Below are positions 1 through 64,000 of a DNA stretch of 64,000 nucleotides, in pieces. The notes under the pieces are model-generated. The model was given only the letters and a program-made list of their open reading frames with translations. It was not told the origin of the DNA and made no database searches. The DNA is taken from NCBI GenBank assembly GCA_964345045.1, contig CAYFPM010000002.1, forward strand, positions 140,330 through 204,329, written 5' to 3'. The stretch is from an uncultured Gammaproteobacteria bacterium. Lineage in GTDB: Bacteria > Patescibacteriota > Patescibacteriia > Magasanikbacterales > UBA922. The position numbers were made by a program, and so were the translations under genes. Numbering within the stretch: position 1 is the stretch's first letter; each line of letters starts with the position of its first letter.

Positions 1-284
1 CAGAAAAACCAGTTATCCCAAAAAAATTAAAAGGTTATACTGTAGCAATGAAATTCTTTGCCCAAGAAGAAGGCACTTTGGCCAAAGTAACTGGGATCAA
101 AAAAATTCAAGAACTAAAATCTTTTAAAAGAATTTATATTCACAAAAACACCGGCGAGCAATGCCACTTTGCCAAAAACGGAGGCAGTAGCGTGTTTGAT
201 CTGGTAATGTTTAATCCCGATAGATCAAAACTCTTGGCAGACATAAGAAGAGTCGAAAAACTAGTTTCTATAGAAACCAAATAA
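1..284 (+). CDS. C-terminal part of a hypothetical protein whose reading frame is open to the window edge
   Basis: The frame is open from nt 3 with no upstream stop. The ORF ends with a stop at 284 and is followed by an intrinsic terminator. No recognisable family. Confidence 0.3.
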   Translation, partial: EKPVIPKKLKGYTVAMKFFAQEEGTLAKVTGIKKIQELKSFKRIYIHKNTGEQCHFAKNGGSSVFDLVMFNPDRSKLLADIRRVEKLVSIETK

Positions 285-287
285 ACT

Positions 288-320
288 AAAAATCCTCAGT
301 GCAAGACTGAGGATTTTTAG
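288..320. terminator. bidirectional rho-independent terminator
   Basis: Hairpin aatcctcagt/actgaggatt (5-nt loop gcaag) with an A-run before and a T-run after. It lies between convergent ORFs. Confidence 0.7.
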
Positions 321-379
321 TATTTGAGGAAGTCTGTTATGCCCCGTTCGAGACTTCTTCTGGTTGGGACTCGGCAAAG

Positions 380-670
380 CTAGGTGCAAGCTCCGTTGCA
401 GGTACAAGCGCCATCTCTCTTGTGCGGCTTGCACTGACCACAAGTGGGACAGTGGTAGTAGCCACATCCAAACCCATCATTGCCATGGGTACACTTCTTC
501 GCACTACGACTGTCGATGATGTGTCTGTAGTCGCCGCAACCACACTCCACCAACCACCATCTTTTGCCACAGCTAGTACACTTGCTAGCAGGGTAGCCAT
601 CAAGTATTCCATCGGAAACAGCGTCCCCACCACACTTACAAGTGTGAGGATACAAAAAGCTTGTTGTCAT
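380..670 (-). CDS. small cysteine-rich protein (96 aa, about 18 Cys, many CxC and CxxC pairs), unknown family
   Basis: ATG at 668-670 is preceded by AGGAGG at an 8-nt spacing. Translation is MTTSFLYPHTCKCGG...CPTCGQCKPHKRDGACTCNGACT. The local GC content is clearly higher than the flanks. Confidence 0.5.
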   Translation of the reverse strand: MTTSFLYPHTCKCGGDAVSDGILDGYPASKCTSCGKRWWLVECGCGDYRHIIDSRSAKKCTHGNDGFGCGYYHCPTCGQCKPHKRDGACTCNGACT

Positions 671-774
671 CCCCAATTCCTCCTACAAACACCAGTTAAC
701 CATTTAAAGAAATTCGTGTCAAACAAAAAACTGACCAAAAGTCAGTTTTAAAATTTAAAATTACAAATTTGAAA

Positions 775-1479
775 TTAAATTGCTGCTCTTATTTTCTTTT
801 CGTGTTTTCTTCCCACATAATGACCTTTGGCACTACAAACAGCCTCGTAGCTATGCGCTGGTCCTAACAAACATAGACCATATTCAAAAGATAAAATTTG
901 TTCCCTTATCTCTTCGGCCAATTCGGGGTGCTCTTGTTCGTCGTCGGCCATAGTACGCAGAGTGTCTAATCTTTTTTCAATATCATCCAATATTATTTGG
1001 AATTCAACCACTTTCTTTTCGTATCTCTGTCTATCACCGGTTACCACAGCTTGGGCAGCGTGATCCCTTACAGACTTGTTCATCTCTACCAGAGCCATGC
1101 ACAATTCGGTTCTCTCTTCTGGAGTAAAAAAAGAGGCTGGATTACCAGTATGCAAATCTCTAAGAGTTCCTCCATGAGCCAAAAATTCTTGATATCTATT
1201 GGCAATATTTTTGGTTAATTTGCCAAGCAAAAATTTTTCTCCGAGCTGTGCCTCGTATACATCCAAAAATTCTTCAAAAGCTTTTCTATATGGCCATAAC
1301 TTTTTACCAAATACAATTACTGTTTTATCTAATTCTTTAATTTCCAAATCAAAATTAGACCTTATTTGTTCTATAGCTTGGTCAATATCATCTACAATTT
1401 CTGCCGGAACCAAAGGCGGCACGTCTTTGCGTAACCTTTCAAATATCCAAAGGGTGTGTTGTACAATTGGAGTGTGCAT
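775..1479 (-). CDS. hypothetical protein (234 aa)
   Basis: Long ORF with AT-rich native-like composition. No recognised motifs. Confidence 0.5.
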   Translation of the reverse strand: MHTPIVQHTLWIFERLRKDVPPLVPAEIVDDIDQAIEQIRSNFDLEIKELDKTVIVFGKKLWPYRKAFEEFLDVYEAQLGEKFLLGKLTKNIANRYQEFLAHGGTLRDLHTGNPASFFTPEERTELCMALVEMNKSVRDHAAQAVVTGDRQRYEKKVVEFQIILDDIEKRLDTLRTMADDEQEHPELAEEIREQILSFEYGLCLLGPAHSYEAVCSAKGHYVGRKHEKKIRAAI

Positions 1480-1490
1480 ATTTTTAGTGT

Positions 1491-1561
1491 GTAGGCAGGA
1501 GGCAACAGGTAGTAGAAAATAAAAAAATACTATTGCCTAAATTCTACTGCCTCCTGCCTAC
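1491..1561. repeat. intergenic palindromic element gtaggcaggaggca ... tgcctcctgcctac (family member a)
   Basis: Perfect 14-nt inverted repeat flanking an A/T spacer that contains tactattgcc. Related copies occur at 13346, 17741, 20744 and 36487. Confidence 0.6.
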
Positions 1562-1577
1562 AAAGTATACCAAAAAT

Positions 1578-2042
1578 CTACTTATCTAACGAATATCTAA
1601 TGCGTTCCATAGCAATACCAGCCGCTACGCTTACGTTTAGACTCTTTTTTTGTCCAAGCATAGGAATATGTACCACCTTGTCACACATCTGCAAAACTTT
1701 TTTGTCTACTCCTTCTACCTCGTTGCCCACTACCAAAGCAACCGGCTTTTTAAATTCTACTGAATTTATCTCTACGCTGTTTTCACTTTTTTCGAGAGCC
1801 ACTATTTCAAAACCTTGCTTTCGCAGTTTTTCCAAGACCGGTTTTGTATACTTTTTCTTCTCCCAAGGGATCCATTGTTCTGCTCCCAAAGAAACTTTGT
1901 CTATCTGAGGTTTGGGGGGCGAAGCAGTGTAGCCTAGTAAATAAAGTTTATCAACACCAAAAGCATCGGCAGTCCGAAACATGGCACCTACATTGTGAGC
2001 CGATCTAATATTTGGCAAGATTAAACAAAAATCTTCTTTCAT
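1578..2042 (-). CDS. SpoU/TrmH-family RNA 2'-O-methyltransferase (SPOUT)
   Basis: Motifs ILPNIRSAHNVGAMFRTADAFGV, LVVGNEVEGV and VHIPMLGQKKSLNVSVAAGIAM. Start chosen at MKEDF. The longer ORF to 2102 adds a hydrophobic extension that is probably spurious. Confidence 0.7.
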   Translation of the reverse strand: MKEDFCLILPNIRSAHNVGAMFRTADAFGVDKLYLLGYTASPPKPQIDKVSLGAEQWIPWEKKKYTKPVLEKLRKQGFEIVALEKSENSVEINSVEFKKPVALVVGNEVEGVDKKVLQMCDKVVHIPMLGQKKSLNVSVAAGIAMERIRYSLDK

Positions 2043-2148
2043 AATATCTAATATTAACCATACCAAAGCACAAAAAGCAAGTAAGAACCCATAAAAAAAC
2101 AAGAGACTCTAATCTCTTGTTTTTTATTTCTTATAAAAGTTCTTCTAG

Positions 2149-3531
2149 CTAATTGTCTATCTTTTGCATTTGTTTCACTTCTTTTATCTTTTTCACTGCC
2201 GGTTTTTTCTCATTAATTTTTTTGGCCTTTTCTCTAGCATCTTCCAATTTCTTTTTGTCTGCTTCGCGTTTGTTCTCTACTTTCTTTTTTGCTCTTTCCA
2301 AAGCCTTTTTGGCAGCTTCTTTTTTATCCTCATCTTCTATATTTTCTAGTTTGTTTTTAGCTCTTTCTATAGTTTTTTGTTTTACTTCAGCCTTATTTTC
2401 TATAACTTTTTTCTTAAGCTCTGTTTTGTTTTCTATATCTAGACCTCGTTCTTTTATTTCTGATTTTACTTCTTTTTTGATCTTATTTTTTATAACTCTT
2501 TCTTTTACATTTTCCTTACGGTTTTCTTTTCTTTCTTCATTTACCTTTTTCAATTTGTCGGTGGTAGCGTTCAAAATTCTCAAACGCTTTTTGGCCTCTT
2601 CATCTCCTTCGGCAGCTCTTTCTTGCAAATTTTCTTTTTTGGCACGGTATTCTACTCTAATTTCGTGAACTCTTTCTTTTTTCTTATCTCTCAATTCTTG
2701 TAATTCTTCTCTGGCACTTTCGTCTCCTTCTTTGGCTGCTTGCAGTAGAGTATTTCTTTTTTCTCTATACTCTTTTACAGCTTCGGCGTGTTTTTCTACT
2801 CTTGTCTTTACATCTTGCAAATGTTCTCTAACTCTTTCTGGAACATTTTCATTATCAATGGCATTTAGCAACCGACGAGCTCTTTCTTTTTGATTATCAC
2901 GAAGTTGTTCAAATCTTTCTCTTTTTTCTTCTGGCAAACGGTCTTCTACTTTGTCCAAAATTCTCTCACGTCTTACCTGGTGGGTAGCAATATTTTTTAT
3001 CAATCTCTCAACTCTTTCACCACCATTTTCCAAAAAATCATCTTTCCTTTCTTCTACTCTGGCCATAAATTGGTTGGCTCTCTCTATCATGGCTTCGGCT
3101 CGCTCTTGCATAGCCGGGTTATCAATTTTTTCAGAAAGTTTTTCTGCAATTTTAATTCTTTCTTCGGCAAATTTTATTTGTTTTTCTGCTTTTTTGACTG
3201 GATCAAAAGTTACAGCCAAACTAACTCTTTCTCTTACATTTCTCCAAAATAATCCAAACCCAGATGGAGCTGTTTCTACTTCTTCTATTTCCAAACCTTC
3301 TAATTCTTCTTCACCAATTTCTTCTTCCAATTCCTCTTCTATCTCTGCTGCCGCTGCATCATCTTCTGCTATTGCAACAACTTCTACTTCTGCAGTTGTT
3401 TCTACTTCGAGAGAAGTCTCGTCTGTTTCTGTTTGTGCCAAAGCTGGAGCAACAAACAACAATGAGATAATAAATGCTACTACCATAAGTAGCCAAAAAT
3501 TCTTCAAACTCTGCGTCATATTTTTATACAT
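2149..3531 (-). CDS. secreted K/E-rich coiled-coil protein (signal peptide plus long charged low-complexity region)
   Basis: N-terminus MTQSLKNFWLLMVVAFIISLLFVAPALA, followed by E/K/R-rich heptad-like sequence over about 400 aa. Confidence 0.55.
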   Translation of the reverse strand: MYKNMTQSLKNFWLLMVVAFIISLLFVAPALAQTETDETSLEVETTAEVEVVAIAEDDAAAAEIEEELEEEIGEEELEGLEIEEVETAPSGFGLFWRNVRERVSLAVTFDPVKKAEKQIKFAEERIKIAEKLSEKIDNPAMQERAEAMIERANQFMARVEERKDDFLENGGERVERLIKNIATHQVRRERILDKVEDRLPEEKRERFEQLRDNQKERARRLLNAIDNENVPERVREHLQDVKTRVEKHAEAVKEYREKRNTLLQAAKEGDESAREELQELRDKKKERVHEIRVEYRAKKENLQERAAEGDEEAKKRLRILNATTDKLKKVNEERKENRKENVKERVIKNKIKKEVKSEIKERGLDIENKTELKKKVIENKAEVKQKTIERAKNKLENIEDEDKKEAAKKALERAKKKVENKREADKKKLEDAREKAKKINEKKPAVKKIKEVKQMQKIDN

Positions 3532-3578
3532 TAATAATATATATACATTATAATACTTTTACGCAAATCAAGAAAGAA

Positions 3579-3607
3579 TTGACCATAAAAGACTTGTGTC
3601 GTAAAAT
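3579..3607 (+). promoter_or_regulatory. sigma70-like promoter (TTGACC-17-TAAAAT) driving leaderless xerD
   Basis: TTGACC at 3579-3584, a 17-nt spacer and TAAAAT at 3602-3607. ATG at 3614 sits at the expected transcription start. Confidence 0.5.
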
Positions 3608-4588
3608 ATGTACATGAAACTATCAAAATATCTCCGTCAATTCCTAGAGTATCTAGAGATTGAAAAAAATCGTAGCCACAAAACCATTGAAAACTATAAT
3701 TTTTATCTTAGTCGCTTTTTGGATTGGTTTGGAGACAAAGATCCAGGAAAAATCGATATTGAATCAGTCCGCCAATATAGATTATGGTTGAATAGACTAA
3801 TTGATGTACACGGAGAACCTCTAAAGAAAAATACTCAAAATTATCACCTAATTGCGCTTCGATCATTTTTGAAATATCTAACAAAACAAGATGTAAAAAC
3901 CATGGCTCCAGAAAAAATTGAGTTAATGAAAATGCCAGACAGAGAAGTCACCTTTCTCGAAGGAAGTGATTTGAATAGAATCTTGGAAGCCCCCTTGATT
4001 GTTTACAAAGATGCTACAGCCGGTCAAATCCAGGCAAAATATCGCGACAAAGCCATCTTGGAATTACTATTCTCCACAGGCTTGCGTGTATCGGAATTGG
4101 CTAATTTGAAAAAAGAAAATGTTAATCTAAAGAAAGATGAGTTTACAGTAACAGGAAAAGGAAGGAAATCTCGAGTAGTCTTTTTGTCCGAACAATCCAG
4201 GTACTGGTTAAAAAAATATTTAGAATCTAGAAAGGATCTTAACCCTTATTTATTTATTTCTCACGACAAAAGAAGCAAACACGAACGTGGGGTAAAAAAA
4301 TCAGGAGGCAAAATGCAATCGGATGAACAACCCATAACATCAAGATCTATCCAAAGACTAGTAAAAAAATATGCCAAAGCAGCTGGTATCACCAAACCGG
4401 TTACTCCACACACATTGCGTCACTCTTATGCTACCGATCTACTCCAAAACGGAGCCGATATCCGCAGTGTTCAAACTATGCTTGGCCACTCTTCTATCAC
4501 CACTACCCAGATTTATACCCACATTACAGACAAAGAGCTAAGAAATATTCACAAAAAATTTCATGGTAAAAAAAGAGACGAAGATTGA
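3608..4588 (+). CDS. xerD: tyrosine site-specific recombinase XerC/XerD family
   Basis: N-terminal SAM-like domain (ENYNFYLSRFLDWF) and C-terminal catalytic motifs LRHSYATDLL and GHSSITTTQIYTH (R..HxxR..Y). The likely leaderless start is at 3614. Confidence 0.8.
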   Translation: MYMKLSKYLRQFLEYLEIEKNRSHKTIENYNFYLSRFLDWFGDKDPGKIDIESVRQYRLWLNRLIDVHGEPLKKNTQNYHLIALRSFLKYLTKQDVKTMAPEKIELMKMPDREVTFLEGSDLNRILEAPLIVYKDATAGQIQAKYRDKAILELLFSTGLRVSELANLKKENVNLKKDEFTVTGKGRKSRVVFLSEQSRYWLKKYLESRKDLNPYLFISHDKRSKHERGVKKSGGKMQSDEQPITSRSIQRLVKKYAKAAGITKPVTPHTLRHSYATDLLQNGADIRSVQTMLGHSSITTTQIYTHITDKELRNIHKKFHGKKRDED

Positions 4589-4616
4589 CAAAAGTCCTGT
4601 TTTGCATTAAAATGCT

Positions 4617-4688
4617 CTCATCTACGGGCCTGTAGTTAAATGGATATAACAGAAGCCTTCTAAGCTTCGGTTCGAGGTTCGATTCCTC
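4617..4688 (+). tRNA. tRNA-Arg (anticodon TCT)
   Basis: Cloverleaf folded by hand. Acceptor GGGCCTG/CGGGCCC, D-arm GTTA/TAAC, anticodon stem GAAGC/GCTTC with loop CTTCTAA, T-arm CGAGG-TTCGATT-CCTCG, discriminator A. No encoded CCA. Confidence 0.75.
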
Positions 4689-4710
4689 GCGGGCCCACAA
4701 AAGGGATGCC

Positions 4711-4733
4711 CTTCTCAAAAAGAGCCTACTAGG
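4711..4733 (+). terminator. intrinsic terminator after tRNA-Arg
   Basis: Hairpin agcct-act-aggct followed by a T7 run. Confidence 0.6.
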
Positions 4734-4846
4734 CTTTTTTTGTTATCTATCTTTTCTGGTTTCTCTGGCATCTATATCTCCAAATACCGTTTGACCAACC
4801 CAAAACCTAGTGCTAGGATAAACCTATACTCATATAATTTGTACAT

Positions 4847-5587
4847 ATGTTTGAAACTCTCATAACTCTAGTGGTGATTGTACTACTAGTTTCTATCCGC
4901 CAGGTCAACCAGTACCAACGCGGTGTAAAATTTCAACTGGGCAAATTCACAAAGGTCGTTGAGCCGGGCTGGCGTATAATTGTGCCGGTTTTCCAAAGCA
5001 TGACCAAGGTAGACATTCGTACCAAGGCTGTAGATGTCCCTTTTCAAGAAGCCATTACCAAAGACAATGTATCGGCCAAAATTAACGCTGTAATTTATTA
5101 CAAAGTAAATGATTCGGCCAGAGCAATTTTAGAAGTAGAAAACTTCTTGTTTGCTATGAACCAACTAGCTCAAACCACTATGAGAAATGTAGTTGGAGAG
5201 TTGGAATTAGATGAACTATTGGCCAACCGCGAACAAGCAGCAAAAAGAATTAAAGAAATCGTAGATTCTGCTTCTGATCCTTGGGGTATAAAAGTAGAAG
5301 GAGTAGAACTAAAAGACGTAATTCTACCAGACGATATGCAACGGGTAATTGCCAAGCAAGCAGAGGCCGAAAGAGAAAGAAGAGCTGTAGTCATAAAATC
5401 CGAGGGAGAAGTAACTGCTGCTAGTAACCTAGCCAAAGCCGCAGGGATGCTCCACGAACAAACCGGCGCTTTGCACCTAAGAACCTTAAATACTCTAAAC
5501 GATCTTAGTTCTGATCAATCAAATACTGTTATCTTTGCCATGCCTCTTGAAATATTAAGAGCTTTTGAAAGAGTCAGTACCAAATAA
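4847..5587 (+). CDS. SPFH/band-7 (stomatin-like) membrane protein
   Basis: N-terminal TM segment followed by an SPFH-like core (QYQRGVKFQLGKF..., coiled-coil AKQAEAERERRA). Confidence 0.7.
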   Translation: MFETLITLVVIVLLVSIRQVNQYQRGVKFQLGKFTKVVEPGWRIIVPVFQSMTKVDIRTKAVDVPFQEAITKDNVSAKINAVIYYKVNDSARAILEVENFLFAMNQLAQTTMRNVVGELELDELLANREQAAKRIKEIVDSASDPWGIKVEGVELKDVILPDDMQRVIAKQAEAERERRAVVIKSEGEVTAASNLAKAAGMLHEQTGALHLRTLNTLNDLSSDQSNTVIFAMPLEILRAFERVSTK

Positions 5588-5682
5588 CTACCCAAACAAA
5601 CTCAAAGCCCTGGTTGACAATCAGGGCTTTTTGATATATAATCTCATCGCTAACTATAAAAAATTATATAAGTCCCTAGTGG

Positions 5683-5758
5683 GGTGGCCATGGTATAATG
5701 GTTATTACTTCGGGTTGTGGTCCCGACAATACGGGTTCAATTCCCGTTGGCCACCCCA
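5683..5758 (+). tRNA. tRNA-His (anticodon GTG) with encoded G-1 and 3' CCA
   Basis: Acceptor GTGGCCA/TGGCCAC with an extra 5' G opposite discriminator C. Anticodon stem TCGGG/CCCGA with loop TTGTGGT. T-arm ACGGG-TTCAATT-CCCGT. CCA is encoded. Confidence 0.75.
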
Positions 5759-5780
5759 GTGGGGATCTGTAAAATATAAA

Positions 5781-5810
5781 AAAATCACTCTCTTTGGGAG
5801 TGATTTTTTA
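5781..5810 (+). terminator. intrinsic terminator after tRNA-His
   Basis: Hairpin atcactc-tctttgg-gagtgat followed by a T-run. Confidence 0.65.
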
Positions 5811-5852
5811 CTTTACCAAGCCAGCTATTTGGACTAAAATATAGATAATTTC

Positions 5853-7421
5853 ATGAGAACTAATATGAATACTTTATTCAATAATAAAATAATAAAAGGA
5901 TTAGTCTTGCTACTAATAGTCGCTTGGTATGCTCTTCTTTTGATAAGACCAGTTGAAATAGCCAGTGGGGATCTGGGCAGACATTTAAAAAACGGCGAAA
6001 TAATTCTAGATATTATAGAAGGAGCAGACAAAAAAGCTATTTTTTCTAGTAATTTTTACTCCTATACTCATCCTGATCATCCTTTTGTAAATCATCATTG
6101 GGGTAGTGGCCTGATTTTTTATATCATCTATCAATCTTTTGGTTTTTTGGGTCTACAAACTTTTTTTATTTTGCTAAGCATAACCACCTTGGCTATTTTT
6201 TTTAGAATTTCTCAAAAAGAAAGTAATTTTTGGATAGCAGCTTCTTATCTTATATTTTTAATGCCTTTACTAGCAGAACGTCGACAAATAAGACCCGAAA
6301 CTTTTAGTTACCTATTTTTGGCTATTTATATTTTTATTTTACTAAAATACAAAAATTCTAAGCAACGTAGACTTTTGTATGCCTTGCCCCCCATTATGTT
6401 ACTTTGGGTTAATACTCATATTTTCTTTGTTTTTGGTTTTTTCTTAATTGTGGTGTTTTTACTAGAATCAATTTGGCAAAAAGAAACTGTAAACAAAAAA
6501 AACTTTTTAATAACTTTGTTTGCTGCTGGTGTGGCCAGTCTATTTAACCCCTTACGTTTACAAACTATTTTTTACCCTTTTAAAATTTTTAATAATTTGG
6601 GATTAAAAATAAAGGAGACTCTTTCTATAAAAGAAGCTGCTGGGACAGTTGTCCCAATGGATAGGATTTTTGTATTTGTTTTTAGCCTGGTTCTTTTTTA
6701 TATAATTTTGTTTATACTTCTAAAAAAGAAAAACTTTTCCAAAATCAAGCCAAGACTAATGCTTGTCCTAATCACTACGATCTTTGCCCTGCTAGCTTAT
6801 AAAATGATCCGTAATCTAACCTTGTATGCTTTATTTGTTTTGCCAATTCTTTCCTACCTTTCGTATGGATTAATCGAAACCTACAAAAACAAATTTAATA
6901 AAGAAAAAATGGCTCTCTATCTTTTTGCATTCTTTCTGCTTGTCACTATTTTTGTAAACAAAACCAGAATTCCAAATGCAATAGAAGGCCTTGGATACAA
7001 TTTGCCAGAGGGTAGCCAGGCTGCCGGGGAATTTGTTGCTGAAAATAATATAAAAGGACCCCTCTTTAACGACTTTGACAGTGGCAGCTATGTAATATAT
7101 CATCTTTACCCTAGGCTAAAACCATTTGTAGACAATCGCCCAGAGGCCTATCCTAGCCAATTTTTTAGAGATACCTATATACCACTTAGAAACGATATAA
7201 AAATGTGGAAAGAAACAGATGCCGAATACAATTTCAATGTAGTGTTACTATCTCTAAAAGATAAGTCCAGACCAAATGCTAGATTTGTTGGTTATTTTTT
7301 GGATAATAAAGATTGGACTACAATTTTTGCCAATGACAAACATATAGTTTTTGTAAAAAATAATGAAGGGAACAAAAGTATAATAGAAAAATTTTCTCTC
7401 GACAAATATGAATCTGAATAA
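5853..7421 (+). CDS. polytopic membrane protein, possibly a GT-C-type glycosyltransferase or mannosyltransferase-like protein
   Basis: 522 aa with more than 10 predicted TM helices in the N-terminal two thirds and a C-terminal soluble domain. The family is not resolved. Confidence 0.45.
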   Translation: MRTNMNTLFNNKIIKGLVLLLIVAWYALLLIRPVEIASGDLGRHLKNGEIILDIIEGADKKAIFSSNFYSYTHPDHPFVNHHWGSGLIFYIIYQSFGFLGLQTFFILLSITTLAIFFRISQKESNFWIAASYLIFLMPLLAERRQIRPETFSYLFLAIYIFILLKYKNSKQRRLLYALPPIMLLWVNTHIFFVFGFFLIVVFLLESIWQKETVNKKNFLITLFAAGVASLFNPLRLQTIFYPFKIFNNLGLKIKETLSIKEAAGTVVPMDRIFVFVFSLVLFYIILFILLKKKNFSKIKPRLMLVLITTIFALLAYKMIRNLTLYALFVLPILSYLSYGLIETYKNKFNKEKMALYLFAFFLLVTIFVNKTRIPNAIEGLGYNLPEGSQAAGEFVAENNIKGPLFNDFDSGSYVIYHLYPRLKPFVDNRPEAYPSQFFRDTYIPLRNDIKMWKETDAEYNFNVVLLSLKDKSRPNARFVGYFLDNKDWTTIFANDKHIVFVKNNEGNKSIIEKFSLDKYESE

Positions 7422-8514
7422 TAAAAAAGTGCTAATTGTATCTGTAGCTGCTGGGGCAGGGCATGTTCGAGCTGCCGAAGCTATGAAAAAACAATTAGAG
7501 TCAGACCACCCAGATTGGAATGTCTCTCACATAGATATGCTCGATTATATTAGCTTGGCTTCTAAAAAACTTTTTTTTGATTCATACAATCTAATTATTT
7601 CAGAAATCCCCAAAATGTGGGGCGTATTATACAATTCTATAGATGTTCCAAAAAGAAGAAAACAATTTGACAAAATGACCAATGTTTTCAAAAAAATTGA
7701 AAAAAATAAGTTTACAAAAGCTATAGAAAATTTTGATCCGGATTATATAATCTGTACTCATTTTACTCCCCCGGGGATAATCGGCGACAGTTATAAAAAC
7801 AAAATGGGAATAATTGTAACAGATTATTATTTACACGAACTATGGTTTTATAAACCAGATTGTGACTACTTTGTATCTACCGGCAAAATGGCCTGGAAAC
7901 TAAAAAACTACGGCGTAAACGACAAAAATATTCATATTACCACTATCCCTATTAGTTCTTGTTTTGGAGAAGAAAAGAATGTAAACAAACTAAAAGAAAA
8001 ATATAATATAGACAATAATAAAAAAAATATTTTAGTCTTGTCTGGTGGTCATGGCCTAGGCAATACTCCTGAAATAGTTAGCAATCTTTGTCTAAGCCAA
8101 GAGAATTTAAATATTTTTGCTATAGCTGGCAAAAGTGAAAAATTAAAAAGAAAATTAGAAAAAATAAAAACCCCAGAAAATATACAATTAAACCCTATTG
8201 GTTGGACAGATAGTATCGATGAATATATGAGAATATCTGATTTGATAATTACCAAACCCGGAGGGCTAACTGTAAGTGAAGTTATTTATTTGCAAAAACC
8301 AATTATTGCTATCAATCCTATCCCTGGCCAAGAAGAAAGAAATATAGAATATATGCTAGAAAAAGATTATGGCAAACAGGCTCATACAGCAGCCGATCTT
8401 TTGTACTACATCCAAAAAAATCCCACAGAGCTAGCTCCGGGGTATAATTTGATAAAAAAAGAACAGCCTACGGCTGCCCAAAAAATTTCTCAGAAATTAA
8501 TTAAAAAAATATAA
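7408..8514 (+). CDS. GT28 MGDG-synthase/UgtP-like diacylglycerol glycosyltransferase
   Basis: N-terminus VLIVSVAAGAGHVRAAEAM resembles the MGDG_synth N-terminal motif. C-terminal GT-B region with ITKPGGLTVSE. Confidence 0.6.
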   Translation: MNLNNKKVLIVSVAAGAGHVRAAEAMKKQLESDHPDWNVSHIDMLDYISLASKKLFFDSYNLIISEIPKMWGVLYNSIDVPKRRKQFDKMTNVFKKIEKNKFTKAIENFDPDYIICTHFTPPGIIGDSYKNKMGIIVTDYYLHELWFYKPDCDYFVSTGKMAWKLKNYGVNDKNIHITTIPISSCFGEEKNVNKLKEKYNIDNNKKNILVLSGGHGLGNTPEIVSNLCLSQENLNIFAIAGKSEKLKRKLEKIKTPENIQLNPIGWTDSIDEYMRISDLIITKPGGLTVSEVIYLQKPIIAINPIPGQEERNIEYMLEKDYGKQAHTAADLLYYIQKNPTELAPGYNLIKKEQPTAAQKISQKLIKKI

Positions 8515-8516
8515 AG

Positions 8517-9011
8517 TTACCGATTACACACGGCAGGATCACTAAAGTTACCATTGGCACAAGGGTTGTATTCTTCTGTGTCGGAGTAATGGAAAAAACC
8601 TTCTTCCGGCTCTCCTACAGATCTTCTAACCGTTCTATCTACAAATATCAATATAGAATAGGCACTAGCAGCTACCAAAACTCCAATCACAGCCGTACGC
8701 AAAGTCTTTTTGCCTTTTTCTACTTTTTGTTCGTCTCCACCAGAAGTTAAGATAAGATAACCGGCATACACAGTATAACCAATAAATAGAATTCCAATAA
8801 AACCAAGTAAGCGACGAATAATCTGGGCAGCAACCAATCTAGGATCTTCTGCTATGCCAAAATCGGCTCCTCTATTTCCAGCAAAGGCTCCGGTTTGTTG
8901 ATTCAAATCTTCGGCAAAGCTGGCCGCATTTACAAAATCCGAAGTTGCTAAAAAAAACAAACCAGCCAAAGCAAAGCTAAACAATAATATTTTTTTCTTT
9001 TTGCTAAACAT
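8517..9011 (-). CDS. pilin-like secreted protein, TrbC/VirB2-like two-helix core (paralog 1) with a short Cys-containing C-terminal tail
   Basis: Signal peptide. Core LLGFIGILFIGYTVYAGYLILTSGGDEQKVEKGKKTLRTAVIGVLVAASAYSI. Tail ends ...NPCANGNFSDPAVCNR. Confidence 0.6.
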   Translation of the reverse strand: MFSKKKKILLFSFALAGLFFLATSDFVNAASFAEDLNQQTGAFAGNRGADFGIAEDPRLVAAQIIRRLLGFIGILFIGYTVYAGYLILTSGGDEQKVEKGKKTLRTAVIGVLVAASAYSILIFVDRTVRRSVGEPEEGFFHYSDTEEYNPCANGNFSDPAVCNR

Positions 9012-9016
9012 AGTTA

Positions 9017-9460
9017 TTAGGGATTCGATCTATTTTGTTCCAAAGCTTCTCTCACGGCTTCTCTAGGATTTTGCTTTTGCAAAGAACCTTGCACCGCGCT
9101 ACTTATAAACCTAGTAATAGAGTAAGCCAAAAGAACTATAATAAGACCAATTATGGCTCCGCGTACAGTTTTGGTGGCTTTTTCTACCTTACTTTCGTCT
9201 CCACGAGAGGTAATATACCAATAGCCGGCCATAAGTACCAAAACTATAAAAAAAGTTCCTACAAAGCCAAGTAAGACTTGTACAATCTCGGCAATGATTA
9301 TCCTAGGGTCAGCCGCACCTCCAAAACCGGCTCTATTGGCTCCGGCTGTAATCTGACTACCGACTTGGCTACCCAAATCTCCTGCCATAGCTGGAGAAAA
9401 GAAAAACAAAGAAAGTGATAAAGAAAAAAACAAAACCAAAATCACTAATTTATTACGCAT
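9017..9460 (-). CDS. pilin-like secreted protein, TrbC/VirB2-like core (paralog 2)
   Basis: Signal peptide. Core LLGFVGTFFIVLVLMAGYWYITSRGDESKVEKATKTVRGAIIGLIIVLLAYSI. Confidence 0.6.
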   Translation of the reverse strand: MRNKLVILVLFFSLSLSLFFFSPAMAGDLGSQVGSQITAGANRAGFGGAADPRIIIAEIVQVLLGFVGTFFIVLVLMAGYWYITSRGDESKVEKATKTVRGAIIGLIIVLLAYSITRFISSAVQGSLQKQNPREAVREALEQNRSNP

Positions 9461-9462
9461 AC

Positions 9463-10188
9463 TTATAATCTAATCAAAGCTTGGTTATTGAAATTACAGG
9501 TCCAACCAACCCCTGGAGAATTACTCTGGCACCAAGTTCTACAACCAGAAGCGTCTTGAATATTGGTATTTGGTCTTTGGGTTCCTCCCCCAGTATTTCT
9601 CACCCATTCACAAACACCCGAAGTACTTTGCAAGATTTGACCATTAAACTCACAGTTCCAACCGGCTGCACTAACAGGATTCCCTACACACCAAGCCTGA
9701 CACTCGGCAGAGTTGGCAATTGGAGTGCTTGGGGTTTGGCTACCACTGCCTTGGGTGTTTACCCAACGACAACTACCACTACCACCAGCCGGAGAGCTAC
9801 TCCCCGTAGAACCACCACTAGCTCTATCTATTAGTCTAGGAACTACAAAAGAAGTAATGCTATAGGCTCCTACAGTAATTATAAGTCCAATTATCGCTGC
9901 TCTTATAATATTTTGAGCTTTGCTTATTTTGTCTTCTTCGCCTCTCGCAGTCATCCACATAAAACCAGCATATACCATAAGGATCATAAAGATTACCCCC
10001 ACAAAAGACAAGGCCGCTCGAACTATGTCTCCCAAAGTTTCGGCAAAACTAGTTTCTGTGGTGTTGGGGTCAAAACCAGCTTCTTTGGCTGCTTCTCTAG
10101 CCAGTCCAGTGCCCAAATCAATAGCCAAAGTGCTTTGTGGCAAAAATAATACCAAACCAAGCAAAACAAAAAGTAAAAACTTTTTCAT
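9463..10188 (-). CDS. pilin-like protein with a C-terminal tandem Cys-rich module (paralog 3)
   Basis: Core ALSFVGVIFMILMVYAGFMWMTARGEEDKISKAQNIIRAAIIGLIITVGAYSI. A C-terminal module of about 45 aa is repeated twice (CxWVxNTxG...CxxWCxxN...GWxCxFNxQ). Confidence 0.6.
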   Translation of the reverse strand: MKKFLLFVLLGLVLFLPQSTLAIDLGTGLAREAAKEAGFDPNTTETSFAETLGDIVRAALSFVGVIFMILMVYAGFMWMTARGEEDKISKAQNIIRAAIIGLIITVGAYSITSFVVPRLIDRASGGSTGSSSPAGGSGSCRWVNTQGSGSQTPSTPIANSAECQAWCVGNPVSAAGWNCEFNGQILQSTSGVCEWVRNTGGGTQRPNTNIQDASGCRTWCQSNSPGVGWTCNFNNQALIRL

Positions 10189-10321
10189 ACAAATAAATCA
10201 ATTCCCTTGCCCTGTTATTAATATTAAGGGCAAAGTATAAAATAAATATTTTTTAAACACTCATTAAATCTAATTCAATCCCTTTTCTGCGGAATCTTTA
10301 TAAATCAATGAAATCAGTGTT

Positions 10322-10360
10322 TAAAAAACCAAACCTGATTACAAGCATACACCAGGTTTA
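10322..10360 (-). terminator. intrinsic terminator after pilin paralog 4
   Basis: Minus-strand hairpin aaacctg...caggttt followed by a U-run (an A-run on the plus strand at 10323-10328). Confidence 0.55.
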
Positions 10361-10372
10361 GCCTGCCTATTA

Positions 10373-10744
10373 TTACGAACCACCTAATCTTCCAGTAACA
10401 AACACAGTGATTGCATAAGCTGATACTACTATAACCAGACCAATAATAGTACTGACTATAACTTTTTGCGCTTTTTGAACTTGTTCTTCGTTGCCACGAG
10501 CTGTCATCCAAAGATAACCTCCATAAACCATTAAGAGCAAAAATATAATACCCACCAGTGTAAGCGCTGCGTTTATAATTCTACCAGTAGCAGTTTCCAG
10601 ATCCCGAACATCGTCTACCCCGGCTCTACTACCAACATTTTCTAGTGGACTACCACCACCAAAAGCATCTTGTAGACCACCAGCCAAAGTCACACTAGGA
10701 AAAAGTAATAACGCAGTTAAAATTATTATTGAAAATTTTTTCAT
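10373..10744 (-). CDS. pilin-like secreted protein, TrbC/VirB2-like core (paralog 4)
   Basis: Start at MKKFSII. Core LTLVGIIFLLLMVYGGYLWMTARGNEEQVQKAQKVIVSTIIGLVIVVSAYAI. Confidence 0.6.
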   Translation of the reverse strand: MKKFSIIILTALLLFPSVTLAGGLQDAFGGGSPLENVGSRAGVDDVRDLETATGRIINAALTLVGIIFLLLMVYGGYLWMTARGNEEQVQKAQKVIVSTIIGLVIVVSAYAITVFVTGRLGGS

Positions 10745-10758
10745 ATAGCTTAATAATA

Positions 10759-11127
10759 TCAATTTGTAAGTCTACCGACAAATAGTGTAATAGCATAAGC
10801 CATTACTACCACAGCTGCCCCAATTATAGCAGCTATTACAGTTTTTTTACCCTTTTCTATTCTTTCTTCGCTACCTCTAGCTGTCATCCATATAAAACCA
10901 CCATAAATAGTAAGAATAAAGAAAAATAATCCTACAAGCGAAATCCCCGCACGTAGTCCATCGGCGACAATGTTTGTGACACTAGATCTTTCTACTCCAG
11001 CTCTCCCAGCTACGTTTTCGGTAAAACCAGTGGCATTATTTATTTTATAACCAGCCAAAACAATATTTGGCAGAAGCCAAAAAGCCAAGACTAAAGTATA
11101 AAACAAATGATTAACAATCTTGGGCAT
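10759..11127 (-). CDS. pilin-like secreted protein (paralog 5)
   Basis: Core ISLVGLFFFILTIYGGFIWMTARGSEERIEKGKKTVIAAIIGAAVVVMAYAI. Confidence 0.6.
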   Translation of the reverse strand: MPKIVNHLFYTLVLAFWLLPNIVLAGYKINNATGFTENVAGRAGVERSSVTNIVADGLRAGISLVGLFFFILTIYGGFIWMTARGSEERIEKGKKTVIAAIIGAAVVVMAYAITLFVGRLTN

Positions 11128-11129
11128 AA

Positions 11130-11693
11130 TTAATTACAATTGGAAGCCGATATATTTGGGTTCACAGTAGCTGTTAAGCCAGGACCTCCCTGACACAAAC
11201 TGCTAGCATTACTTGGAAAATAAGGACCTCTTACACATTGAACTGCTCCACCTGTAGCTCCAGTGGTACAAACCACACAACAACCAGCGTCTACCGCCGT
11301 AGTCCCAGCTCCAGGTGCTGGGGTTGTTGGTTGCGTAGCTGTACCTACACTTTGGAATACAAATCTGGTAATAGCATAAGAAGCAATCACCAAAATAAGA
11401 CCAATAATGGCAGCTGTCACCGTACTAAGTGCTTTTTTACTTATTTCTTCATTGCCTCTGGCTAGCATCCAACTAATACCCGCGTAGATCATAAGTATAA
11501 AAAACAGAACCCCGATTAGAGTAAGGCCAGCGCCAATTACATTTCCTACAATATCGGCTAGACTCCCCCTAGCTGTGGTATCTAGCCCAGATTCCTCTGC
11601 AGTTTGTTCCAATCCATAACCAGCCAAGGCCAAAGACGGAAAAGCTACAGCCAAACCAGCCAAGAAACCAAACAAATAATTTTTCTTTTTCAT
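11130..11693 (-). CDS. pilin-like protein with a Cys-rich C-terminal domain (paralog 6)
   Basis: Core LTLIGVLFFILMIYAGISWMLARGNEEISKKALSTVTAAIIGLILVIASYAI. Tail ...GCCVVCTTGATGGAVQCVRGPYFPSNASSLCQGG...SNCN. Confidence 0.6.
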   Translation of the reverse strand: MKKKNYLFGFLAGLAVAFPSLALAGYGLEQTAEESGLDTTARGSLADIVGNVIGAGLTLIGVLFFILMIYAGISWMLARGNEEISKKALSTVTAAIIGLILVIASYAITRFVFQSVGTATQPTTPAPGAGTTAVDAGCCVVCTTGATGGAVQCVRGPYFPSNASSLCQGGPGLTATVNPNISASNCN

Positions 11694-11704
11694 ATAATTA
11701 AAAA

Positions 11705-12319
11705 TTAAGAACCAGCGGCAATACAACAAACATTATTACGTCCTCCGGGACAAACACCTGTTTCTATAGTGGCCGGGTCACACGAATTTCTTTCCTGACA
11801 TCTATAATTAGGGTTAGTGTCACCAAAGGTAATTGTACAAAATGTTTGACATCTACCAGCAACACAAGCAGTCTGTGGACCACAGTCCGTATCGGCTGTA
11901 CAACTAGCCCCAGGAGCTCCAGCAGTAGCACCAGGTGCCCCACCAGAAGTAGTCCCTCCCTCGACTGTACCAAATACAAACCGAGTAATAGCATAAGCAG
12001 ACAATACTATAATAAGACCAACAATCGCAGAAACAATAATTTTTAGCCCTTTCATAGCTTGTTCATTGTTGCCATGAGAAGTCATCCAAGTAACTCCACC
12101 GTATATAGTAAGAATAAAAAATAGTACTCCTACAAAAGACAATGCTCCACCCAAAAATCTACCGGTAGCCGTAGGGATATCCCCAAATTTTTGCAAACCA
12201 GATCTACTAGAAACTAGTTCTAATCCATACTCATCGGCAGCCATAGTTGGAGGCAAAAACAAAAACATCCCTAGAAAAAAAGCCGACAAAAATGAAACTA
12301 TAAATATTTTTTTAGGCAT
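11705..12319 (-). CDS. pilin-like protein with a Cys-rich C-terminal domain (paralog 7)
   Basis: Core LSFVGVLFFILTIYGGVTWMTSHGNNEQAMKGLKIIVSAIVGLIIVLSAYAI. Tail has 10 or more Cys (CTADTDCGPQTACVAGRCQTFC...). Confidence 0.6.
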   Translation of the reverse strand: MPKKIFIVSFLSAFFLGMFLFLPPTMAADEYGLELVSSRSGLQKFGDIPTATGRFLGGALSFVGVLFFILTIYGGVTWMTSHGNNEQAMKGLKIIVSAIVGLIIVLSAYAITRFVFGTVEGGTTSGGAPGATAGAPGASCTADTDCGPQTACVAGRCQTFCTITFGDTNPNYRCQERNSCDPATIETGVCPGGRNNVCCIAAGS

Positions 12320-12329
12320 GGATCAAAAA

Positions 12330-12716
12330 TTATAGGGTATAACCAGTAGTTGCTCTATAAATATTGCTAAGAACAAAACTGGTTACTGCATAAGCGCTTA
12401 AAATTATAATAAGACCAATTACTGCTGCCCACAAAGTTTTTTTAGCTTTGGTGATACTTTCTTCGTTTCCTCCAGCAGTCATCCACATAAAACCGGCATA
12501 CAATATAACCCCCAAAGAGATGACTCCCAACAAACTAAGAAAAACTTGAATTATTGTGCCAACCGAATTTCTCAAATCACGATCTCCCAAACCACTAAAT
12601 TTGCCATATTCTGTGCCTAGCAAATCTGCTCCGGCCAAAACGGGATTTATTTGTAAAATAAAAAAACCGAAAGCTACAAAAGTTAAAAAAACTATGATTT
12701 GCTTGGTATTTTTCAT
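12330..12716 (-). CDS. pilin-like secreted protein (paralog 8)
   Basis: Start at MKNTKQIIVFL. Core FLSLLGVISLGVILYAGFMWMTAGGNEESITKAKKTLWAAVIGLIIILSAYAV. Confidence 0.55.
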   Translation of the reverse strand: MKNTKQIIVFLTFVAFGFFILQINPVLAGADLLGTEYGKFSGLGDRDLRNSVGTIIQVFLSLLGVISLGVILYAGFMWMTAGGNEESITKAKKTLWAAVIGLIIILSAYAVTSFVLSNIYRATTGYTL

Positions 12717-12824
12717 AAAGATTGATTTTGGTGCAAAAGAAACAAAAATTATCTCTTTAGCACCACCATCAAAATACAAAGGGCAGAGATCTCCACGTGG
12801 GGTTAGACCCCTGCCCAATGTAAG

Positions 12825-13244
12825 TTAGAATGTTACGGATTGTCCGGCACCTGCTGTAGTACCAGTGGCAATAGCCAACTGATTTAGCACGAAACGTGCA
12901 ATAGCAAAGGCACTCAAGATAATAGCCAAACCAATGATTCCAGCAAAGATTCTCTTGCGAGCTTCGGCAACTTTTTCTTCGTTACCACCAGCTGTCATCC
13001 ATTGAAAACCACCAGCCAAGATAATTACCAATGCAACGATACCCAAAAGGCTAAGTGCTACACGGATAATTTGACCGATAGTGTCACGGATATCTTGGTT
13101 TCCAAGTCCACTAGTTGTACCGTATTCTAGACCGAATACAGTAGCACCAGCGTGAGCAGAAGGAACTAGAAATACACCCATAAGAAGCACGGCAACAGCA
13201 ACCCAAGCGAGACGGTATTTGGCGACTGTGTTTATCCAATACAT
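12825..13244 (-). CDS. short pilin-like protein with a strong Shine-Dalgarno site, candidate major subunit (paralog 9)
   Basis: 139 aa. Core ALSLLGIVALVIILAGGFQWMTAGGNEEKVAEARKRIFAGIIGLAIILSAFAI. Upstream GGAGGTGAGACT-ATG is the strongest RBS in the cluster. Confidence 0.6.
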   Translation of the reverse strand: MYWINTVAKYRLAWVAVAVLLMGVFLVPSAHAGATVFGLEYGTTSGLGNQDIRDTIGQIIRVALSLLGIVALVIILAGGFQWMTAGGNEEKVAEARKRIFAGIIGLAIILSAFAIARFVLNQLAIATGTTAGAGQSVTF

Positions 13245-13345
13245 AGTCTCACCTCCCTTCCGTTATAAATGTTTTTATTCATATAGCAATAGTATACGTG
13301 AATAAGCCTAGTTTTACAAAATAGATGTGGACAGTGATATAGGGT

Positions 13346-13416
13346 TTAGGCAACAGGCATTAGTAACTAGAAAAACACTATTGCCTATTCCCTATTCCCT
13401 ATTGCCTGTTGCCTAA
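13346..13416. repeat. intergenic palindromic element ttaggcaacaggcat ... attgcctgttgcctaa (family member b)
   Basis: 15-nt inverted repeat. The centre contains tactattgcc and three cctattcc direct repeats. Confidence 0.55.
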
Positions 13417-14210
13417 CTACCAGTAAGCCCACGGATAACTGTATTCAAAATAGCATAGGCCGAAAATATAACAGCCAACCCGATTACCGCATAAAGCATG
13501 GTATTGGTTCCTTTTTTTACTCTTTCTGGATTTCCTGCCGAAGTAAGCCACATTACTCCCCCAGCAAAAAAGACTAACAAAGTAATAGATCCAATCACAG
13601 CCATAGCATTTCTAATCACATCGGCTACAATTACTCGCAAATCTGTTTTTTCTGGATCACTCCCCAAAGGATTTTTTAAACAAAAAACTCCCGGATCATC
13701 ACATCTGTCTTTGGTTGTCCCAGCTCCACCGGCACTCTCGGTTCCTTCTGCCAGAGTACAACCTAGTGAAAAATTAACAGATTGCCCGGCAGAACCAACG
13801 GAAACAGTCTGCGATATGCTAGATGTTTCACAGGTGTTAGCATCGAGACTTACAGAAGCAGCTACATTTGGGTTAGCCATAATAGCAGCCGGAGCGCCGG
13901 CTTGTTGGACTTGGCTACACCCAGCATCCTTGGCAGCAGCAAACGCCGAGGCAATAGTCTGATTTAGATCCAAACTAGATCCCAAAGCAGTGTTGTTGGT
14001 AAAGGCAGCATCATTACAAGCTGGAGTAGTGCTTTTTATACTAGTAACACAACGACAGACCTCGGCTGCCTGGGCTGGGTTTGGTGACAGAAGACTGGAA
14101 AAAAATATAGCCCCCAAAACAAATACAAATAAATTTATCTGTTTTATTGCCACCCTTTGGGTGATCAGCCGAAGGCTGGCTTTATTACTTTTTTGCTTTT
14201 TTGTTTTCAT
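13413..14210 (-). CDS. secreted Cys-containing protein with a C-terminal TrbC/VirB2-like pilin core (paralog 10, permuted domain order)
   Basis: Signal peptide, variable ectodomain, then VIRNAMAVIGSITLLVFFAGGVMWLTSAGNPERVKKGTNTMLYAVIGLAVIFSAYAI at the C-terminus. Confidence 0.55.
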   Translation of the reverse strand: MKTKKQKSNKASLRLITQRVAIKQINLFVFVLGAIFFSSLLSPNPAQAAEVCRCVTSIKSTTPACNDAAFTNNTALGSSLDLNQTIASAFAAAKDAGCSQVQQAGAPAAIMANPNVAASVSLDANTCETSSISQTVSVGSAGQSVNFSLGCTLAEGTESAGGAGTTKDRCDDPGVFCLKNPLGSDPEKTDLRVIVADVIRNAMAVIGSITLLVFFAGGVMWLTSAGNPERVKKGTNTMLYAVIGLAVIFSAYAILNTVIRGLTGS

Positions 14211-14219
14211 ACAATTAAC

Positions 14220-15071
14220 CTAAAATCTAAAGACTTCCTCTACACCCAAACTGTCTAATAAGAAATTAACTAATAGATAGGCACTTAGCGAAATCGTTAC
14301 CCCTATTATAGCAGCCACTAGAATTTGTTGCCCTTGTTTAAATTTTTCTGGGTTGCCAAAAGCAGTTACCATTGTAACACCACCATAAACAAACATAACA
14401 AAAGCCACCACTCCAAGTAAACTAAACACTCTGGCTGAATAATTTAAAACCAAAATAAGCAAATCATCTACATCACGACAAGTTCCACTAATAGCACAAG
14501 CCGGCAAAAGACTTCCATCTTCGGCTGTATAACCAGCACTAAGACTTGATTCCAATATGGTTATACAAACATTATCACTCCAACCACAAGCCGAGGATCT
14601 TTCACAAGTAGTAGAATCTCTAATATCTCTACAAATATTGCCATCTGCCAAAGAATAACAAGCATTGTTTACCCAAAAACAACTGCCTTGGTTGCCCCCA
14701 CTCTCACACTGTGATCTGTCTAGCTCCGGGCACTTTACAATAGTTTCTACAAATTTGTCTCTACATCTAATATGCCCTAGACAATCTATTTCTCTTTCTC
14801 TTATCAAATCACAAGTTTCAAAACCTTCTCTTCTGGATCTTATACAATTCTTTTTTACTTCTGTAGTTTTGCAAGGACTGGTTTGCTTTATACTACAACT
14901 GTTAACTCTAAATTCTGTATCATGTCCTCTTTTTATCTCTTCTATACAACACTGTGCCGCACTAGCACTATCTACCTGCAAAAAATAAGAAAAAAATAAA
15001 ACAAAAACAAATATGCCAAATCTGTTAAAACGTTTTAATGATTTCATGCTTTCATGATTTAATGATTTCAT
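14220..15071 (-). CDS. secreted Cys-rich protein with a C-terminal pilin core (paralog 11)
   Basis: About 20 Cys in the ectodomain. C-terminus VFSLLGVVAFVMFVYGGVTMVTAFGNPEKFKQGQQILVAAIIGVTISLSAYLLVNFLLD. Confidence 0.55.
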   Translation of the reverse strand: MKSLNHESMKSLKRFNRFGIFVFVLFFSYFLQVDSASAAQCCIEEIKRGHDTEFRVNSCSIKQTSPCKTTEVKKNCIRSRREGFETCDLIREREIDCLGHIRCRDKFVETIVKCPELDRSQCESGGNQGSCFWVNNACYSLADGNICRDIRDSTTCERSSACGWSDNVCITILESSLSAGYTAEDGSLLPACAISGTCRDVDDLLILVLNYSARVFSLLGVVAFVMFVYGGVTMVTAFGNPEKFKQGQQILVAAIIGVTISLSAYLLVNFLLDSLGVEEVFRF

Positions 15072-15083
15072 GTTTTAATATTT

Positions 15084-16196
15084 TTAAAATGGTCTAAAAA
15101 AATCTATTACACCAAAAGCGTCTAACAAGAAATTGACCAACAAGTAAGCGCTAAAAACTATTACCAAACCAACTACCGAAGCAACCAAGACATTAACCCC
15201 TTTTTTAAATTTTTCTGGATTACCAAAAGATGTAATCATAGTGATACCGCCTACCAAAAAACTAATAAAGGCAAGTAAACCAGCAAAACCAAACGCCCAA
15301 GTAGCATAACCAAGTTGCTGCTGCAAAATATCGTTCAAACTATCGCAAGTACCATCGTGACCACAAGGAGGAAAAGCTCCTGGTCTACTAAAATCTATAT
15401 TGCCCGACAAACCAGATTGGAGCAAGGTGTTGCATTTGCCAGTATCTTCATTCCACTTGCAAACTTTACTGCCAGCTCCACCATCACAAAGATCTTTGCT
15501 TCTCAATTTGAAACAGAGATCATTATTTTGTCTAGATTCACACTTGTTTTCAAAAACAAAACAAGAAGCCAAAGGACAGCTAGCAGCACTATGATCTAGG
15601 CAATTGATGGTTCCGCTTATCAAAACTTCATCTGAAAAACCTATAAAATATAGATATCTACCTCCATTTACCGCCGGGGTAGTGTATCTCACCCTAGAAT
15701 TACAACTTTGATTTGGAACTGAAACTGTTTTTTGTAATTTGTAAGAAACATTATCCAAAGTTTGTTTGTAAGCAAATCCAGCCACGTTATTTCGCCACCA
15801 GCCGGCAGTTTGAAAAACACCAGCCGAGCAGTAAGTAATTTCTTCGTTTACTAACCATTTCCCAGCACTATTAAATTCTATCCCCGTAGCCGTATTTAAT
15901 TCTTGCAATGCTCCAATAGTTTTTAGTTGATCATAACTAACGGTTTGGTCGTTTTGATCTACCAAAACACAAAAACTAAAATTAGGAATTGGTTCAAAAT
16001 TTGGATTACCGTTGTCATTGTTAGCTGCTACAAATACTGCATATCTTTTGCCACTGGGAGGAGTTGGGCAGTTAACATTGTAATCCGATTGAGCCAAGCT
16101 AGGAGAAGGAAATAAAAAGAAAATAAAAATCAAAAAAACCAGCTTGCTAAAATATTTTCTTATTTTTTGTTTTTTTAAATTTTTTGTTTTTAGCAT
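15084..16196 (-). CDS. secreted Cys-rich protein with a C-terminal pilin core (paralog 12)
   Basis: C-terminus FGFAGLLAFISFLVGGITMITSFGNPEKFKKGVNVLVASVVGLVIVFSAYLLVNFLLDAFG closely resembles paralog 11. Confidence 0.55.
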   Translation of the reverse strand: MLKTKNLKKQKIRKYFSKLVFLIFIFFLFPSPSLAQSDYNVNCPTPPSGKRYAVFVAANNDNGNPNFEPIPNFSFCVLVDQNDQTVSYDQLKTIGALQELNTATGIEFNSAGKWLVNEEITYCSAGVFQTAGWWRNNVAGFAYKQTLDNVSYKLQKTVSVPNQSCNSRVRYTTPAVNGGRYLYFIGFSDEVLISGTINCLDHSAASCPLASCFVFENKCESRQNNDLCFKLRSKDLCDGGAGSKVCKWNEDTGKCNTLLQSGLSGNIDFSRPGAFPPCGHDGTCDSLNDILQQQLGYATWAFGFAGLLAFISFLVGGITMITSFGNPEKFKKGVNVLVASVVGLVIVFSAYLLVNFLLDAFGVIDFFRPF

Positions 16197-16246
16197 CTAA
16201 ACTAATAAAAATTTTAAACCAAATTTTACCAAACTGACTTTTTGAA

Positions 16247-16310
16247 ATGACACTTTACTCTTGAAACACGACCCAAAACAAAAAGCGTCAAGTTATAAGC
16301 GTCATGTGTC
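16247..16310. repeat. 64-nt intergenic repeat, copy 1 (atgacact..cttgaaacacgacccaa..cgtcaagttataagcgtcatg)
   Basis: Near-identical second copy at 19232-19290. Both lie upstream of minus-strand gene starts. Confidence 0.5.
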
Positions 16311-16355
16311 ATATTTTTCTAGTTGCTACAGCATATTGTCTATCCTCTTCCTAAT

Positions 16356-17732
16356 CTAATATGTTTGTTGTACTTTTTGTTGCGTTTGGATTAGCAATCT
16401 ACTGTCTCTTTCAAAAGGTCTTTCCCCTTCACCATACGGTTGCAAATAATCACCCAACAAATCTACAAAAGCTTGTTTGGCAGCTTCGTAGTCACGCCCT
16501 TTGTACCAATTTTTGGCAGTCAAAACTTGAGAAGCAAATGGCTCGAGTAACGGGTCTCCCTGCTGTTCGGCAACTTGCGCCCGTAGTGGGCTAGGCTGCA
16601 AGGTAGCATCCAAATATCTTTTTACATTTTCCGGACTAGAGATATAACGTACAAAATCCCAGGCTTCATTTGGATTTTTGGTTCTTTTTACAACAGACTC
16701 TACCCAATAATTGGCTACATTCCCAGAGAACTGAGGATTTAATTGTGGGATTGAAACTACTGAAAAATCTAGCTGTGGAGCTTGGGCTTGTATCCTAGCT
16801 CTGTCGTGAGCAAAACCTACATAAAATACTGCTTTACCTCTGGCAAATTCTTCTAGGGCATTACCAAAATTTTCGTTCCAAGCATATACATCTTTGTTTG
16901 GTTTGGCAAAATCACTATAAAATTGTAATGATTGCAAAGCTGGATGATTTTCATTGGCTCTATTTAAACCTAGAGCAAAAGTTACAAAATTTTCATCGGT
17001 AACTTCTACTCCATTTTGCAGCATTAGCATCATTAGAATATCGGCAGCGTTGTCTATGTTGTTTCCAGTACCAAAGCTAATACCAGACTGCAAGATATTG
17101 CCAGAGTTATCATATCTGGTAGCTTTTTTTACAGCTTCGCTTAATTCTGTCCAACTCTCTGGAGGTAGAGCAATACCAGCTTTGTCGAGGAGTTCTGTAT
17201 TGTAATAGAGTGCCAAAGTATCCATGGCCAGTGGCAAACCATATATTTCATTCTCCAAAATCACATCTTCGGCTACAGTGCTCACATAATTTCTACGAAC
17301 AGTACTTTGGGTTGGTAGCAAATTTTGTTCTGTTTCTACAATTATCTCTGGTTGATACTTGCCTTTTACAAAAACTCTCGAAACAGTTACTCCCCTTGGC
17401 ATAGGCATTAATCTGTTTTGATATTTTTTTAACCAACGAGAATGCATCGATACCAAATCCGGAGCCACATCATCGGCCAAAGCGTTCACAAAAAGATTAT
17501 CAAATTCTTCGTAACGAACCTGACGAATATTTATGTTTACATAAGATCTTATTTCTTTGTATTCTTTGGCAAATGTACGAAGCGTTTCTACATCATCAAA
17601 AACTGTCCAATAGTTGATAGTTACCGGCTGTATAGCAGCTCTTTCTTCTTGGGTCAATCCCTTGCAACCAAAACCAATCAACAAAAAAATCAAGAAAAAA
17701 ACACTTAGTTTCCCAAAAATTTTAAAATTCAT
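16356..17732 (-). CDS. extracellular solute-binding lipoprotein (ABC transporter SBP family 1-like)
   Basis: Lipobox LLIGFGC after the MNFKIFGKL signal. About 450-aa periplasmic-binding-fold-like sequence. No permease gene is adjacent. Confidence 0.55.
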   Translation of the reverse strand: MNFKIFGKLSVFFLIFLLIGFGCKGLTQEERAAIQPVTINYWTVFDDVETLRTFAKEYKEIRSYVNINIRQVRYEEFDNLFVNALADDVAPDLVSMHSRWLKKYQNRLMPMPRGVTVSRVFVKGKYQPEIIVETEQNLLPTQSTVRRNYVSTVAEDVILENEIYGLPLAMDTLALYYNTELLDKAGIALPPESWTELSEAVKKATRYDNSGNILQSGISFGTGNNIDNAADILMMLMLQNGVEVTDENFVTFALGLNRANENHPALQSLQFYSDFAKPNKDVYAWNENFGNALEEFARGKAVFYVGFAHDRARIQAQAPQLDFSVVSIPQLNPQFSGNVANYWVESVVKRTKNPNEAWDFVRYISSPENVKRYLDATLQPSPLRAQVAEQQGDPLLEPFASQVLTAKNWYKGRDYEAAKQAFVDLLGDYLQPYGEGERPFERDSRLLIQTQQKVQQTY

Positions 17733-17740
17733 AGCAAGGT

Positions 17741-17800
17741 ATTTAGAAAATAGGCAACAGGCAGGAGGCAATAGTATTTTTTTCAGTTTTACTATTGCCT
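17741..17800. repeat. intergenic palindromic element ggcaggaggcaatagta ... tactattgcctcctgcc (family member c)
   Basis: 17-nt perfect inverted repeat around a T-run. Bidirectional terminator-like. Confidence 0.6.
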
Positions 17801-17822
17801 CCTGCCTAACCCCTACATCCTA

Positions 17823-18272
17823 TTATCCCACCGCCTGAAATAAGAAAGAAACTATGGCGTAACTAGCCAAAATTACAACCAAACCAAGACTAGACCAGAC
17901 TAGCGTTTTGGTAGCCAGAGCTGTTCGCTCGCTATTGCCCCGAGAAGTCATCCACATTATGCCGCCGGCTACAAACATTACCAGAGATACAGAACCTATA
18001 ATCCCCATGGCAATTCTAATAAGTCTACCAATCAACACTTGTGGAGAAGTCGTGCCAAGCCTATTTAAATCTTTTACAAGATCTTTTGTACTAGTACTTA
18101 ACAATTCGGATCCGGTTTGATCTGGAGGCACAACCGGTTCTACTTCTCCTGGAACTCCGGCATTTGTTACACTAGGCAAACCAAAGAAAACAAAAAAAGA
18201 CAAAAAAATTGCCAATAGGATTACAAAAGCTTTGTTTATTTTTTTGTGTGGCGAGTGACAAGCTACCGCCAT
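17823..18272 (-). CDS. pilin-like secreted protein, TrbC/VirB2-like core (paralog 13)
   Basis: Core IRIAMGIIGSVSLVMFVAGGIMWMTSRGNSERTALATKTLVWSSLGLVVILASYAI. Confidence 0.55.
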   Translation of the reverse strand: MAVACHSPHKKINKAFVILLAIFLSFFVFFGLPSVTNAGVPGEVEPVVPPDQTGSELLSTSTKDLVKDLNRLGTTSPQVLIGRLIRIAMGIIGSVSLVMFVAGGIMWMTSRGNSERTALATKTLVWSSLGLVVILASYAIVSFLFQAVG

Positions 18273-18287
18273 AAAATTTAGTTAAAA

Positions 18288-19139
18288 CTAAAGAAGATTT
18301 TCTTTTTCGGCAAAATGAATAGCTGTTTTTAACAAAGCTATTTTGTTGCCAGTATCAAAATATTCTCCATCGTATTCATAAGCAAGAAAAGGTTTTTTCT
18401 TGGCCAAATCATTGGCAGCGTCGGCTACCCAGATTTCTCCATCTCTTCCTTTACCTTGTTTTTCCAGGCTCTTCCAAATATCTTTGGTAAACACATAACG
18501 CATGCCCCCAACAATAAGTCCATGAGGAGAAACTTTTTTTAGACTTGGCTTTTCTATAAATTTATCAACCTTAAAAACTCTTTTTTCTTTGGTCTCGCTT
18601 GCATAAACATTACCATATTTGGTCATGGCTTGTCGATCGGAAATTCTTTGTACTCCAATTATAGAAGCTTGTTTTTTGTTGAATATTTTTAAAAGTTGTT
18701 TTATTGCCGGAACCTTGGCATCGATTATGCTGTCTCCATCGGAAAAAGCAAATGGTTCATCTCCTACAAATTCTTTGGCACAGAGCAAAGCATGACCATT
18801 GCCTTTTGGAGCTGGTTGTCTGGTATAAAAAAATCTTACTTTTTTACGCAAGTCTATAAGAGGTTGAATTCTATCTAGTTTGCCTTTTTTTTCCAGCATG
18901 TGCTCCAAGGCATTGTCACGATCAAAGTGATCTTCGATTGCTCTTTTGTTGGCACTGGTTACAAACATAATATCTGTAATACCACTTTCGGCCATTTCTT
19001 CTACTATGTACTGTACTACTGGTTTGTCTAGTACTGGTAACATTTCTTTGGGCATGGCTTTGGTAGCTGGCAAAAATCTAGTACCCAATCCTCCCACGGT
19101 AATTACACCTTTTGTCACTTTTTGATTTTTTTGTGGCAT
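18288..19139 (-). CDS. galU: UTP--glucose-1-phosphate uridylyltransferase
   Basis: N-terminus KGVITVGGLGTRFLPATKAMPKEMLPVLDKPVVQYIVEE matches the GalU nucleotidyltransferase signature. Confidence 0.8.
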   Translation of the reverse strand: MPQKNQKVTKGVITVGGLGTRFLPATKAMPKEMLPVLDKPVVQYIVEEMAESGITDIMFVTSANKRAIEDHFDRDNALEHMLEKKGKLDRIQPLIDLRKKVRFFYTRQPAPKGNGHALLCAKEFVGDEPFAFSDGDSIIDAKVPAIKQLLKIFNKKQASIIGVQRISDRQAMTKYGNVYASETKEKRVFKVDKFIEKPSLKKVSPHGLIVGGMRYVFTKDIWKSLEKQGKGRDGEIWVADAANDLAKKKPFLAYEYDGEYFDTGNKIALLKTAIHFAEKENLL

Positions 19140-19231
19140 ACATCTATAAATTTATATGTGGAGACTATATCATGGTCTAACAAATTTTTCTAGAAGAAAA
19201 ATTATGGCATATGACTCCTAACGCTTGGCAG

Positions 19232-19290
19232 ATGACACTTGAAACATGACCCAAGTTATACAAAAACGTCAAGTTACAAGAGTCATGGGT
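19232..19290. repeat. 64-nt intergenic repeat, copy 2
   Basis: Sequence atgacacttgaaacatgacccaagttatacaaaaacgtcaagttacaagagtcatgggt. See copy 1 at 16247. Confidence 0.5.
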
Positions 19291-19294
19291 AATG

Positions 19295-20707
19295 CTATTC
19301 AAGCTCTTCCCAACTAATTAGTTCATAAGTATTGCCAACCGGGAAACCTGGTGGTGGCAAATAACGCAAATTACCATCGTAAATATACAAAGTATCTATA
19401 AAACCAGAGATAACATGCCCCCAACCATTTACCCATTTCATACCACCGGGCAAATAATCTATTTGTGAGCCATAAACAGTTAGGCTGGTTCGGGTTTGAC
19501 CACTATAAAAAGGTCGATGAATGGCTCCAAACTGAGAAAGCATGGCCGCTTCAATAGTCATTTGATCTGGAACTTCGTAAGGAATAATAATATCTCCCTG
19601 GGTAAAAAGCCCGGTCACATCGTCGTCGTTCCTTTGTGCGTAGGTTAGATTACCGGTTACAAAAATATTTTTATAAGGTTGTTGTACTGGAATTTCTCCA
19701 GCAGCCAGACTCAATCGTCCATCTACATTTCCTTCTACCCAGACATCATCTTCTACAAAAATAGCTCCATTGGCTGGTATAGGGTTGCCACTACTTACCA
19801 GCGTTTCATTGCCAATGTCATAACAATAGATATCACCATCCCAATACCAACCTACCCAAAATCTATACCTCCATCTACCACTACCATAATAACAATCTCT
19901 ACTGGTAACTCTGTATAAATCATAGGTACTACCATTGAATACAAAATGCCAACCTTCTTGACCAGAAGAAGTAAGCAAAACACCGGCATCAACCGCCATG
20001 GTACGCAGAGCCGATAGATCTGCTGTTACCCCAAAAAAATCTACACTTGGTACTGGAAATTCCCAAAAGGCTCGGGTCTCGGCATTGGCTCCTCCCCAAA
20101 CACCGTTCCTCCATTGACCAGGTTGGTACTCATAACTATCTTTGGCGCTTCTTACCCAAGAAGTAGCCGTACCATCGAACTTAATTCCTCCGTTGGAATG
20201 GGTTTGTCCGTTTACAGTAGAGGTAAAACTAAAAGACATATTGGAATTGGATACAAAAGCATAATCAGTCAGAGCCGGGAATCCCATCCTAACTTGAATG
20301 GTACGCTTCTCGTCTGGTTTGCCCACTGTCCAACCGGTAGAGCTAACCATTACCACGGTAGTGCCGGACAAAGGTGGTTGAATTTGCAAAGAAAAATAAC
20401 CAACCGTATCACCATCTTTGTCTAGATATGGGTGAACGTATGGCCCAGGTTGGCCAGTACCGTCCTGGTAATCTGTAGGGGCATGAGCTAGATGCCAACG
20501 ATAATAATTTATACCAGACTCAGCAATATGAAAGGCTTGGTCTCTTTTGTAAATTCTGTTGGAAGCTCTGTTTTCTAATATGGCATAAGAAGCCAAACCA
20601 GCCACAATCATAGTAAAAGCAGCCGATCCAAAAATAAGCACAAATATCATTACAGAACCTTTTTTATCATTTTTTAACTTTGTGAATTGTTTAAAAAAAT
20701 TTTTCAT
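19295..20707 (-). CDS. type IV pilus minor-pilin/PilX-like protein
   Basis: N-terminal hydrophobic segment after the basic stretch KKGSVMIFVLIFGSAAFTMIVAGLASYAILENR, followed by a large periplasmic domain. First gene downstream of two prepilin-type genes. Confidence 0.45.
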   Translation of the reverse strand: MKNFFKQFTKLKNDKKGSVMIFVLIFGSAAFTMIVAGLASYAILENRASNRIYKRDQAFHIAESGINYYRWHLAHAPTDYQDGTGQPGPYVHPYLDKDGDTVGYFSLQIQPPLSGTTVVMVSSTGWTVGKPDEKRTIQVRMGFPALTDYAFVSNSNMSFSFTSTVNGQTHSNGGIKFDGTATSWVRSAKDSYEYQPGQWRNGVWGGANAETRAFWEFPVPSVDFFGVTADLSALRTMAVDAGVLLTSSGQEGWHFVFNGSTYDLYRVTSRDCYYGSGRWRYRFWVGWYWDGDIYCYDIGNETLVSSGNPIPANGAIFVEDDVWVEGNVDGRLSLAAGEIPVQQPYKNIFVTGNLTYAQRNDDDVTGLFTQGDIIIPYEVPDQMTIEAAMLSQFGAIHRPFYSGQTRTSLTVYGSQIDYLPGGMKWVNGWGHVISGFIDTLYIYDGNLRYLPPPGFPVGNTYELISWEELE

Positions 20708-20743
20708 ACAATAAATTAATAAACCGTGAACAACCCCAAACAC

Positions 20744-20775
20744 TACTCCCTGTTGCCTCCTGCCTACCCCCTCCC
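20744..20775. repeat. half-copy of the ggcaggaggca palindromic element (family member d)
   Basis: Contains tgttgcctcctgcctaccccctcc. The tgcctaccccct tail also occurs at 36487. Confidence 0.4.
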
Positions 20776-20781
20776 AACTAT

Positions 20782-21405
20782 CTAATTCGTTTTTAAATTT
20801 CTAATATGAGCCACAGACTCCAAAGAAAGAGTTGTGGAATTACTAGCTGTGACTTTTTCAAAATCCAAATTAACTCTAACTACATGCACCATAGTGCTAG
20901 AAGCTGTGTCGGCTACAAAAGGTAGTGGCGTCCCGACTCCATTGTAACTTTCGTCATAATAAGTAAAAACATCGGTTCCATTATCATCGTTAATTACATT
21001 TGTAGCTAGTAGTCTACTGGTTTCGTTTCCCAAATCATAGGTCAAGGGATCTCCACTTGGCTTTACCACTCCTTTGTAAAAAATATTGTTGTTTTGATCC
21101 AAATAAAATCTGATTCTTTCTCTTAGAGAATCTTGATCATCGTTGGCATAAAAAATAAACTCGTATCTTTTGGCAGAAAAAACAGGGTAAGCCCCAGTGC
21201 TGGACTCTTCGGCACGACGAGCTACGTTTACAAATTCACTTAGAGCTCTTCGGCCATCACTTTGCAAACTTAGTTTGTCCCATAGCCTAGCATTATTTCT
21301 TTGACCATAAATAATAAGAGAAGCTGCTCCAATTGTAATTACCATAATGATAGCCATAGCCACCATTATCTCTAGCAAAGAAAATCCTTTGTTATCTTTG
21401 AACAT
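20782..21405 (-). CDS. type IV pilin/pseudopilin (prepilin-type N-terminus)
   Basis: N-terminus MFKDNKGFSLLEIMVAMAIIMVI has the class III signal (G|FSLLE with E at +5). Confidence 0.65.
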   Translation of the reverse strand: MFKDNKGFSLLEIMVAMAIIMVITIGAASLIIYGQRNNARLWDKLSLQSDGRRALSEFVNVARRAEESSTGAYPVFSAKRYEFIFYANDDQDSLRERIRFYLDQNNNIFYKGVVKPSGDPLTYDLGNETSRLLATNVINDDNGTDVFTYYDESYNGVGTPLPFVADTASSTMVHVVRVNLDFEKVTASNSTTLSLESVAHIRNLKTN

Positions 21406-21409
21406 AAAA

Positions 21410-23197
21410 TTATTGAGATACCAAATCTACAGTCATTGATAAATTACCATTAACATCTACTTGACTGGTTTTTGTTTGATAACCGGTTTTGGAAACTTCT
21501 ACAGCATAGCTAGTAGCGGACAAACTTCCAAAATAAGCTTGCCCTGGTGGGGTACAACTGGTGGTATAAGTAAGGGTAAAATCGGACAAAGTGGGGGTAG
21601 TAGAAACTGTATCTGTGGTTAGATAAGTTTTGTATCTTAGGTATCTGTCGCCATCGTGTACACTGCTCACAACCGGAGTAGTTTGATCATAGTATGTCAA
21701 AGCCGTCCCATCTGGACCAAAATAATCCCAACTAGTTGGGGTAGTAGTAACACTGGTGGCCACCTGAAAACGAAGAGAAGTGCTGCCTGTTTCTGGAGGT
21801 TGAGCCAAAGGTTGCCAATCAATATTGACCAAATTGGCAGAAACTCCCAAATCAAATATAGAAGATTCTAACTCTGCACTTGGTACATAATTTTGACCAA
21901 CCAATCTTAATTTCAAATCTCCTGCCGGACTAGAATTTTCTACTCCACCATCGTCACTCCAATATTTGGTGTTGTCTACCATGTTCAATTGATTGCCTCC
22001 ACCAGACCAATCGGTTTGTCTTATATATCCAACTCCTGTTTGCAAAGATTGATTGTAGCTAGTCGAAGTTACAGTAACATTGGCATTGGCCACTGGTTGA
22101 CCGGTCACACTATCGAGCACATTTACCAAAAGTGAATTGGCTGTTTGGGGACCTAGTATCAAATCTACATCTTGCACAGTGTTGGCCGCAATAGCAATAG
22201 GTAGTGGAGGAATTGTCCCGAGCAAATCATAGCCAGTTGGTCGAATTCCATAAGTATCCCAAATCAAATTGGAAAAAGTATAAAGCCCGGAACTATCGGT
22301 AGAAACAGTGGTGCTCACCATTCTAATATCCGGACTAGTACCAAGTAATTTGGAACCGGCAAAAGAGACTGGCACACTACCAACTGGTTGGCAACTACTA
22401 TCTTGGGTAGACAAATTTATTTGTGAAACCAAATCTATCCAAAAACTAATAGAGCTAACTGACTGAGCGATTACAGAAGTTGGCGGTTTGGTAGGGTTGG
22501 GATTTTGTAGGCTAGAGGTAACGGTTTTGTCGGCTGTATAACCGGCTTTGTGTACGGTTAAATGGTATTCTCCTACACCTTCTGGCAAATCTACTATATT
22601 TAACTCTCCGGCATTGTTGGTAACATCGGTAATGTCTACAGTAGAGCTGGTAGAAGTAGCCCATACTCTTACTGTGGCCCCCTGAACTGGTTGGGCTAGT
22701 GAATCGTAAACCGATATAAACAAAGCTCCATTCCATTGATTGCCTTCTAGATATTTTGGTCCAATATAAGAACTAATTATAATTGGATCAGTCTGGCCGC
22801 AACGCACACAGATTACTGATAATTCTACTAATTTGTAATCTGCGGGAGCGGTATCATTTGGCGAACCGCCAATAGTTCCATCAAAAGCGTCGTCAATATT
22901 TCTAATGGTTCTGGTTATTTCAAAATCAATTCCATTTCTGGTGGTGGTTACAGTTCTTTCGAGGACACCGCTAGGACTACCGTTTACTATACCCACATCA
23001 TTAAAAGGAATATTTCTAATTATTTCTATTTGTTCGTTCAAAATTCCGGTTTCTATAATTCTTAACCTAGAGTTATAAACTACTTTGAAAATAAATTGAA
23101 GAGAAGAATATATGCCAATGGCAAAAACCAAAAACACTCCCAAAGTTACGATTATTTCTACGAGAGAATATCCTTTTTTGTTGACAGGCCAATGCAT
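21410..23197 (-). CDS. large type IV minor pilin-like protein with Ig/carboxypeptidase-regulatory-like repeats
   Basis: N-terminus KKGYSLVEIIVTLGVFLVFAIGI (prepilin-like, E at +5). About 560 aa of Thr/Ser/Val-rich beta-repeat sequence. Confidence 0.55.
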   Translation of the reverse strand: MHWPVNKKGYSLVEIIVTLGVFLVFAIGIYSSLQFIFKVVYNSRLRIIETGILNEQIEIIRNIPFNDVGIVNGSPSGVLERTVTTTRNGIDFEITRTIRNIDDAFDGTIGGSPNDTAPADYKLVELSVICVRCGQTDPIIISSYIGPKYLEGNQWNGALFISVYDSLAQPVQGATVRVWATSTSSTVDITDVTNNAGELNIVDLPEGVGEYHLTVHKAGYTADKTVTSSLQNPNPTKPPTSVIAQSVSSISFWIDLVSQINLSTQDSSCQPVGSVPVSFAGSKLLGTSPDIRMVSTTVSTDSSGLYTFSNLIWDTYGIRPTGYDLLGTIPPLPIAIAANTVQDVDLILGPQTANSLLVNVLDSVTGQPVANANVTVTSTSYNQSLQTGVGYIRQTDWSGGGNQLNMVDNTKYWSDDGGVENSSPAGDLKLRLVGQNYVPSAELESSIFDLGVSANLVNIDWQPLAQPPETGSTSLRFQVATSVTTTPTSWDYFGPDGTALTYYDQTTPVVSSVHDGDRYLRYKTYLTTDTVSTTPTLSDFTLTYTTSCTPPGQAYFGSLSATSYAVEVSKTGYQTKTSQVDVNGNLSMTVDLVSQ

Positions 23198-23278
23198 AAG
23201 TATTTAAGCAAAAAAATTTAGCAATTTTTGCTTTGTTTTGTTTACATTATATCACAAGCGGATTAAGCTTGCTTATGG

Positions 23279-23307
23279 TTGACAAAAAGTTAATTATAGA
23301 GTAAGAT
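23279..23307 (+). promoter_or_regulatory. sigma70-like promoter TTGACA-17-TAAGAT for Zn-ribbon gene A
   Basis: TTGACA at 23279-23284, a 17-nt spacer and TAAGAT at 23302-23307. Confidence 0.45.
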
Positions 23308-23326
23308 CTTACATCGATCTTTTTTT

Positions 23327-23394
23327 CACTATTGGGCACTATCTTTATCAAACTTTGGTAACGATTGTGCCCAATAGCGGATTAGGCAACCGCA
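23327..23394 (+). promoter_or_regulatory. conserved leader element A (dyad TTATCAAACTTTGGTAA plus gtgcccaa hairpin)
   Basis: About 62 of 66 nt are identical to the leader at 24836-24893. It lies between the promoter and the ATG. The dyad is at 23345-23361. An inverted repeat attgggcac/gtgcccaat flanks it. Confidence 0.45.
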
Positions 23395-23411
23395 ATTTTT
23401 AAGGAGACAGG

Positions 23412-23801
23412 ATGCAAGCTTGTTTGATTTGTGGGGCGAATACCCCCACCAGCGACGACTTCGAGAGAAACAACGACGACGACTTCGCACGTTTGCAAGT
23501 GTTCAACGGGAATGAACATCGATTCGTCGTGATCTGTGGTGGTTGCTGCGGGGCTCCGGAACCTGTCCTGCTGGGGGTGAACTTGACTGGCCCCGTGTCT
23601 ACAACCGGTTTCAAGATCAAAATCCCCGGGCAAATCCCCAGTCACACCAACATTGCATGGACGCTCGAAGACATCTTGCGCCGCATGATCCAAGGAGCCA
23701 GGGTCCCCGAGCTGACCGATGCGCACATCGCGAAGTTGCTCGAGGCCTTCGGGATCGCCCCCTCCCCCACCCAGCCCCATACTCTCCGTTGGCTGGCGTA
23801 A
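23412..23801 (+). CDS. small Zn-ribbon protein A (129 aa), GC-rich foreign-like gene
   Basis: Motifs CLIC...CGGCC. RBS AAGGAG 6 nt upstream of the ATG. GC-rich codon third positions. Paralog of the ORF at 24910. Confidence 0.5.
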   Translation: MQACLICGANTPTSDDFERNNDDDFARLQVFNGNEHRFVVICGGCCGAPEPVLLGVNLTGPVSTTGFKIKIPGQIPSHTNIAWTLEDILRRMIQGARVPELTDAHIAKLLEAFGIAPSPTQPHTLRWLA

Positions 23802-23919
23802 AGTAGCGGCCTGCTACAGCGGTAGCCCATATACGCACCAGAGTGCGGGCGTACCAAAGGTACCCTGCGCTCGCCCCTATCTCAATTCTTTTTAAAATTA
23901 AAAGTAATTGAAATAAACA

Positions 23920-23948
23920 AAATCCAACACTACGTTGGATTTTGTTTT
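23920..23948 (+). terminator. intrinsic terminator
   Basis: Hairpin atccaac-actac-gttggat followed by TTTGTTTT. Confidence 0.7.
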
Positions 23949-23979
23949 GCAAAAATTTTTGAACCAAAACTAAATACAC

Positions 23980-24008
23980 TTGACAACCCTGCCAGAAAAT
24001 GATAAACC
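23980..24008 (+). promoter_or_regulatory. putative promoter (TTGACA, weak -10)
   Basis: TTGACA at 23980-23985. Candidate -10 elements are GATAAA or TAAACC. Confidence 0.3.
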
Positions 24009-24039
24009 AAAACCAAGTTCACTCTGTAGGAGGAGTACT

Positions 24040-24600
24040 ATGAATAACTTGGAACTGGCCGACTTCGGCATCTCCGGGACCCCCGGCTTTGCCCAGATCG
24101 CCTTCCTCACAACACCCACCCCTACCCAGAACCTTCATGGCATGCTTCGAGCCTTTTTGGCACCAGAGGACGGACTCTGCGACAATCCCCGAGACCTTCA
24201 AGCCAAGATGCTTCGGCTCTCTCGAGACCTCGGCAGACACACCCTGATGGATGAGTGTACTCAAAATTGCTGGGGCAAGCTCTATTACGATAGACGTGTG
24301 AAAGAGCGCAACTTCAGACTATTGATGATTGTCTTCCCGGATCCACTGGTTGCCCTAGGGGTGGCCTTGGACGCCGCCAGCGAGGATCGCGGAGGACTAG
24401 GCAGAATGATAGTGCCCGACGAGGATGTCCGGGCGCAAACCACTGGACTCGATCGTAACAACTACAATTGGTCCAGACCCGAACGCACTGTCCGCCATCG
24501 AAAAGACGGTGCCACCTTCGTTTACCCAGGTGGCAAAAGGCTTCGAATCGACTGGCCCGAACGGCCACCGATGCGTACCCGCTGGCTCAGATCTTTGTAG
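24040..24600 (+). CDS. hypothetical protein (186 aa), GC-rich island gene
   Basis: AGGAGG is 7 nt upstream of the ATG. Translation MNNLELADFGISGTPGF... . No family recognised. Confidence 0.45.
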   Translation: MNNLELADFGISGTPGFAQIAFLTTPTPTQNLHGMLRAFLAPEDGLCDNPRDLQAKMLRLSRDLGRHTLMDECTQNCWGKLYYDRRVKERNFRLLMIVFPDPLVALGVALDAASEDRGGLGRMIVPDEDVRAQTTGLDRNNYNWSRPERTVRHRKDGATFVYPGGKRLRIDWPERPPMRTRWLRSL

Positions 24601-24689
24601 GTAGCCACCGCGCTACCAACCCTAGCGACGAGTTACCCCCTCGTCCTCCCATTCCAATTCTTTTTAGCTTTAGAAATAATTGGACTGTA

Positions 24690-24723
24690 CAAAAACCGAC
24701 TGTGTAAGTCGGTTTTTGTTTTG
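24690..24723 (+). terminator. intrinsic terminator
   Basis: Hairpin aaaccgact-gtgta-agtcggttt followed by TTGTTTTG. Confidence 0.7.
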
Positions 24724-24755
24724 TAAAAATAGTTCTACTAACTTTGGCAAAACAC

Positions 24756-24784
24756 TTGACAAAAACCAAACAATTCTATAACCT
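24756..24784 (+). promoter_or_regulatory. sigma70-like promoter (TTGACA ... TATAAC)
   Basis: TTGACA at 24756-24761. TATAAC at 24777-24782 (15-nt spacer) or TAACCT (17-nt spacer). Confidence 0.45.
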
Positions 24785-24835
24785 AAGTCGTTGTTCTTTG
24801 TAGGAGAAATGCTCAGCATTTATTTCGCCGTTTGA

Positions 24836-24893
24836 CACTGTCTTTATCAAGCTTTGGTAAAGATTGTGCCCAACAGCGGACTTGGCACCCGCA
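24836..24893 (+). promoter_or_regulatory. conserved leader element B (dyad TTATCAAGCTTTGGTAA plus gtgcc/ggcac hairpin)
   Basis: Paralogous to leader A. The dyad is at 24844-24860. A hairpin GTGCC-N13-GGCAC follows. Confidence 0.45.
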
Positions 24894-24909
24894 TCGACCC
24901 GAGGTAATC

Positions 24910-25242
24910 GTGAAAACTTGCATCGTCTGTAATACCCAAACCGTGAAAACCAGTGGCAGTGGATGTGCAGATCCAAGGCTGGAAATCTACAACGGAGGAA
25001 CCGAAGTGTCTCGGTGCATCTGCCCCAAGTGCTGCCAGGCTCGCGAGCCCATCGTGCTCACGGTCTCAAGCTCTGGAGAAGTCGCCCAGCAGCGCATCGG
25101 CAGTGAGACCAACACCGTAAACCGCCTGCCGCTCGCTCAGGTTCTCGCCGCTCTCCAACAAGCAGAGCACATCCACCTCACCGGCAATGAGGTCGCCCAG
25201 ATCACCCGTCACTTCAACGCCCCTCTAGCAGCTGCCAGCTAG
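24910..25242 (+). CDS. small Zn-ribbon protein B (110 aa), paralog of A
   Basis: GTG start after GAGGT. Motifs CIVC...CICPKCC. A shared C-terminal pattern (LT..E.A.I...F) with protein A. Confidence 0.45.
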   Translation: MKTCIVCNTQTVKTSGSGCADPRLEIYNGGTEVSRCICPKCCQAREPIVLTVSSSGEVAQQRIGSETNTVNRLPLAQVLAALQQAEHIHLTGNEVAQITRHFNAPLAAAS

Positions 25243-25352
25243 ATGAGCAACGAACAGAGCGGTGGATACAGCCATACAACTTGGCTCACTCCACCGCTCG
25301 ATCCCAAAAAAGTTATAAATTAAAAAACCGGCTTAGACCGATTTTTTTGTTT

Positions 25353-25685
25353 TTATTTGGCTGTAAAAATTGCCAAGAAAAAAGCAAACAGAAACGAAAG
25401 AATATATGCTGCTACAAAGTTAAGCCAATGAGTTTTTAAAAATTGCGAATTGAAAATAATAAGCACCACGCTAAACAAAATAGCTGCCAAAGCTCCGTAG
25501 ATTCCCCCGATAAGGAATTCTTTGGCCATGGCTTTGTTTTGCATAGTTACCAAAACATAAGAGACTGCAAACACAATTGGAATCCCTCCAATAGCACCGG
25601 CCAAACGTGGTCCAGAGTATTTGGCAATTAGCAAAATAATAGCTGTAACTGCCGCCGAAGCCAAACTTTTTAAAACAATATCCAT
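25353..25685 (-). CDS. small integral membrane protein (about 4 TM helices)
   Basis: 110 aa and hydrophobic throughout. AT-rich native composition inside the GC-rich neighbourhood. Confidence 0.5.
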   Translation of the reverse strand: MDIVLKSLASAAVTAIILLIAKYSGPRLAGAIGGIPIVFAVSYVLVTMQNKAMAKEFLIGGIYGALAAILFSVVLIIFNSQFLKTHWLNFVAAYILSFLFAFFLAIFTAK

Positions 25686-25686
25686 A

Positions 25687-26160
25687 TTAACTCAAAACAT
25701 CATTAATTAAATTATCTACCATTTGTTCTGCTTTTTGCTGCAATTCTTCGTGGCTTAGCACCACCCCTTGATTTTTTAGTTCTGCTATTTGTTCGCGCAC
25801 CAGATCTTCTCGCATTTTTATTATTTCTTCTCTGTATTCGGCAATCTGTTTTTTTAATTCTGCTACCTTGGTTTTGTCCCTAGCTACAGAGGCATCTTCG
25901 CCATCTTCAACCAGTTGCAACTGTTGCCTAATTTTTTTTATAGCTGCCGTTACTTGCTGAATATGTAACAAAATATTCTGCATTTGTTTTTGGCTAGATT
26001 TTATTTCTTTGGTTAGGTAGTCTGCTCTTTCCATGGCAGCAGCTTTTTTCAATTCTGGATCTACTTCGGCTTCTTTGCTTTCTTTTTGTTCTACCCCAAC
26101 TTCGCGCGCTTCTAGCGAACGACGTCTCAGTTCTCGTTCTCTTTCTTTTTCAAAAGACAT
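25687..26160 (-). CDS. coiled-coil protein (157 aa), E/K/Q-rich
   Basis: Heptad-like sequence. No family recognised. Confidence 0.45.
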   Translation of the reverse strand: MSFEKERERELRRRSLEAREVGVEQKESKEAEVDPELKKAAAMERADYLTKEIKSSQKQMQNILLHIQQVTAAIKKIRQQLQLVEDGEDASVARDKTKVAELKKQIAEYREEIIKMREDLVREQIAELKNQGVVLSHEELQQKAEQMVDNLINDVLS

Positions 26161-26273
26161 AGTGGAAGAAGTAAGTTTTAAATTATAAGAAATAAGATTT
26201 GACTATTATATAACATTAAGAAAAGCAAGCCAAAGCCATAACCTTGACTTTTACTTACTTTTGATATAGGTTT

Positions 26274-26714
26274 ATGAACGTGAACGGAGATACCGCCCGC
26301 CGGTTTGTGTGGGCAATCAACCATTCTTGCATGATTCACATGCATTTTTTCGGAGGGGAAGAATATCTTTCGCTGACGAAGTCGCCAGGAGGTATGACTT
26401 ACACAGCCAAACTCGACGACGGCAAGCCCCTCCTGACCATCGAAGGTCACTGGGATGACACCAAAAATGGAGAACACGACTTGAGTGGAGTGTACAAAGC
26501 CAACCTCACTAGCGAAAGGAGCGGCACCCGATTTGTAACATTGTGGGGGTGTACTAACTACACTTTCGTGAATAGTTACCCAGCAAGACTGGAAGGACAC
26601 CCCTTAAAGCGAGGGAAAACTATGACCGCATGGGATTACCTGGCTAGATTTGGCTACCCCCTCGACGTATGCCCCAAAAAAGCCCGTCGAGACAATTCAA
26701 AAACAGCTTTGTAG
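26274..26714 (+). CDS. hypothetical protein (146 aa), GC-rich gene with a leaderless start
   Basis: TTGACT ... TATAGG lies immediately upstream of the ATG. GC-rich codon usage. A terminator follows. Confidence 0.45.
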   Translation: MNVNGDTARRFVWAINHSCMIHMHFFGGEEYLSLTKSPGGMTYTAKLDDGKPLLTIEGHWDDTKNGEHDLSGVYKANLTSERSGTRFVTLWGCTNYTFVNSYPARLEGHPLKRGKTMTAWDYLARFGYPLDVCPKKARRDNSKTAL

Positions 26715-26732
26715 AAAAGCTGTTTTTGTTTT
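26700..26732 (+). terminator. intrinsic terminator
   Basis: Hairpin aacagcttt-gtaga-aaagctgtt followed by TTTGTTTT. The stop codon lies within the loop. Confidence 0.7.
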
Positions 26733-26829
26733 ATACAATTCTACAAAATATTAATATCATCACTACTTTCAAATAAGATCCAAAATTTGTTTAAATGTTT
26801 GTATGTTTAAATGCTTAAATATTTATACC

Positions 26830-26857
26830 AAAAAAGAGCCAATAGGCTCTTTTTTTC
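26830..26857. terminator. bidirectional intrinsic terminator (serves rpsR on the minus strand)
   Basis: Hairpin agagcc-aata-ggctct flanked by an A5 run and a T7 run. Confidence 0.7.
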
Positions 26858-26934
26858 ATAACAGAATTCTTATCTGTGTAATCTACACAAATCAGCCTGC
26901 CCCGATCAAAGTATCGGGGTGAAATCTGTACTTC

Positions 26935-27153
26935 TTATTTTGGTACAAAACCTAGCAAACCAGCAATTCTAGCTTGCTTGATAGCTTTGGCTACCTTGCG
27001 TTGATGAAAAGCGCACAAACCACTACGACGTCTTGGAGCAATCTTCATATAAGAAGAAACAAAACGACGAAGAGATTGAACATCTTTGTAATCAACCGCT
27101 TTTTTATTGTTTACACAATAAAAACATTGTTTTGGTTGTTTTCTTTTTTGCAT
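26935..27153 (-). CDS. rpsR: 30S ribosomal protein S18
   Basis: Motifs CFYC...DYKDV..LRRF...RR.SGLCA.HQR..AIK.AR. Confidence 0.85.
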   Translation of the reverse strand: MQKRKQPKQCFYCVNNKKAVDYKDVQSLRRFVSSYMKIAPRRRSGLCAFHQRKVAKAIKQARIAGLLGFVPK

Positions 27154-27160
27154 AATAATA

Positions 27161-27227
27161 GTTCACGGTTCATGGCCAATCGCCAATATAAAATTACTGG
27201 CTATGAACTATTGGCTACGAACTAAAA
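27161..27227. repeat. intergenic repeat catggccaatcg...ggctatgaac...gaactaaaac (copy 1)
   Basis: Related copy at 30270-30336 after pilB. Confidence 0.45.
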
Positions 27228-27668
27228 CGGAATGTCTTCTACTTTAATTTCGTCCGATGCAGCACCACCATCTTCTACCGGCGGAGCACTATCGTCAGAA
27301 TTATTTTGTTGAGGAACATTGTTGCTAGCACCACTACCCTTTGGGCCGTCTAGCATAATCATATTGTCTACGACAATTTCTGTTCTATATCTTTTTACAC
27401 CGTCATTGCCAGTCCAATCTCTGGTTTGCAATCTACCTTCCATATATACTCTTCTACCTTTGGATAGGTATTGTCCGGCAATTTCTGCCAATTTACCCCA
27501 CAAAACACAGTTGTGAAATTCGGTAAATTCTTGTTTGGCACCGCTTTGGTCAGTCCAACTGCGGCCGGTAGCTACACCAATAGAAGCTACAGATTTTCCA
27601 TTTGGAGTAGTACGTACTTCTGGGTCACGAGTTAAACGTCCCAAAATAGTCGCTCGGTTTAGATCCAT
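27222..27668 (-). CDS. ssb: single-stranded DNA-binding protein
   Basis: OB-fold N-terminus (LNRATILGRLTRDPE...). Gly/Asn-rich linker. Acidic C-terminus ...DIPF. Confidence 0.85.
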   Translation of the reverse strand: MDLNRATILGRLTRDPEVRTTPNGKSVASIGVATGRSWTDQSGAKQEFTEFHNCVLWGKLAEIAGQYLSKGRRVYMEGRLQTRDWTGNDGVKRYRTEIVVDNMIMLDGPKGSGASNNVPQQNNSDDSAPPVEDGGAASDEIKVEDIPF

Positions 27669-27736
27669 ACTATATAGGTTACTTAATTAATAAATACAAA
27701 TACTGGCCTACATTGCCCTCCATAATCTTACCTTGA

Positions 27737-28324
27737 TTAGACGTCTGCTATGTCTGTTTCTAGCAATTCGTCTAATTTTTTATCAATGTCTTCCATTTTT
27801 ACGCCTTCGGCTTTGGAAGATTTTTCTTCTTTTGTTTCTTTCTTTTCTTCTTTGGCTTCGTCCTTTTTAGGAGCATCCATTTTTCTGGCAGCAGCTTCGG
27901 CAGTTTCTGTTTCTTTTACTGCACCAGAGCTTTCGGCAGAGGCAGATTCTTTTCCTTCTGTATCTCTGCTTCTACCACCACGATCTCTAACAGTTACGTC
28001 GCTAATAGCTGTAATGTTGTCTATCTTGGCAGCTTCTGGAGAATCTACTTTGCGAATTACAGTTCGCAATAGTCCAGACAAAAGTTTCAATTCGGCATTT
28101 ATTTTTGGCAAAACACTAGGTTCTGCTTGAAAACTTCCCAATTGAAAATAACCATAACGAATATGTTTCATTGGGTAGGCCAAACGGCTTTTACCTTTGT
28201 CTTCTATAGAGATATCGCTAGCACCAGAGGTTTCCAAGGCTTTTTTTACCTTGTCTACTTCTGGAGTCACTTCATCTTCAGACAAAGTTCCTGGAAGAAC
28301 GAATAATATTTCGTAATATTTCAT
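27737..28324 (-). CDS. rpsF: 30S ribosomal protein S6 with a charged C-terminal extension
   Basis: N-terminus MKYYEILFVL. The conserved gene order rpsF-ssb-rpsR is present. Confidence 0.8.
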   Translation of the reverse strand: MKYYEILFVLPGTLSEDEVTPEVDKVKKALETSGASDISIEDKGKSRLAYPMKHIRYGYFQLGSFQAEPSVLPKINAELKLLSGLLRTVIRKVDSPEAAKIDNITAISDVTVRDRGGRSRDTEGKESASAESSGAVKETETAEAAARKMDAPKKDEAKEEKKETKEEKSSKAEGVKMEDIDKKLDELLETDIADV

Positions 28325-28542
28325 AATTTAGTTTATTTTGGCTAGCCCTAGTATGCCTAGTGATCGACCAATAGGCAGGCCAGCTGTTTGCGCTGATTTT
28401 TTGGAGTGGAGTCACTATAGCAGCCATAAGGGAATTTGTCAACCATACTATATATTACAATTCATCTTTCACCAAAACCATGATATAATTGTAATAGCGA
28501 TACCCTCCAAGTTATCGCTTTGTATGTATCACAAATTCCCAT

Positions 28543-30270
28543 ATGTTGTCGCAGGACTTACTACTAGATCTACTAAAATCCAAATACAATCTAAAAGCTC
28601 CCGAGATAAAAAACTACCAAACCAAGGCTCAAAAAATAAATAAAAGTTTGGAAGATTACCTTGTAGCAGAAGGAGTAATAGACGAAGTAGCCCTATATAC
28701 AGAAGCTGCCAAACTAATGGAAGTCCCTTTTACTATCTTAAAAGGCAAAGAAATAAAAAAAGAGGTTCTAAACATGGTACCGCCAAGTTTGGCTCAAACT
28801 CACAAAATAGTCGCTTTTGAAGCTAGCAAAACCGAAATTAGCTTGGCCATGCTCGACCCGCTAGACATACAAACCATAGAATTTATCCAAAGAAAAACTG
28901 GTTTAACCCCTGTAGCCTACTTGACTACACCAAGTGACATAAAAGATTCTCTGCGTCGCTACCATGCTGACTTAAACGAAGATATGATGGTAGTCCAACT
29001 AAGTAGCGAATCTGCCAAAGACGAAGGAGATCTAAAAAAAGTAGCCGAAGAATTACCTATAATTAATATAGTAAATAGTATACTAGAACATGCTGTTTTT
29101 GAAGGTGCCAGTGATATCCATATAGAACCACAAGAAAAAGAAGTATCTGTACGTTATCGAGTAGATGGAGTGTTAAAACAAGTCATGACTCTACCCAAAA
29201 AAGTACAAGCCGGTATTGTGGCTCGTATCAAAATTTTGTCTAAATTAAAAATAGACGAACATATGGTACCCCAAGACGGTAGGTTCAAAATACAAATCCA
29301 AGAAGACAAATTATCTTTTCGTGTTTCTATTATCCCAGTTTACGATGGCGAAAAAATAGTAATGCGTCTTTTGCGAGAAGATCAAAAACCCCTATCTCTA
29401 GACCAACTAGGATTTTTGCCAGGACCAAAAAAGCTGGTAGAATCTGCTATTCGTAGACCACATGGCATGGTGCTGGTTACCGGACCAACCGGATCTGGTA
29501 AGACCACTACCCTATACTCCATTTTGTTTATGTTAAACAAACCTGGAGTAAATATTTCTACCATCGAAGATCCTATCGAATACCATGTAAAAGGCATCAA
29601 CCAAAGCCAAATTAATCCTCGTGCCAAATTTACCTTTGCTTCTGGCCTGCGCGCCTTTTTGCGTCAAGATCCAGACATTATCATGGTTGGAGAAATCCGC
29701 GACGAAGAGACTGCAGAAGTTTCTATTCACGCCGCTATGACCGGTCACTTGGTACTCTCTACCCTCCATACCAACGATGCCCCTACCACCTTGCCTCGTC
29801 TTATGGATATGGGAGTTCCTCCATTTTTAGTTGCTTTTACCACCAATGTAATTGTAGCGCAAAGATTGGTAAGAAAAATCTGCAAAGACTGTAAAAAAGA
29901 ATTTACCTTGGATTCAAAAACCATAGAACAATTAGAAAAAATCCTTGACCAAAAATCTTTGCCTACCCTTTTCAAAAATCAAAATATAAAATTAAACCCC
30001 AAAGAAAAAAACTTGCAAAGCATGACATTTTATAGAGGTGAGGGTTGTAGAAAATGCAATCAATCTGGCTACAAAGGCCGAATTGGTATTTACGAAGTTC
30101 TCGATATAGACAAAGATCTGATCAACAAAATAAACCAAAGAGCCACTGCCGAAGAAATCCGCAAACACGCTATTAGCAAAAACATGATTACTATTTTGCA
30201 AGACGGCATTATAAAAGCCAAACAAGGAATCACCTCTATAGAAGAAGTCCTTCGTGTAACCAGAGATTAG
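28543..30270 (+). CDS. pilB: type IV pilus assembly ATPase (GspE/PilB family)
   Basis: N-terminal GSPII_E_N-like domains. Walker A LVTGPTGSGKTTTLYS. Asp and His boxes. C-terminal tetracysteine CRKC. Confidence 0.85.
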   Translation: MLSQDLLLDLLKSKYNLKAPEIKNYQTKAQKINKSLEDYLVAEGVIDEVALYTEAAKLMEVPFTILKGKEIKKEVLNMVPPSLAQTHKIVAFEASKTEISLAMLDPLDIQTIEFIQRKTGLTPVAYLTTPSDIKDSLRRYHADLNEDMMVVQLSSESAKDEGDLKKVAEELPIINIVNSILEHAVFEGASDIHIEPQEKEVSVRYRVDGVLKQVMTLPKKVQAGIVARIKILSKLKIDEHMVPQDGRFKIQIQEDKLSFRVSIIPVYDGEKIVMRLLREDQKPLSLDQLGFLPGPKKLVESAIRRPHGMVLVTGPTGSGKTTTLYSILFMLNKPGVNISTIEDPIEYHVKGINQSQINPRAKFTFASGLRAFLRQDPDIIMVGEIRDEETAEVSIHAAMTGHLVLSTLHTNDAPTTLPRLMDMGVPPFLVAFTTNVIVAQRLVRKICKDCKKEFTLDSKTIEQLEKILDQKSLPTLFKNQNIKLNPKEKNLQSMTFYRGEGCRKCNQSGYKGRIGIYEVLDIDKDLINKINQRATAEEIRKHAISKNMITILQDGIIKAKQGITSIEEVLRVTRD

Positions 30271-30336
30271 TTCATAGCCAATAGTGCATGGCCAATCGTC
30301 AGTAATACCGATTGGCTATGAACCATGAACTAAAAA
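30270..30336. repeat. intergenic repeat (copy 2) with perfect inverted repeat gttcatagccaat/attggctatgaac
   Basis: Shares catggccaatcg and ggctatgaac..gaactaaaa with the copy at 27161. Confidence 0.45.
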
Positions 30337-30434
30337 CTAGCTAAAAGTCCTGTCATTATGAATCAGTTCGAGAAAAAACAAACTGTCAATCAAAAAATTA
30401 TAAATAATTTCAGATTATACCTGTTTATTTTTTA

Positions 30435-30512
30435 ATTTTCGTAAATTCGTAAATTTATCCGATGCCTTGATCGGAGTCCGTATCGCTTGCGCATCGGACG
30501 TATTTCGTACAT
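30435..30512. repeat. array of TTCGTAAA/TTCGTACA octamers plus a ccgatgc/gcatcgg hairpin upstream of pilC
   Basis: ttttcgtaaattcgtaaattt and gtatttcgtacata. The same octamer array occurs at 51225-51305. Confidence 0.4.
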
Positions 30513-30521
30513 AATTTCATT

Positions 30522-31631
30522 ATGAAAAAAAAGCGAGAACTATCTCCGCTAGAAGAAAAGCTAAACGATTTTTTTAGTCGTTTTTCGCGTATCCCGTTTG
30601 TCCAAAAAATATTTTTTGTCGACCACTTGCGTACCATGGTGCATGCCAGTCTTTCTTTGGTAGAAGCCTTGGGTATCTTGGCCAAAGAAATAGAAAACCG
30701 CAAATTCAAAAAAATTATTGAAAAAATAAAAGACGAAGTAGAAGCCGGGAAACCACTTAGCGAAGCACTGGCAAAGTATCCCAAAGCTTTTCCACCTATT
30801 TATGTAAAAATGGTTTCTTCTGGAGAAATTTCCGGAAAATTGGACGAAGCCTTGGAGCAAGTAACTGTCCAAATGAAAAAATCACACGAACTAGCTTCTA
30901 GCATCCGCGGGGCTATGATCTATCCGGCAGTAATTCTTTTTGCTATGGGCGGGGTAGGTATACTTATGACCACAGTGGTATTGCCAAAACTAATTGGAAT
31001 ATTCGAAGAATTTGATACCGAATTACCTTTGGCCACCCAATTACTTATAAAATTAACTAACTTCTTGAGTAACCCTCTTTATTTAATTCTTTCCATTTCT
31101 TTATTAGTATCTTTTGTAGTTCTATTTGTGATATTATTAAGAAAAAGTCGTCCTTTTAGAAAAACTATTCACAATATAAATCTACACTTGCCAATTTTTG
31201 GTGGAGTTATAAAACAAATAAACTTAGCTCGTTTCTCGCTTACTCTGTCCTCTCTTTTGAAAAGTACTATTCCTATAATTGACGCCATGGAAATTACAGC
31301 CGAAACTTGCTCCAATGTAGTTTACCAAGATGCCATCCACAAAGTGGCCAAAGATATAAAATCCGGAACCCCTATTTCCGAACTGCTTCGCCAATACGAT
31401 ACCCTATTTCCACCAATGATAACCGAAATGGTCATGGTTGGCGAAAGATCGGGTGAAGTAGATAAACTTCTAGAAGAATTATCCAATTTTTTTGGCAACG
31501 AAGTAGACAAAACCATGAAAAACTTTACCTCTGTAATTGAACCGGTTATTATCTTGGCTCTAGGTATCGCCGTGGCCGGAGTAGCCGTAGCAGTAATCAT
31601 GCCAATGTATTCTTTGGTGCAAAATTTCTAA
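30522..31631 (+). CDS. pilC: type IV pilus inner-membrane platform protein (GspF/PilC family)
   Basis: T2SS-F repeat architecture. Motifs PLSEALAKYPKAFPPIYVKMVSSGEISG and PISELLRQYDTLFPPMITEMVMVGERSG. Confidence 0.8.
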   Translation: MKKKRELSPLEEKLNDFFSRFSRIPFVQKIFFVDHLRTMVHASLSLVEALGILAKEIENRKFKKIIEKIKDEVEAGKPLSEALAKYPKAFPPIYVKMVSSGEISGKLDEALEQVTVQMKKSHELASSIRGAMIYPAVILFAMGGVGILMTTVVLPKLIGIFEEFDTELPLATQLLIKLTNFLSNPLYLILSISLLVSFVVLFVILLRKSRPFRKTIHNINLHLPIFGGVIKQINLARFSLTLSSLLKSTIPIIDAMEITAETCSNVVYQDAIHKVAKDIKSGTPISELLRQYDTLFPPMITEMVMVGERSGEVDKLLEELSNFFGNEVDKTMKNFTSVIEPVIILALGIAVAGVAVAVIMPMYSLVQNF

Positions 31632-31632
31632 C

Positions 31633-32733
31633 ATGTTACTTTCTCCTTTTCCAAATGCTATCGGACTAGACATAAATGATTTGTCTATAAAACTAGTCCA
31701 ACTAAAAAATATCTCTAGAAGAAGTAAGGGAAGTTCTTTTGTTCTTTCTTCTGCCAGAAAAACATCTTTGCCACATGGTCTAATTGCCGATGGAATAATC
31801 CAAGAACCGGAAAAAGTTAGAAAATATTTGCAACATATTTTGAATAAAAAAGGGAGCAATGGCACAAAAATAAAATCTCCTTGGGCAGTCTGTTCTTTGC
31901 CAGACAGTCAAGGATTTTTAAAATTAATCCACTTGGAAAAAACAGCCGAAGACGTAATAGAAGAAGATATAAAAGAAGCAGCCAAAAGACATGTCCCCCT
32001 CGACGAAGGAGAATATTATCTAGATTGGCAGATAATGCCTCCTCATACCAGTGAATCTGAACATACAGATATCTTGCTTACAGCCATACCAGTCCATTTA
32101 TCAGATATGTATACTTATCTTTTGGAAAGTGTTGGGCTAACTCCGATTGCTCTAGAACTTCGAGCTCTCTCGACAGCTCGATCAGTTATACCTTTTCAAA
32201 CTCAAAATTCCGAAGGAGCCAGAGCCATCTTAGACATTGGAGCCACCCAATCTGTTATGACTATATATGATCACGGTTATATACAGTTTAGTAGAGCCTT
32301 ATCTTACTCTGGGGAAATATTGACTACAGCTATATCACAAAAATTACATTTGGATTACGAAAAAGCCGAAGAATTAAAAAAAGAAAATGGATTAGAATAC
32401 CAAAAAAGTAAAGTATGGCCAATCGTCTCGGGATTTACAGACAAATTGGTAGATGATGTCCAAAAAACCATAAGCTTTTATTACACTCATTTTCCAGATA
32501 GCAACAAGGTGACTCATATAGATATGTGCGGTGGAGTATCTGCTATGAGCAAATTGTCCGATATATTAAGTATGAAATTAAATATAGAATGTTCCATTAG
32601 CAACATCTGGCAAAACTTGCATAGCAAACGCCCGATTACCCTATCAAAAGAAAAATCGCTTCCATTTGCTACAGCGGCAGGGTTAGCTCTTAGAGCAGCC
32701 GATAATCCTTTTTTTAGATCTGATACTATCTAA
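31633..32733 (+). CDS. pilM: type IV pilus assembly protein PilM (actin-like ATPase)
   Basis: N-terminus GLDINDLSIKLVQL. Hsp70/actin-like fold signature. ATAAGLALRA near the C-terminus. Confidence 0.75.
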   Translation: MLLSPFPNAIGLDINDLSIKLVQLKNISRRSKGSSFVLSSARKTSLPHGLIADGIIQEPEKVRKYLQHILNKKGSNGTKIKSPWAVCSLPDSQGFLKLIHLEKTAEDVIEEDIKEAAKRHVPLDEGEYYLDWQIMPPHTSESEHTDILLTAIPVHLSDMYTYLLESVGLTPIALELRALSTARSVIPFQTQNSEGARAILDIGATQSVMTIYDHGYIQFSRALSYSGEILTTAISQKLHLDYEKAEELKKENGLEYQKSKVWPIVSGFTDKLVDDVQKTISFYYTHFPDSNKVTHIDMCGGVSAMSKLSDILSMKLNIECSISNIWQNLHSKRPITLSKEKSLPFATAAGLALRAADNPFFRSDTI

Positions 32734-32735
32734 GT

Positions 32736-33269
32736 ATGTTTCCTACTAGATTAAACTTATTATCTCCAAACAAACGCAAATACTTGCGTAAGATGCTGTA
32801 TGCCCAATTTGTCAAAGCTAGTTTGGAGAGTTTTGTTTTTGTTATTAGTTTGGTAAGTATTCTTTTTTTGGGGACAGAATGGGTGTTGCAAACCAACTTT
32901 AACAATCTTAGTACATCGCTTGTAACAAACAATGGCCAAGAAGCCGAAAGAAACAATAAGATAAAAAAGATAAATAATGTATTGGAAAAAATGACAGAAC
33001 TTCAAAAAACTCACACCTTATGGACATCTATAATGGAAGATTTTACCCGCGTGATTCCAAAAGAAATCACCCTAACTAGTCTAAATATAAATGAACTATC
33101 TGGTAATTACCAATTAAGTGGTACTGCCCCAACAAGAGATGATCTTCTGAAATTAAAAGCTAGCTTGGAATCTTTGGAATATATAGAACCTGTTGAGATT
33201 CCGCTATCTTTGCTTACTCAAAAAGAAGATATATCATTTTCTTTAACTGCCAAGCTAAAAACTCCTTAA
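32736..33269 (+). CDS. pilN: PilN-like bitopic membrane protein
   Basis: N-terminus RLNLLSPNKRK followed by a single TM segment, typical of PilN. Confidence 0.55.
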   Translation: MFPTRLNLLSPNKRKYLRKMLYAQFVKASLESFVFVISLVSILFLGTEWVLQTNFNNLSTSLVTNNGQEAERNNKIKKINNVLEKMTELQKTHTLWTSIMEDFTRVIPKEITLTSLNINELSGNYQLSGTAPTRDDLLKLKASLESLEYIEPVEIPLSLLTQKEDISFSLTAKLKTP

Positions 33270-33270
33270 T

Positions 33271-33852
33271 ATGAGATTGACTGCCAAAAAACAAATTTTT
33301 ATTTTGTTAAGCACTATTACTATTTTGGCAATGGCTATTATTATACTTATTGTAATCCCCACTACCAAAAGTATAGTTGAGTTAAGCAAACACACATCCG
33401 AAACCCAAGAAATAATAGAACAAAAATACCAAAGAGCAAAACTTTTAAAAAAATCTAGTCATTCTTTGGCTGATGCAGAATCAATTATAAGCAAATACGA
33501 AACAGCTGCACTAAAAAAAGGACAAGAGCTGGAAATGATTACCCTTTTGGAAAACATGGCCGAAGATTACAAAATAGAACAAACTTTGTCTGTAAATTAT
33601 GTAGAAGATGGATTACTTCAAGGCACACCCCGAAATAATTCGGCCAAAACCAACATAAAAACACCATTGTATATTTTTTCTTTTTTAAATCATGGAGAAT
33701 ACCAAGACCAATTAAAATATTTACGAGCTCTAGAAAGACTTCCACAGTATCTAATTATAGAAAACATCCAATGGAACCATCGATCGCAAGGCTCCGAAGG
33801 ACAAAACTATGTTACCCTTCGATTTGATGCCAAAATTCGTATAAATGAATAA
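33271..33852 (+). CDS. PilO-like bitopic membrane protein
   Basis: Single N-terminal TM segment followed by a coiled-coil, in the PilO position of the operon. Confidence 0.4.
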   Translation: MRLTAKKQIFILLSTITILAMAIIILIVIPTTKSIVELSKHTSETQEIIEQKYQRAKLLKKSSHSLADAESIISKYETAALKKGQELEMITLLENMAEDYKIEQTLSVNYVEDGLLQGTPRNNSAKTNIKTPLYIFSFLNHGEYQDQLKYLRALERLPQYLIIENIQWNHRSQGSEGQNYVTLRFDAKIRINE

Positions 33853-34255
33853 AGGTATGCCATTACCAAAATTACAACTAAGAAAAGAAAGTGGAGCAAA
33901 AAAAAATCCCAAGGTGGGACCAAAAGAATATAGACACACTACTCTACTAAAACTACTAACTGGTTTTTTGATTTTGTCTCTATCGGTTATTTTTCTTGGT
34001 TCTATTTGGTTTGTTTTTGATAAAGTCAAAACTACTATACATGGTGTGAATACTATTATGCAGCTCCAATCAGAATTAACTTTTGAGCCACTTAATTTTG
34101 ATAATCTCGACAATGTCGAAAAAAACTGGCAAGAAAAACATGCTACCAGCACCTTAACTATACACCGAGATCCTTTTCACGAAGCTCCTGTGATAGTAGA
34201 AATAGTTGAAGAGACAAATGATACTACTATTGACGAAAACAAAATAGAAGAGTAG
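33845..34255 (+). CDS. small bitopic membrane protein (possible PilP-like lipoprotein substitute)
   Basis: Basic N-terminus, one TM segment and an acidic C-terminus. Its start overlaps the previous stop. Confidence 0.35.
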   Translation: MNKGMPLPKLQLRKESGAKKNPKVGPKEYRHTTLLKLLTGFLILSLSVIFLGSIWFVFDKVKTTIHGVNTIMQLQSELTFEPLNFDNLDNVEKNWQEKHATSTLTIHRDPFHEAPVIVEIVEETNDTTIDENKIEE

Positions 34256-34267
34256 TTTGCTTGGCAT

Positions 34268-35392
34268 ATGGCAACGTATTTATTTCAATTAGGACGAGAA
34301 CCAAAAATTTCAACCGCGGAGATAAACGCGGTTTTTGCGCTACAAAAAATTTCTTATCTCAAAATACAAGAAACTAGCAAATTTTTAATTTTGGAAACTA
34401 GTAAAAAAATAAATACAGAAGATTTGATGCAAACTTTGGGAGGCACTATAAAAATAGGAAAGCTCTTAAACAAAAATAATGAAAAGCCAGAAGAAATAAT
34501 TGTAGAAAACATTTTGGAAAATCAACCAGAAGGTAAAATAGTTTTTTCACTAAACGAAAAAAAATTGGCTTTGAAAATAAAAAAGATGATTAAAGAAACC
34601 GGCCGCAATGTCCGTTATGTTGAGTTAAAAAATAGTGCCAGTATTTTGCACAATAATTTGTTAGAAAGAAAAAGTGATTTTACGAAAATAGATAATCAGG
34701 TATTTGTTACCGCCGTTTTGCAACCACTAGAAGAATTTGGCAAACGTGACTATGGTAAACCAGGAAGAGACAAATACAGTGGCATGCTTCCACCAAAACT
34801 ATCTAAAATAATGATAAATTTGGGGCAAGTGAATCCGGACAACAAAACTTTTTTAGATCCTTTCTGTGGCTCTGGCACAGTTTTGTTAGAAGCAGCTTTA
34901 TCTAATTTTAAAAATATTTTTGGGAGCGATATCTCGGACAAGGCTACAAAAGATAGCCAAACAAATTTGGAATGGCTTCAAAATGAATATGGAATATCTA
35001 ATCTAAGATATTCAATATCCAAAACAGATGCCACCAAAATTGATTCTGTTATCAAAACAAATTCTATAGATTTGGTAGTTTCCGAACCTTTTATGGGTAT
35101 GCCTCTACGTGGCAGCGAATCCAGAGAATTTTTATTAAAACAAGCCAAAGATCTAAAAGAACTTTATATCAAAACCTTCAAAGCTTTGCTCAAAGTATTA
35201 AAAAAAGAAGGAGTAATTGTTTTTATTATTCCTTCTTTCAGTTTTGGAAAAGAAATTATCAGGATTGATTGTACAAAAGAAATAGAAAGACTTGGTTTCA
35301 AAACTTTGCCATTTGGAGAAGACCAATCTCTACTCTACCGCCGTCCTAATCAATACGTAGGTAGAAATATTTGGCGGTTTGTAAAAAAATAA
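34268..35392 (+). CDS. SAM-dependent N-methyltransferase, Trm11/RlmL (UPF0020)-like
   Basis: Motif I DPFCGSGT. Motif IV-like VSEPFMG. The N-terminal domain is reminiscent of THUMP. Confidence 0.5.
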   Translation: MATYLFQLGREPKISTAEINAVFALQKISYLKIQETSKFLILETSKKINTEDLMQTLGGTIKIGKLLNKNNEKPEEIIVENILENQPEGKIVFSLNEKKLALKIKKMIKETGRNVRYVELKNSASILHNNLLERKSDFTKIDNQVFVTAVLQPLEEFGKRDYGKPGRDKYSGMLPPKLSKIMINLGQVNPDNKTFLDPFCGSGTVLLEAALSNFKNIFGSDISDKATKDSQTNLEWLQNEYGISNLRYSISKTDATKIDSVIKTNSIDLVVSEPFMGMPLRGSESREFLLKQAKDLKELYIKTFKALLKVLKKEGVIVFIIPSFSFGKEIIRIDCTKEIERLGFKTLPFGEDQSLLYRRPNQYVGRNIWRFVKK

Positions 35393-35459
35393 AAAAACAC
35401 TAAACCAATAGTGTTTTTATGATTTTATGATTTAATGTTTTCTTGTTTTAATGATTAAA

Positions 35460-36179
35460 TCATTTCAGCCAAAGATTATCTACTACCTGACCAACAGCAT
35501 AACCAACCACAGCAGCCAACCCTGCCAAAGTTACCATCTCCATACCAGCTTTGATCCAATTCCTCTTGGAGAATTTGGCGGTGTATACTCCTAGCAAAAA
35601 CAAACCAACCAAAGTAATAGCAATAGACAAAGCAATCGCTGTATAAATAGGAAAGATAAAATAAGCTACAAGTGGAATCGCCCCGCCAAAAATATAAGAA
35701 ATCCCCATAACAGATCCGTTTTTTAACGGCTCTTCCAATTCACTTGGGAAAATTTTCAATTCATGATAAGCCATTTCTTGCAAAAACAAATCCGGTTTTT
35801 GCGAAGCTTCTTCGGCCATTTTCTTGGACAAATCTTTTGACCAACCATCTTCTTCGTACATCTCTATTAATTCTTGTTTTTCCTCTTCTGGATATTTTTC
35901 TAATTCTTGTTTTTCTTCAAACAATTTCCTCTCGTCTACTGCTCGCACCGACTTGCTAGACAAGTACGACCCCACTCCCATAGAAATTGATTCTACCGAA
36001 ACTACAACCAATCCTACCAAGATAGTGGTAAAAGGATCCTGTGTTGCAGCGGCTACACCAGTAATGGCCCCAAGGGTAGACACCATACCATCTTCCATCC
36101 CAAAGACCAATTCCCGTATAGTAGAAGCCTTGGTACTGTTGGTGTGGTGGATGTACTCTGGGTTATGCTCTACAGGCAT
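35460..36179 (-). CDS. VIT1/CCC1-family iron/manganese transporter
   Basis: Motif ELVFGMEDGMVSTLGAITGVA. Central acidic loop and C-terminal TM helices. Confidence 0.65.
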   Translation of the reverse strand: MPVEHNPEYIHHTNSTKASTIRELVFGMEDGMVSTLGAITGVAAATQDPFTTILVGLVVVSVESISMGVGSYLSSKSVRAVDERKLFEEKQELEKYPEEEKQELIEMYEEDGWSKDLSKKMAEEASQKPDLFLQEMAYHELKIFPSELEEPLKNGSVMGISYIFGGAIPLVAYFIFPIYTAIALSIAITLVGLFLLGVYTAKFSKRNWIKAGMEMVTLAGLAAVVGYAVGQVVDNLWLK

Positions 36180-36486
36180 ATTTTTAAACTTATATAGAAA
36201 AAATTACTTCACAAGTTAACAAACCAAAGATCTAGTTTATCAAATCTGCGTAATCCAAAAAAATCAGTGCAATCAATGTTATATATAGTACACCTTACAC
36301 ACAAAAATTTAAACCCACCTATTCGGTGGGGTTGTCTAGGGTGCTCTAAACCCTGGGTTAGAAAACTTTGTTTTTAATTTTTATTTTTTAATACATCATT
36401 TTGGATAAAGATAGTTAAACATACAAACACGCGTGTTAAGAATTATTTGTAAGAAATAAAGCAAAAAACAATCTACTCACTACAAC

Positions 36487-36502
36487 CTACTGCCTACCCC
36501 CT
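36487..36502. repeat. fragment ctactgcctaccccct of the ggcaggaggca palindromic element (family member e)
   Basis: Matches the tgcctaccccct tail seen at 20757. Confidence 0.35.
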
Positions 36503-36507
36503 AATAT

Positions 36508-36939
36508 TTATTCAGTCTCTACTAGTTTTTTGATACTTTCCAAAACTCCTTGCCAACCAGCTTCGGAATGTTTTTGGGCTTCTTCGTTGGCAAAACCTTG
36601 TTGACAGAGGGAGAGGGTCGTTTCGCCTTCTTCTTCTTTTAGTTTATAAGAAACCAAGGAGTAGTTATCCTCTTTGTCTTCCAAACCAGAAAAGCTACTA
36701 AGATAAGTATATTCCAGTTCTTTTTCCGGCTCGAACTTGGTTACTTTTCCTTTGTCCAAATAATCTTGTCCATTGTAATTACCGGAAAAAGTAATACTTT
36801 CGCCCACTTGCCAGCTGGTTGCTAGCTCGGTGTCGAACATATATTGTTTAACAATTTCTGGTTTGGTCAAGGCTGCCCAGATTTTTTCTATCGGAGCTTT
36901 GATTTTGATACTTTTTTCTATTTTTAATTCTTTATTCAT
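36508..36939 (-). CDS. SRPBCC/AHSA1-domain protein
   Basis: IKAPIEKIWAALTKPEIVKQYMF... is typical of an activator-of-Hsp90-ATPase-like or polyketide-cyclase fold. Confidence 0.6.
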   Translation of the reverse strand: MNKELKIEKSIKIKAPIEKIWAALTKPEIVKQYMFDTELATSWQVGESITFSGNYNGQDYLDKGKVTKFEPEKELEYTYLSSFSGLEDKEDNYSLVSYKLKEEEGETTLSLCQQGFANEEAQKHSEAGWQGVLESIKKLVETE

Positions 36940-36950
36940 AAATATATTAT

Positions 36951-37307
36951 TTAAAGTGTTTGTCTAATATGCGAGTAAGGATCACTGTCTGCAACTATTT
37001 CATCATGTTCAACAAAATAAGTCCCAGGTTCTGTATCACTTTCATTTATAAGACCCTCATCTAACAAAATTTTTAAGTGTTCTTTTGAATATTGTATCTT
37101 TCTAACTTCATTATAGTCCGGTTCCTCACTTGGTTTGTTTCTTGGAGGAAAAGACAAGGCGTTAAAACTATCCTTAATTTCTTCCAAAGTAAAACTTTTC
37201 GGATTTAGATTTTCTTTTATTTTTTCAAAGAGTTCCATAGCCGCAGCTCTAGCATTTTTGTATCTTGTTTCTTGACTAGGATTTCTAAAAAATCTACCTT
37301 CAATATT
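36951..37307 (-). CDS. hypothetical protein
   Basis: ORF starting at MNIEGRFF. No recognised motifs. Confidence 0.4.
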   Translation of the reverse strand, partial: NIEGRFFRNPSQETRYKNARAAAMELFEKIKENLNPKSFTLEEIKDSFNALSFPPRNKPSEEPDYNEVRKIQYSKEHLKILLDEGLINESDTEPGTYFVEHDEIVADSDPYSHIRQTL

Positions 37308-37347
37308 CATAATAAAACTAAATAACCCAAACTTTATTAATACAATT

Positions 37348-40300
37348 CTACCAACCAACAGATGCCAAGGCATCGTCAAGTCCAAAAAATGAAGTTAACA
37401 AATACATTATTTTGGATTGAGGTGCTTCTAATTTTGTACTTTGAATCTTTACACCATCAAAAGGAATTGGTTCGAATGAATCTCTTGGTGGAGGAGGCTG
37501 TGTTCCAAAATTTTGATCTTGTGGAGCTGGCATAGGTTGCCCATCAAACTGAGGAGGCGCAAAATTATTATTGTCTTCTATAGGAGGAGGAAAACCTTCG
37601 TCATAGTTACCGGGCGGCCCAACTTGTCCCGGTTCAAAATACCCCCCATCCGGTTCACCCGTACGCATACCACCGTCTTGCGGTGGACGTATAGGTTCGG
37701 TAGGGTATGGCATTTGTCCATCTGGACCGCCGTCTATAAACTTAAACTGTTCATCTCTATAATCTGGTTCAAAGTAAGGTTTTTCTCCTTCAAAAGGTTG
37801 AAAGTGGTCACCAGATTCACCTGGAATAAAAGGCTTATCAAACTCAGGAAAATCTTCTCTTGGAGCAAAGTCTGGCTTGTAATCAAAATCTGGTTTTTGA
37901 TCTAACTCTGGACGATACCTATGATCGATTGGTTCACCAGGACGAAAATCTTCTTTGAACTCTTCACCAAAAGGTTCTTTGTCAAAGTATCTGTCGTCTG
38001 GGCGGAAATCAGGTCTATCAAATTCCGGAATTTGTGGTTTGTCGAACTGTTCGATAACTTGTCTTTCTTGTAATAATTCTTGATCTTTTTTCTCGGCTTC
38101 TTCTTTTATTCTAAGTTTTTCTTCTTCTGTTTCCGCGCCATGTAATTTTTGTTCTAATAAAAATTGTTCTCTTCTACGTTTGGCTTCGATATCTTTGATA
38201 TTTTTTTCAATTTCTTCTGGAGTTAGTTGTGGTCTCTTTTCTCTTTCCACACGGTCAAAAGGTTGACCATCTGGCCCAAATTGCTCTTCACGGAATTCGC
38301 CTGGAAAACCTTGCCCCCTAGGACCTTCTGGTCCAAACTCCGGCATCCCTTCTGGGACAAAGAAATCCCTTCTAAATAACTCTTCCTGCATTCTTTGTTT
38401 TTCTACAATTAAGTTTTCAAAGAATCTTGACTCTTCTTCACGACATTTTTCGTCACAAAATGGATTAAACTTAATTCTTTCTTCGAAACTTCTCTTTTCC
38501 AAATTTAGTGAACGTTCGTTTAACAATCTTTGTTTTTCATCTTTTTCTTGAGCAATTCTTTCTACTTCGGCAAAGTCCCCTCTGGCTTTGGCCTCGTTCA
38601 TAAGTCTATCGCTCTCAATTCTTAGACTTTCTCTTTCTTCATCAAGAGCTTTCCATTCTCCTTCTAGAGCCGGGTCAGGACCTTGTTGCAAAGCTCTTTC
38701 GTTTATAAAACGAGTTTTGTCTTGAAAGATTTGACCAAAATTTGTTTCGCGGCGTTCAAATTCTTTGGCCAAATCCGGCGGACCTTGTTGAAATTTTCTT
38801 TGAAAATTTTCAAATTGACTAGGGTCTTCAATGTTTTTCAAATGTTCGGTAATACCTTCGGTATGTTTGTCGATTACTTTGTCAAAGATAAATTCAAATC
38901 CTGGTGGAGGGCCAAACTCTGGACCAAATCCCGGATCAAACTCTCCCGGAGGACCAAATCCTTCTGGTCCAAATTCTGGAGGAAATGGAGGGAAACCTTC
39001 TTCGCCAAATGGAGGAGGACCAAACTCTGAGCCAAATCCTTCTGGTGGGGCAAAAAATTGTTCTGGATTATCTTTGAAATCTTCTTGTAATTGTTTAAAA
39101 ATTTCAATGTCTTGTGGGTTGCTAGAAATTACTTTTTCAAAAAATTTGTCACCTTCGGTACGAGCGCGTTCTGCAAATTTACTTTTGGCTTCGCGTTCCA
39201 TTTGTTCGATAAATTTGGCTTTTTCCGGATCAGCGCGAACTTCTGCTTCTAGCTCTTGCAAAAGTCTAAAGGTGGTAGGATCTGGATTCTCAGCCATTTT
39301 TTGAGATAATTTTCTAAAACGTTCTGCTTGATCTTGGGATTCGGTGTCTACAAAAACATTTTTAAATTTCTCAATAGAGGCTTCGTGTTCTTTTTCAAAT
39401 TCTTCTTTTATTTCTTCATCATCAAACTCTACTCTTTGTCTGATTTCTTCCAAAACACGAAGTTTTACCACTTTTTCGGTTCCTTCGGCTTCTTGAAAAC
39501 GCTTAAACATTCTTTCACGCATTCTTTTGCTTACAGCTTCGTCACTAAAATTTTCATTAAATTCTTCTACCTTTTGTTTAAATTTTTGTGCAGAAATATC
39601 TTTGGCAGCCTCTATTCTTTCGGCAATTTCTGCTGGCAAATTTTCTTGATAATTTTTCATGCGATCAAATATTTCGATGTGCAAAGCATCGTCTCCACGC
39701 ATGTCTCTGGTATAATTTTCAAAACGAGTAGAAATTTCTTCTTTTGGCAACTCGTTTACTTTGTTTACAAAACGTTCAATAGCTTTGTCTTCTACTTTTT
39801 CCAAAGCTTCGCGAGCTTCCTCTGGCACATGTTCTTGGACACGTTTGATAACTTCCAAATTTCTTAATTCTTTAAAATGACTTCCTGCTTGACGATCCAA
39901 AACTCTGTCAAAATGAGTAGCTAATCTTTCTGGGTTAGTTTCGATTTGGCTTACAGCTTCACCTACACTGCTGGCAGAAACTTCTTTGGTTTGTTGAATT
40001 TTTTCTACTACTTTGGCAGCAATTTGTTCCGAAGCGGTTTCGGTTACTTTTTTTTCTATTTGTTCCAACACTTTTTGTTGTTTGATTTGCTTGTCCAAAA
40101 TTTCTTCAACCAACAAAGCTCCTTTTTCTTCTTCTATATCTTTTGAGCTTTCTTTTACTTTTTCCAAAGCGTTTTCAAAATTAGTAATAGCTCTCAAGGC
40201 TCTGTTGGCAGCAGCATCATTATTTGGTTCTTCTTCAATTACTTCTTTGGCACGCAACAAATCTTCGCTGGCAAATTTTACTTCTAGCTCCACCTTTTTG

Positions 40301-40659
40301 GCTTTGTCAAAAGTAATTACCTTTTGGATAGGACGAAAAAAACGCTTTAATCCATAAAAGCGTGTATTTGCCTCCAAATCTTGATCTGTTACAGTTTCGT
40401 CCAAGTTTACTTCTTGTGATGATAGAGACGGCTGATCACTCACTCCTTCGTTTGTGCCCTCGATTGACTGATCAATAGTCTCTACTACTGCTGTTTCTGC
40501 AGTTGGAGGCGGTGCCTCTTGGGCAGAAGCCGGTCTAGCGAACAAAAAAACAGCTACCAAAATTGTGATACCTGCCAATAGATAATAGTATACCCAAGAA
40601 AAGTGATGGGCTTCGTTTGTATTCAAAGAATTTGCAAACGCATTTTGTTTGTTTTTCAT
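37348..40659 (-). CDS. giant (about 1100 aa) secreted or anchored repetitive protein: coiled-coil E/K-rich N-terminal part and Pro/Gly/Phe-rich FGPEGF-type repeats
   Basis: Signal-anchor sequence. Repeats PEFGPEG, FGPPP and DFRPD. Extreme acidic and proline-rich composition. Confidence 0.55.
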   Translation of the reverse strand: MKNKQNAFANSLNTNEAHHFSWVYYYLLAGITILVAVFLFARPASAQEAPPPTAETAVVETIDQSIEGTNEGVSDQPSLSSQEVNLDETVTDQDLEANTRFYGLKRFFRPIQKVITFDKAKKVELEVKFASEDLLRAKEVIEEEPNNDAAANRALRAITNFENALEKVKESSKDIEEEKGALLVEEILDKQIKQQKVLEQIEKKVTETASEQIAAKVVEKIQQTKEVSASSVGEAVSQIETNPERLATHFDRVLDRQAGSHFKELRNLEVIKRVQEHVPEEAREALEKVEDKAIERFVNKVNELPKEEISTRFENYTRDMRGDDALHIEIFDRMKNYQENLPAEIAERIEAAKDISAQKFKQKVEEFNENFSDEAVSKRMRERMFKRFQEAEGTEKVVKLRVLEEIRQRVEFDDEEIKEEFEKEHEASIEKFKNVFVDTESQDQAERFRKLSQKMAENPDPTTFRLLQELEAEVRADPEKAKFIEQMEREAKSKFAERARTEGDKFFEKVISSNPQDIEIFKQLQEDFKDNPEQFFAPPEGFGSEFGPPPFGEEGFPPFPPEFGPEGFGPPGEFDPGFGPEFGPPPGFEFIFDKVIDKHTEGITEHLKNIEDPSQFENFQRKFQQGPPDLAKEFERRETNFGQIFQDKTRFINERALQQGPDPALEGEWKALDEERESLRIESDRLMNEAKARGDFAEVERIAQEKDEKQRLLNERSLNLEKRSFEERIKFNPFCDEKCREEESRFFENLIVEKQRMQEELFRRDFFVPEGMPEFGPEGPRGQGFPGEFREEQFGPDGQPFDRVEREKRPQLTPEEIEKNIKDIEAKRRREQFLLEQKLHGAETEEEKLRIKEEAEKKDQELLQERQVIEQFDKPQIPEFDRPDFRPDDRYFDKEPFGEEFKEDFRPGEPIDHRYRPELDQKPDFDYKPDFAPREDFPEFDKPFIPGESGDHFQPFEGEKPYFEPDYRDEQFKFIDGGPDGQMPYPTEPIRPPQDGGMRTGEPDGGYFEPGQVGPPGNYDEGFPPPIEDNNNFAPPQFDGQPMPAPQDQNFGTQPPPPRDSFEPIPFDGVKIQSTKLEAPQSKIMYLLTSFFGLDDALASVGW

Positions 40660-41068
40660 ATTTTTGTTTTTATTTTTGTTTTTGATTAATTATTTTTTGT
40701 TTTTACTCCTCTCTTACAACGAGATTTTGTAATTTTTTTATTTTTTGTTTTAATCTGCTGAGCTTATCTGTATTTTTCTTTTGTAATAAAGATAAATCCG
40801 AGAAAATTAATTGTTTATAGATCCATTATAGCACAAAAAAACGGTTTTGTCAACCCCTTTTTGTATAGACTATTGTATACTTTTTACTTTTTTCCATTCT
40901 TTTTTTCAAAAACAATAAATTTCTTATCTTTAGAAAAAAATTTACTTAAATCTATCAACTACACCAAAAAAACAGCTCAACGCTGTTTTGTTTTATATGA
41001 ATTTTGTCGACCGAACTCCCCACAAGTTCGGTCTAGGTCCCCTTTGGCAAAGTCAGCCGACGATCAAC

Positions 41069-41371
41069 TCAAGTTGGTTGATCGTAGCGACACGAGAAGG
41101 TGGAAACCCCAACACTCTCGAATGAGATGTCCTGCCCTTTCTCGAAAATCAAGGACTCGAACACGCAAGCTCTTGTCCAGACCTTCTTATCTTTCTCTTC
41201 TCCCGTAGTGAGCTTGCCATTTTCGACGGTGATCTGCACCCGCCTCTCGGCCGGTCCCAGGTTATGTACACCAGGCCTTACAGTTACCGAAGCAAACCTT
41301 CTTCCGGCTTGATCGAGATAAGAGGTGATGAAAACACCCTCATCTTCGTTTGTAAAATGTTCGATAGTCAT
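41069..41371 (-). CDS. small hypothetical protein (101 aa), tandem paralog 1, GC-rich
   Basis: Starts 5 nt after the stop of paralog 2. Shared motif ITVENGKLTTGE...FEKGQDISF. GC-rich codons. Confidence 0.45.
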   Translation of the reverse strand: MTIEHFTNEDEGVFITSYLDQAGRRFASVTVRPGVHNLGPAERRVQITVENGKLTTGEEKDKKVWTRACVFESLIFEKGQDISFESVGVSTFSCRYDQPT

Positions 41372-41375
41372 TCTT

Positions 41376-41681
41376 CTACCCCCCAATCTCACCGTAGCGA
41401 ATCACAAAGCTAGCGTCTACCGGAGCGGTGAATTTGATCTTGTCTCCTTCTTGAAACACGAGGGTATCGCTGAGCTGGTGATAGCTCTTCTCTCCAACAA
41501 CCAGTTGTCCATTGGTGACCGTGAACCGCATCGTACACCGAGCCAACCCCAGGTCGTAGGGAGCCTCTCTCGTATCGGCCATGCCGATTGAGAGAACTTT
41601 TTTCGATCCCGTGTTATCGTAGCGGTTCATGATCATCACCTGACCACTATCGAACCGGGTAACGTCTTTGAATCGAGCCAT
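41376..41681 (-). CDS. small hypothetical protein (101 aa), tandem paralog 2, GC-rich
   Basis: Purine-rich SD GGAAAGAGGGAAAAGG. Upstream TTGACA lies inside the palindrome aaccattgacaaaatggtt. Motif FTVTNGQLVVGE...FQEGDKIKF. Confidence 0.45.
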   Translation of the reverse strand: MARFKDVTRFDSGQVMIMNRYDNTGSKKVLSIGMADTREAPYDLGLARCTMRFTVTNGQLVVGEKSYHQLSDTLVFQEGDKIKFTAPVDASFVIRYGEIGG

Positions 41682-41851
41682 CCTTTTCCCTCTTTCCTCT
41701 CACCAAAAGGTGGTGAATACTCAAATTTATCCCATAATTTAACCATTTTGTCAATGGTTTTTTGAATTTGAAGAAAATTAACAAATTTATAAAATTCCTT
41801 ATATGGTTTATAATTCAACTGTATAATCTCCTTTTAAATTAGTTACTTACT

Positions 41852-42667
41852 ATGCTCAATTACCGTTATATACTTGTTATATTAATATTTACTTTTTCTT
41901 CCATTGCCGCTTACCCTAGCTCCGCAACCGCCTTTTCTTGCACAGGAGTATCCACCCAAGTTGGAATTGTTAAAAGAATTTTAAAAGATAATAATGATCT
42001 AAAAAAAATAGAATTGTCCAAAGTTCATTTTTTTTCACTACCCGAAGAGATATACGAAAAAAACATCCCACTAGACTTTTTTGAAAAAATTGCTCAAACT
42101 TATCCAAATAGTGAAGACCTTACAGCTTCCAAAAACAAATTCCATTATATAGATAATATCCCTGAAGAATATTTAAAACGTCTTGATATTGATATAGGTG
42201 AAATGATTATGGTTAGCCCTATGGCGGGCCATGGTTGCTTGTATAATTTTTGGGCAGTGTTTACTCCCTCTGGAAAATTAAAAATTGCTGAGATTTCTAC
42301 TACTTTTGATAAGTCTATTCAATTTAGAAACACCCTAATTGAAATGTCGGCTGGAGAAGATATATCTTGTGACGATAACCTATGTTCGGTTAAAACGAAT
42401 TTTTTGATAGACAGCAAGGAAAAGTTTTCTCTTGTCGAAGGAGAATCAAAAAAATTAAAATCTCTAAAAAATGATATTAATAAATTAAGTTTAATAACTG
42501 CCAATTTGCGTCCGGAAGATAAAAAGGATGTAAGAGGTCTTGCTTCATTTTTATATTCAGAAGGTCTAACCTTTTCCATAACTCCAGCAACTGAGTTAGA
42601 CAATCCTTTTAAAAAACCTTGGTATTCAAAAATTTGGCAATGGTTGGTGGGATTAATTAATTTTTGA
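41852..42667 (+). CDS. hypothetical secreted protein (271 aa)
   Basis: Signal peptide MLNYRYILVILIFTFSSIAAYPSSATA. AT-rich. Confidence 0.5.
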   Translation: MLNYRYILVILIFTFSSIAAYPSSATAFSCTGVSTQVGIVKRILKDNNDLKKIELSKVHFFSLPEEIYEKNIPLDFFEKIAQTYPNSEDLTASKNKFHYIDNIPEEYLKRLDIDIGEMIMVSPMAGHGCLYNFWAVFTPSGKLKIAEISTTFDKSIQFRNTLIEMSAGEDISCDDNLCSVKTNFLIDSKEKFSLVEGESKKLKSLKNDINKLSLITANLRPEDKKDVRGLASFLYSEGLTFSITPATELDNPFKKPWYSKIWQWLVGLINF

Positions 42668-42722
42668 TAAAAATCCTCCCAAAATGAAGAAGAGCAAGTA
42701 TGTACCATGACAAACTTGCTCA

Positions 42723-42935
42723 CTAGAGGGCACCTCTTGTATCTGGATTGCAAATCCTGTGGCAATGGCGACACTGCAATTGGCCACGAGGATTCCTCCC
42801 CACCTGCCCCTTGCATACAGGGCAAACCATCCATCTATTCTCTCTTCTCAATTTCTCTATTACCCGAAAAAGGCACCCCAATCTGTGCCCCTGTTTTTTC
42901 CCGCATAGTTTACACGAAACCTCCAAAGGCACCAC
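42723..42935 (-). CDS. small Zn-ribbon protein (70 aa, four CxxC pairs)
   Basis: GTG start after AGGAG. Motifs CKLCG, CPVCKG and CRHCHRIC. Local GC content is elevated. Antisense ORFs overlap, so strand assignment is tentative. Confidence 0.35.
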   Translation of the reverse strand: MVPLEVSCKLCGKKQGHRLGCLFRVIEKLRRENRWMVCPVCKGQVGRNPRGQLQCRHCHRICNPDTRGAL

Positions 42936-43017
42936 AGACTCCTAACTCCTATATTTAAAAAAATCTCCTTATTATAAGAAAACATTTATAGGGAGGTAGG
43001 TCAAGGAAAAATTAAAA

Positions 43018-43053
43018 AACATATACTTGAAAGTATATGTTTTATTTTTATCT
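43018..43053. terminator. bidirectional intrinsic terminator
   Basis: Hairpin acatatac-ttgaaa-gtatatgt flanked by A and T runs. Confidence 0.6.
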
Positions 43054-43070
43054 TTAAATAATTTTAAATT

Positions 43071-46047
43071 TTATTCCTCCCCCCTCACCTCATAGCTTAG
43101 CTCCAGCCCCTTACTAGTCATAAGGAAACCCTTCACGACAATCCTCTGCGCATGAATATCATTGTGACATTCTTTGCAAATAGGCAGTAAATTAAATTTG
43201 TGATTTTTGTGAATGTGACCAATGTTGCCATCTTCGTCTGCCATCTCCTGCGGCGAAATATGGTGAGTGTCGTCCACATTTTTTTGGCAGATAGCACAAG
43301 TCGACAAGTATAGCTCTTTGCTATACTTGCTTTTATTTTTCTGAGTCAATAATTCTAGATCGGTGTAGTCGGCAGCTAGAGATTTCCGTACATCTTTGGC
43401 ATAGCGTAAGAATTGCTCGTCCATGTGTAGCGACTGGGCGAACTCTAGGCCATAGATAGTACTACCATTCCCAGGCTGGAGGGTGCGATCAAAGATTAAC
43501 TTGTCTTCGTCTTTGTCATAATGCACACTCATGTGAACACTAGCCACTTCGTGCAATTCTTGAAGTTCGCGAATACTACAAATCTGATGCAAGTGCGTGG
43601 TAAAAAGAAACATAGCTTTTTGCTCTACCAATCTTTTTATGGTGGCAGTAACAATAGCAATGGCAGACAAAGTTTCGGTGCCATGGCTAATCTCGTCGCC
43701 AAGAACAAGACTTTTTGGAGTAGAACGATTAAAAATATTTTTTAGCTCCATCATTTCTACAGCAAAAGAAGATAATCCTTTGGCAAAATTATCTCGCGAA
43801 ACTATGCGGGTAAAGAGTTCGTGGCAAAGACTAAAACGCATGGCTGTTGCAGGAACATACATACCTGCCTGAGCCAGGATTACTGCAATGCCCAAACTTT
43901 TCATTAGAGAAGATTTTCCACTAGAGTTAATTCCATAAAGCAGCATCCCTCGCACATCACCTACAGTTTCTGTAGCGATTACTGATTCTTTATTCTGTTT
44001 GGAAAACAAATTCTCCGAACCCAGTACAATATCGTTTGGAATATAAATACCACCTTCTTCGCGAGCTTCTACTAGCGGATGACGTAGGTCTTTTATAGAA
44101 ATATATTGTTCTTCTTCTGTTGTTTCTACTATTTCTGGGCGAACCAGCCGATAAGCAGTAGCATTTTTGCCGGTCGATACAGCCACGTCTATTCTAGCCA
44201 ATACTTTGCTACATTCGGATACAAAGTCCGAAAAATTCTTGTCCATGTGTTCCAGAGCTTCGGCAAAGAGAGACTTTACCAACTGCACAATTCGGGCTTC
44301 AACATCTGTTAGCTCTTTCGAAAATTCTTGTATTACTTCGGCCGAAATTTTGACATTGTTAGTTTGCTGTTTGTATTGAAATTCGGACAAAGCATAGACA
44401 GTGCCATCGATAGGCAAAAAAGTTTCTTTCAAAGATTGCTCGATCAAACTAAAACGAGCTTTGGTCATAATCAAATGATGTCGTTCTTTGTCTAGCTTGC
44501 GGAGAGTTACATATTCTGGTTCGTGTTTGCCTGTAGCGTTTTCTAATAACTCTACAAATTTCATGCGAATAAGCGAAAGTTTTTCTTCCAAAATATTTTT
44601 TTCTTTCATTAATTCTGTCAATTCTTTTTGATATTCCGGAGCAAATATATTGGTGCTAATAGTTTGGGTAGTAACTTTGGCAGTTTCATCCAAATCAAAA
44701 GTTTCTTCGATATATCTCTTGGTGTCGGCCAAACTATTTTGTTGCGAAATAAATTCTGGCAAAAGTTCGGCGGCACTTTCTTTTACAAGTTCTAAGATAG
44801 TTTGTGCTCCTAGCATTGAATCGTACAAAAAATTAATCTCAAACGGATGCAAACGGCCAAGCCGGATACGACGAACAATTCTTTCTAGATCATAAATTTT
44901 TCGCAAAGCTTGTTCAATATTACTTTGCTTGGGCAAGAGAGCCTCTACCAGATCATAACGAGTTTCTATTTCTTTTTTATCGGTAATTGGATTGGTAAGA
45001 CGGTCTCTAAAAAGACGTTTACCAATAGCCGTAGAAGTATGATCTAGATAAGATAGCAAAGTCCGCTCACGTGGATCCGGGCTAACAATGCTAAGCTGCT
45101 CGAGTGGATTATTACCCAAATACAAATATTTTTCCGGTTCAATAATTGTAGGCTTTTTGAGATTTTCAATCACGCGCGCGTCATGCTCTACGATAAATTC
45201 GATAAGGTGTGCCAAAGCTTCGGAAGTAAGGGGTTGGCGTTCTAGATCGAGAAATTCTATGGGTGAAAGAAATGATTTTACTACATAAGCTCGTTTAAAA
45301 AGTTCATTTTGATAATTTACAGACAACCTTTTTTCTCTTTCGTGAATATTTTGAAAATCTGCCAGTTCCAAATATTTCAAAATTTCTTCTTTGTTTATTT
45401 CTTTGCTACCGGGAGTAAGGATTAACTCGGCCAAATTGTGCGAGCGGACTAGTCCAAAAAGCTGATCAAGAGCAGCAGATTTATCTTCTTTTGTACTATG
45501 CCCCTCAAAAAGATAAGTCTTGCCAGTAGTCACGTCTAGTGCAGCATAACCCACCGAGTAAAGTCCTTGGTGTTCTTCTACCATTATAGAAGCAATAAAA
45601 TTGTCGGCATGGTCTAGGCAATACTCCATGTTTACACCCGGAGAAATAATTTGGTCTAGATAGCGAGTAATATTTGGAGGAGTTCCTTTTTGACGAATCA
45701 CTACAATAGTATATTTTTTTTCAGAAATAAGTCTGGCAATGTAACGATCAAAAGTAGCCGTAGGAAAACCGGCCATGAGTGGATTGGTAATCGAATTTTC
45801 TTTGATACTTTTGTTACGGCGAGTTAACTGCAAATTTAGCAGATCGGCAATTTCTTTTACTTTACCAAGGGTCACCTCTTCGTTATCTACTCCATAAACT
45901 TCAAAAAAAGAGCCTAACTCTATTAGTACAATTGTGTTTTCTCCATAGCGTTCGGAGTAAATCTTGTGTAAATCAAAGTATCCCTCAAGGATATTTTTAT
46001 CCGGGTTACCTAGGTAGTAATTGATATCGATAGGTTCTCTTTGCATA
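43071..46047 (-). CDS. mutS: MutS-family DNA mismatch recognition ATPase with a C-terminal HNH endonuclease domain (MutS7-like architecture)
   Basis: MutS domains (Walker A GINSSGKSSLMKSLG, DE..HGT). The C-terminus CAICQKNVDDTHHISPQEMADEDGNIGHIHKNHKFNLLPICKECHNDIH carries an HNH motif. Start chosen at MQREPIDINYY. Confidence 0.7.
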
Positions 46048-46156
46048 TTTTTGTGCCATATATGGTAGCATATTGAGAGCTTTGAACATATAGCTGGCGA
46101 CATTAACTTAATCTCTGCTACAATAAGCATCTAAATAAATTAATCTAAAAATTAAT

Positions 46157-46813
46157 ATGCCCTCCAAAAAAAGTATTTGCCCGTTTTTGGTAATAATAAT
46201 CGCTGTGGCTGCCGCTGTCTTCTTTTTGGCTCAACCAGAACCTATAGCAGAAACTCCTCAACCACAAACCGCAGAACCTAGCCAAAAATCTCCTTATGTA
46301 GGAGAAGAAACCAGAACTATAAAAACTTTGTCAAAACAAGATACAGAAGGTCTTTTGGCCGGAGTTGGGACGCCTTTTGGTGGTATGGCCAAGGCTGCCG
46401 AGCTAAATGGTTATCCAGGGCCTAGGCACGTTCTAGACGCTCACCTAGCCGGAAATTTGGAGCTAACCACCCAGCAAAAAGATCAAATCGAAAAATTATA
46501 CGAAGAAATGAAAACCCAAGCTATTAATCTAGGCAAACAAATAATCGACATAGAGACTCAATTGGACAAATTCTTTAAGGAAAAAACTATTAATCAAGAT
46601 CTTTTGGAAAGAGCTGTAGCCGAGAGTACCGATGCCTATAGCAAATTGAGAGTAGTACACCTTAGTTATCATTTAAAAATGGTTGAAATCTTAACCGCCG
46701 AACAAATAGCTAGCTATAATGAAGCCCGTGGTTATAATCAAGAAGATCCTTGTGACAATATTCCAGAAGGACATGACGCAGATATGTGGAGACTACATAA
46801 TAATTGTGAGTAG
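46157..46813 (+). CDS. periplasmic LTXXQ-motif (CpxP/Spy-like) protein
   Basis: Signal anchor. Two LTxxQ-like motifs ([26 protein letters not shown]). Confidence 0.45.
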
Positions 46814-46839
46814 AAAAAAATAATCAATATTATAAAAAT

Positions 46840-47178
46840 ATGCAAACTATAGAATGGAATGATTTTGAAAAAGTAGAACTAAGAGTTGGTACGATTACCC
46901 AAGTAGAAGATTTTCCCGAAGCAAAAATACCAGCTTACAAAATAGTGGCGGATTTTGGCGAAGGCATTGGTGAGAAAAAAACCAGTGCTAGAATTACCGA
47001 CTTGTATAGCAAAGAAGATTTGCATGGCAAAAAGATAATTGGCGTAGTAAACTTTCCACCAAAACAAATAGGGCCTTTTGTATCGGAATTTTTGTGTACA
47101 GGTTTTTATCGTACAGATGGTTCGGTAGTTCTTGCTGTGCCAGATCAAGATGTAGATAATGGCGCTAAACTTGCTTAA
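46840..47178 (+). CDS. csaA: tRNA-binding domain protein (CsaA/Trbp111-like)
   Basis: [32 protein letters not shown] is typical of the tRNA_bind OB-fold. Confidence 0.7.
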
Positions 47179-47364
47179 GGTGTGAATCACTCCGAGTATT
47201 CGTCATCTCGAGCGAAGTCGAGAGATCTGTCACTGTGCTATTTTTCTTGATTTGATAGTATTTACTAAAGCGGAGTACATCACCATGTCAGATCCCTCTC
47301 CATCTTTCTTCGCTCAAGCTTCGGAAGACTGCGATCGGGATGACAAAATTAATTTTCAAATCTA

Positions 47365-49515
47365 ATGATTAAAGAAGCCCAAAATTCTCTCAAGCATTCA
47401 TTTGGTTTCAACAGCTTTTTGCCCACCCAAGAAGAAGTGGTAAAAGCTGTGCTTGCCAAAAAAGATTGCATGGTGCTTATGCCAACCGGGGGTGGTAAAT
47501 CTTTGTGTTACCAATTGCCGGCAACTGTTTTACCCGGACTTACCATTGTAGTTTCTCCATTGATTGCTCTTATGAAAGATCAAGTAGAAAACTTGGTAGA
47601 AAATGGAATCAAAGCAGCTTATATAAATAGCTCGCTTAATCTAGAAGAGGCCAACGAAGTTATGACGGCTGCCAGAGAAGGCGATATAAAATTACTTTAT
47701 ATCTCTCCAGAAAAAATTGTTTCTAGTTTTTTTCAAAACTTTTTAAACAGCATAGACATTAGTTTGTTTGCTGTAGACGAAGCCCATTGTATCTCGGCTT
47801 GGGGACATGATTTTCGTCCGGAGTATACCAAGCTAAGATCTATCAAAGAAAAATTTCCAAACACACCAATTATTGCTCTCACTGCTACAGCCGACAAGTT
47901 AACTCGCAAAGATATTTTGAGTCAGTTAAGACTAAAAGACCCAGAAATTTTTATTTCTTCTTTCGACAGACCAAATTTGCAACTCACTGTTTTGCCAGGA
48001 AAAAACAGGGCTGAAAAAATAATAGATTTTATAAGAAAAAGAAAAAACGAATCTGGGATTGTGTATTGCCTAAGTAGAAAACAAACCGAAAAAATGGCCG
48101 ACGCTTTGGCAAAAGCCGGAATCAAAGCCGAATACTACCATGCTGGTTTAGACAGTAACGAAAGATCGAGAGTTCAAGAGAACTTTGTCCATGGCCGCAC
48201 TCCGGTGATTACAGCCACCATTGCTTTTGGTATGGGAATTGATAAATCAAATGTAAGATATGTTATTCACCACAACTTGCCAAAAAATCTAGAAGGTTAT
48301 TACCAAGAGATTGGCCGGGCTGGTCGTGATGGACTCCCAAGTGAAACTGTCTTATTTTATTCGCTCGCCGATTTGGTTCTGTTAAAAAAATTTGCTCGTG
48401 AATCTGGCCAGCCAGATTTGCAAACCTCCAAATTGGAAAGAATGCAACAATATGCCAATGCTCTTATTTGTAGACGTAGAATTTTACTTTCGTATTTTGG
48501 TGAGCATGTAGAAAACAATTGTGGCAACTGCGACGTGTGCCACAACCCTCCGGAATTTTTTGATGGCAGCAAAACTGCTCAAAAAGTTTTGTCGGCGATT
48601 TATAGATTAAATGAAAAAGCTGGGGTAAACACAGTTATAGATGTGTTGCGTGGTTCTGCTCGCCAAGAAATCATTGCGAATAATTTTCACAAAATCAAAA
48701 CCTATGGCATTGGCAAAGACACTCCGGTAGAACACTGGCAACACTATGTACTGCAAATGATTAATCTAGGTCTACTCGACATTGCTTACGACGATCACAA
48801 TAGTTTGAAAATCACCGAGGCTGGTAGAGACGTGATTTTGGAAGATAAAAAAGTCCAGCTAGTAACAATTAAATCTATTGAAGAGAGAATGGTTGAAGAA
48901 ATTAGTGCTAGCAAAACCAAATCAAAACGCAAAGAAGCCGAAGAAGAACTCTTTGATAAACTTCGTGAGTTGCGCAAGTCTATTGCTCAAGCGGCTGGGG
49001 TACCGCCGTATATTGTATTTAACGATGCTACGCTAGACGAAATGACCGCCCAAATGCCGGCGAGTGAAAAAACTATGAAAAAAATTACTGGTGTGGGTGA
49101 CAAAAAATTTGCTAGCTACGGCAAACAATTTATAAATGTTATTGCCAAGTTTATAAAAGAAAAAGATAAGTCTGGCCAAAAGGTGCAAGGCAGTACCCAA
49201 GATGTAACTTTTGCCTACTACAAGCAGGGCCTACCAGTAGCACAAATTGCCAGAGAAAGAAGCTTGGCCGAACAAACTATTTACAGTCACTTGGCCGAGC
49301 TATATGAAAGAGGTCATGAGATTAATATATCTGAATTTTTGCCAAAGTCAGATTTGAAAAAAATTGTAGCGTCTATAAAGGAAAAAGGCATCCCCAAACA
49401 ACTAAAAACTCTCCACGAGAGATTTGGCGGAGAGTTTGATTATCACAAATTGAAATTGGCTATTGCCCACTACAAAGTAAATTTTGGTGAGCAAGGGGTT
49501 ATACGGTATGATTGA
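47365..49515 (+). CDS. recQ: ATP-dependent DNA helicase RecQ
   Basis: Helicase motifs [19 protein letters not shown] and TATA. Zn-binding CGNCDVC. RQC and HRDC regions. Confidence 0.85.
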
Positions 49516-49517
49516 TT

Positions 49518-49793
49518 TTATTTTCTTTTCTCTATTTCTTTGTAAACAACCGATCTGTGTTCAATGGCAAATATTTTGACTAGTTTTTTCTCAATCCTAA
49601 ATATAACTCTATAACTACCTACTCTTAATTTTCTATATCCCTTTAGCGATCTACGCAAAGGCAAACCGAACAAATCTGGTTCTTTTATTAATTTGTTTTC
49701 AATAGCTAGACGAATTCTTTTTTTTGCTGTTCCTGATAATTTTTTTATATCTTCTTTTACCACTGCTTCGTGATAAACAATCTCGTAACTCAT
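49518..49793 (-). CDS. type II toxin, RelE/ParE family
   Basis: Start MSYEIVYHE. KGYRKLRVGSYRVIFRIE...IFAIEHRS is a typical ParE/RelE sequence. It overlaps the upstream antitoxin gene by 4 nt (49790-49793). Confidence 0.65.
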   Translation of the reverse strand: MSYEIVYHEAVVKEDIKKLSGTAKKRIRLAIENKLIKEPDLFGLPLRRSLKGYRKLRVGSYRVIFRIEKKLVKIFAIEHRSVVYKEIEKRK

Positions 49794-50011
49794 ACCCAAG
49801 CTTCTTCATGAGAGACAAACTTGGATTTTCTTTTGTCTCTAGAGGTTGCTAATTTATCCCACACCACATCTTCTTCTATTTCTAGAGCCAGACTAAGCAA
49901 CTCGGCTGCTTTGGTAGCAGTAGGCACCCCATCTCGACGAGCTACCTTGGTAAGCACAGTGTCTACTGGTTTGGACAAAGTTACATTAATTCTTTTTTTA
50001 TCTGTTGGCAT
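49790..50011 (-). CDS. ribbon-helix-helix antitoxin
   Basis: KRINVTLSKPVDTVLTKVARRDGVPTATKAAELL is an RHH beta-alpha-alpha element. Encoded upstream of the toxin. Confidence 0.55.
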   Translation of the reverse strand: MPTDKKRINVTLSKPVDTVLTKVARRDGVPTATKAAELLSLALEIEEDVVWDKLATSRDKRKSKFVSHEEAWV

Positions 50012-50071
50012 ATATTTAATTTAGATATCACAACCCAAGTGTATCAAAAGTGTATCACCTTGTCAAGTAAA

Positions 50072-50100
50072 ACAAAAACTCTCATTGCTGAGAGTTTTTT
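50072..50100. terminator. bidirectional terminator (ychF 3' end)
   Basis: Hairpin aaactctc-attgc-tgagagttt followed by a T-run. Confidence 0.6.
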
Positions 50101-50104
50101 ATTT

Positions 50105-50122
50105 CCTCCCCTATCAGGGGGG
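50105..50122. repeat. palindrome CCTCCCCTATCAGGGGGG (copy 1 of 3)
   Basis: The same element occurs at 61222 and, in inverted orientation, at 61647. Confidence 0.55.
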
Positions 50123-50129
50123 TAGTTAT

Positions 50130-51200
50130 CTAGGCTATGTGAAAATAGCAAACATCCCCATCTTTCACAAAATAATCCTTCCCTACCAATTGCATCTTCC
50201 CTTTCTCCTTTACACCATTCCAACCACCACAATCTACAAAGTCTTCCCACTCTGCCACATCGGCCTTTACAAACCCTTTTATAAAATCGGTATGAATCAC
50301 TCCGGCTGCTTCTGGCGCTGGAGTTTCTTTTTTTACTGTCCAAGCTCTGGTCTCTTCTACTCCACTGGTAAAATAAGTTACCAGATCTAGCAACTTGTAA
50401 CCAGCCAAAATAATTTTGTCGAGTCCAGATTGATCCATACCCAAGTCAGCCATATACTCTTTGGCCTCTTCTTTACTTAGGTCTGCCAACTCGGCTTCGA
50501 GTCTGGCACAAACAAAAACAACATCTTCACCAAAATCATTTAAAATTTTTGATTTATCATTTATGATTTCGTCAGTATTGACGATATACATCATTGGTTT
50601 CATGCTAAGCAGATGCAGCTCCTTCATAATTTCCATTTCGTCTTCGGTGTATTCCAATTCTCTGGCTGCTTTGCCGTTTTGCAAATGTTCACTTAGCTTT
50701 TCCAAAAGTTCAATTTCTAATTTCACTTCCTTGGCTTGGATTCCTTTGGCTTTTTTCTTGGTATTTTCCAAACGTTTGCTTACTGTTTGCCAATCTGCCA
50801 AAACAAGTTCCAAGTTAATTACATCGGCATCGTCTTTGGGATCAACTTTGTTGTGTACATGGGTAATGTTGCCATCTTCAAAAGCGCGCACTACCTGAGC
50901 AATGGCATCTACCTCACGAATATGGGTTAAAAATTTGTTTCCTAGTCCTTCTCCTTCGGAAGCTCCTTTTACCAGCCCGGCAATATCTACAAACTCTATG
51001 GTAGTAGGAATTGTTTTTTGTGAATTGGAAACTTCGGTCAAAGCTTGTAAGCGATGGTCTGGTACCTCAACAATTCCAACGTTTGGTTCGATAGTGCAGA
51101 ATGGATAATTTTGGGCATCGGCTTGCTTGCTACTAGTTAAAGCATTGAAAAGTGTAGACTTGCCTACATTTGGAAGACCGACAATACCTAAAGACAACAT
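50130..51200 (-). CDS. ychF: ribosome-binding ATPase YchF
   Basis: G1 motif GIVGLPNVGKSTLFNALT. TGS domain at the C-terminus. Confidence 0.85.
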   Translation of the reverse strand: MLSLGIVGLPNVGKSTLFNALTSSKQADAQNYPFCTIEPNVGIVEVPDHRLQALTEVSNSQKTIPTTIEFVDIAGLVKGASEGEGLGNKFLTHIREVDAIAQVVRAFEDGNITHVHNKVDPKDDADVINLELVLADWQTVSKRLENTKKKAKGIQAKEVKLEIELLEKLSEHLQNGKAARELEYTEDEMEIMKELHLLSMKPMMYIVNTDEIINDKSKILNDFGEDVVFVCARLEAELADLSKEEAKEYMADLGMDQSGLDKIILAGYKLLDLVTYFTSGVEETRAWTVKKETPAPEAAGVIHTDFIKGFVKADVAEWEDFVDCGGWNGVKEKGKMQLVGKDYFVKDGDVCYFHIA

Positions 51201-51224
51201 GGTATAAAAATTAGGTTAAAATAA

Positions 51225-51305
51225 AAATGTACGAAATGCGAAAGTTACGAAAATACGAATTAAGTTATTAAATTTTCGTAATTTCGTACAATTCGTAATT
51301 CGTAC
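51225..51305. repeat. palindromic array of TTCGTAMW octamers upstream of ychF
   Basis: ttttcgtaatttcgtacaattcgtaattcgtaca and, on the other side, gtacgaaatgcgaaagttacgaaaatacgaatt. Confidence 0.45.
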
Positions 51306-51312
51306 ATAGCTG

Positions 51313-51386
51313 TGGACCTGAGGGGATTTGAACCCCTGACTTCTACCATGCCATGGTAGCACTCTAGCCAGCTGAGTTACAGGCCC
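51313..51386 (-). tRNA. tRNA-Ala (anticodon GGC)
   Basis: Minus-strand GGGCCTG-TA-ACTC..GAGT-CTACC-ATGGCAT-GGTAG-AAGTC-AGGGG-TTCAAAT-CCCCT-CAGGTCC-A with the G3:U70 alanine identity pair. Confidence 0.75.
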
Positions 51387-51443
51387 TTAGAATGTTAAAC
51401 ATTAAACCACAAACCTTTTTAAAAATCAAGTCTCAGCAAAAAC

Positions 51444-51470
51444 TCTTGACATTTTGTAAGTTGAGTTATA
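51444..51470 (+). promoter_or_regulatory. sigma70-like promoter TTGACA-15-TATAAA
   Basis: TTGACA at 51444-51449 and TATAAA at 51465-51470. Confidence 0.45.
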
Positions 51471-51485
51471 AAGTTAAGCCACAAT

Positions 51486-51640
51486 CAAAAAATATCAAGA
51501 GTGAGGATAGCGACTTGGCGCCACAACCCTCTACCAACCGAGCTTAACTACGGTGGTTCCAACCCCAATGGGAAAGATAGGCCTTTTAAACAAAAGGAAA
51601 ATAAGGAGTTTCTTATCTTATCCGGGTAAGAAATTTTTGT
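51486..51640 (+). ncRNA. candidate SAM-I (S-box) riboswitch with an intrinsic terminator expression platform
   Basis: P1 UAUC/GAUA. J1/2 AAGAG. Segments resembling the S-box consensus (AUCAAGAG, ACCAACC, GGUGnUUCC, GAAAGAUA). A terminator hairpin tttctta-N11-taagaaa plus a U-run lies at 51607-51640, about 75 nt before the ATG. Confidence 0.45.
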
Positions 51641-51716
51641 TTTATATGAGCAATATAAAATAGAAACTTCTTACTCACAAGAGATAAGAAGAAAATAAAG
51701 AACAACGGAGTTCACC

Positions 51717-52649
51717 ATGAAAGACGGAAAAGACACTTATTTCTTCAGCGATTGCTTTCAACACGGAAGCTCCCAATTTGATCCGAATGCCGCCTCCCGA
51801 ACGATGGCTCGCTTTCGCAAGATTAGTAGACAAATCAGGCCAGAAGTATCCCCACCTTTCCTCGACAGACAAGGAGCTTGGCGAGGGACTGACCTAGGTT
51901 TTCTGATGGCCGAGTTGGCTCATCAACACACAGGGCTGGTCATTGGTGGAAATGCTGCCAAGCGAATCCCTGGGAAAAAAAACGGAACTTCTTTTTCTTT
52001 GGCAACGGTAGGTGGCAACCTAATCCTTTCTACTGTGGGCAAAAACACCTACCCAGTAATGGCTCGTCTTCTTGGGCTAGACTCAATCGAAGTTGCCCTC
52101 CTCGATATCGGAAACGCTGCCCAGAAGATGAATGTCCAAAACAAAGAAAGGATGACAACCACTCAATACCGTTCGCTCTGGTTTCAAACAGCGGCTTTGG
52201 CTCAGCTGGCTCACCTCGAAACACTCCCCACTCACCCAAATTCGATCTTCGGCGGGGAAGTAAAAACAATCAAGCCTGACAGCGGAATGCGAATTGTCTA
52301 TATCGATAGCTTCGGAAACTTGAAGCTCTCTGGTAGAAGAAAAGACTTGCCCAAGGGAGAAAGAATCAAGGTCTCTTTCCCAGAAAAAGCACATCGAAAC
52401 CTCTCGCCACTTGGAGCGAACAACACAGCACATATCACAGGTGGAAGGGAAAACGAATTTCAAGTTTCAGTCGGATCAAGTATCCCTACCGAAGCAGGCG
52501 GTCTACTAGAACTCCAAATCCTCGGTGGAACTAGGATAGGAGTCGATACGGCTGCAGACAAAGTTCTAGGGCACTTCCTGGGCGTCCCGGACGTTCGCTG
52601 CCATCACGACCTCATAGGTATCAAAGTGAGGCTCAGCAAAGCCTCCTAA
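51717..52649 (+). CDS. DUF62-like protein (SAM hydroxide adenosyltransferase / SalL-FlA family), GC-rich gene
   Basis: N-terminus FFSDCFQHGSS. Central YRSLWFQTAALAQLA. C-terminal domain IVYIDSFGNLKLS resembles the D.FGN motif of DUF62 enzymes. Foreign-like codon usage. Confidence 0.4.
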   Translation: MKDGKDTYFFSDCFQHGSSQFDPNAASRTMARFRKISRQIRPEVSPPFLDRQGAWRGTDLGFLMAELAHQHTGLVIGGNAAKRIPGKKNGTSFSLATVGGNLILSTVGKNTYPVMARLLGLDSIEVALLDIGNAAQKMNVQNKERMTTTQYRSLWFQTAALAQLAHLETLPTHPNSIFGGEVKTIKPDSGMRIVYIDSFGNLKLSGRRKDLPKGERIKVSFPEKAHRNLSPLGANNTAHITGGRENEFQVSVGSSIPTEAGGLLELQILGGTRIGVDTAADKVLGHFLGVPDVRCHHDLIGIKVRLSKAS

Positions 52650-52673
52650 AACCTTCTATTAGTTTTGGCACAA

Positions 52674-52737
52674 ACGCAGGAAGCAGATTGAGTCTAGTCG
52701 ACAAACCTACGTCGATTGAGATTCTCGCTTCCTGCGT
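52674..52737. repeat. long imperfect hairpin acgcaggaagc...gcttcctgcgt after the DUF62-like gene
   Basis: Arms of about 28 nt with a few mismatches. No T-run follows. Confidence 0.4.
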
Positions 52738-52930
52738 TCGATCCATCTCTAAAAAACAATTATAACAACCTTACAAAAAAAGGTTTTTTATTTGTTTTTT
52801 ATAATTATATTGTACGACATTATTTATTATTTAATTTTAGTCATTTTTTACAAAAAATTAACAAGGGTAACTCTTCCTCCAAAACAATTTTACAAACCAC
52901 TCCTCTCAAACCACACCCTCAGACAAAAAA

Positions 52931-52946
52931 TGTTCCACGTGGAACA
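52931..52946. promoter_or_regulatory. perfect 16-bp palindrome TGTTCCACGTGGAACA (site 1)
   Basis: Exact self-complementary 16-mer with a CACGTG core. It shares flanking sequence ...tttgatt..gattt with site 3. Confidence 0.5.
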
Positions 52947-53089
52947 TTTTGATTCTAGATTTTTGGATTATGATTTCAAAAATCAAACATATCGCACCTC
53001 ACTTCAATTAAACCAAAATTTTACCTTATCTCGGTTTTGTTGGAACAAAATCAAATCAATAATTCCAAGCTCTTACATCTGCAATCATT

Positions 53090-53105
53090 TGTTCCACGTG
53101 GAACA
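53090..53105. promoter_or_regulatory. perfect 16-bp palindrome TGTTCCACGTGGAACA (site 2)
   Basis: Exact copy lying 60 nt downstream of the Ham1-like gene. Confidence 0.5.
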
Positions 53106-53164
53106 AAACAACAGCCTAAAAGCTGTTATTATTTTGTATACAATAGTGTGTACAATTATACTTT

Positions 53165-53773
53165 TTATTTTAAATATTCTTCTATAGATTTATCAAACAC
53201 TTCTTGTAAGTCGCTATATGCCAATAGATTTTCCTCTCTTTTCATTTCTGCATGAAACTTACCCAGTTTCTGGTTGTAGCAAAGTGCTGACAAAGGTAAC
53301 CCTGAAATATAATGGGGTTGATTGTCTACAAGTTTGAAAGCAAATTCTCTATTGTAGGCAAATTCTATTATTTTTCCTTCTGCAGTACAGATAGCAAAGG
53401 CAAAATGCCATTTGCCTCCTGTTAAGTTTTTTTCAACAATTTGTTTGTGCCAATAATCATATATTTCTTTATCTGTGGCTCTGGTCTTACCATCAAAAAT
53501 TCTTCTAGCATGCACCCCTGGTTGCTCAGCTTCTGAGATTTCATCTACAAACAGAGCAATGTCTACAGCCAAAACATCTGTTTTAAATTCACGAGAGTAT
53601 ACACTAGCCTTATATTTGGCGTTTTTTTCGGCAGTTTCAAAAGGCTCCTCAACTTCAAAATCAACAGAAAAATCATTCAAAGACTTAATCTCCAAATTCT
53701 CATATTTGACAAGGTAATGAGAAAAAAATTCCAATTTTCCAGAATTAGTTGTAGCCAAAGTTAATTCTTTCAT
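53165..53773 (-). CDS. Ham1/RdgB-family non-canonical purine NTP pyrophosphatase-like protein
   Basis: N-terminus LATTNSGKLEFF resembles the ITPase motif LATGNxGKxxEF. About 200 aa. Confidence 0.5.
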   Translation of the reverse strand: MKELTLATTNSGKLEFFSHYLVKYENLEIKSLNDFSVDFEVEEPFETAEKNAKYKASVYSREFKTDVLAVDIALFVDEISEAEQPGVHARRIFDGKTRATDKEIYDYWHKQIVEKNLTGGKWHFAFAICTAEGKIIEFAYNREFAFKLVDNQPHYISGLPLSALCYNQKLGKFHAEMKREENLLAYSDLQEVFDKSIEEYLK

Positions 53774-53816
53774 TCAATAAATACTACTGATTACCCAAAG
53801 TAAGAAGACGATCAAT

Positions 53817-53832
53817 TGTTCCACGTGGAACA
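53817..53832. promoter_or_regulatory. perfect 16-bp palindrome TGTTCCACGTGGAACA (site 3, 44 nt upstream of the Ham1-like start)
   Basis: Exact copy in an operator position for the gene at 53165-53773. Confidence 0.5.
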
Positions 53833-53920
53833 ATTTGATTACGGATTTATGAATCTTGATTGCTAAATTTTGGTTGATTAAAGAATATTCCAAAATCAAA
53901 AATCATAATTCAGAAATTCA

Positions 53921-54053
53921 TTGTGCCCCCACCAGCCCGCCAGAGGCGGATCACCCGAAGGGTGAGAATCCCAGCCTCCGGCTGATGACCCGTAGGGTCA
54001 GAACCTAGATTTAGGCGTTAGGAGTGCCTCGTTCCCAGCCTGCCACTGCCTGT
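53921..54053. other. GC-rich structured element of unknown nature next to tRNA-Arg(CCT)
   Basis: A series of short GC hairpins (ccgcc-aga-ggcgg, caccc-gaa-gggtg, gaccc-gta-gggtc, ccta-gatt-tagg). Its end, ggtgggggcaca, repeats the tRNA 3' acceptor sequence gacgggggcaca. Confidence 0.25.
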
Positions 54054-54125
54054 GCCCCCGTCACGAATCGAACGTGAACCCAAAACTTAGGAGGTTTTTG
54101 TTCTATCCATTAAACTACAGGGGCA
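54054..54125 (-). tRNA. tRNA-Arg (anticodon CCT)
   Basis: Minus-strand GCCCCTG-TA-GTTT-AATGGATA-GAAC-A-AAAAC-CTCCTAA-GTTTT-GGGT-TCACG-TTCGATT-CGTGA-CGGGGGC-A. Confidence 0.7.
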
Positions 54126-54170
54126 TTGGCACTGGCGGGCAGGTATCCATTGAACTACAGGGCTTAACTT
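54126..54170 (-). other. partial duplicate of the tRNA-Arg 5' region (GCCCTGTAGTTCAATGGATA)
   Basis: Lies immediately 5' of the tRNA and matches its first 21 nt except for 2 nt. It does not continue into a cloverleaf. Confidence 0.3.
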
Positions 54171-54322
54171 AGGTAAAAATAAGTGTCGTACAATTATTCT
54201 AATGATCTATTCTTACAAACCAGAGTAGGCTATTCAAAAAAATAATTTCTGTTATACTACTTTTACTATATAAACGAACAAACCTAGTCTAGCTAGGTTT
54301 GTGGAAAAAATCAACCTTATAT

Positions 54323-55447
54323 ATGGAAAATATTCTACTTACAATTGTTTCACTCGGTCTTGCTGCCGCTGTAGGCGTAATCTTTTTTATGTTCAAGAAG
54401 TTATCCGATTTGCAGCAAGGCAAAAATTCTGGAGACGAAGAAAAAAACATGTTTGTCATGCTGCAAAACCAAATGCAAGATCTAGCCAAAACTTTTGACA
54501 ACAAAATGGGGGAGACGCACAAAACCATGCACGCCACTCAGCAAGATATTAACAAAACTTTGCAAGAACAATTTGGTCACAATACCCGATTGATCCAAGG
54601 TGTTACGAGCCAAAGCACCAAAATGATTGCAGACATCACCGAGAAACTTACTAGTCTTGATAAAACTAATCAACAAGTGATTGGTTTTTCTGAACAGCTA
54701 AATAACTTGGAAAAAGTTTTGAAAAGCCAAAAACAAAGAGGGAATCTGGGCGAAGCTGGTTTGCAACTAGTGCTAGAAAACATTTTGCCTCCAACTGCTT
54801 TTTCTATTCAGCATAATTTTAAAGATGGTGACACGGTGGACGCAGCTATCTTTACCAAAGATGGGATTATCCCAGTTGATGCCAAATTCTCTTTGGAAAA
54901 TTATCAAAAACTAATTGACGAAACCGATGAAAACCGCAAAGCCACGCTAGAGCGAGAATTTAAAAATGATTTGAAAAAACGCATTGACGAAACTAGTAAA
55001 TACATAAAACCAAAAGAGGGGACACTCGATTTTGCCTTTATGTTTATTCCGAGCGAAGCTATTTATTATGATCTCTTGGTAAACGAAGTTGGCGCTGTCA
55101 AAGTTAACACCAGAGATTTGATTGATTATGCTTTTAATGAAAAGAAAGTGATTATAGTTTCACCAACTACTTTTGCTGCTTACCTCCAAACAGTTTTGCA
55201 AGGTTTGCGCGCACTCAAAATTGAAGAAGGAGCCAAGAGTATACGAAAAAATGTGGAGATGCTGGGTAAACATGTCAAAGCTTACGAAGAATATATGAAA
55301 AAGCTTGGCAGCAGCATGACCACTACTGTAAATCATTACAACACAGCTTACAAAGAACTAGGCAAGATTGATAAAGACGTGATGAAAATAACTGATGGTG
55401 AAAAAATGATTGAGGTGGAGCAGATTGAGCGGCCAAAAGGGGAGTAG
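54323..55447 (+). CDS. rmuC: DNA recombination protein RmuC
   Basis: N-terminal TM helix plus coiled-coil. C-terminal RmuC nuclease-like domain ([34 protein letters not shown]). Confidence 0.75.
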
Positions 55448-55448
55448 T

Positions 55449-55616
55449 ATGCCCAATACAAAAAACACCAAACCCCGTATATACACCATGAGCTTTGCCA
55501 GTGTCTACCCTCACTATATTACCAAAGCAGAGAAAAAGGGACGCACGAAAAAAGAAGTAGATGAAATTATTCGTTGGTTAACAGGTTTGAGACTTTCTTT
55601 GCCGAAGCCAAGCTAA
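55449..55616 (+). CDS. DUF2200-like N-terminal fragment (55 aa), possibly truncated
   Basis: [46 protein letters not shown] then diverges and stops. Full-length family members are about twice as long. Confidence 0.35.
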
Positions 55617-55657
55617 ATCCTCTGCGGACTGCTATAAACACCTAGTATCTCACCCAG

Positions 55658-55686
55658 CTTGACAAAAAACCCTATTTTCGGTATAA
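55658..55686 (+). promoter_or_regulatory. consensus sigma70 promoter TTGACA-17-TATAAT for rpsT
   Basis: TTGACA at 55658-55663 and TATAAT at 55681-55686. Confidence 0.6.
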
Positions 55687-55760
55687 TGGTCACGCTCTCA
55701 AAAATCGTAAATTTCACTAAGTTTACGACTTACAACTAATCTTTTAGAATAATTCTAATT

Positions 55761-56021
55761 ATGCCAATCAAAAACAGCGCCAAAAAGGCTTTTCGCCAAA
55801 GTCAAAAGCGTACGGCAGAAAACAAAATCGTCAAAGACGCCTACAAACAAGCTGTAAAAGCAGTACTAAAAGCAGTTGAATCTGGTAAAGAGGTAAACGA
55901 AGTAGTTCGTTTGGCTCAAAAGAAACTAGACAAAGCTGCCAAAAAAGGTGTCCTAAAGCCAAACACAGCTTCTCGTAAGTTGTCTAGACTAATGAAAAAA
56001 GTGCACGCTAGTGCCAAATAA
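55761..56021 (+). CDS. rpsT: 30S ribosomal protein S20
   Basis: MPIKNSAKKAFRQSQKRTAENK... with a Lys/Ala-rich helical sequence. Confidence 0.85.
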   Translation: MPIKNSAKKAFRQSQKRTAENKIVKDAYKQAVKAVLKAVESGKEVNEVVRLAQKKLDKAAKKGVLKPNTASRKLSRLMKKVHASAK

Positions 56022-56053
56022 AAAAAACTCCGGCAAATGTCGGAGTTTTTTTA
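56022..56053 (+). terminator. intrinsic terminator after rpsT
   Basis: Hairpin aactccg-gcaaatgt-cggagtt followed by a T7 run. Confidence 0.75.
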
Positions 56054-56300
56054 TTTATCAAATACTACTAACCACTACAAACTAATATTTATCTGTAAAA
56101 TCTAAAAATGAAACTGGGGTCTGGGGTAGCAGCTAAGCGCCCATCTAGAAAAGATAGACTTTACCGATGCCAATGTGAGCGATTCTGCACCCCAGCAGTT
56201 TCCTGCCTACCGGCAGGCAGGTTGGTTACTTTTTGCTGTCAAAAAGTAACACTTAGAAAGCTAACCTTTTATTTATTAAACAAAGCTATTAATCAAAATC

Positions 56301-57716
56301 TTACCTTATATAACTAAGTGGATTTTGCCTACGACCATTTAGTCGTACCTCGTAGTGAATATGAGGACCGGTAGATCTACCGGTAGACCCCATAGAAGCA
56401 ATATTTTGACCTTGGGTCACAACATCTCCGACAGATACATACAATCTAGAAGCATGAGCATACAGGGTCTGCACACCATTGCCATGATCAATAATAATAT
56501 AACAACCATAACCACCGTTCCAACCACATTGTGATTTGATTACCGTACCACCTCTAGAAGCATAAAGCGGCGAACCAAGCGGCCCGGCAATATCCAAACC
56601 AGTATGACGCCAACCATAATACTGAGTAATTCTACGTACATTGGTTGGCCACAAATAACCAGACCCAGCCGGAGCAGTTACCGATGGAGCCGGAGCAGAG
56701 ATCTTGGAAAGAGAAGTACTTCGGCTAGGAGTAGGCGCTACATAAACCGGTCTAGGTTTTTCTCCACCAGGCACCAAAAGCTCTTCACCAACCACAATGT
56801 CCGATCCACCTTCTTGAAGTTTGTTATATTTTACAATATCTTCAGACTCCGCATCGTAGAGTCTGGCAATTTTTGAAACCGTTTCTCCTCTTTTTACAGT
56901 ATGCAAAAGTCCGTTGACCGGTAAAATTTTCAACTCGTCTCCCGGACGAATATAAGAGCGAGTAGACAAATTATTAGCCCACAAAATTGTGGTTACATTT
57001 ATGCCATACTCTTCGGCGATTCTACCTATCACATCACCTGGTTTTACCGTGTGAGTTATTACACTACTGCGATCCGAACTACTTGGTTTGGGCAATTCTG
57101 TTCCCGGCAAAATAGTCGGTTTCGAAACAGCACTACCACCAGCACTTACACTACCCAATTCTTGATCATTATTTACTATAAAAATAGCATCGGTGCCATT
57201 GTAATTTTCGGCCACAACCGAACCTTCGCGCCAACCACGACTATCTCTTTGAGCCAGTTGAGTCAAATCAACTTCTACTTCTTCTATTTCAAAATCCAAA
57301 TCTCCCGGCCCAACCAAATTGTAAAGCAAGGTCCCTCTACCAGCTATGGTTTGAGTTTCTTTGGTGTACAGCTTACTATGAGGAATCATTATTACTACAG
57401 CCACTACAAACAAAGCTGCTTGCAGAGTAGCTCTTTGTCCCAAAAAACCGGTTATCCCATCGTCTACCGATATGTTGGCCTTTCGCAATTGGTTTTTTAG
57501 CCAAAAAGAAAACTTATAAACTCGAAAACCAAGATGTTTGCGGTAAAAAGACATAAAGATACGCCCCAGACTAACTGATTCATAAAAAAACCAAACTACA
57601 GCTCTTTTGGCATAGATAAGCGAGCGCAAAAAGGTAAGAAAAATTTTGTACCAAATATTTTTCATTTTGTAGGTTAAATACTGTGCTAGAGTAGCATCAA
57701 AGCTACCTTTTTTCAA
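56301..57716 (-). CDS. LysM-domain M23 family metallopeptidase
   Basis: TM anchor. Two LysM repeats (HTVKPGDVIGRIAEEYGI, HTVKRGETVSKIARLYD). M23 motifs HTGLDIAGPLGSPLYA and GSTGRSTGPHIHYEV. Start codon ambiguous. Confidence 0.75.
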   Translation of the reverse strand: MKKGSFDATLAQYLTYKMKNIWYKIFLTFLRSLIYAKRAVVWFFYESVSLGRIFMSFYRKHLGFRVYKFSFWLKNQLRKANISVDDGITGFLGQRATLQAALFVVAVVIMIPHSKLYTKETQTIAGRGTLLYNLVGPGDLDFEIEEVEVDLTQLAQRDSRGWREGSVVAENYNGTDAIFIVNNDQELGSVSAGGSAVSKPTILPGTELPKPSSSDRSSVITHTVKPGDVIGRIAEEYGINVTTILWANNLSTRSYIRPGDELKILPVNGLLHTVKRGETVSKIARLYDAESEDIVKYNKLQEGGSDIVVGEELLVPGGEKPRPVYVAPTPSRSTSLSKISAPAPSVTAPAGSGYLWPTNVRRITQYYGWRHTGLDIAGPLGSPLYASRGGTVIKSQCGWNGGYGCYIIIDHGNGVQTLYAHASRLYVSVGDVVTQGQNIASMGSTGRSTGPHIHYEVRLNGRRQNPLSYIR

Positions 57717-57870
57717 GGGTTAATAATGTTTTTTTTGCTTATTTTAGGTCTTTTTTGAATTAATTAATAAACCACACCTTATATAACAAAGATTGACAAA
57801 TAGACAGCTTTCCGCTATGCTAGCCAAATCTTTTATAACTTCTAGCTCTAATAGGCTATTAAAATCCAAA

Positions 57871-59163
57871 TATATGGACTACAAAACCAAAAAACTAGAT
57901 AATTCCGAATTGGAACTAACTATCACAGTTACTCCCGAAGATTACCAAAACAAACTAGAGGCCGCTGCCAAAAAACTATCCGAAAGAGTAGCCATAAAAG
58001 GCTTTCGCAAAGGCAATGTTCCTTTTGAAATTATGAAAAAAGAAGTTGGTGAAATGCCAATTTTGCAAGAAGCCTTGGAAGTAGTTGTTCAAGAAAGCTT
58101 TTTTGATGTAGTAAAAAAAGAAGAATTGGAAACTATTGGTATGCCAAAAATAGAAGTAGAAAAATTGGCTCCGGGCAACGATATTGTTTACAAAGCAATA
58201 GTTGGTTTGATCCCAAATGTAAAACTAGCTGATCCAAGCAAGATCAAAGTAGAAAAAAAAGTAAAAGAAGTAGACGAAAAAAGATTAACCGAAACTTTGG
58301 ACGCTTTGCGTGGGATGCACGCCAAGGAAGTAGTAAAAGAAGGTACTGCCGAAGGCACAGACAAACTAGTAATCGACATGGATATGCTACTAGACAAAGT
58401 TCCTGTTGACGGCGGTCAAGCCAAAGATTATCAAGTTTACCTTAGCGAAGATCATTATGTACCTGGATTTAACGAACATGTAAAAGGTTTGAAAAAAGGC
58501 GATGAAAAAGAATTTTCACTAGACTTTCCACCAGAACATTACCAAAAAATGTTGGCTGGCAAAAAAGTAGATTTTAAAGTAAAAGTAAAAGAAGTTTACG
58601 AAAGACAGCTTCCAGAATTGTCCGATGACATGGCCAAAAAACTTGGTCAAGATAGTGTAGAAAAATTGAAAGAGTTGATAAGAAACAACATGAAAGAAGA
58701 AGCCGAACAAAAGGCTGAACAATCTATGGAAGTAGAAATCCTAGACAAGATGATTGAAAAAACTACTTTTGATCCAATTCCAAACGTAATTGTAGACGCC
58801 GAAAAACAAAAAATGTTTTACGAATTGAAAAGAGATTTGGAAAGAAACGGAGTAAGTATAGAAGACTATCTAAGAGATATTAAGAAAAAAGAAGACGAAC
58901 TGTTTAACGACTTTCAAGTCCAAGCCGAAAAACGCGCCAAAGCTGCATTACTATCTCGCCAAATTGCCAAAGAGCAAAAGATTGAAATAAGCAAAGAAGA
59001 AATTGACGAAGAAATTAAGATGATGGAAGGTGTTTACAAAGATAATCCAGAAGTACTAGAAAACCTAAAACGTGCCGAAGTAAGAGAATCTATTGCCACC
59101 ACCCTGCAAAACAAAAAAGTAATGACTTGGTTAAAAGAGCAAATGATGGGTGAAAAGAAATAA
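57871..59163 (+). CDS. tig: trigger factor
   Basis: N-terminal ribosome-binding motif GFRKGNVP. PPIase-like middle domain. C-terminal helical arm. Start at MDYKTKK. Confidence 0.8.
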   Translation, partial: YMDYKTKKLDNSELELTITVTPEDYQNKLEAAAKKLSERVAIKGFRKGNVPFEIMKKEVGEMPILQEALEVVVQESFFDVVKKEELETIGMPKIEVEKLAPGNDIVYKAIVGLIPNVKLADPSKIKVEKKVKEVDEKRLTETLDALRGMHAKEVVKEGTAEGTDKLVIDMDMLLDKVPVDGGQAKDYQVYLSEDHYVPGFNEHVKGLKKGDEKEFSLDFPPEHYQKMLAGKKVDFKVKVKEVYERQLPELSDDMAKKLGQDSVEKLKELIRNNMKEEAEQKAEQSMEVEILDKMIEKTTFDPIPNVIVDAEKQKMFYELKRDLERNGVSIEDYLRDIKKKEDELFNDFQVQAEKRAKAALLSRQIAKEQKIEISKEEIDEEIKMMEGVYKDNPEVLENLKRAEVRESIATTLQNKKVMTWLKEQMMGEKK

Positions 59164-59182
59164 GAATTAAAGAAAAAAATAA

Positions 59183-59212
59183 AACCGTTCAAATTTATGA
59201 ACGGTTTTATTT
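59183..59212 (+). terminator. intrinsic terminator after tig
   Basis: Hairpin aaaccgttc-aaatttatg-aacggttt followed by TATTTT. Confidence 0.65.
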
Positions 59213-59299
59213 TACCGGCGATTCCCCTAAAATATTTTTTAGGAAAATTGTGAGTGGGTTGGGTTTGGAAAAGACAAGGCCAACAAAAAAATGATTTCA

Positions 59300-59773
59300 T
59301 CATTCTTGCTTCATTGACCCAGAAAAAAACAAGGCGGCACAAGCAAAAATAGTAAGCACGGTCGAGAAAATACAAACCTTTGCCAACGAAGGATGGCTCA
59401 GTGTTCCCTCCCACAAATATTCCAGATTTCCATCTTCGCACATAGGAGGATACCATCGAAGGAAAACTGGCATAGAAAAAGAAAGTAGATGAGAAAAGCA
59501 GCACAAATTCAATACAGATAAAATCTGCACGAACTTCCAGTGCTTTTGGTTATTTAGCAGCCGAATCTTTCGAGAAAAGCAAAACCACAAAGAAAACAAT
59601 ATCACAGCTCCAGTACCAACAAGAGAAGTCAGAGCCACAATAAAGTATCCATGCTGTTTAATTAGGGTATCTACGAAGAGTAGATCAGCCCAAAAAACAG
59701 CACAGAGTGGAAAGATCATTAGAAACAGGTAAAGAGAGAGGGGCAGTTCTTTTTGTTTACCGATATTTTCCAT
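59300..59773 (-). CDS. hypothetical integral membrane protein
   Basis: 4-5 hydrophobic helices. Start chosen at MENIGKQKEL. Confidence 0.35.
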   Translation of the reverse strand: MENIGKQKELPLSLYLFLMIFPLCAVFWADLLFVDTLIKQHGYFIVALTSLVGTGAVILFSLWFCFSRKIRLLNNQKHWKFVQILSVLNLCCFSHLLSFSMPVFLRWYPPMCEDGNLEYLWEGTLSHPSLAKVCIFSTVLTIFACAALFFSGSMKQE

Positions 59774-59904
59774 CAGAAAATCCTTTTTGTTGACGGTTTG
59801 CATAGACACAAACCCACTGAAAAGATCTGTAGATTTTTTACCACAGAGAGCTCCAATCGTCAATAATCCTCCCAAATAACAAAAAGGTGCTATAATAAAA
59901 ACCT

Positions 59905-60687
59905 ATGAAAAAATCAAAAGAATTGGAGGTAGCTATCAAACTGGCGAGACAAGCTAACAACATCTTAAAGAAAAAATTTAGTAGATTGGGTGTAGAAAAT
60001 ATAAAATTCAAAGAGCACAAAAGCATCGTTACTAGTGTAGATATTGAAATAAACAAACTACTGATATCCAAACTACACGAGGCCTTTCCAAATGATCTAA
60101 TTGTTAGCGAAGAAGATCACGATATCCCGGGCAAAAATGGCAAAGCCTGGTACATAGACCCTATAGACGGTACGGCCAACTTTGCTCGCGGCTCCAAACT
60201 TTTTGGGGTTAGTATTGGTATGACCAAGAATGAAGAAGTTGAACTGGGCGTAATCGGTCTGCCTATGCAAAAAGAAATTTACTTTTCTCAAAAAGGTTTG
60301 GGAGTTTTTGAAAAAAACAAAAAAATTATTCCCCAACCACAAAACGGCGCTCGACCGCTATACTTGGTAGGCGCAGCTTCGCCCAGAGCTAGGCAAAAAT
60401 TAAAAGATTTTATAAACAAAAGTGACATGACCACCTACAACGCCCAAATGTATGGCTGCGCCGTAGAGCATTTGACGGCAGTAGCTACCGGCAGAGCCTC
60501 TGCCAGTATAATGATGGATATCCACCCTTGGGATGTAGTGGCTGGTGTGGCTATGGTAAGAGAAGCTGGTGGGATAGTGACAAACTTATGGGGTGAAACT
60601 TGGACCACACAAGACAAAACTATCGTAGCCGCAAACAAAGAAAATTGGGACAAAATAATAGCCGTCACCAAAACAATTACTGATTAG
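59905..60687 (+). CDS. suhB: inositol monophosphatase family protein
   Basis: Motifs WYIDPIDGTANFARG, SEED and WDVVAG. Confidence 0.75.
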   Translation: MKKSKELEVAIKLARQANNILKKKFSRLGVENIKFKEHKSIVTSVDIEINKLLISKLHEAFPNDLIVSEEDHDIPGKNGKAWYIDPIDGTANFARGSKLFGVSIGMTKNEEVELGVIGLPMQKEIYFSQKGLGVFEKNKKIIPQPQNGARPLYLVGAASPRARQKLKDFINKSDMTTYNAQMYGCAVEHLTAVATGRASASIMMDIHPWDVVAGVAMVREAGGIVTNLWGETWTTQDKTIVAANKENWDKIIAVTKTITD

Positions 60688-60688
60688 T

Positions 60689-60910
60689 ATGGTTAAAAAA
60701 ATTTCTGTAAAAGTTGTTCCTAAAGCTTCTAAAAATGAAATAATAAAAATAACTGAAAATAATTATAAAGTAAGGTTGACGGCTGCCCCGATAGATGGTG
60801 AAGCTAATAAAAAATTGATTGAGCTTCTTAGTAAATTTTTTAAAGTTTCCAAAACTTCAATCCAAATAAAAAAAGGCTTAAAAAGCAAGAATAAAATTTT
60901 AGAAATTTAA
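60689..60910 (+). CDS. DUF167 (YggU) family protein
   Basis: ISVKVVPKASKNEI...RLTAAPIDGEANKKLIELLSK. Confidence 0.7.
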   Translation: MVKKISVKVVPKASKNEIIKITENNYKVRLTAAPIDGEANKKLIELLSKFFKVSKTSIQIKKGLKSKNKILEI

Positions 60911-60911
60911 T

Positions 60912-61178
60912 TTATTCCGGATAATCCTCCCCACCTTTACTCCAAGGATTACAACGCAAAATCCTCCAAACAGTTTTTGGCACTCCCAATAATAAACCTT
61001 TTTTCTTTATCACTTCGTAACCATACTGACTACACGTAGGATAAAATTTGCAGTACCCATGCGGGTTATTTTTTTTCGCCCAAAAAGAATGATCTGGTGA
61101 CAATATCTTTTGATACAAAAAAATTAACCAGAGAATTGGATAACGAGGAAGGTGGATTATTTTTTTAAATACAGACAT
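60912..61178 (-). CDS. yidD: membrane protein insertion efficiency factor YidD
   Basis: Motif CKFYPTCSQYGYEVIKKKG. Confidence 0.7.
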   Translation of the reverse strand: MSVFKKIIHLPRYPILWLIFLYQKILSPDHSFWAKKNNPHGYCKFYPTCSQYGYEVIKKKGLLLGVPKTVWRILRCNPWSKGGEDYPE

Positions 61179-61221
61179 AACGTACATAGCACTCTCCCTC
61201 TCCTTTTAGAACTTTTTAGTT

Positions 61222-61240
61222 CCTCCCCTATCAGGGGAGG
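61222..61240. repeat. palindrome CCTCCCCTATCAGGGGAGG (copy 2), flanking the DUF559 gene
   Basis: Hairpin of 7 bp with a 5-nt loop. An inverted-orientation copy lies on the other side of the gene at 61647. Confidence 0.55.
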
Positions 61241-61255
61241 TTAGGAGGGGTCGAG

Positions 61256-61630
61256 TTATAATTTTAACTCCTGGATATTATTGTATATATCTTGCAAAAC
61301 AGCCTTCAGCTCATACATAACTTGTTCATTCCTATAACGTAACACCTTGTATCCTTTTCTCTCAAGATACTTATCACGAATAATATCTTTCTTTCTATAT
61401 TCTTCCTCACCATGAATCCACCCATCAAGCTCTATTACTAAACGAACTTCATGAGAATAAAAATCTACAATATAGTAGTCAATGTTATACTGACGACGAA
61501 ATTTAACTCCGAATTGCTTTGATCGTAAATACTTCCACAATTGCATTTCTGCTTCTGTTGGTTCATATCTAAGCTTCTTTCTTTTTTGTTTTAATGAAGA
61601 TTTGTTTTGGTACCTCCCAATTTTTTCCAT
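61256..61630 (-). CDS. DUF559/Vsr-like endonuclease domain protein
   Basis: YIVDFYSHEVRLVIELDGWIHGEEEYRKKDIIRDKYLERKGYKVLRY is a PD-(D/E)xK Vsr-like signature. Confidence 0.6.
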   Translation of the reverse strand: MEKIGRYQNKSSLKQKRKKLRYEPTEAEMQLWKYLRSKQFGVKFRRQYNIDYYIVDFYSHEVRLVIELDGWIHGEEEYRKKDIIRDKYLERKGYKVLRYRNEQVMYELKAVLQDIYNNIQELKL

Positions 61631-61646
61631 ATTAGACCCCCTCTAA

Positions 61647-61665
61647 CTCCCCCTGATAGGGGGAG
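61647..61665. repeat. palindrome CTCCCCCTGATAGGGGGAG (copy 3, inverted orientation)
   Basis: Reverse-complement variant of the copy at 61222. Together they bracket the DUF559 gene. Confidence 0.55.
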
Positions 61666-61714
61666 AATTAATTCCTTCCATCTCTCTTTAGGAGAGAGAA
61701 CTTTCTAAGAAAAT

Positions 61715-62092
61715 TTATAATAAAACTCTCGCCCTTTTCAAAACATTCACCACACTCTTTTCGATATCTTTATACTCTGCTTCCAAAATCTGTGGCTTGG
61801 CCATAACAGAAACCATAAAACCATTTTTTATCTTGCCGTCTTTTATAAGCAATCTTACCACTTCTCTCATTTGTCTTTTGATCCGATTTCTCTTTACAGC
61901 ACTTTTATGAATTTTTTTGCTAACCACAAATCCAATCAACGTTTTGTCTTTGGAATAATTCCGACGAGGATGTTTGTCTGGATCAACTTGCCATACTTTG
62001 GCTGTTACCACTTTTTCACCCACAAAAAAACCTTCTTTGAAGAGGATATCAAAATCTTTCATGTGTTTTAGGCGGTATTCTTTGGGAAGCAT
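61715..62092 (-). CDS. rnpA: ribonuclease P protein component
   Basis: Motif FVVSKKIHKSAVKRNRIKRQMRE. Immediately downstream of rpmH. Confidence 0.75.
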   Translation of the reverse strand: MLPKEYRLKHMKDFDILFKEGFFVGEKVVTAKVWQVDPDKHPRRNYSKDKTLIGFVVSKKIHKSAVKRNRIKRQMREVVRLLIKDGKIKNGFMVSVMAKPQILEAEYKDIEKSVVNVLKRARVLL

Positions 62093-62194
62093 ACTCAAAA
62101 ATAGACAAGATACAGGAATCAATATACATCAGTATAAAATAAATTTGTATCTTATTCCATATATTTTGTATTTTAAAAACCCCTTAAGGGGTTT

Positions 62195-62371
62195 TTAACG
62201 TGTTTTACGCATTCTTTTGCCACTGCGCTCATCGCTTACAGTTAGCTTTTTGCGGCCTTTTTGGCGACGGCGTTTTAGCACATCGCGACCATCTTTGGAT
62301 TTCATACGGCTACGAAAACCATGAGTCTTGGCGCGTTTGCGTTTTTTTGGTTGATAAGTTCTTTTTGGCAT
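62195..62371 (-). CDS. rpmH: 50S ribosomal protein L34 (58 aa, C-terminally extended)
   Basis: [45 protein letters not shown]... . It is not in the ORF track because it is under 60 aa. A hairpin aaaacccctt/aaggggtttt lies between rpmH and rnpA. Confidence 0.8.
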
Positions 62372-62429
62372 ATTTTTTTATGAAGTCTTGGATTAGGCGT
62401 TCCACTTCCCAACCACTTGCAACGTCACA

Positions 62430-62458
62430 AATATACATTATTTAGCAAAAAAAGTCAA
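62430..62458 (-). promoter_or_regulatory. sigma70-like promoter TTGACT-17-TATATT for rpmH
   Basis: On the minus strand, ccTTGACTttttttgctaaataatgTATATT. Confidence 0.45.
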
Positions 62459-62549
62459 GGCTAAACAGAAAAACCACCTCTCGGTGGATATTTCTGCTCT
62501 ATTTTTGCAAAAAATGGAATTGGCATGTTTGGTAGGTACATGCCGAACC

Positions 62550-63242
62550 TTATGAGACCTGGCACTCGTCGTAGAGGCCATGCCACCAGCTGCCCATGGC
62601 AGATAGGACGGCTTGGGCTCCGCAGACAAAGTCGGCTTGGCACACTCCGTGGCTTTGCAAAAGAGCTTGCTTCAACCCTTCCTGATGCCCGGGCTCCCAG
62701 ACGTTGATGTGCTTATCCAAGAATTTTCGCAGGCCATTAGCCAGTGGTTTGTTATGGAAATCCTCAGAAAGCCTCTCCAAGAGGACCTTTACGACCAACA
62801 GCTCGGGACGAGCCGTAGCCTCCAGAGCATAGGCTGCCCCCAAGGAAAGTGACGAATTAGAACCGTTAATCGCATCTTCGACACTACCAAGAAAGCTACT
62901 TGTAGCCTTCGAGGAAATGGTATGGCGAACGGACAACCCCAAGCCTACCTGGAGTGTCCCTTCCAGCATCTCGTAGTGGGTAATACCCACACTGTCCGAG
63001 CCGAGTTCTTCGCCGATATTGCGGCTGAGCTCTAGCTCTACAGTCTTCAAACCACACCGACGCGCTGCATCCCTAGATCTCGTCAGAAACCGGACAATCT
63101 CCTTGGGAAAAAGAGTGTATTGAGCAACAACATACTCCAGGATCGCACGGTTGGTGTGGCGCGTGGTGAAGGGGTTCCCATCGACCTTTAGCTCAGCAGT
63201 GCTTGCCACGAGTGCGTCGATGGTCTGGATTGAATTTTTCAT
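62550..63242 (-). CDS. hypothetical protein (230 aa), GC-rich, possibly a heme-oxygenase-like or iron-containing redox enzyme fold
   Basis: Higher GC than its neighbours. Helical sequence with a NIGEELG....H.EM segment reminiscent of ExxH metal sites. Weak assignment. Confidence 0.3.
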   Translation of the reverse strand: MKNSIQTIDALVASTAELKVDGNPFTTRHTNRAILEYVVAQYTLFPKEIVRFLTRSRDAARRCGLKTVELELSRNIGEELGSDSVGITHYEMLEGTLQVGLGLSVRHTISSKATSSFLGSVEDAINGSNSSLSLGAAYALEATARPELLVVKVLLERLSEDFHNKPLANGLRKFLDKHINVWEPGHQEGLKQALLQSHGVCQADFVCGAQAVLSAMGSWWHGLYDECQVS

Positions 63243-63380
63243 TAGAAGGATCTCTCTTGTCTACACCAACCAGATGGTTAGCGGCTCAAGCATTCTTTAT
63301 CTTGAACAAGTCATTGTAACTTAATTTTACGTTTTTGTAAATATTAAACTGTATATTTATTGTTATTTATTTAAAATATG

Positions 63381-63409
63381 TTGACATTTAGCTAAAAAAA
63401 TGATATAAT
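63381..63409 (+). promoter_or_regulatory. consensus sigma70 promoter TTGACA-17-TATAAT
   Basis: TTGACA at 63381-63386 and TATAAT at 63404-63409. A second TTGACA at 63415. Confidence 0.6.
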
Positions 63410-63432
63410 TAATATTGACAAAAACATACAAA

Positions 63433-64000
63433 TATGGATATTCACAAACAATTATCACAAATTGGTCTACACAAATCAGAAATTGAGGTTTACCTATACT
63501 TACTCGAAAATGGCATTTCTACCCCACCACAAATAGCCAAAGGCACCAAAATTGCTCGTACCAATTGCTACAATCTACTCCAAAGCCTAAAAGACAAAGG
63601 CCTAATCTTGGAACAAGAGAAAGGCAAAAGAAAAGCTTATATAGCTTCTGACCCAGAGGCAATTCTTCGCTCTATAGAGCAAAAAAAAGAAGCAGTAGAG
63701 AGAATTTTGCCAGATCTTCGCGCTCTCTATACCACCCAAAAAAACAAACCAACTATCAAATTTTACGAAGGTTTTGAGCAAATTAAAGAGATATACTGGC
63801 AAGCCACCCAAACAGAAAAGCTTTTGGCAATTGGGTCTACCAAACTACTAAGCGAAAAAGACCCTATTTTCTTTAAAAAATTTCAAGAAGAATTAAAAAG
63901 AAAAGAAGTTTTCTTGCAAGACATTATTACCAGCCAATCAGAAACTGTTGGTACAGAAGAAACCAAGCAAATTCTAAAAGGTTTTTATGATTTTCAAACT
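63433..64000 (+). CDS. TrmB-family HTH transcriptional regulator (3' end beyond the window)
   Basis: MDIHKQLSQIGLHKSEIEVYLYLLENGISTPPQIAKGTKIARTNCYNLLQSLKDKGLI matches the TrmB winged-helix N-terminus. No stop codon within the window. Confidence 0.6.

What the first reader, a model, noticed from the sequence alone, without database searches (positions are those of the whole stretch)
340..680. 96-aa protein with about 18 cysteines behind a consensus AGGAGG RBS, in a GC-elevated patch
The protein MTTSFLYPHTCKCGGD...CPTCGQCKPHKRDGACTCNGACT has repeated CxC and CxxC pairs and Gly/His/Asp between them. It reads like a metallothionein-like or metal-binding peptide, or possibly a RiPP precursor. It has the best SD in the first 5 kb and ends at a shared bidirectional terminator. 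No radical-SAM or other modifying enzyme is adjacent. Together with 23412, 24910 and 42723 it fits a pattern: the GC-rich islets preferentially encode small Cys-rich proteins.
Basis: seen in the sequence. Interest (0 to 1): 0.55.

Follow-up and report, generated by a model that had tools for sequence, protein, structure and literature searches.

The report
Orphan cysteine-rich zinc-ribbon mini-protein gene
This is a real but undescribed 96-residue protein gene. It has 14 cysteines arranged like tandem zinc-binding knuckles, occurs only in a few Patescibacteria (CPR) genomes, and sits here in a small, compositionally foreign single-gene insertion. It is an ordinary kind of protein whose function is unknown.

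Summary
The ORF is real: window 383-670 on the minus strand, stop at 380-382, 96 aa. AGGAGG lies 8 nt upstream of the ATG, and GC is 51% against 38% for the window. It has 14 cysteines, not about 18.

About nine distinct homologues (82-126 aa, 39-51% identity) exist, and every one that could be placed is from a Patescibacteria genome or metagenome contig. They share the signature C-x(1,2)-C-x17-C-x2-C-x8-C-x6-H-x9-C-x2-C-x3-H-C-x2-C-x2-C-...-C-x-C-x3-C.

Codon-position identities (0.55/0.55/0.33) support this frame, and stops in the other frames of the homologues argue against the antisense ORF 422-751. The public assembly annotated a wrong frame here.

AlphaFold gives a four-stranded all-beta fold like a zinc ribbon. 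No Pfam, NCBIfam, PHROG, PADLOC, PDB or fold match is significant.

Three syntenic relatives lack the gene, with 32-116 bp where the window has about 490 bp. Its codon usage is also foreign, so it looks like an acquired single-gene cassette.

The RiPP reading is not supported. A metallothionein-like role is neither supported nor excluded. The most likely reading is a cytoplasmic protein scaffolded by several zinc ions, role unknown. Interest is modest.

The parts
383..670 (-). Coding sequence of the 96-aa Cys-rich protein (stop codon at 380-382).
   Evidence: Searches give the ORF. Codon-position identity of 0.55/0.55/0.33 across 8 members, and stops in the other frames, come.
679..684 (-). 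Shine-Dalgarno AGGAGG, 8 nt upstream of the ATG.
   Evidence: The homologues have GGAGG-type sites in the same place.
694..722 (-). Promoter-like site: perfect -35 TTGACA (722-717), 17-nt spacer, weak -10 TTAACT (699-694).
   Evidence: Read from the sequence. The consensus scan did not call it because the -10 is too weak. TTGACA or TTGACT boxes also lie upstream of the homologues in L006, L012, L014 and L015. This is an inference, not a demonstrated promoter.
727..749 (-). Terminator-like hairpin that ends the upstream 234-aa gene. It marks the upstream edge of the cassette.
285..321 (.). Bidirectional terminator hairpin shared with the convergent ATP-grasp gene. It marks the downstream edge of the cassette.
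322..726 (-). Single-gene cassette of about 400 bp that is absent from syntenic relatives. GC is about 50%.
   Evidence: Relatives L022, L023 and L024 have only 32-116 bp with one hairpin between the 234-aa gene and the ATP-grasp gene. GC3 is 0.52 against 0.34 expected.
337..633 (-). Overlapping +1-frame ORF (GTG start, 'VGTLFPMEY...') that the public ENA assembly annotates instead. Judged not to be a gene.
   Evidence: This frame has stops in most homologues.
422..751 (+). Antisense 109-aa ORF. Judged not to be a gene.
   Evidence: The corresponding frame is closed by stops in 6 of 8 homologues.

Best explanation
The minus-strand ORF 383-670 is a genuine protein-coding gene. It belongs to a small, undescribed family found only in Patescibacteria.

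The product is a soluble cytoplasmic mini-protein whose fold is held together by metal ions, most likely three or four Zn(II).
- Site 1 is a classical zinc ribbon: knuckle C11-x-C13, a beta-hairpin, then knuckle C31-x2-C34.
- Site 2 uses C43, H50 (or a Cys that substitutes for it), C60 and C69.
- The C-terminal H73-C74-x2-C77-x2-C80 ... C89-x-C91-x3-C95 offers seven ligands for one or two more ions.

Outside the ligands and a few packing residues (W38, D53, R55) the sequence evolves fast. What selection maintains is the metal scaffold.

The gene sits in a self-contained cassette of about 400 bp, with a -35 box, a strong SD, the ORF, and terminators on both sides. The cassette was inserted between two convergent conserved genes and has foreign codon usage, so it is an accessory, horizontally acquired gene.

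Inferred and not shown: the protein acts as a metal-scaffolded binding module for a partner that varies between lineages, rather than as a bulk metal store.
For: - Real gene: there are 5 homologues at E from 2e-15 to 3e-6, 7 with a profile search, and 2 more genome loci named Patescibacteria and Candidatus Magasanikbacteria. Codon-position identity is 0.55/0.55/0.33, and only this frame is open in all 8 members.
- Ligand array: C11, C13, C31, C34, C43, C60, C69, H73, C74, C77 and C80 are invariant, and the spacing is conserved. H50 is replaced by a Cys in P0005 and P0007.
- Cytoplasmic: no hydrophobic segment in any member.
- Fold: two AlphaFold models (pLDDT 72.9 and 75.9) give the same four-stranded beta topology, with the knuckles flanking the hairpins. 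The best, non-significant, fold hits are zinc ribbons: a TFIIB-type finger at probability 0.82, Pol III C11, and the Topo I C-terminal domain.
- Fast evolution: in syntenic genomes L005 and L016, DnaE is 73% and DUF948 75% identical, but this protein is only 43% identical.
- Cassette: three syntenic relatives lack it. GC3 is 0.52 against 0.34 expected, p about 1e-4, and Lys is AAG in 6 of 7 codons against 14% in the background. It has its own terminators and SD.
- Not an RNA: no Rfam hit over the cassette, and the folding z-score is -1.08.
Against: - No metal binding has been measured, and Zn is assumed from the motif types. The C-terminal third is modelled with low confidence in the window protein (pLDDT 52-56).
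- No conserved neighbour points to a partner or pathway.
- Net charge is near neutral to mildly basic (pI 6.6-9.0), so nucleic-acid binding is not indicated.
- Fast evolution outside the ligands fits a metallothionein-like role equally well.
- Gain by insertion is inferred from three relatives. Loss in those lineages is not formally excluded.
Confidence: 0.6

Rival explanations
1. Metallothionein-like metal buffer or detoxifier. The protein sequesters several thiophilic ions (Zn, Cd, Cu) in thiolate sites or clusters. It is carried as an accessory resistance gene.
For: - Ligand density is about 17%: 14 Cys plus 2 His in 96 aa.
- Seven ligands sit within the last 23 residues.
- Individual members carry extra, non-conserved Cys.
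- Only the ligands are strongly conserved, and the rest diverges fast.
- It is a stand-alone, strongly signalled, patchily distributed, acquired gene.
- Bacterial BmtA metallothioneins also contain a zinc-finger fold and aromatic residues, and their small ORFs are often missed by annotation (PMC3323870).
Against: - No member matches any Pfam family significantly, so none matches a metallothionein model, and the PDB profile search found no metallothionein chain.
- The knuckle spacing is rigid and typical of mononuclear Cys4 sites.
- W38, D53 and R55 are invariant, and the predicted beta-sheet is ordered.
- No SmtB/ArsR, Zur, or metal pump is adjacent in any of 8 contexts.
Confidence: 0.2
2. Small iron-sulfur redox protein. 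The C-x2-C-x2-C motif plus a distal Cys binds a [4Fe-4S] or [3Fe-4S] cluster, and an N-terminal zinc ribbon is attached.
For: - H-C-x2-C-x2-C is invariant.
- In P0003 the motif reads C-x2-C-x2-C-x3-C-P, the canonical ferredoxin spacing.
- One member gives a very weak Fer4_21 hit, E = 1.3.
Against: - The spacing to the fourth Cys is 5-8 residues in the other members.
- No significant Fer4 match exists.
- The models show no ferredoxin-like alpha/beta fold.
- No redox enzyme lies consistently nearby.
Confidence: 0.08
3. RiPP precursor peptide, perhaps modified by the neighbouring ATP-grasp ligase in the manner of graspetides.
For: It is a small Cys-rich ORF. The convergent neighbour is an ATP-grasp enzyme.
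Against: - The ATP-grasp gene is conserved at the same place in relatives that lack the Cys-rich gene.
- No ATP-grasp, radical-SAM, lanthipeptide, cyclodehydratase or exporter gene lies next to any homologue.
- Conservation covers the whole chain with fixed Cys spacing and a predicted fold, with no leader/core organisation.
Confidence: 0.03
4. Not this gene. The expressed product would be the antisense ORF 422-751, the +1-frame ORF 337-633 that the public assembly annotates, or a non-coding RNA.
For: The GC-rich patch keeps several frames open. A gene caller chose the +1 frame in ENA ERZ930068.
Against: - Those frames carry stops in most homologues.
- The third-position divergence pattern fits only the Cys-rich frame.
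- The SD sits in front of the Cys-rich ATG.
- There is no Rfam hit over the cassette, and the RNA fold is unexceptional, z = -1.08.
Confidence: 0.02

Closest known systems
Zinc-ribbon domains (TFIIB/TFIIS/Rpb9-C11 type; Pfam zinc-ribbon families such as Zn_ribbon_4 and Zn_ribbon_15)
   Same: Two Cys knuckles (CxC/CxxC ... CxxC) flank a beta-hairpin, with an aromatic residue after the second knuckle. The predicted sheet is three- to four-stranded and antiparallel. The best weak fold hits are zinc ribbons.
   Different: No significant sequence or fold match. Here two ribbon-like modules are fused to a seven-ligand C-terminal tail in a free-standing 82-126-aa protein. No catalytic or nucleic-acid-binding domain is attached.
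Bacterial metallothioneins of the BmtA/SmtA type
   Same: Small, cytosolic and Cys/His-rich. They contain a zinc-finger-like folded core and aromatic residues, are often unannotated, and are often stand-alone genes (PMC3323870).
   Different: No detectable homology. This protein is about twice as long. Its ligand spacing suggests separate Cys4 or Cys3His sites, not one Zn4 cluster. No SmtB-type regulator is nearby.
Haloarchaeal small CPxCG zinc-finger proteins (for example Brz of Halobacterium salinarum, PMC2253796)
   Same: Free-standing mini-proteins built around CPxCG-type knuckles. The window protein has C74-P-T-C-G78. They are lineage-restricted, mostly of unknown role, and some are regulatory.
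   Different: Different domain of life and no sequence match (NCBIfam scan). Those proteins carry one or two knuckle pairs. This family has six or seven.
Clostridial-type [4Fe-4S] ferredoxin motif
   Same: The C-x2-C-x2-C core is invariant, and one member has the full C-x2-C-x2-C-x3-C-P.
   Different: The spacing is not conserved across the family, there is no Fer4 profile match, and the predicted topology is all-beta.

Membership tests
Bacterial metallothionein (BmtA/SmtA) | Sequence match to the family model or to solved members | tested here: not met
   Pfam scans of all 8 members returned no significant family. The profile search of PDB chains found no metallothionein chain at E up to 10.
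Bacterial metallothionein (BmtA/SmtA) | Small cytosolic protein with high Cys (and His) content | tested here: met
   14 Cys and 5 His in 96 aa. No signal peptide or transmembrane segment in any member.
Bacterial metallothionein (BmtA/SmtA) | Several metal ions bound in a metal-thiolate cluster with bridging Cys | not testable with these tools
   Needs metal analysis, native mass spectrometry or NMR of the purified protein.
Bacterial metallothionein (BmtA/SmtA) | Association with metal-responsive regulation (SmtB/ArsR or Zur) or metal transport genes. This is frequent but not universal. | tested here: not met
   None in the window or in 8 homologue contexts.
Zinc ribbon (structural class) | Two Cys knuckles separated by a beta-hairpin, with the second knuckle followed by a strand | tested here: met
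   C11-x-C13 ... C31-x2-C34 with predicted strands 16-23, 26-31 and 37-42. P0002 shows the same topology.
Zinc ribbon (structural class) | Significant structural similarity to solved zinc ribbons | tested here: inconclusive
Zinc ribbon (structural class) | Zn(II) actually bound | not testable with these tools
   Requires biochemistry.
RiPP precursor | Cognate modifying enzyme or exporter encoded next to the precursor and co-conserved with it | tested here: not met
   The adjacent ATP-grasp gene persists in relatives without the Cys-rich gene. No such enzyme lies near any homologue.
RiPP precursor | Leader/core organisation | tested here: not met
   Conservation and fixed Cys spacing run from residue 11 to 95. 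The N-terminal 10 residues are the variable part.
4Fe-4S ferredoxin | C-x2-C-x2-C-x3-C-P motif and a Fer4 profile match | tested here: not met
   The full motif occurs only in P0003. The other members have x5-x8 before the next Cys. The best Fer4_21 E-value is 1.3, in one member.
Haloarchaeal small CPxCG zinc-finger proteins | Homology to the curated family models | tested here: not met
   The NCBIfam scan gave no hit. Only a single CPxCG-like knuckle is shared.
Nuclear-receptor-type Zn module (lead from the PDB profile search) | Significant profile match | tested here: not met
   Best E = 0.064. The score of 15.5 bits is matched by a composition bias of 15.9.

The most novel reading that the evidence does not exclude
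The family could be a new class of prokaryotic metallothionein or metallochaperone, built on a tandem zinc-ribbon scaffold and specific to Patescibacteria. It would spread between lineages as a self-contained single-gene cassette of about 400 bp that keeps GC3-rich codon usage in every host. In that case the 'GC-rich islets' would mark a pool of mobile accessory mini-genes in these reduced genomes.
Probability: 0.15. Interest if true: 0.55.

Novelty: new member of a known kind. Interest (0 to 1): 0.3.

Why it matters
Patescibacteria have tiny genomes full of unannotated small proteins. This result adds a verified, lineage-restricted family with a clear metal-ligand signature, which could be turned into a profile for annotation.

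It also gives a concrete case where a public gene call chose the wrong frame inside a GC-rich patch, so the true protein is missing from protein databases.

Comparison with syntenic relatives shows that at least this 'GC islet' is an inserted accessory gene. If the protein proves to be a metal buffer or a partner-binding module, it would bear on how these symbionts handle metals or regulate host interaction. Nothing here suggests a new principle.

Tried and rejected
- A single-sequence word-index search found nothing. The window protein itself is not in the collection, because only the wrong frame was called there.
- The first genome scan with the single protein found nothing.
- The 8-sequence alignment was too diverse to derive DNA patterns.
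- Pfam, NCBIfam, PHROGs and PADLOC gave no significant family.
- The PDB sequence search gave nothing for the single sequence and only bias-driven nuclear-receptor hits for the profile.
- Viral contigs, the phage collection and the plasmid collection gave no relative, so there is no evidence for a phage or plasmid vehicle.
- The family profile found no paralogue among the window's six-frame ORFs.
- No direct repeats flank the cassette.
- An HNH-nuclease reading of 'RHIID' was rejected. H50 is not invariant, no helix is predicted, and there is no Pfam HNH hit.
- High-expression codon bias as the cause of the high GC3 was rejected. The ribosomal protein S20 gene in the window has an ordinary GC3 of 0.35.
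- Literature searches for the source project and for Cys-rich small proteins of Patescibacteria or CPR found nothing relevant.

Full report
**1. What is in the sequence**

The minus strand of window 380-670 carries an ATG-initiated ORF of 96 codons plus a stop: MTTSFLYPHTCKCGGD...CTCNGACT.
- AGGAGG lies at 679-684, 8 nt upstream of the ATG.
- Upstream of it are a perfect TTGACA (722-717) and, 17 nt further on, a weak -10-like TTAACT (699-694). This was read from the sequence; the consensus scan did not call it.
- A terminator-like hairpin at 727-749 closes the preceding 234-aa gene.
- A hairpin flanked by A and T runs at 285-321 lies 58 nt after the stop. It faces the convergent gene that ends at 284.
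- The protein has 14 Cys, not about 18, plus 5 His and 14 Gly.
- The ORF is 51% GC in a 38% GC window.

Amino-acid composition explains only part of the GC excess. With the window's codon usage the expected GC is 45.7% and the expected GC3 is 34%, but observed GC3 is 52% (p about 1e-4). Third-position A is 10% against 35% in the background. Lys is AAG in 6 of 7 codons against 14% in the background.

**2. Is it a gene, and in which frame?**

The GC-rich patch keeps several frames open: antisense 422-751 and the +1 frame 337-633.

A full HMMER scan of 1.84 billion representative proteins found five homologues of 82-93 aa at 45-51% identity, with E from 1.9e-15 to 3.4e-6. A profile search added two more. 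A genome scan added a Patescibacteria MAG (STC_25) and Candidatus Magasanikbacteria RIFOXYC2_FULL_40_16.

Across eight members, identity by codon position is 0.55, 0.55 and 0.33. Only the Cys-rich frame is open in all of them. The frame corresponding to the antisense ORF has stops in six of eight, and the +1 frame has stops in most. No Rfam family matches the cassette, and the RNA fold is unexceptional at z = -1.08.

So the Cys-rich frame is the gene.

The same DNA in the public ENA assembly (ERZ930068, contig k127_70378) is annotated with the +1-frame ORF 'VGTLFPMEY...'. That is why the true protein is absent from the protein collection.

**3. Anatomy of the family**

The conserved signature, in window numbering, is:
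C11-x(1,2)-C13-x17-C31-x2-C34-x8-C43-x6-H50-x9-C60-x2-C69-x3-H73-C74-x2-C77-x2-C80-x(3-8)-C89-x-C91-x3-C95.

- The window protein has a 6-residue insertion (THGNDGFG) inside the C60/C69 knuckle.
- In P0005 and P0007, H50 is missing and a Cys appears a few residues after C43, giving C-x2-C. This is a ligand swap, and it argues that these positions bind metal.
- The invariant non-ligand residues are W38, D53 and R55. GYPA and an aromatic pair before H73 are common.
- No member has a hydrophobic segment. pI ranges from 6.6 to 9.0.

AlphaFold2 models of the window protein (pLDDT 72.9) and of P0002 (pLDDT 75.9) agree on four beta-strands, with the knuckles at the hairpin ends. This is a zinc-ribbon-like topology. 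The C-terminal tail is modelled poorly in the window protein.

No sequence or fold search gave a significant match. The weak top hits are zinc ribbons.

**4. Context and evolution**

The neighbours differ from locus to locus, and no modifying enzyme, transporter or metal regulator recurs. The one exception is the arrangement DUF948, then the Cys-rich gene, then dnaE. It is shared by the Magasanikbacteria loci (L001-L004, L016) and by L005.

In that syntenic pair, DnaE is 73% identical and DUF948 is 75% identical, but the Cys-rich protein is only 43% identical. The ligand scaffold is fixed and the rest evolves fast.

The 234-aa neighbour in the window is widely conserved in Patescibacteria; named hits include Magasanikbacteria and Nomurabacteria. 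Three relatives with 64-73% identical orthologues keep the surrounding synteny: XerC/D-like integrase, (SpoU), the 234-aa gene, then convergent ATP-grasp, a Pyr_redox-family oxidoreductase, Rpe and RpiB. They have only 32-116 bp and a single hairpin where the window has about 490 bp containing the Cys-rich gene.

Together with the foreign codon usage, this indicates a lineage-specific insertion of a single-gene cassette.

Every family member has GC3 above its host's expectation, with z from 1.75 to 5.7. The excess is smallest in the syntenic, presumably long-resident, copies and largest in the islet-like ones. I read this as transfer from CPR donors of about 50% GC, but that is inference. The ribosomal protein S20 gene has ordinary GC3, so plain expression bias is unlikely.

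No relatives were found on viral contigs, in phage genomes or on plasmids, and no repeats flank the cassette. The vehicle is unknown.

**5. Mechanism**

Shown:
- It is a conserved, translated-frame gene.
- It has a fixed Cys/His array with knuckle spacing.
- A ligand swap occurs at H50.
- It has no export signal.
- The predicted fold is beta-ribbon.
- The rest of the chain diverges fast.
- Relatives show presence/absence at this site.

Inferred:
- The protein binds three to four Zn(II).
- The scaffold presents a variable surface to some partner.

The metallothionein-like alternative, metal buffering as the function in itself, remains open at about 0.2. An Fe-S reading sits at about 0.08. It rests on the invariant C-x2-C-x2-C and on the full ferredoxin motif in P0003 only.

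The RiPP reading is rejected. The only nearby candidate enzyme, the ATP-grasp ligase, is present in relatives that lack the gene.

**6. Comparison with known families, and novelty**

It works like a free-standing multi-zinc-ribbon mini-protein. The closest named comparisons are generic zinc ribbons, BmtA/SmtA metallothioneins (PMC3323870) and haloarchaeal CPxCG mini zinc-finger proteins (PMC2253796). Membership in each of these families was tested by profile and not met.

It is therefore an undescribed family of a familiar kind.

The window has other GC3-rich islets, some encoding CxxC proteins, but they are unrelated to this one.

**7. Verdict**

This is a real gene in an orphan, Patescibacteria-restricted family. 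It is probably a zinc-scaffolded protein and it was acquired as a small cassette. Its function is unknown.

Interest is 0.3. The points of value are the corrected annotation, the ligand signature, and the islet-as-insertion result.

Noticed in passing
window 23320-25250: A GC-rich block (50-55% GC against 38%) holds a duplicated unit. A 75-nt direct repeat (23320-23394 and 24819-24893, 83% identical) precedes each of two ORFs with CxxC...C(C) motifs (23412-23801 and 24832-25242). A 206-aa GC-rich ORF (23980-24600) lies between them. None has a Pfam or PHROG hit, none is related to the 96-aa protein, and the 206-aa ORF has no viral-contig relative.
   Followed up: partly
window 337-633 (-), which is L019 5850-6143: The public ENA assembly ERZ930068 (PRJEB17505, contig k127_70378) annotates the +1-frame ORF 'VGTLFPMEY...' in place of the conserved Cys-rich frame. 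The true protein is therefore missing from the large protein collections.
   Followed up: yes
window 26274-26714, 41376-41681, 42723-42935, 51717-52649, 62550-63242: These are further ORFs with GC3 of 0.48-0.62 against about 0.30 in the background. One is a 70-aa Zn-ribbon-like protein with weak zf-Di19 and Trm112p hits. One is a 310-aa ORF downstream of the SAM riboswitch. One is a DUF3865 / haem-oxygenase-like protein. Whether they are insertions too was not tested.
   Followed up: partly
window 51487-51613 (+): A SAM-I/IV riboswitch (Rfam RF01725, 45.6 bits) lies upstream of the GC-rich 310-aa ORF 51717-52649. That ORF has only a weak SAM_HAT_C hit.
   Followed up: no
window 9000-13250 (-): A tandem array of about seven paralogous small genes shares two conserved segments (repeat families D1 and D3). 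Most have signal-peptide-like N-termini, and several are Cys-rich at 3-5% Cys.
   Followed up: no
window 775-1479 (-): The 234-aa helical protein next to the finding has no Pfam or NCBIfam family. It has at least 235 homologues at E of 1e-5 or better; the 120 best listed are 47-100% identical, and the named ones are Patescibacteria. It is a conserved CPR protein of unknown function in a stable syntenic block (SpoU methylase, the 234-aa gene, then convergent ATP-grasp, a Pyr_redox-family oxidoreductase, Rpe and RpiB).
   Followed up: partly
L005 against L016 (homologue loci): In the syntenic DUF948, Cys-rich, dnaE arrangement, the Cys-rich protein is 43% identical while its flanking proteins are 73-75% identical. 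This is unusually fast evolution for a protein whose ligand positions are invariant.
   Followed up: yes
window 15020-15095 and 35401-35476: Two short arrays of an 8-nt period (TGATTTCA/TGATTTTA-like) lie at gene boundaries (repeat family D2).
   Followed up: no

What the first reader, a model, noticed from the sequence alone, without database searches (positions are those of the whole stretch)
1491..36502. Family of intergenic palindromic elements built on GGCAGGAGGCA / TGCCTCCTGCC / TTAGGCAACAGGC words
Copies at 1491-1561, 13346-13416 and 17741-17800 are complete hairpins with arms of 14-17 nt around an A/T spacer containing tactattgcc. Partial copies sharing tgcctaccccct lie at 20744-20775 and 36487-36502. 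All sit at the 3' side of minus-strand genes. They resemble REP-like or terminator-associated repeats, which are not commonly described for such small genomes.
Basis: seen in the sequence. Interest (0 to 1): 0.55.

Follow-up and report, generated by a model that had tools for sequence, protein, structure and literature searches.

The report
Stop-codon-abutting palindromes of heptamer repeats
The reported intergenic palindromes are real, and each is a short inverted array of 7-base tandem repeats (UAGGCAR on the mRNA strand) starting at or just after a gene's stop codon in a small Magasanikbacteria (CPR) genome; this is a known kind of repeat that I did not find described for this lineage.

Summary
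E1-E3 are strong hairpins and E4-E5 are half copies. All five are built from heptamer units with NAG every 7 nt: 9 runs of at least 5 units in the window against 0.085 in shuffles. Each array starts 0-17 nt after the stop codon of a minus-strand gene, and in E2 the first unit is the stop codon.

The organism is a Candidatus Magasanikbacteria bacterium. Relatives carry hairpins of the same design at the same intergenic positions, each with its own unit sequence, and one relative has none. In some relatives the stem encloses a small ORF, usually PF05635 (23S rRNA IVS protein). This resembles rRNA intervening sequences, which are stem-loops that RNase III cuts out.

Inverted arrays of the exact unit GGCAGGA also sit at gene 3' ends in Nostoc, Chloroflexales, Acidobacteriota and others.

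My best reading is a genome-specific, REP-like family of heptanucleotide-repeat palindromes, the ORF-less form of IVS-like cassettes. They probably act as intercistronic RNA stems for processing or stability, not as classical terminators. The mechanism is inferred, not shown.

I rate it a new variant of a known kind, of moderate interest.

The parts
1485..1567 (-). E1: full palindrome between the SpoU methylase gene (1578-2102) and the 234-aa ORF (775-1479). Units on the mRNA strand are TAGGCAG GAGGCAG TAGAATT TAGGCAA TAGTATT. The stem ends 11 nt before the next ATG.
   Evidence: I2; -39.5 kcal/mol, z -7.0
13346..13416 (-). E2: full palindrome after the T4SS_pilin gene 13413-14210. The first unit TAGGCAA supplies that gene's stop codon (13413-13415). 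There are six NAG-N4 units in the 5' arm and about 3.5 in the 3' arm. A promoter-like TTGTAA-17-TATACT and a Shine-Dalgarno sequence for the next pilin gene follow.
   Evidence: I7; -36.0, z -4.8
17744..17822 (-). E3: full palindrome with 19 contiguous base pairs plus an outer extension. It starts directly after the TAA stop of pilin gene 17823-18272 and ends about 12 nt before the ATG (17732) of the solute-binding-protein gene.
   Evidence: I4; -46.2, z -8.7
20739..20780 (-). E4: one-armed copy of six units (TAGTTGG GAGGGGG TAGGCAG GAGGCAA CAGGGAG TAGTGTT). It starts 1 nt after the TAG stop of the N_methyl pilin-like gene 20782-21405. There is no hairpin.
   Evidence: (z -1.4)
36469..36503 (-). 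E5: one-armed copy of five units (TAGGGGG TAGGCAG TAGGTTG TAGTGAG TAGATTG), in 7-nt phase with the TAA stop of the AHSA1-family gene 36508-36939. There is no hairpin.
   Evidence: (z -0.7)
27160..27224 (-). F1: sister-family palindrome (TAGTTCG TAGCCAA TAGTTCA TAGCCAG TAATTTT / inverted partner). It fills the ssb-rpsR intercistronic gap, and its first unit contains the ssb stop codon.
   Evidence: gene order S6-SSB-S18; -19.8, z -3.7
30268..30335 (+). F2: sister-family palindrome (TAGTTCA TAGCCAA TAGTGCA TGGCCAA ... inverted partner). It begins with the stop codon of the PilB-type ATPase gene 28543-30270.
   Evidence: -24.6, z -5.3
51227..51307 (-). A palindrome of the same design built from TACGAAA units, directly 3' of tRNA-Ala (51312-51386) and upstream of ychF. 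The same unit occurs in relatives, at L122 294-386 and around a PDDEXK_3 ORF in L128.
   Evidence: I3; -27.9, z -6.3

Best explanation
**What it is**
- The elements are a genome-specific family of small palindromic repeats. Each arm is a tandem array of 7-nt units: UAGGCAR on the mRNA strand and its complement in the other arm.
- The array starts at, or a few bases after, the stop codon of a gene that is followed by another gene in the same direction.
- They belong to the heptanucleotide simple-sequence-repeat class (STRR-like), here arranged as inverted arrays.
- They are the ORF-less form of a wider class of stem-loop cassettes in Magasanikbacteria. In that class the same kind of stem can enclose a small ORF such as PF05635 (23S rRNA IVS protein), DUF559 or PDDEXK_3.

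**Shown**
- The 7-nt construction.
- The placement at stop codons.
- The strength of the stems.
- The same order of variant units in different copies.
- Presence at the same intergenic positions in relatives, with a different unit sequence in each genome.
- ORF-bearing versions in relatives.

**Inferred, origin**
- Arms grow and shrink by 7-nt slippage.
- The second arm arises, and is kept matched, by strand-switch copying across the hairpin.
- Copies spread or are homogenised between sites by copying or gene conversion.

**Inferred, action**
- The elements are transcribed inside polycistronic mRNAs and fold into stems of 19-30 bp.
- These stems serve as RNase III-type processing sites and/or barriers to 3' exonucleases. 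This would separate the fate of the upstream cistron (pilins, SSB, PilB) from that of the downstream one.
- They do not act as classical intrinsic terminators.
For: **Construction**
- Only periods 7 and 8 give arrays.
- NAG-N4 runs of at least 5 units number 9 against 0.085 expected.
- Across 7 Magasanikbacteria loci, period 7 gives 48 arrays, period 8 gives 18, and every other period from 4 to 12 gives 9 or fewer.
- Arrays are about 10 times denser in intergenic than in coding sequence.

**Placement**
- The heptamer phase starts -3 to 17 nt from the stop codon in E1-E5.
- F1 and F2 start with the stop codon itself.

**Stems**
- dG ranges from -20 to -46 kcal/mol, with z-scores from -3.7 to -8.7.

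**Common descent of copies**
- E3 and E4 share three successive variant units (GGGGN TAGGCAG GAGGCAA). TAGGCAGGAGGCAA is exact at 3 loci.

**Relatives**
- L122 (solute-binding protein 65% identical) has hairpins or a half copy at the positions of E2, E3 and E4, with units UGGGUAA/UAGGUAA.
- L125, L134 and L135 have their own units.
- L127 has gaps of only 4-17 nt at the same sites.
- Similarity within a genome exceeds similarity between genomes.

**ORF-bearing versions**
- A PF05635 ORF lies between 39-nt arms (90% complementary) at the E3 position in L135. An ORF-less hairpin in the same locus uses the same unit family.
- Further cases are in L123 and L128.
- In the window, a DUF559 ORF lies between 37-nt inverted repeats, and a solo copy of that repeat sits elsewhere.

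**Literature parallel:** the Coxiella 23S IVS has a 28-bp stem of terminal inverted repeats cut by RNase III, a PF05635 ORF, and 2-3 tandem heptamers whose number varies between strains (PMC4990558).

**Other phyla:** inverted GGCAGGA arrays gave more than 118 loci where I estimated about 2 by chance. They lie 6-50 nt after stop codons, and convergent gene pairs outnumber divergent pairs 15 to 2.
Against: - No transcript data exist, so processing, stabilisation and even co-transcription are inferences.
- Across 17 hairpins, only 8 fold more stably on the sense strand than on the antisense strand. There is therefore no G-U asymmetry of the kind expected if selection acted only on the RNA. The palindromes could be purely DNA-level products.
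- Half copies E4 and E5 cannot form a stem, so a stem is not required for a copy to persist.
- Heptamer and octamer arrays in general are about equally dense in co-directional, convergent and divergent gaps.
- No PF05635 ORF is present in the window. None lies near the GGCAGGA hairpins of other phyla either, though that rests on a low-sensitivity home-made HMM.
- No transposase, target-site duplication or strain polymorphism was seen. L001-L003 are essentially identical to the window, with 1 mismatch in 20.8 kb. Mobility and slippage are therefore unproven.
- Only about 76 kb of this genome was seen, and all five copies lie in the first 36.5 kb.
Confidence: 0.45

Rival explanations
1. The elements are factor-independent transcription terminators or attenuators. 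The stem-loop forms in nascent RNA right after the stop codon and releases or pauses RNA polymerase, setting expression levels along the pilin and housekeeping gene strings.
For: - The stems are very stable and lie immediately 3' of ORFs.
- E2 is followed by a promoter-like site and a Shine-Dalgarno sequence for the next gene.
- E5 precedes a 328-nt gap.
- The GGCAGGA hairpins of other phyla favour convergent gene pairs over divergent ones, 15 to 2.
Against: - No U-tract follows any stem.
- The consensus terminator scan did not flag them, while ordinary A-run/stem/T-run terminators exist elsewhere in the genome.
- E1, E3, E4 and F1 leave only 5-35 nt before the next start codon, with no room for a promoter. 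Efficient termination there would silence the SBP gene, rpsR and others.
- E4 and E5 have no stem.
Confidence: 0.18
2. The elements are neutral by-products of a mutational bias. Polymerase slippage with a preferred 7-8-nt step expands whatever short sequence lies in the tiny gaps after stop codons, and strand switching makes the inverted copy. There is no function and no movement between sites.
For: - Many different units occur within one genome and between genomes: TACGAAA, AAAGCTA, AATTTCT, TGACATT, GGAAATT with up to 30 units.
- Arrays are common in all kinds of intergenic gap.
- The two arms of E2 differ in unit number, 6 against about 3.5.
- There is no sense/antisense folding asymmetry.
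- Heptamers are the commonest long simple-sequence repeats in many bacteria, and slippage has been proposed as the cause (Mrazek 2007, as summarised in PMC4679880).
Against: - Independent local slippage cannot explain identical 11-14-mers, or the same order of variant units, at 3-5 separate loci.
- It cannot explain copies within a genome being more alike than copies at the same position in a relative.
- It cannot explain the same arm sequences around an ORF and in an ORF-less hairpin in one genome.
Confidence: 0.17
3. The elements are REP-type repeats mobilised by a Y1 (RAYT / IS200-IS605-like) transposase encoded elsewhere in the genome.
For: - They are a dispersed, genome-specific family of imperfect palindromes at gene 3' ends, with no target-site duplication.
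- Four of five copies begin with GTAG (E1, E3, E4, E5). From memory, this resembles the conserved GT[AG]G head of REPs.
Against: - No Y1 transposase domain appears among the window proteins scanned, nor in the precomputed Pfam lists of the related loci.
- The GTAG is simply part of the repeating unit.
- Classical REPs are not built from tandem heptamers.
Confidence: 0.08
4. The elements are RNA sites for an oligomeric protein that reads NAG triplets spaced by 4 nt, like HutP or TRAP. Binding to the 5' arm would keep the stem from forming and so switch expression of the downstream cistron.
For: - Every copy has 5-6 NAG (mostly UAG) triplets at strict 7-nt spacing, beginning at the stop codon.
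- Two otherwise different families in this genome (E and F) share only the TAG phase.
- HutP binds three XAG motifs with 4-nt spacers in the 5' part of a terminator placed just after the hutP stop codon (PMC2425495).
Against: - No HutP- or TRAP-like protein is in the window.
- Families in relatives use UGG, UAA or UGA units or octamers.
- The GGCAGGA arrays of GC-rich phyla have no UAG.
- The NAG phase is an automatic consequence of any tandem repeat whose unit contains AG.
Confidence: 0.05
5. The arrays act as backstops for translation. Each unit is a stop codon plus four bases, so a 7- or 8-nt period presents a stop in all three reading frames within three units. This would catch read-through and frameshifted ribosomes before the next gene.
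For: - After real stop codons, in-phase runs of at least 4 stop triplets occur only at periods 7 and 8 (6 cases), and at no other period from 4 to 12.
- In E2, F1, F2 and several arrays in relatives, the real stop codon is the first unit of the array.
Against: - In the 35 nt after stop codons, the excess of stop triplets on the sense strand over the antisense strand is not significant (305 against 263, p = 0.085).
- Some units have no stop codon (AGGCAGG, TACGAAA).
- Any ORF running into a stop-bearing array must end at its first units, so part of the pattern follows from how ORFs are defined.
Confidence: 0.05

Closest known systems
Heptanucleotide simple-sequence repeats: cyanobacterial STRR (Mazel 1990, from memory), long SSRs of Mrazek 2007, GGGNATC repeats of Xanthomonas/Nostoc (PMC4692102), TAACTGA repeats of Beggiatoaceae (PMC4679880)
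   Same: - The units are 7 nt, tandem, intergenic and dispersed, and the unit sequence is specific to each genome.
[quoted passage not shown]
- The exact unit GGCAGGA forms inverted arrays in Nostoc, Calothrix and other genomes.
   Different: - The arrays here are short (2-6 units), regularly paired with an inverted partner to give a hairpin, and start at the stop codon itself.
- The host is a CPR bacterium with a small genome and 38% GC. My literature searches found no description of such repeats in this group.
- Variation in copy number between strains, the hallmark of simple-sequence repeats, could not be observed.
REP/BIME elements of Enterobacteria and Pseudomonas
   Same: They are short imperfect palindromes in many copies, lie in 3' untranslated or intercistronic regions, form genome-specific families that evolve in concert, and lack target-site duplications. 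From memory, REPs have a known role as stabilisers of upstream mRNA.
   Different: No RAYT gene was seen. The arms are tandem heptamers, and some copies are one-armed.
23S rRNA intervening sequences (IVS) of Salmonella, Leptospira and Coxiella (PMC4990558)
   Same: - A long stem is formed by terminal inverted repeats, with or without a PF05635 ORF in the loop.
- The Coxiella IVS carries tandem heptamers, variable in number, at the RNase III site.
- In relatives of this organism, PF05635 ORFs sit inside stems of the same design at the very positions of E3 and E4.
   Different: The elements lie between protein-coding genes, not in 23S rRNA helix 25 or 45. The window copies have no ORF. RNase III cleavage was not tested.
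Correia elements (CREE) of Neisseria and similar MITE-type repeats (from memory)
   Same: They are small intergenic elements with inverted ends that are co-transcribed with neighbouring genes. Their hairpins are reported to be cut by RNase III, which changes mRNA stability.
   Different: Correia elements have defined 26-nt terminal inverted repeats and a TA target duplication. No duplication and no fixed ends are seen here.
HutP and TRAP binding sites (PMC2425495)
   Same: NAG triplets are spaced by 4 nt (HutP), in the 5' part of a stem that lies just after a stop codon.
   Different: No cognate protein was found. The motif is not kept in the families of relatives.

Membership tests
Heptanucleotide SSR / STRR-type repeats | Head-to-tail units of 7 nt | tested here: met
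   Phase-7 runs occur only at these loci. The period-7 autocorrelation peaks at E2. All copies have 5-6 NAG-N4 units.
Heptanucleotide SSR / STRR-type repeats | The same unit at several dispersed, mainly intergenic loci of one genome | tested here: met
   Five loci carry UAGGCAR units. Arrays are about 10 times denser in intergenic than in coding DNA of Magasanikbacteria loci.
Heptanucleotide SSR / STRR-type repeats | Unit number varies between strains (slippage) | tested here: inconclusive
   The only other contigs of this organism (L001-L003) are essentially identical to the window, with 1 mismatch in 20.8 kb. Unequal unit numbers in the two arms of E2 hint at slippage.
REP / BIME | Short imperfect palindromes, repeated, extragenic, with a genome-specific sequence | tested here: met
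REP / BIME | A cognate RAYT (Y1 transposase) gene in the genome | tested here: inconclusive
   None appears among about 70 window proteins or in the Pfam lists of related loci.
23S rRNA intervening sequence (IVS) | Extended stem made by terminal inverted repeats | tested here: met
23S rRNA intervening sequence (IVS) | Inserted in helix 25 or 45 of 23S rRNA | tested here: not met
   All copies lie between protein-coding genes or next to a tRNA gene. There is no rRNA in the window.
23S rRNA intervening sequence (IVS) | PF05635 ORF in the loop (in the ORF-bearing subclass) | tested here: not met
   The window loops are 7-21 nt. The feature is met in relatives L135, L123 and L128.
23S rRNA intervening sequence (IVS) | Excised or cut by RNase III | not testable with these tools
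   This needs an enzyme assay or transcript end mapping.
Intrinsic (rho-independent) terminator | Stem directly followed by a U-tract | tested here: not met
   See the sequences after the stems. The elements are not among the terminator-like sites.
Intrinsic (rho-independent) terminator | Lies at the end of a transcription unit | tested here: inconclusive
   This is plausible for E2 and E5. For E1, E3, E4 and F1 only 5-35 nt separate the element from the next start codon.
HutP-type antiterminator site | At least three NAG triplets separated by 4 nt | tested here: met
HutP-type antiterminator site | A HutP-family protein is encoded | tested here: inconclusive
   Not found in the window. The rest of the genome was not seen.
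MITE | Terminal inverted repeats plus a target-site duplication | tested here: not met
   Inverted arms are present, but no direct duplication flanks E1-E3 (read).
Integron attC site | R''/R' core sites RYYYAAC ... GTTRRRY, and an IntI integrase | tested here: not met
   The outer ends are (T)TAGGCA... / ...TGCCTA(A). The only tyrosine recombinase (3608-4588) keeps the same place in relatives that lack the elements.

The most novel reading that the evidence does not exclude
Stems built from heptamer repeats are the ends, or the landing sites, of a so far undescribed class of very small cassettes that settle exactly at stop codons.
- The cassettes are ORF-less, or carry PF05635, DUF559, PDDEXK_3 or GIY-YIG ORFs.
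- They would be found in CPR bacteria and, with the same GGCAGGA unit, in cyanobacteria, Chloroflexota, Acidobacteriota and others.
- This would imply a dedicated mechanism that makes or recognises units of 'stop codon + 4 nt'. Candidates are a templated repeat-adding or strand-switching activity, or an oligomeric protein that binds NAG-N4.
- It would give the long-unexplained bacterial heptamer repeats a mechanistic origin.
Probability: 0.12. Interest if true: 0.8.

Novelty: new variant of a known kind. Interest (0 to 1): 0.5.

Why it matters
- Heptanucleotide repeats are the commonest long simple repeats in many bacteria, yet their origin and role are unexplained.
- This case shows them in a minimal, gene-dense CPR genome, where little non-functional DNA is expected. 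They appear in a regular form: inverted arrays that begin at the stop codon.
- The same design recurs at the same intergenic sites in related species, with a different sequence in each. In some relatives it is physically joined to small ORFs of the 23S-IVS protein family.
- This links three topics that have been treated separately: STRR-like heptamers, REP-like palindromes and rRNA intervening sequences.
- It gives concrete sites (pilin genes, the rpsF-ssb-rpsR operon) where processing of polycistronic mRNA in uncultivated CPR bacteria could be tested with metatranscriptomes.

Tried and rejected
- **Rfam.** No family matches at any element. The only hit at E3 is a sub-threshold miRNA-precursor match (35.7 bits against a gathering score of 90), which is a generic hairpin artefact.
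- **Strain polymorphism.** The three other contigs of this organism are essentially identical to the window, with 1 mismatch in 20.8 kb, so they carry no information.
- **Extending the genome.** Only about 9.2 kb beyond the window start and 2.6 kb beyond its end were reachable. They hold no further GGCAGG-type copy.
- **Shine-Dalgarno idea.** AGGAGG in the arm could have acted as a hidden ribosome-binding site. I rejected this because it lies 40-70 nt from the next start codon and only about 9 of 67 genes in the window use a Shine-Dalgarno sequence at all.
- **Strand-specific RNA selection (G-U asymmetry).** Only 8 of 17 hairpins are more stable in the sense orientation, so there is no signal.
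- **General excess of stop triplets on the sense strand after genes.** Not significant (p = 0.085).
- **Restriction of heptamer/octamer arrays to gene 3' ends.** Not supported. Their density is similar in co-directional, convergent and divergent gaps.
- **PF05635 ORFs next to the GGCAGGA hairpins of other phyla.** None was found with an HMM built from five CPR sequences, which has low sensitivity.
- **Phages as carriers.** Viral contigs gave only 2 hits, against 0 for a scrambled control.
- **G-quadruplex in E4.** The G-tracts are separated by loops of 10 and 16 nt, and E5 has only one tract, so I did not pursue it.
- **Integron attC, CRISPR and MITE with target duplication.** All rejected on reading the sequence.

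Full report
**1. Checking the observation**

All five sites are present at the stated coordinates.
- GGCAGGAGGCA occurs exactly five times, at four of the loci. With up to two mismatches there are 21 matches against 8.1 expected, and no shuffle reaches 21.
- TAGGCAACAGGC and TGCCTACCCCCT are enriched to a similar degree.
- E1 (1485-1567), E2 (13346-13416) and E3 (17744-17822) are inverted repeats. Folded as RNA on the coding (minus) strand they give -39.5, -36.0 and -46.2 kcal/mol, with z-scores of -7.0, -4.8 and -8.7.
- E4 and E5 do not fold better than shuffled sequence. They are one-armed copies.

**2.

On the mRNA (minus) strand the units read as follows.

| Copy | Units |
|---|---|
| E1 | TAGGCAG GAGGCAG TAGAATT TAGGCAA TAGTATT |
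| E2 | TAGGCAA CAGGCAA TAGGGAA TAGGGAA TAGGCAA TAGTGTT |
| E3 | TAGGATG TAGGGGT TAGGCAG GAGGCAA TAGTAAA |
| E4 | TAGTTGG GAGGGGG TAGGCAG GAGGCAA CAGGGAG TAGTGTT |
| E5 | TAGGGGG TAGGCAG TAGGTTG TAGTGAG TAGATTG |

- Runs of at least five NAG-N4 units number 9 on the two strands of the window, against 0.085 in shuffles. Eight of the nine are at E1-E5.
- GCCT or AGGC repeated at a 7-nt step occurs only at these loci.
- In a scan of periods 4-12, arrays appear essentially only at periods 7 and 8.
- The hairpins are therefore inverted pairs of short heptamer arrays, and the 'partial copies' are single arrays.
- E3 and E4 share three successive variant units in the same order, so the copies descend from one another. 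They did not arise independently at each site.

**3. Placement**

- Each array begins at or just after the stop codon of the upstream minus-strand gene. The heptamer phase starts 17, -3, 0, 1 and 4 nt after the stop for E1-E5.
- In E2 the first unit is the stop codon of the pilin gene.
- The upstream genes are a SpoU methylase, two T4SS_pilin paralogs, an N-methyl pilin-like gene and an AHSA1-family gene.
- Searching for stop triplets in phase with real stop codons uncovered two hairpins of a sister family, with units TAGCCAA/TAGTTCR.
  - F1 (27160-27224) fills the ssb-rpsR gap.
  - F2 (30268-30335) begins with the pilB stop codon.
- A palindrome of TACGAAA units lies 3' of tRNA-Ala (51227-51307).

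**4. Organism and relatives**

- Pfam hits (DUF5667, an array of T4SS_pilin paralogs, type IV pilus genes) and the names attached to homologues identify a Candidatus Magasanikbacteria bacterium, in the Patescibacteria/CPR.
- Other contigs of the same population are essentially identical, with 1 mismatch in 20.8 kb.
- Gene order around the solute-binding-protein gene is conserved in relatives whose protein is 54-65% identical.

*Elements at the same positions in relatives*
- In L122 (65% identical), hairpins lie at the positions of E2 and E3 and a half copy at the position of E4. Their units are UGGGUAA/UGGGCAA/UAGGUAA around an inner stem GGAAGCGAGA...TCGCTTCC.
- L125 uses UAAGCAG units.
- L134 uses CACATAA/CACGTAA and AGCCAAT/AGTTCGG units.
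- L135 uses CATGACA and TCACCTAA units.
- L127 has gaps of only 4-17 nt at the same places.
- Copies within a genome resemble each other (local scores 20-63) much more than copies at the same position in another genome (10-24).
- The design and the sites are therefore shared, while the sequence is specific to each genome. This is the pattern expected of a repeat family that evolves in concert or turns over.

*How common such arrays are in the lineage*
- Across seven loci, period-7 arrays number 48, period-8 arrays 18, and every other period gives 9 or fewer.
- Arrays reach 30 units in L123.
- They are about ten times denser in intergenic than in coding DNA. They are not confined to 3' ends.

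**5. A link to small ORF cassettes**

- In L135 a PF05635 (23S rRNA IVS protein, Avd-like) ORF lies at the position of E3. It sits between 39-nt arms made of TCACCTAA units, 90% complementary. An ORF-less hairpin in the same locus uses the same unit family.
- Further PF05635 ORFs in L123 and L128, and a PDDEXK_3 ORF in L128, lie between arms of 34-41 nt (87-91% complementary) built from short tandem units.
- In the window itself, a DUF559 ORF (61256-61630) is inserted between rnpA and yidD. It is flanked by 37-nt inverted repeats, and a solo copy of that repeat follows the ychF stop codon.
- The Coxiella 23S rRNA intervening sequence has the same ingredients (PMC4990558):
  - a 28-bp stem of terminal inverted repeats cut by RNase III;
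  - a PF05635 ORF;
  - 2-3 tandem heptamers whose number differs between strains.
- The window elements thus look like ORF-less versions of IVS-like stem-loop cassettes, placed between protein-coding genes.

**6. The same unit in other phyla**

By my own estimate about 2 would be expected by chance.
- The hits are inverted arrays (GGCAGnn)n...(nnCTGCC)n. They occur in Nostoc, Calothrix, Chloroflexales, Oscillochloris, Acidobacteriota, Heliobacteriaceae, Gemmatimonas, Abditibacteriaceae, Bacteroidota and others, often many per genome.
- With crude ORF calls they lie mostly 6-50 nt after stop codons. Convergent gene pairs outnumber divergent pairs 15 to 2.
- Viral contigs hold only two such hairpins.
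- I cannot tell whether the shared unit reflects transfer or convergence. No control unit could be scanned in the same collection.

**7. How it most likely works**

*Shown*
- The repeat construction, the stop-codon placement and the stable stems.
- Common descent of the copies.
- Recurrence at the same sites in relatives.
- ORF-bearing versions in relatives.

*Inferred*
- Arms change by 7-nt slippage. The arms of E2 have 6 and about 3.5 units.
- The partner arm is made, and kept matched, by strand switching across the hairpin.
- Copies spread or are homogenised between sites.

*Why an intercistronic RNA role is the best fit*
- E1, E3, E4 and F1 leave only 5-35 nt before the next start codon and no room for a promoter. 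They must be transcribed within polycistronic RNA.
- Stems of 19-30 bp in that position are the kind of substrate that RNase III cuts in rRNA IVSs and, from memory, between phage T7 early cistrons and in Neisseria Correia elements. They would also block 3' exonucleases.
- I therefore favour a role in segmenting and differentially stabilising operon transcripts.

*Why classical termination is unlikely*
- No U-tract follows any stem.
- The genome has ordinary terminators elsewhere.

*Caveats*
- Sense and antisense folds are equally good overall: only 8 of 17 hairpins are more stable in sense.
- One-armed copies persist.
- There are no expression data.
- A largely neutral, selfish or mutational origin therefore remains a serious rival.

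**8. Two further readings, kept as minor rivals**

- *NAG-N4 protein site.* The NAG-N4 spacing is that of the HutP site (PMC2425495). No such protein was found, and relatives use other units.
- *Three-frame stop backstop.* Units of 'stop codon + 4 nt' give stops in all three frames. Long in-phase stop runs occur only at periods 7 and 8. The overall excess of stops on the sense strand is not significant. Part of the pattern also follows from how ORFs are defined.

**9. Comparison with known families, and novelty**

- The elements meet the definition of heptanucleotide simple-sequence repeats / STRR-type repeats, and the descriptive definition of REP-like palindromes.
- They fail the tests for intrinsic terminators (no U-tract), rRNA IVSs (not in rRNA), MITEs (no target-site duplication) and attC sites.
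- I found no description of such repeats in CPR bacteria in the searchable literature.
- I rate the finding a new variant of a known kind. The variant features are inverted heptamer arrays anchored at stop codons, recurring at the same sites in related genomes, and joined in relatives to IVS-protein ORFs.
- Interest is moderate (0.5). It would be higher if the link to cassettes, or a dedicated repeat-making or repeat-reading mechanism, were confirmed.

Noticed in passing
window 15024-15090, 26785-26825, 35409-35456: There are tandem arrays with an 8-nt period (minus-strand units ATGAAATC / ATTAAATC / ATTAAAAC, each with TGA or TAA) in three intergenic gaps. The first spans the annotated start of pilin gene 14220-15071, so that start may be miscalled.
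   Followed up: partly
window 61216-61671 and 50105-50122: A DUF559 (Vsr-like endonuclease) ORF at 61256-61630 is inserted between rnpA (61715-62122) and yidD (60912-61187). It is flanked by 37-nt inverted repeats that contain CCCCTGATAGGGG. A solo copy of the repeat lies right after the ychF stop codon.
   Followed up: partly
window about 16265-16320 and about 19235-19295 (minus strand): A roughly 50-nt repeat, ATGAC(G/T)CTT(A/G)TAACTTGACG(C)TTTTTG...GGGTC(G/A)TGTTTCAAG, occurs twice. One copy follows the stop of gene 16356-17732 and the other follows the stop of gene 19295-20707.
   Followed up: no
window 23320-23394 and 24819-24893: A 75-nt direct repeat (83% identity) contains its own palindrome (TTGGGCACAATCGTTACCAAAG...). 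It bounds a stretch of higher GC (41-44%) with several ORFs that have no Pfam match. This may be a small island.
   Followed up: no
window 8517-18272: There is a string of about 12 co-directional T4SS_pilin (PF18895) paralogs, conserved in gene order across Magasanikbacteria relatives. A solute-binding-protein gene is embedded in it.
   Followed up: partly
L129 17099-19060 (same genome, about 7-9 kb beyond the window start): Five period-7 arrays (GGGGAAA/TGGGAAA, GCGAAAA, AAGAAAC, CAGCATT) lie inside the 985-aa tRNA-synthetase class I ORF without breaking it. Heptamer arrays may also expand within coding sequence.
   Followed up: no
L129 16395-16485 (same genome, upstream of that synthetase gene): Another palindrome of heptamer units (AAAGCTA AAGGCGA AAAGCTG ... 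TAGCATT TCGCTAT TAGCTTT) follows what looks like a leader with its own terminator.
   Followed up: no
window-wide start codons: Only about 9 of 67 ATG-started ORFs have a GGAG/GAGG/AGGA/GGGG motif within 20 nt upstream. This organism seems to rely little on Shine-Dalgarno pairing. The few genes that have one include a pilin gene (12825-13244), yidD and the DUF559 ORF.
   Followed up: partly
window 51487-51613: There is a SAM-I/IV riboswitch match (45.6 bits, gathering score 41.1) upstream of ORF 51717-52649, which has no Pfam match.
   Followed up: no
L131 (2.6 kb beyond the window end): dnaA lies just past position 64000. GC skew on the plus strand is negative across nearly the whole window. 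The window therefore probably lies next to the replication origin, and the minus-strand genes run co-directionally with replication.
   Followed up: no
L123, L124, L128, L135 (relatives): The same intergenic positions in the pilin region hold different small ORFs in different relatives: PF05635, DUF559, GIY-YIG and PDDEXK_3. L125 has a separate repeat of about 100 nt at two sites, 3827-3963 and 6599-6711.
   Followed up: partly

Follow-up and report, generated by a model that had tools for sequence, protein, structure and literature searches.

Genes of the array and the family of their products

The locus lies in the genome of an uncultured, ultra-small member of Candidatus Magasanikbacteria (Patescibacteria/CPR), within a stretch of 64,000 nucleotides that was analysed as a whole (the window), and contains 13 pilin genes at positions 8517-18272, all of them on the minus strand. 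The genes are numbered from pilin 1 (8517..9011), the last of the array, up to pilin 13 (17823..18272), at the 5' end of the locus. All 13 minus-strand open reading frames of the initial annotation are present at the coordinates given there, although what it described as a 13-member array is composed of 12 contiguous genes plus pilin 13 (149 aa, PF18895 40.9 bits, with a signal peptide and two helices), a short, lone member located upstream of an interrupting gene. This gene (16356..17732, minus strand) codes for an SBP_bac_1/8 carbohydrate-type solute-binding lipoprotein (Pfam SBP_bac_8, 9e-25; SBP_bac_1, 1e-23), whose product also has weak GanS/MalE-type NCBIfam matches and sugar-SBP matches in the PDB. 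Probable true starts trim three reading frames, pilin 4 to 123 aa (10744), pilin 6 to 187 aa (11693) and pilin 8 to 128 aa (ATG at 12716, 128-aa gene call). Short products are encoded by pilin 2 (9017..9460, 147 aa, 33.5 bits), pilin 4 (10373..10744, 40.9 bits), pilin 5 (10759..11127, 122 aa, 32.0 bits) and pilin 8 (12330..12716, 31.5 bits), while pilin 9 (12825..13244, 139 aa, 40.2 bits) is a Cys-free protein and the putative major subunit.

Every member carries an N-terminal hydrophobic signal sequence with an AxA-like end site followed by two more hydrophobic helices, so that the signal peptide and helical hairpin first described as common to all 13 were recovered in each of them. Their proposed TrbC/VirB2-like identity was checked against Pfam models: all 13 match PF18895 (T4SS_pilin), 12 of them above its gathering cut-off of 26.6 bits, and the only one below it is the reading frame at 11130-11729 (pilin 6, 24.9 bits), which aligns with the other cores. 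TrbC matches are sub-threshold (E=4e-4 to 0.1), and the hhalign comparison of the core with Agrobacterium VirB2 is collinear but weak (E=0.0019), with a GxxWM motif in common. A near-threshold match (37 bits, cut-off 40) was obtained for pilin 9 with NF045849, a "pilin-like conjugal transfer protein" of Mycoplasma ICEs. The loop between the helices has the consensus YGGxxWMTAxGNEExxxKAxKT, and core identity among the 13 averages 36% (range 23-55%), adjacent genes being the most similar. The AF2 model of pilin 9 contains a hairpin formed by residues 52-84 and 89-126 (pLDDT 81-89). The best Foldseek match for the pilin 12 model is the conjugation pilus of Aeropyrum pernix (8dfu), at E=1.5, and fold searches of this type lack the power to separate pilins from helical hairpins of other kinds. 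A sequence profile search of the PDB with the core gave spurious matches only, similarity between the core profile and PrgF was not detected, and a plasmid search for the array pilins gave no match. The T4SS_pilin-like family also includes single polypeptides bearing 6-17 tandem hairpins. Taken together, sequence comparison supports membership of the array cores in the T4SS pilin family.

Cysteine-rich extensions and conserved gene order

Mature products contain, in order from position 8517 to 18272, 2, 0, 8, 0, 0, 6, 10, 0, 0, 8, 18, 14 and 0 cysteines; these counts are even in all 13 members, the cores are Cys-free and every Cys lies in an N- or C-terminal extension. Even-Cys (disulfide-type) ectodomains are present, at the N- or the C-terminus, in six members besides pilin 9, and pilin 1 (164 aa, 31.5 bits), with a short two-Cys C-terminal tail, is a seventh. 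In pilin 12 (15084..16196, 370 aa) the N-terminal ectodomain spans about 250 aa and has 14 Cys, and those of pilin 11 (14220..15071, 283 aa) and pilin 10 (13413..14210, 265 aa) have 18 and 8. The PF18895 matches (residues 297-357, 215-271 and 199-257, respectively) place the core at the C-terminus in these three proteins, in agreement with the permuted order proposed for 13413-16196. Pilin 11 and pilin 12 share a membrane-proximal Cys module. Only two full-length homologues of pilin 12 were found among 5.8e9 proteins, and confidence in its AF2 model is low, the pLDDT averaging 56.9 overall and reaching about 75 in the core and the proximal Cys module.

The other extended members carry C-terminal tails: pilin 7 (11705..12319, 204 aa, 10 Cys, 28.3 bits), pilin 6 (11130..11693, 6 Cys) and pilin 3 (9463..10188, 241 aa, 27.6 bits). 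The tail of pilin 3 consists of two four-Cys repeats, and the internal duplication reported for it is genuine, with a unit of about 53 aa in which 22 of 53 residues are identical and 4/4 Cys are aligned (z=12.7 versus shuffles). The description of the tails at 11130-12319 as knottin-like is not supported; Pfam gives only sub-threshold matches to Dickkopf_N, conotoxin and DPY, the three of them in the tail of pilin 7.

Comparison was extended to 79 related loci, nearly all from Magasanikbacteria, in which 42% of array members have Cys-rich extensions. Of 189 C-terminal tails there, 188 contain an even number of Cys, and 95% of the cores lack Cys. The hypervariability attributed to the extensions is borne out, because they are near-unalignable between species: 316 extensions fall into 233 clusters, and 196 are singletons that match no other. 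These Cys-rich outer domains are fast-evolving and probably serve host-cell contact. Arrays of 9-15 genes are usual, on a single strand in 79/79 loci, and follow a fixed order, with N-extended members upstream, one short pilin mid-array and C-extended members downstream. Relative to this pilin (position 0, always short), N-terminal extensions occur at positions -4 to -2 in 70-85% of cases, and C-terminal ones at positions +2 and +3 in 56-64%. Recurrent neighbours include an SBP homologue (64/79 loci), galU, a glycolipid-type glycosyltransferase gene and type IV pilus (T4P) minor-pilin genes. The latter are found here at 19295-23197, immediately upstream (syntenic in 25-33 of the 79 loci), and genes for PilB, PilC, PilM and PilN lie 10-15 kb from the array.

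Transcription units and expression signals of pilin 9

Terminators between the genes had been proposed in the initial annotation, together with individually regulated expression. Strong minus-strand hairpins do occur at four places. After pilin 13, a near-perfect hairpin with a 19-bp core and a U-rich tract (17744..17822, -46.2 kcal/mol, z -8.05) is a predicted terminator, and it has the 12-mer GCCTGTTGCCTA in common with the long stable hairpin located after pilin 10 and upstream of pilin 9 (13330..13412, -34.9 kcal/mol, z -6.3), which may be a terminator or an RNA-processing element. Two hairpins right after pilin 9 (12722..12822, -49.5 kcal/mol, z -7.4), the first being a G+C-rich stem followed by UUUGUAUUUU, could act as terminator or attenuator, and a candidate intrinsic terminator (8461..8479, 8-bp stem followed by T7; terminator scan and fold) closes the array. 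The hairpin after pilin 4 is weak, and most intergenic junctions measure just 2-12 nt. Individual regulation was therefore an overstatement, because the 13 genes are packed tightly into about 4-5 transcription units.

Pilin 9 has the sole strong Shine-Dalgarno sequence (SD) of the array, GGGAGGTGA (13249..13257, minus strand), with a predicted duplex energy with the 16S tail of -12.9 kcal/mol versus 0 to -9.5 in the other 12 genes, as the initial annotation had noticed. A promoter-like site, TTGTAA-17-TATACT (13291..13319, minus strand), precedes it according to a consensus scan. Pilin 9 is also the best-conserved member (reciprocal-best orthologue at 77 loci, median identity 58%), and across the 79 loci its orthologues have a median SD energy of -12.3 kcal/mol versus -2.5 for the others (p=7e-35), a structured region in the 90 nt on their 3' side (median MFE -34.3 versus -14.0 kcal/mol, p=4e-28) and a distance of 121 nt to the next pilin gene, versus 12 nt otherwise. 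The lone strong SD and the structured terminator region of these orthologues fit the major-subunit role suggested earlier. Pilin 9 is thus predicted from these signals to be set up for far higher expression than the other members, in an arrangement that is conserved across the clade.

A putative modular filament and its known relatives

Neither the window nor the 10 kb past its start (74 kb) contains genes for VirB4, VirB6, VirB3 or VirD4/T4CP; VirB4, VirB6 and VirD4 are lacking beside 78 of 79 related arrays, and a recurrent Walker-A ATPase within 10 kb is absent at 78 of 79 loci. VirB4 has been found in 80% of Patescibacteria assemblies (PMC12102498). As T4SS genes are not nearby and fold searches do not discriminate, the assembly of a filament is something that we infer. 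With a confidence slightly above even, the locus is interpreted as a chromosomal VirB2-like (T4SS_pilin) operon for a filament based on pilin 9, in which modular minor subunits would bind host bacteria. To our knowledge, such filaments have yet to be observed in Patescibacteria. Once exported by Sec and freed of the signal peptide, each subunit would have its two ends outside and its charged loop on the cytoplasmic side; a T4SS encoded at another place in the genome would then pull the subunits out of the membrane and polymerise them, giving a tube made mostly of pilin 9. Solved conjugative pili have their N- and C-termini exposed on the outside, with the loop pointing toward the lumen (bioRxiv 10.64898/2025.12.18.695078), so that fusions of either type would put the Cys-rich module on the filament exterior or tip. 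The modular members, as minor or alternative subunits, may provide changeable binding surfaces for attachment to host bacteria.

By our own estimate, a VirB2-type tube would become overcrowded if each of its subunits bore an ectodomain of 170-270 aa, which counts against a filament. Such domains suit a cell-surface anchor better than tight packing, and the hairpin might be a mere membrane anchor whose paralogues show a Cys-rich ectodomain (or nothing) at the surface, with neither polymerisation nor a T4SS involved. The lack of T4SS genes near the array here and at 78/79 relatives is in line with this, as are the inability of fold searches to tell a pilin from other helical hairpins and the family polypeptides with 6-17 tandem hairpins, easily pictured as integral membrane proteins. 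We nevertheless regard an anchor as unlikely, because an ectodomain is absent or minimal in six of the 13 and absent from pilin 9, the best conserved and predicted top-expressed member, so that the array would chiefly produce an anchor that displays nothing. Moreover, PF18895 and NF045849 are defined by T4SS association, and the Saccharibacteria array lies within a T4SS cluster and is essential.

The products could also form just a short T4SS channel or stalk atop VirB6 through the cell wall, as has been suggested for PrgF of Gram-positive bacteria, with the ectodomain paralogues capping or decorating it at the host interface. In its favour, the T4SSs of Patescibacteria descend from the monoderm MPF_FATA class, modelling shows PrgF (essential for conjugation) as a pilus-like structure seated on VirB6, and the closest NCBIfam model is of Mycoplasma ICE origin. 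This reading is quite unlikely, given that the core profile lacks detectable PrgF similarity and that the extreme expression signals of pilin 9 suggest a bulk structural polymer, and it shares the weaknesses of the filament explanation, chiefly that no T4SS is nearby. The adjoining T4P genes raise the prospect that the array is an accessory of that system, with pseudopilin and PilB/C/M/N genes as its partners in place of a T4SS. This is highly improbable: an N_methyl/class III signal motif is present in 0/13 members, which have Sec-type AxA signal peptides instead, the hairpin topology is unlike that of type IV pilins, and adjacency is weak evidence in genomes of about 1 Mb.

The putative filament proteins share a signal peptide, two hydrophobic helices and a short charged loop with canonical VirB2 (Agrobacterium), TrbC (RP4) and TraA (F), as well as the GxxWM motif at the end of helix 1, the collinear VirB2 alignment and termini outside the tube. 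They differ from them in their sub-threshold similarity, a loop longer by about 8 residues, a presumed monoderm host and the lack of a linked VirB operon. We know of no natural globular ectodomains in canonical T4SS pilins. PrgF (pCF10) and the Mycoplasma ICE family Mbov_0395 are likewise small two-helix proteins of monoderm T4SSs, and NF045849 falls just below its cut-off on pilin 9, but they are single-copy proteins encoded on mobile elements and devoid of ectodomains, and PrgF has no significant profile similarity to the array core.

The array as such is already known, since VirB2-like pilin arrays of 2-11 genes have been described in 383 Patescibacteria assemblies and the same host-adaptation role was put forward for them (Quinonero-Coronel et al. 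2025, PMC12102498); in Southlakia epibionticum ML1 a 6-gene pilin array is essential (Wang et al. 2023, PMC10633639; also PMC12857230). The present locus agrees with those arrays in its PF18895 matches, its tandem, co-oriented and highly divergent paralogues on a patescibacterial chromosome and its interruption by a single non-pilin gene, and differs in gene number (13 here and 9-15 in relatives), in having no adjacent virB4 and in its lineage, as the published arrays peak in Microgenomatia and Saccharimonadia. The literature searched on Patescibacteria arrays makes no mention of Cys-rich fusions, a fixed positional layout or a distinguished major-pilin gene; relative to it, the Cys-rich domain fusions, positional architecture and marked major-pilin gene of the Magasanikbacteria arrays are new. 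Rows of several divergent VirB2 copies also exist in the T4SSs of Bartonella and Anaplasma, where they are thought to vary surface or host interaction (cited in PMC12102498). Variation there is by sequence within the small pilin, whereas here whole disulfide-rich domains are grafted onto a conserved core, and the host is a eukaryotic cell there and presumably another bacterium here. In the modular T4P of Streptococcus sanguinis (PilB/PilC; Raynaud et al. 2021, PMC8179133), a small polymerising pilin likewise carries a grafted display module and the filament combines a single major pilin with multiple modular minor pilins, although its fold and assembly machinery are unrelated (T4P versus T4SS), the array lacks the N_methyl motif, and the T4P module is always C-terminal while that of the array is found at either end. 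The array would thus represent the "modular pilin" strategy of type IV pili transferred to a T4SS-type pilin.

A tandem array of PF18895 pilin genes

An ORF scan of the window detected 13 minus-strand ORFs spanning 8517-18272, numbered here from #1 (8517-9011) to #13 (17823-18272). All 13 match the Pfam model PF18895 ('Type IV secretion system pilin'), twelve of them above its gathering threshold of 26.6 bits (27.6-40.9 bits) and the other, #6 (11130-11729), with 24.9 bits. Hydropathy analysis predicts in every product an N-terminal signal sequence with an AxA-like end followed by two more hydrophobic helices, in agreement with the initial annotation, which had described a 13-paralog array. 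Genes #1 to #12 are contiguous and #13 is set apart by a gene coding for a 458-aa lipoprotein (SBP_bac_1/SBP_bac_8, 16356-17732), so that the whole is an array in the published sense (at least two PF18895/PF04956 genes in tandem, or parted by one non-pilin gene). An alignment of the 13 cores (the conserved two-helix hairpin) gives the consensus YGGxxWMTAxGNEExxxKAxKT for the loop between the helices. Pairwise core identity averages 36% (range 23-55%) and is highest between physical neighbours, as expected from tandem duplication, and the full-length identity of the other members to #9 (12825-13244) is 22-46%. Gene calls and alignment indicate that the longest ORFs of three genes begin too early, and their starts were corrected to 10744 for #4 (123 aa), 11693 for #6 (187 aa) and 12716 for #8 (128 aa), all on the minus strand. 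An ORF artefact or chance origin of the 13 genes was rejected, because one Pfam family is common to all of them and the array is syntenic in 79 genomes. The genome is patescibacterial, and the content of DUF5667 and type IV pilus genes fits CPR genomes. The window lies within ENA contig k127_70378 (128 kb, PRJEB17505), and its proteins are found again on an NCBI contig of 306,756 bp.

Membership of this pilin family and the elements of membrane topology are established, and several sequence comparisons point to a VirB2-type pilin. In addition to PF18895, the NCBIfam model NF045849 (Mbov_0395 family pilin-like conjugal transfer protein; curated cut-off 40 bits) matches #9, #3 and #12 below its cut-off with 37.0, 31.5 and 19.8 bits, respectively, the TrbC model PF04956 gives sub-threshold matches (E=4e-4 to 0.1), and hhalign produces a collinear alignment with VirB2 of A. 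tumefaciens, with the GxxWM motif in common (E=0.0019, but 14% probability). An AF2 model of #9 contains the hairpin (H52-84/H89-126). No significant similarity to PrgF of pCF10 was found with hhalign, tblastn of #9 against 72,556 plasmids gave no match, and the core profile searched against PDB sequences retrieved only spurious matches, designed 'Pizza' repeat proteins, matched via a motif of 20 residues. The core profile is matched by 78,479 cluster representatives at E<=1e-3.

Conserved layout around the short gene #9

Relatives come from a search in which each species was represented by one genome. At least 594 stretches encode core relatives, and the best 79 loci were analyzed by running an HMM built from the 13 cores on all their ORFs. 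Nearly all of these loci belong to Candidatus Magasanikbacteria MAGs; core identity reaches 84% in the closest locus, and identical loci are absent. The pilin genes are co-oriented in every locus and usually number 9-15 per array (mode 9-10, maximum 15). When positions are counted from the #9 orthologue (position 0), which is always short (median 143 aa), genes at -4 to -2 code for proteins with N-terminal extensions in 70-85% of cases, and those at +2 and +3 for proteins with C-terminal extensions in 56-64%. In these 79 loci, the 730 pilin ORFs include 121 with N-terminal extensions (mean 12 Cys) and 189 with C-terminal ones (mean 7.5 Cys).

This operon architecture is conserved, and #9 is set apart in it by its expression signals. 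In the window, #9 is the only member with a strong Shine-Dalgarno sequence, GGGAGGTGA (-12.9 kcal/mol vs 0 to -9.5 for the other 12), and a promoter-like site lies within the 168-nt spacer 5' of it. Across the 79 loci, the best Shine-Dalgarno duplex has a median energy of -12.3 kcal/mol for the #9 orthologue vs -2.5 for other members (p=7e-35), the 90 nt past the stop have a median MFE of -34.3 vs -14.0 kcal/mol (p=4e-28), and the median gap to the next pilin gene is 121 nt after the #9 orthologue vs 12 nt after the others. It is also the best-conserved member, being the reciprocal-best match in 77 loci with a median identity of 58%. The proposal that 12825-13244 codes for the likely major subunit therefore gains support, since both its strong Shine-Dalgarno sequence and its structured 3' region recur in the related loci.

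Terminators between the genes had also been proposed, and strong structures do occur at four places, but the array is not a set of 13 separately terminated genes, an arrangement that was rejected because most junctions measure only 2-12 nt. On the minus strand, a hairpin followed by a U-tract is found after #13 (-46.2 kcal/mol, z -8.1), another hairpin after #10 (-34.9 kcal/mol, z -6.3), two hairpins after #9, the first being a G+C stem followed by UUUGUAUUUU (-49.5 kcal/mol, z -7.4), and a classic terminator at 8461-8479, after the last gene (#1). A weaker terminator-like hairpin follows #4. The hairpins after #10 and #13 have in common the 12-mer GCCTGTTGCCTA (13347-13358, 13404-13415 and 17751-17762), which is unique to them in the window. 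The array is most likely transcribed as separate units, namely #13, the solute-binding lipoprotein gene, #12-#11-#10, #9, #8 to #4 and #3 to #1, and read-through from one unit into the next may occur. A 9-bp hairpin, CUUUGCCCU...AGGGCAAGG (10205-10240, minus strand), lies just 5' of the start codon of #3 and overlaps a weak Shine-Dalgarno-like GGGCAAGGGAA; it could occlude the ribosome-binding site of this gene.

Cysteine-rich extensions at either terminus

Outside the cores, several array members carry ectodomains with even numbers of cysteines at either terminus. In #10, #11 and #12, an insert of 150-250 aa separates the signal peptide from the core, and the core forms the end of the protein, as the initial annotation had noted for the permuted order in 13413-16196. 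In #3, #6 and #7, 60-120 aa follow the core, and #1 has a short tail. Cysteines are confined to the extensions in all 13 proteins, and the counts per mature protein, from #1 to #13, are all even (2, 0, 8, 0, 0, 6, 10, 0, 0, 8, 18, 14 and 0). The same holds in the 79 related loci, where 188 of 189 C-terminal tails have an even number of cysteines and 95% of the cores have none. The internal duplication reported within 9463-10188 (#3) was recovered as a tail of two units of about 53 aa (22 of 53 residues identical, four cysteines in register, z=12.7). A membrane-proximal cysteine module right before the core is common to #11, #12 and their few homologues. The 'knottin-like' description of the tails is not supported by Pfam, which gives no more than sub-threshold matches to Dickkopf_N, conotoxin and DPY. 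In an AF2 model of #12 (built from 7 sequences) the distal ectodomain has pLDDT <50, so no fold can be assigned to it, and Foldseek with this model returned no significant match.

Across genomes, cores are orthologous and extensions unalignable. BLAST clustering at E=1e-5 sorts the 316 extensions into 233 groups, 196 of which are singletons, and in this clustering the ectodomains of the window's array are all singletons except that of #12. For full-length #12, two homologues were found in a set of 5.8 billion proteins, and a search with the tail of #3 alone gave zero matches, a weak negative because the parent protein was missed too. The term 'hypervariable' is appropriate between species (196 of 316 extensions unmatched). 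Within the sampled population no variation was seen; three other runs of the same project yielded contigs with 99.95-100% identity to the window, a degree of identity at which hypervariability at the population level is not measurable.

Neighbourhood, assembly and comparison with known systems

The gene for the carbohydrate-type solute-binding lipoprotein (16356-17732) is in or beside the array in 64 of the 79 related loci, and no ABC permease or ATPase gene adjoining it was seen in the window. The array is bracketed by a diglucosyl-diacylglycerol-synthase-like glycosyltransferase gene (7408-8514, plus strand), syntenic in 30 of 79 loci, and by galU (18288-19139, minus strand), syntenic in 58; conceivably, both are connected with glycolipid synthesis or pilin glycosylation. 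Next to the array lies a type IV pilus system (19295-23197, minus strand, and 28543-33269, plus strand) that includes N_methyl pseudopilins, PilB, PilC, PilM and PilN; among the pseudopilins is a modular pilin of 595 aa that has CarboxypepD_reg/SpaA-like domains. In the relatives, synteny of the array with type IV pilus minor-pilin genes was seen in 25-33 of 79 loci, a figure bounded by the 10-kb flanks. A G+C-rich island at 23300-25300 (0.47 vs about 0.38), possibly foreign DNA, holds two ORFs (23412-23801 and 24832-25242, both on the plus strand) that are paralogous, contain Cys and have no Pfam match. Farther away, a SAM-I/IV riboswitch (51487-51613, plus strand; 45.6 bits, gathering score 41.1) precedes an ORF with no Pfam match (51717-52649), rpmH and rnpA lie at 61.7-62.4 kb, and dnaA just past window position 64000 (locus L008), so that the distance between the array and the replication origin is about 46-55 kb.

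No gene for VirB4, VirB6, VirB3 or a coupling protein is found in the 64-kb window or in the 10 kb past the window start. In 78 of the 79 related loci VirB4, VirB6 and coupling-protein genes are not within 10 kb of the array, and no ATPase recurs alongside it; the one locus with a coupling-protein-like gene near the array has a single pilin. This coupling-protein-like protein (about 850 aa; DUF8128, TrwB_AAD_bind and TraG-D_C) is 73-83% identical across Magasanikbacteria, and its gene is isolated beside dnaX, corA and cysS, outside any T4SS cluster (L080, 4725-7280; L090 and L091, 10001-12559); in GCA_017991415.1 it shares a contig with the array, at a distance of about 320 kb. VirB4 has been reported in 2,417 of 3,035 Patescibacteria assemblies, and in about 40% of the VirB4-positive ones VirB2-like genes are located away from virB4 (PMC12102498). 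Given this frequency and this frequent separation, a T4SS is likely to be present somewhere in the genome. That the array is unlinked to VirB4 in this lineage either suggests assembly in trans or casts doubt on whether these 'pilins' form pili.

The main alternative to a filament is that the two-helix core is a plain membrane anchor for the extensions, without polymerisation. The lack of linkage to VirB4 leaves room for it; what weakens it is that #9, the dominant product and the best-conserved member, displays nothing. As a separate observation, the core profile finds as its top matches single polypeptides of 2-17 tandem VirB2-like hairpins without internal signal peptides (P0001 and P0010; e.g., a 552-aa protein with 6 cores and one of 1775 aa with 17), and such covalent concatenation matters for the question of whether filament formation is universal in the family. 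For a filament, Sec export would leave both the N- and C-termini outside the membrane, and a trans-encoded T4SS would polymerise chiefly #9 into a tube, the modular members being minor or alternative subunits that vary its binding surface. In solved VirB2-type pili both termini are on the outer face (bioRxiv 10.64898/2025.12.18.695078), which makes N- and C-terminal fusions topologically equivalent for the display of modules on the filament surface or tip. Our reading, which we hold as possible rather than probable, is that these are natural 'modular T4SS pilins', the first of their kind, in which a conserved VirB2-like carrier would polymerise into a filament made mainly of #9 and present fast-replaced, disulfide-rich modules at either terminus that set which bacterial hosts are open to episymbiotic CPR attachment; the embedded sugar-binding lipoprotein may hint at a role of the same structure in the capture of host-derived carbohydrates.

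Patescibacteria account for a large part of bacterial diversity and live mostly attached to other microbes, and we know of no mechanism described for their host recognition. The T4SS with its VirB2-like pilin array is the sole such system of Patescibacteria shown to be growth-essential, in Southlakia, where an array of six pilin genes is essential (PMC10633639, PMC12857230). If displayed on a filament, the species-specific Cys-rich domains would be prime candidates for host-range determinants, and the conserved layout of major, N-extended and C-extended pilins would offer concrete targets.

As a kind, the array is already published: 441 VirB2-like arrays of 2-11 genes have been described in Patescibacteria, where the host-adaptation idea was also proposed (PMC12102498). 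The array described here resembles them in its tandem layout, its one interposed gene and its patescibacterial genome, as well as in its high divergence (cores 23-55% identical, mean 36%; published members mean 25%, maximum 54%; PMC12102498). Within the partial coverage of our literature search, there were no reports of domain fusions on VirB2-like pilins, of a disulfide signature or extreme extension turnover in such pilins, of a fixed N-extended/major/C-extended order or a distinguished major-pilin gene, of an embedded solute-binding protein, or of Magasanikbacteria arrays of up to 15 genes. A screen for VirB2-like proteins of Gram-positive bacteria, published recently, was restricted to 50-150 aa (bioRxiv 10.64898/2025.12.18.695078) and would have missed such fusions. 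The design mirrors that of modular type IV pilins (PMC8179133) on an unrelated scaffold. The N_methyl motif (PF07963; IPR012902, class III signal peptide) is absent from all 13 proteins and present in the neighbours at 20782-23197, so the likeness is functional only. If the proposal is true, T4SS-type pilins would accept naturally grafted domains at both termini, which to date is known of type IV pilins alone.
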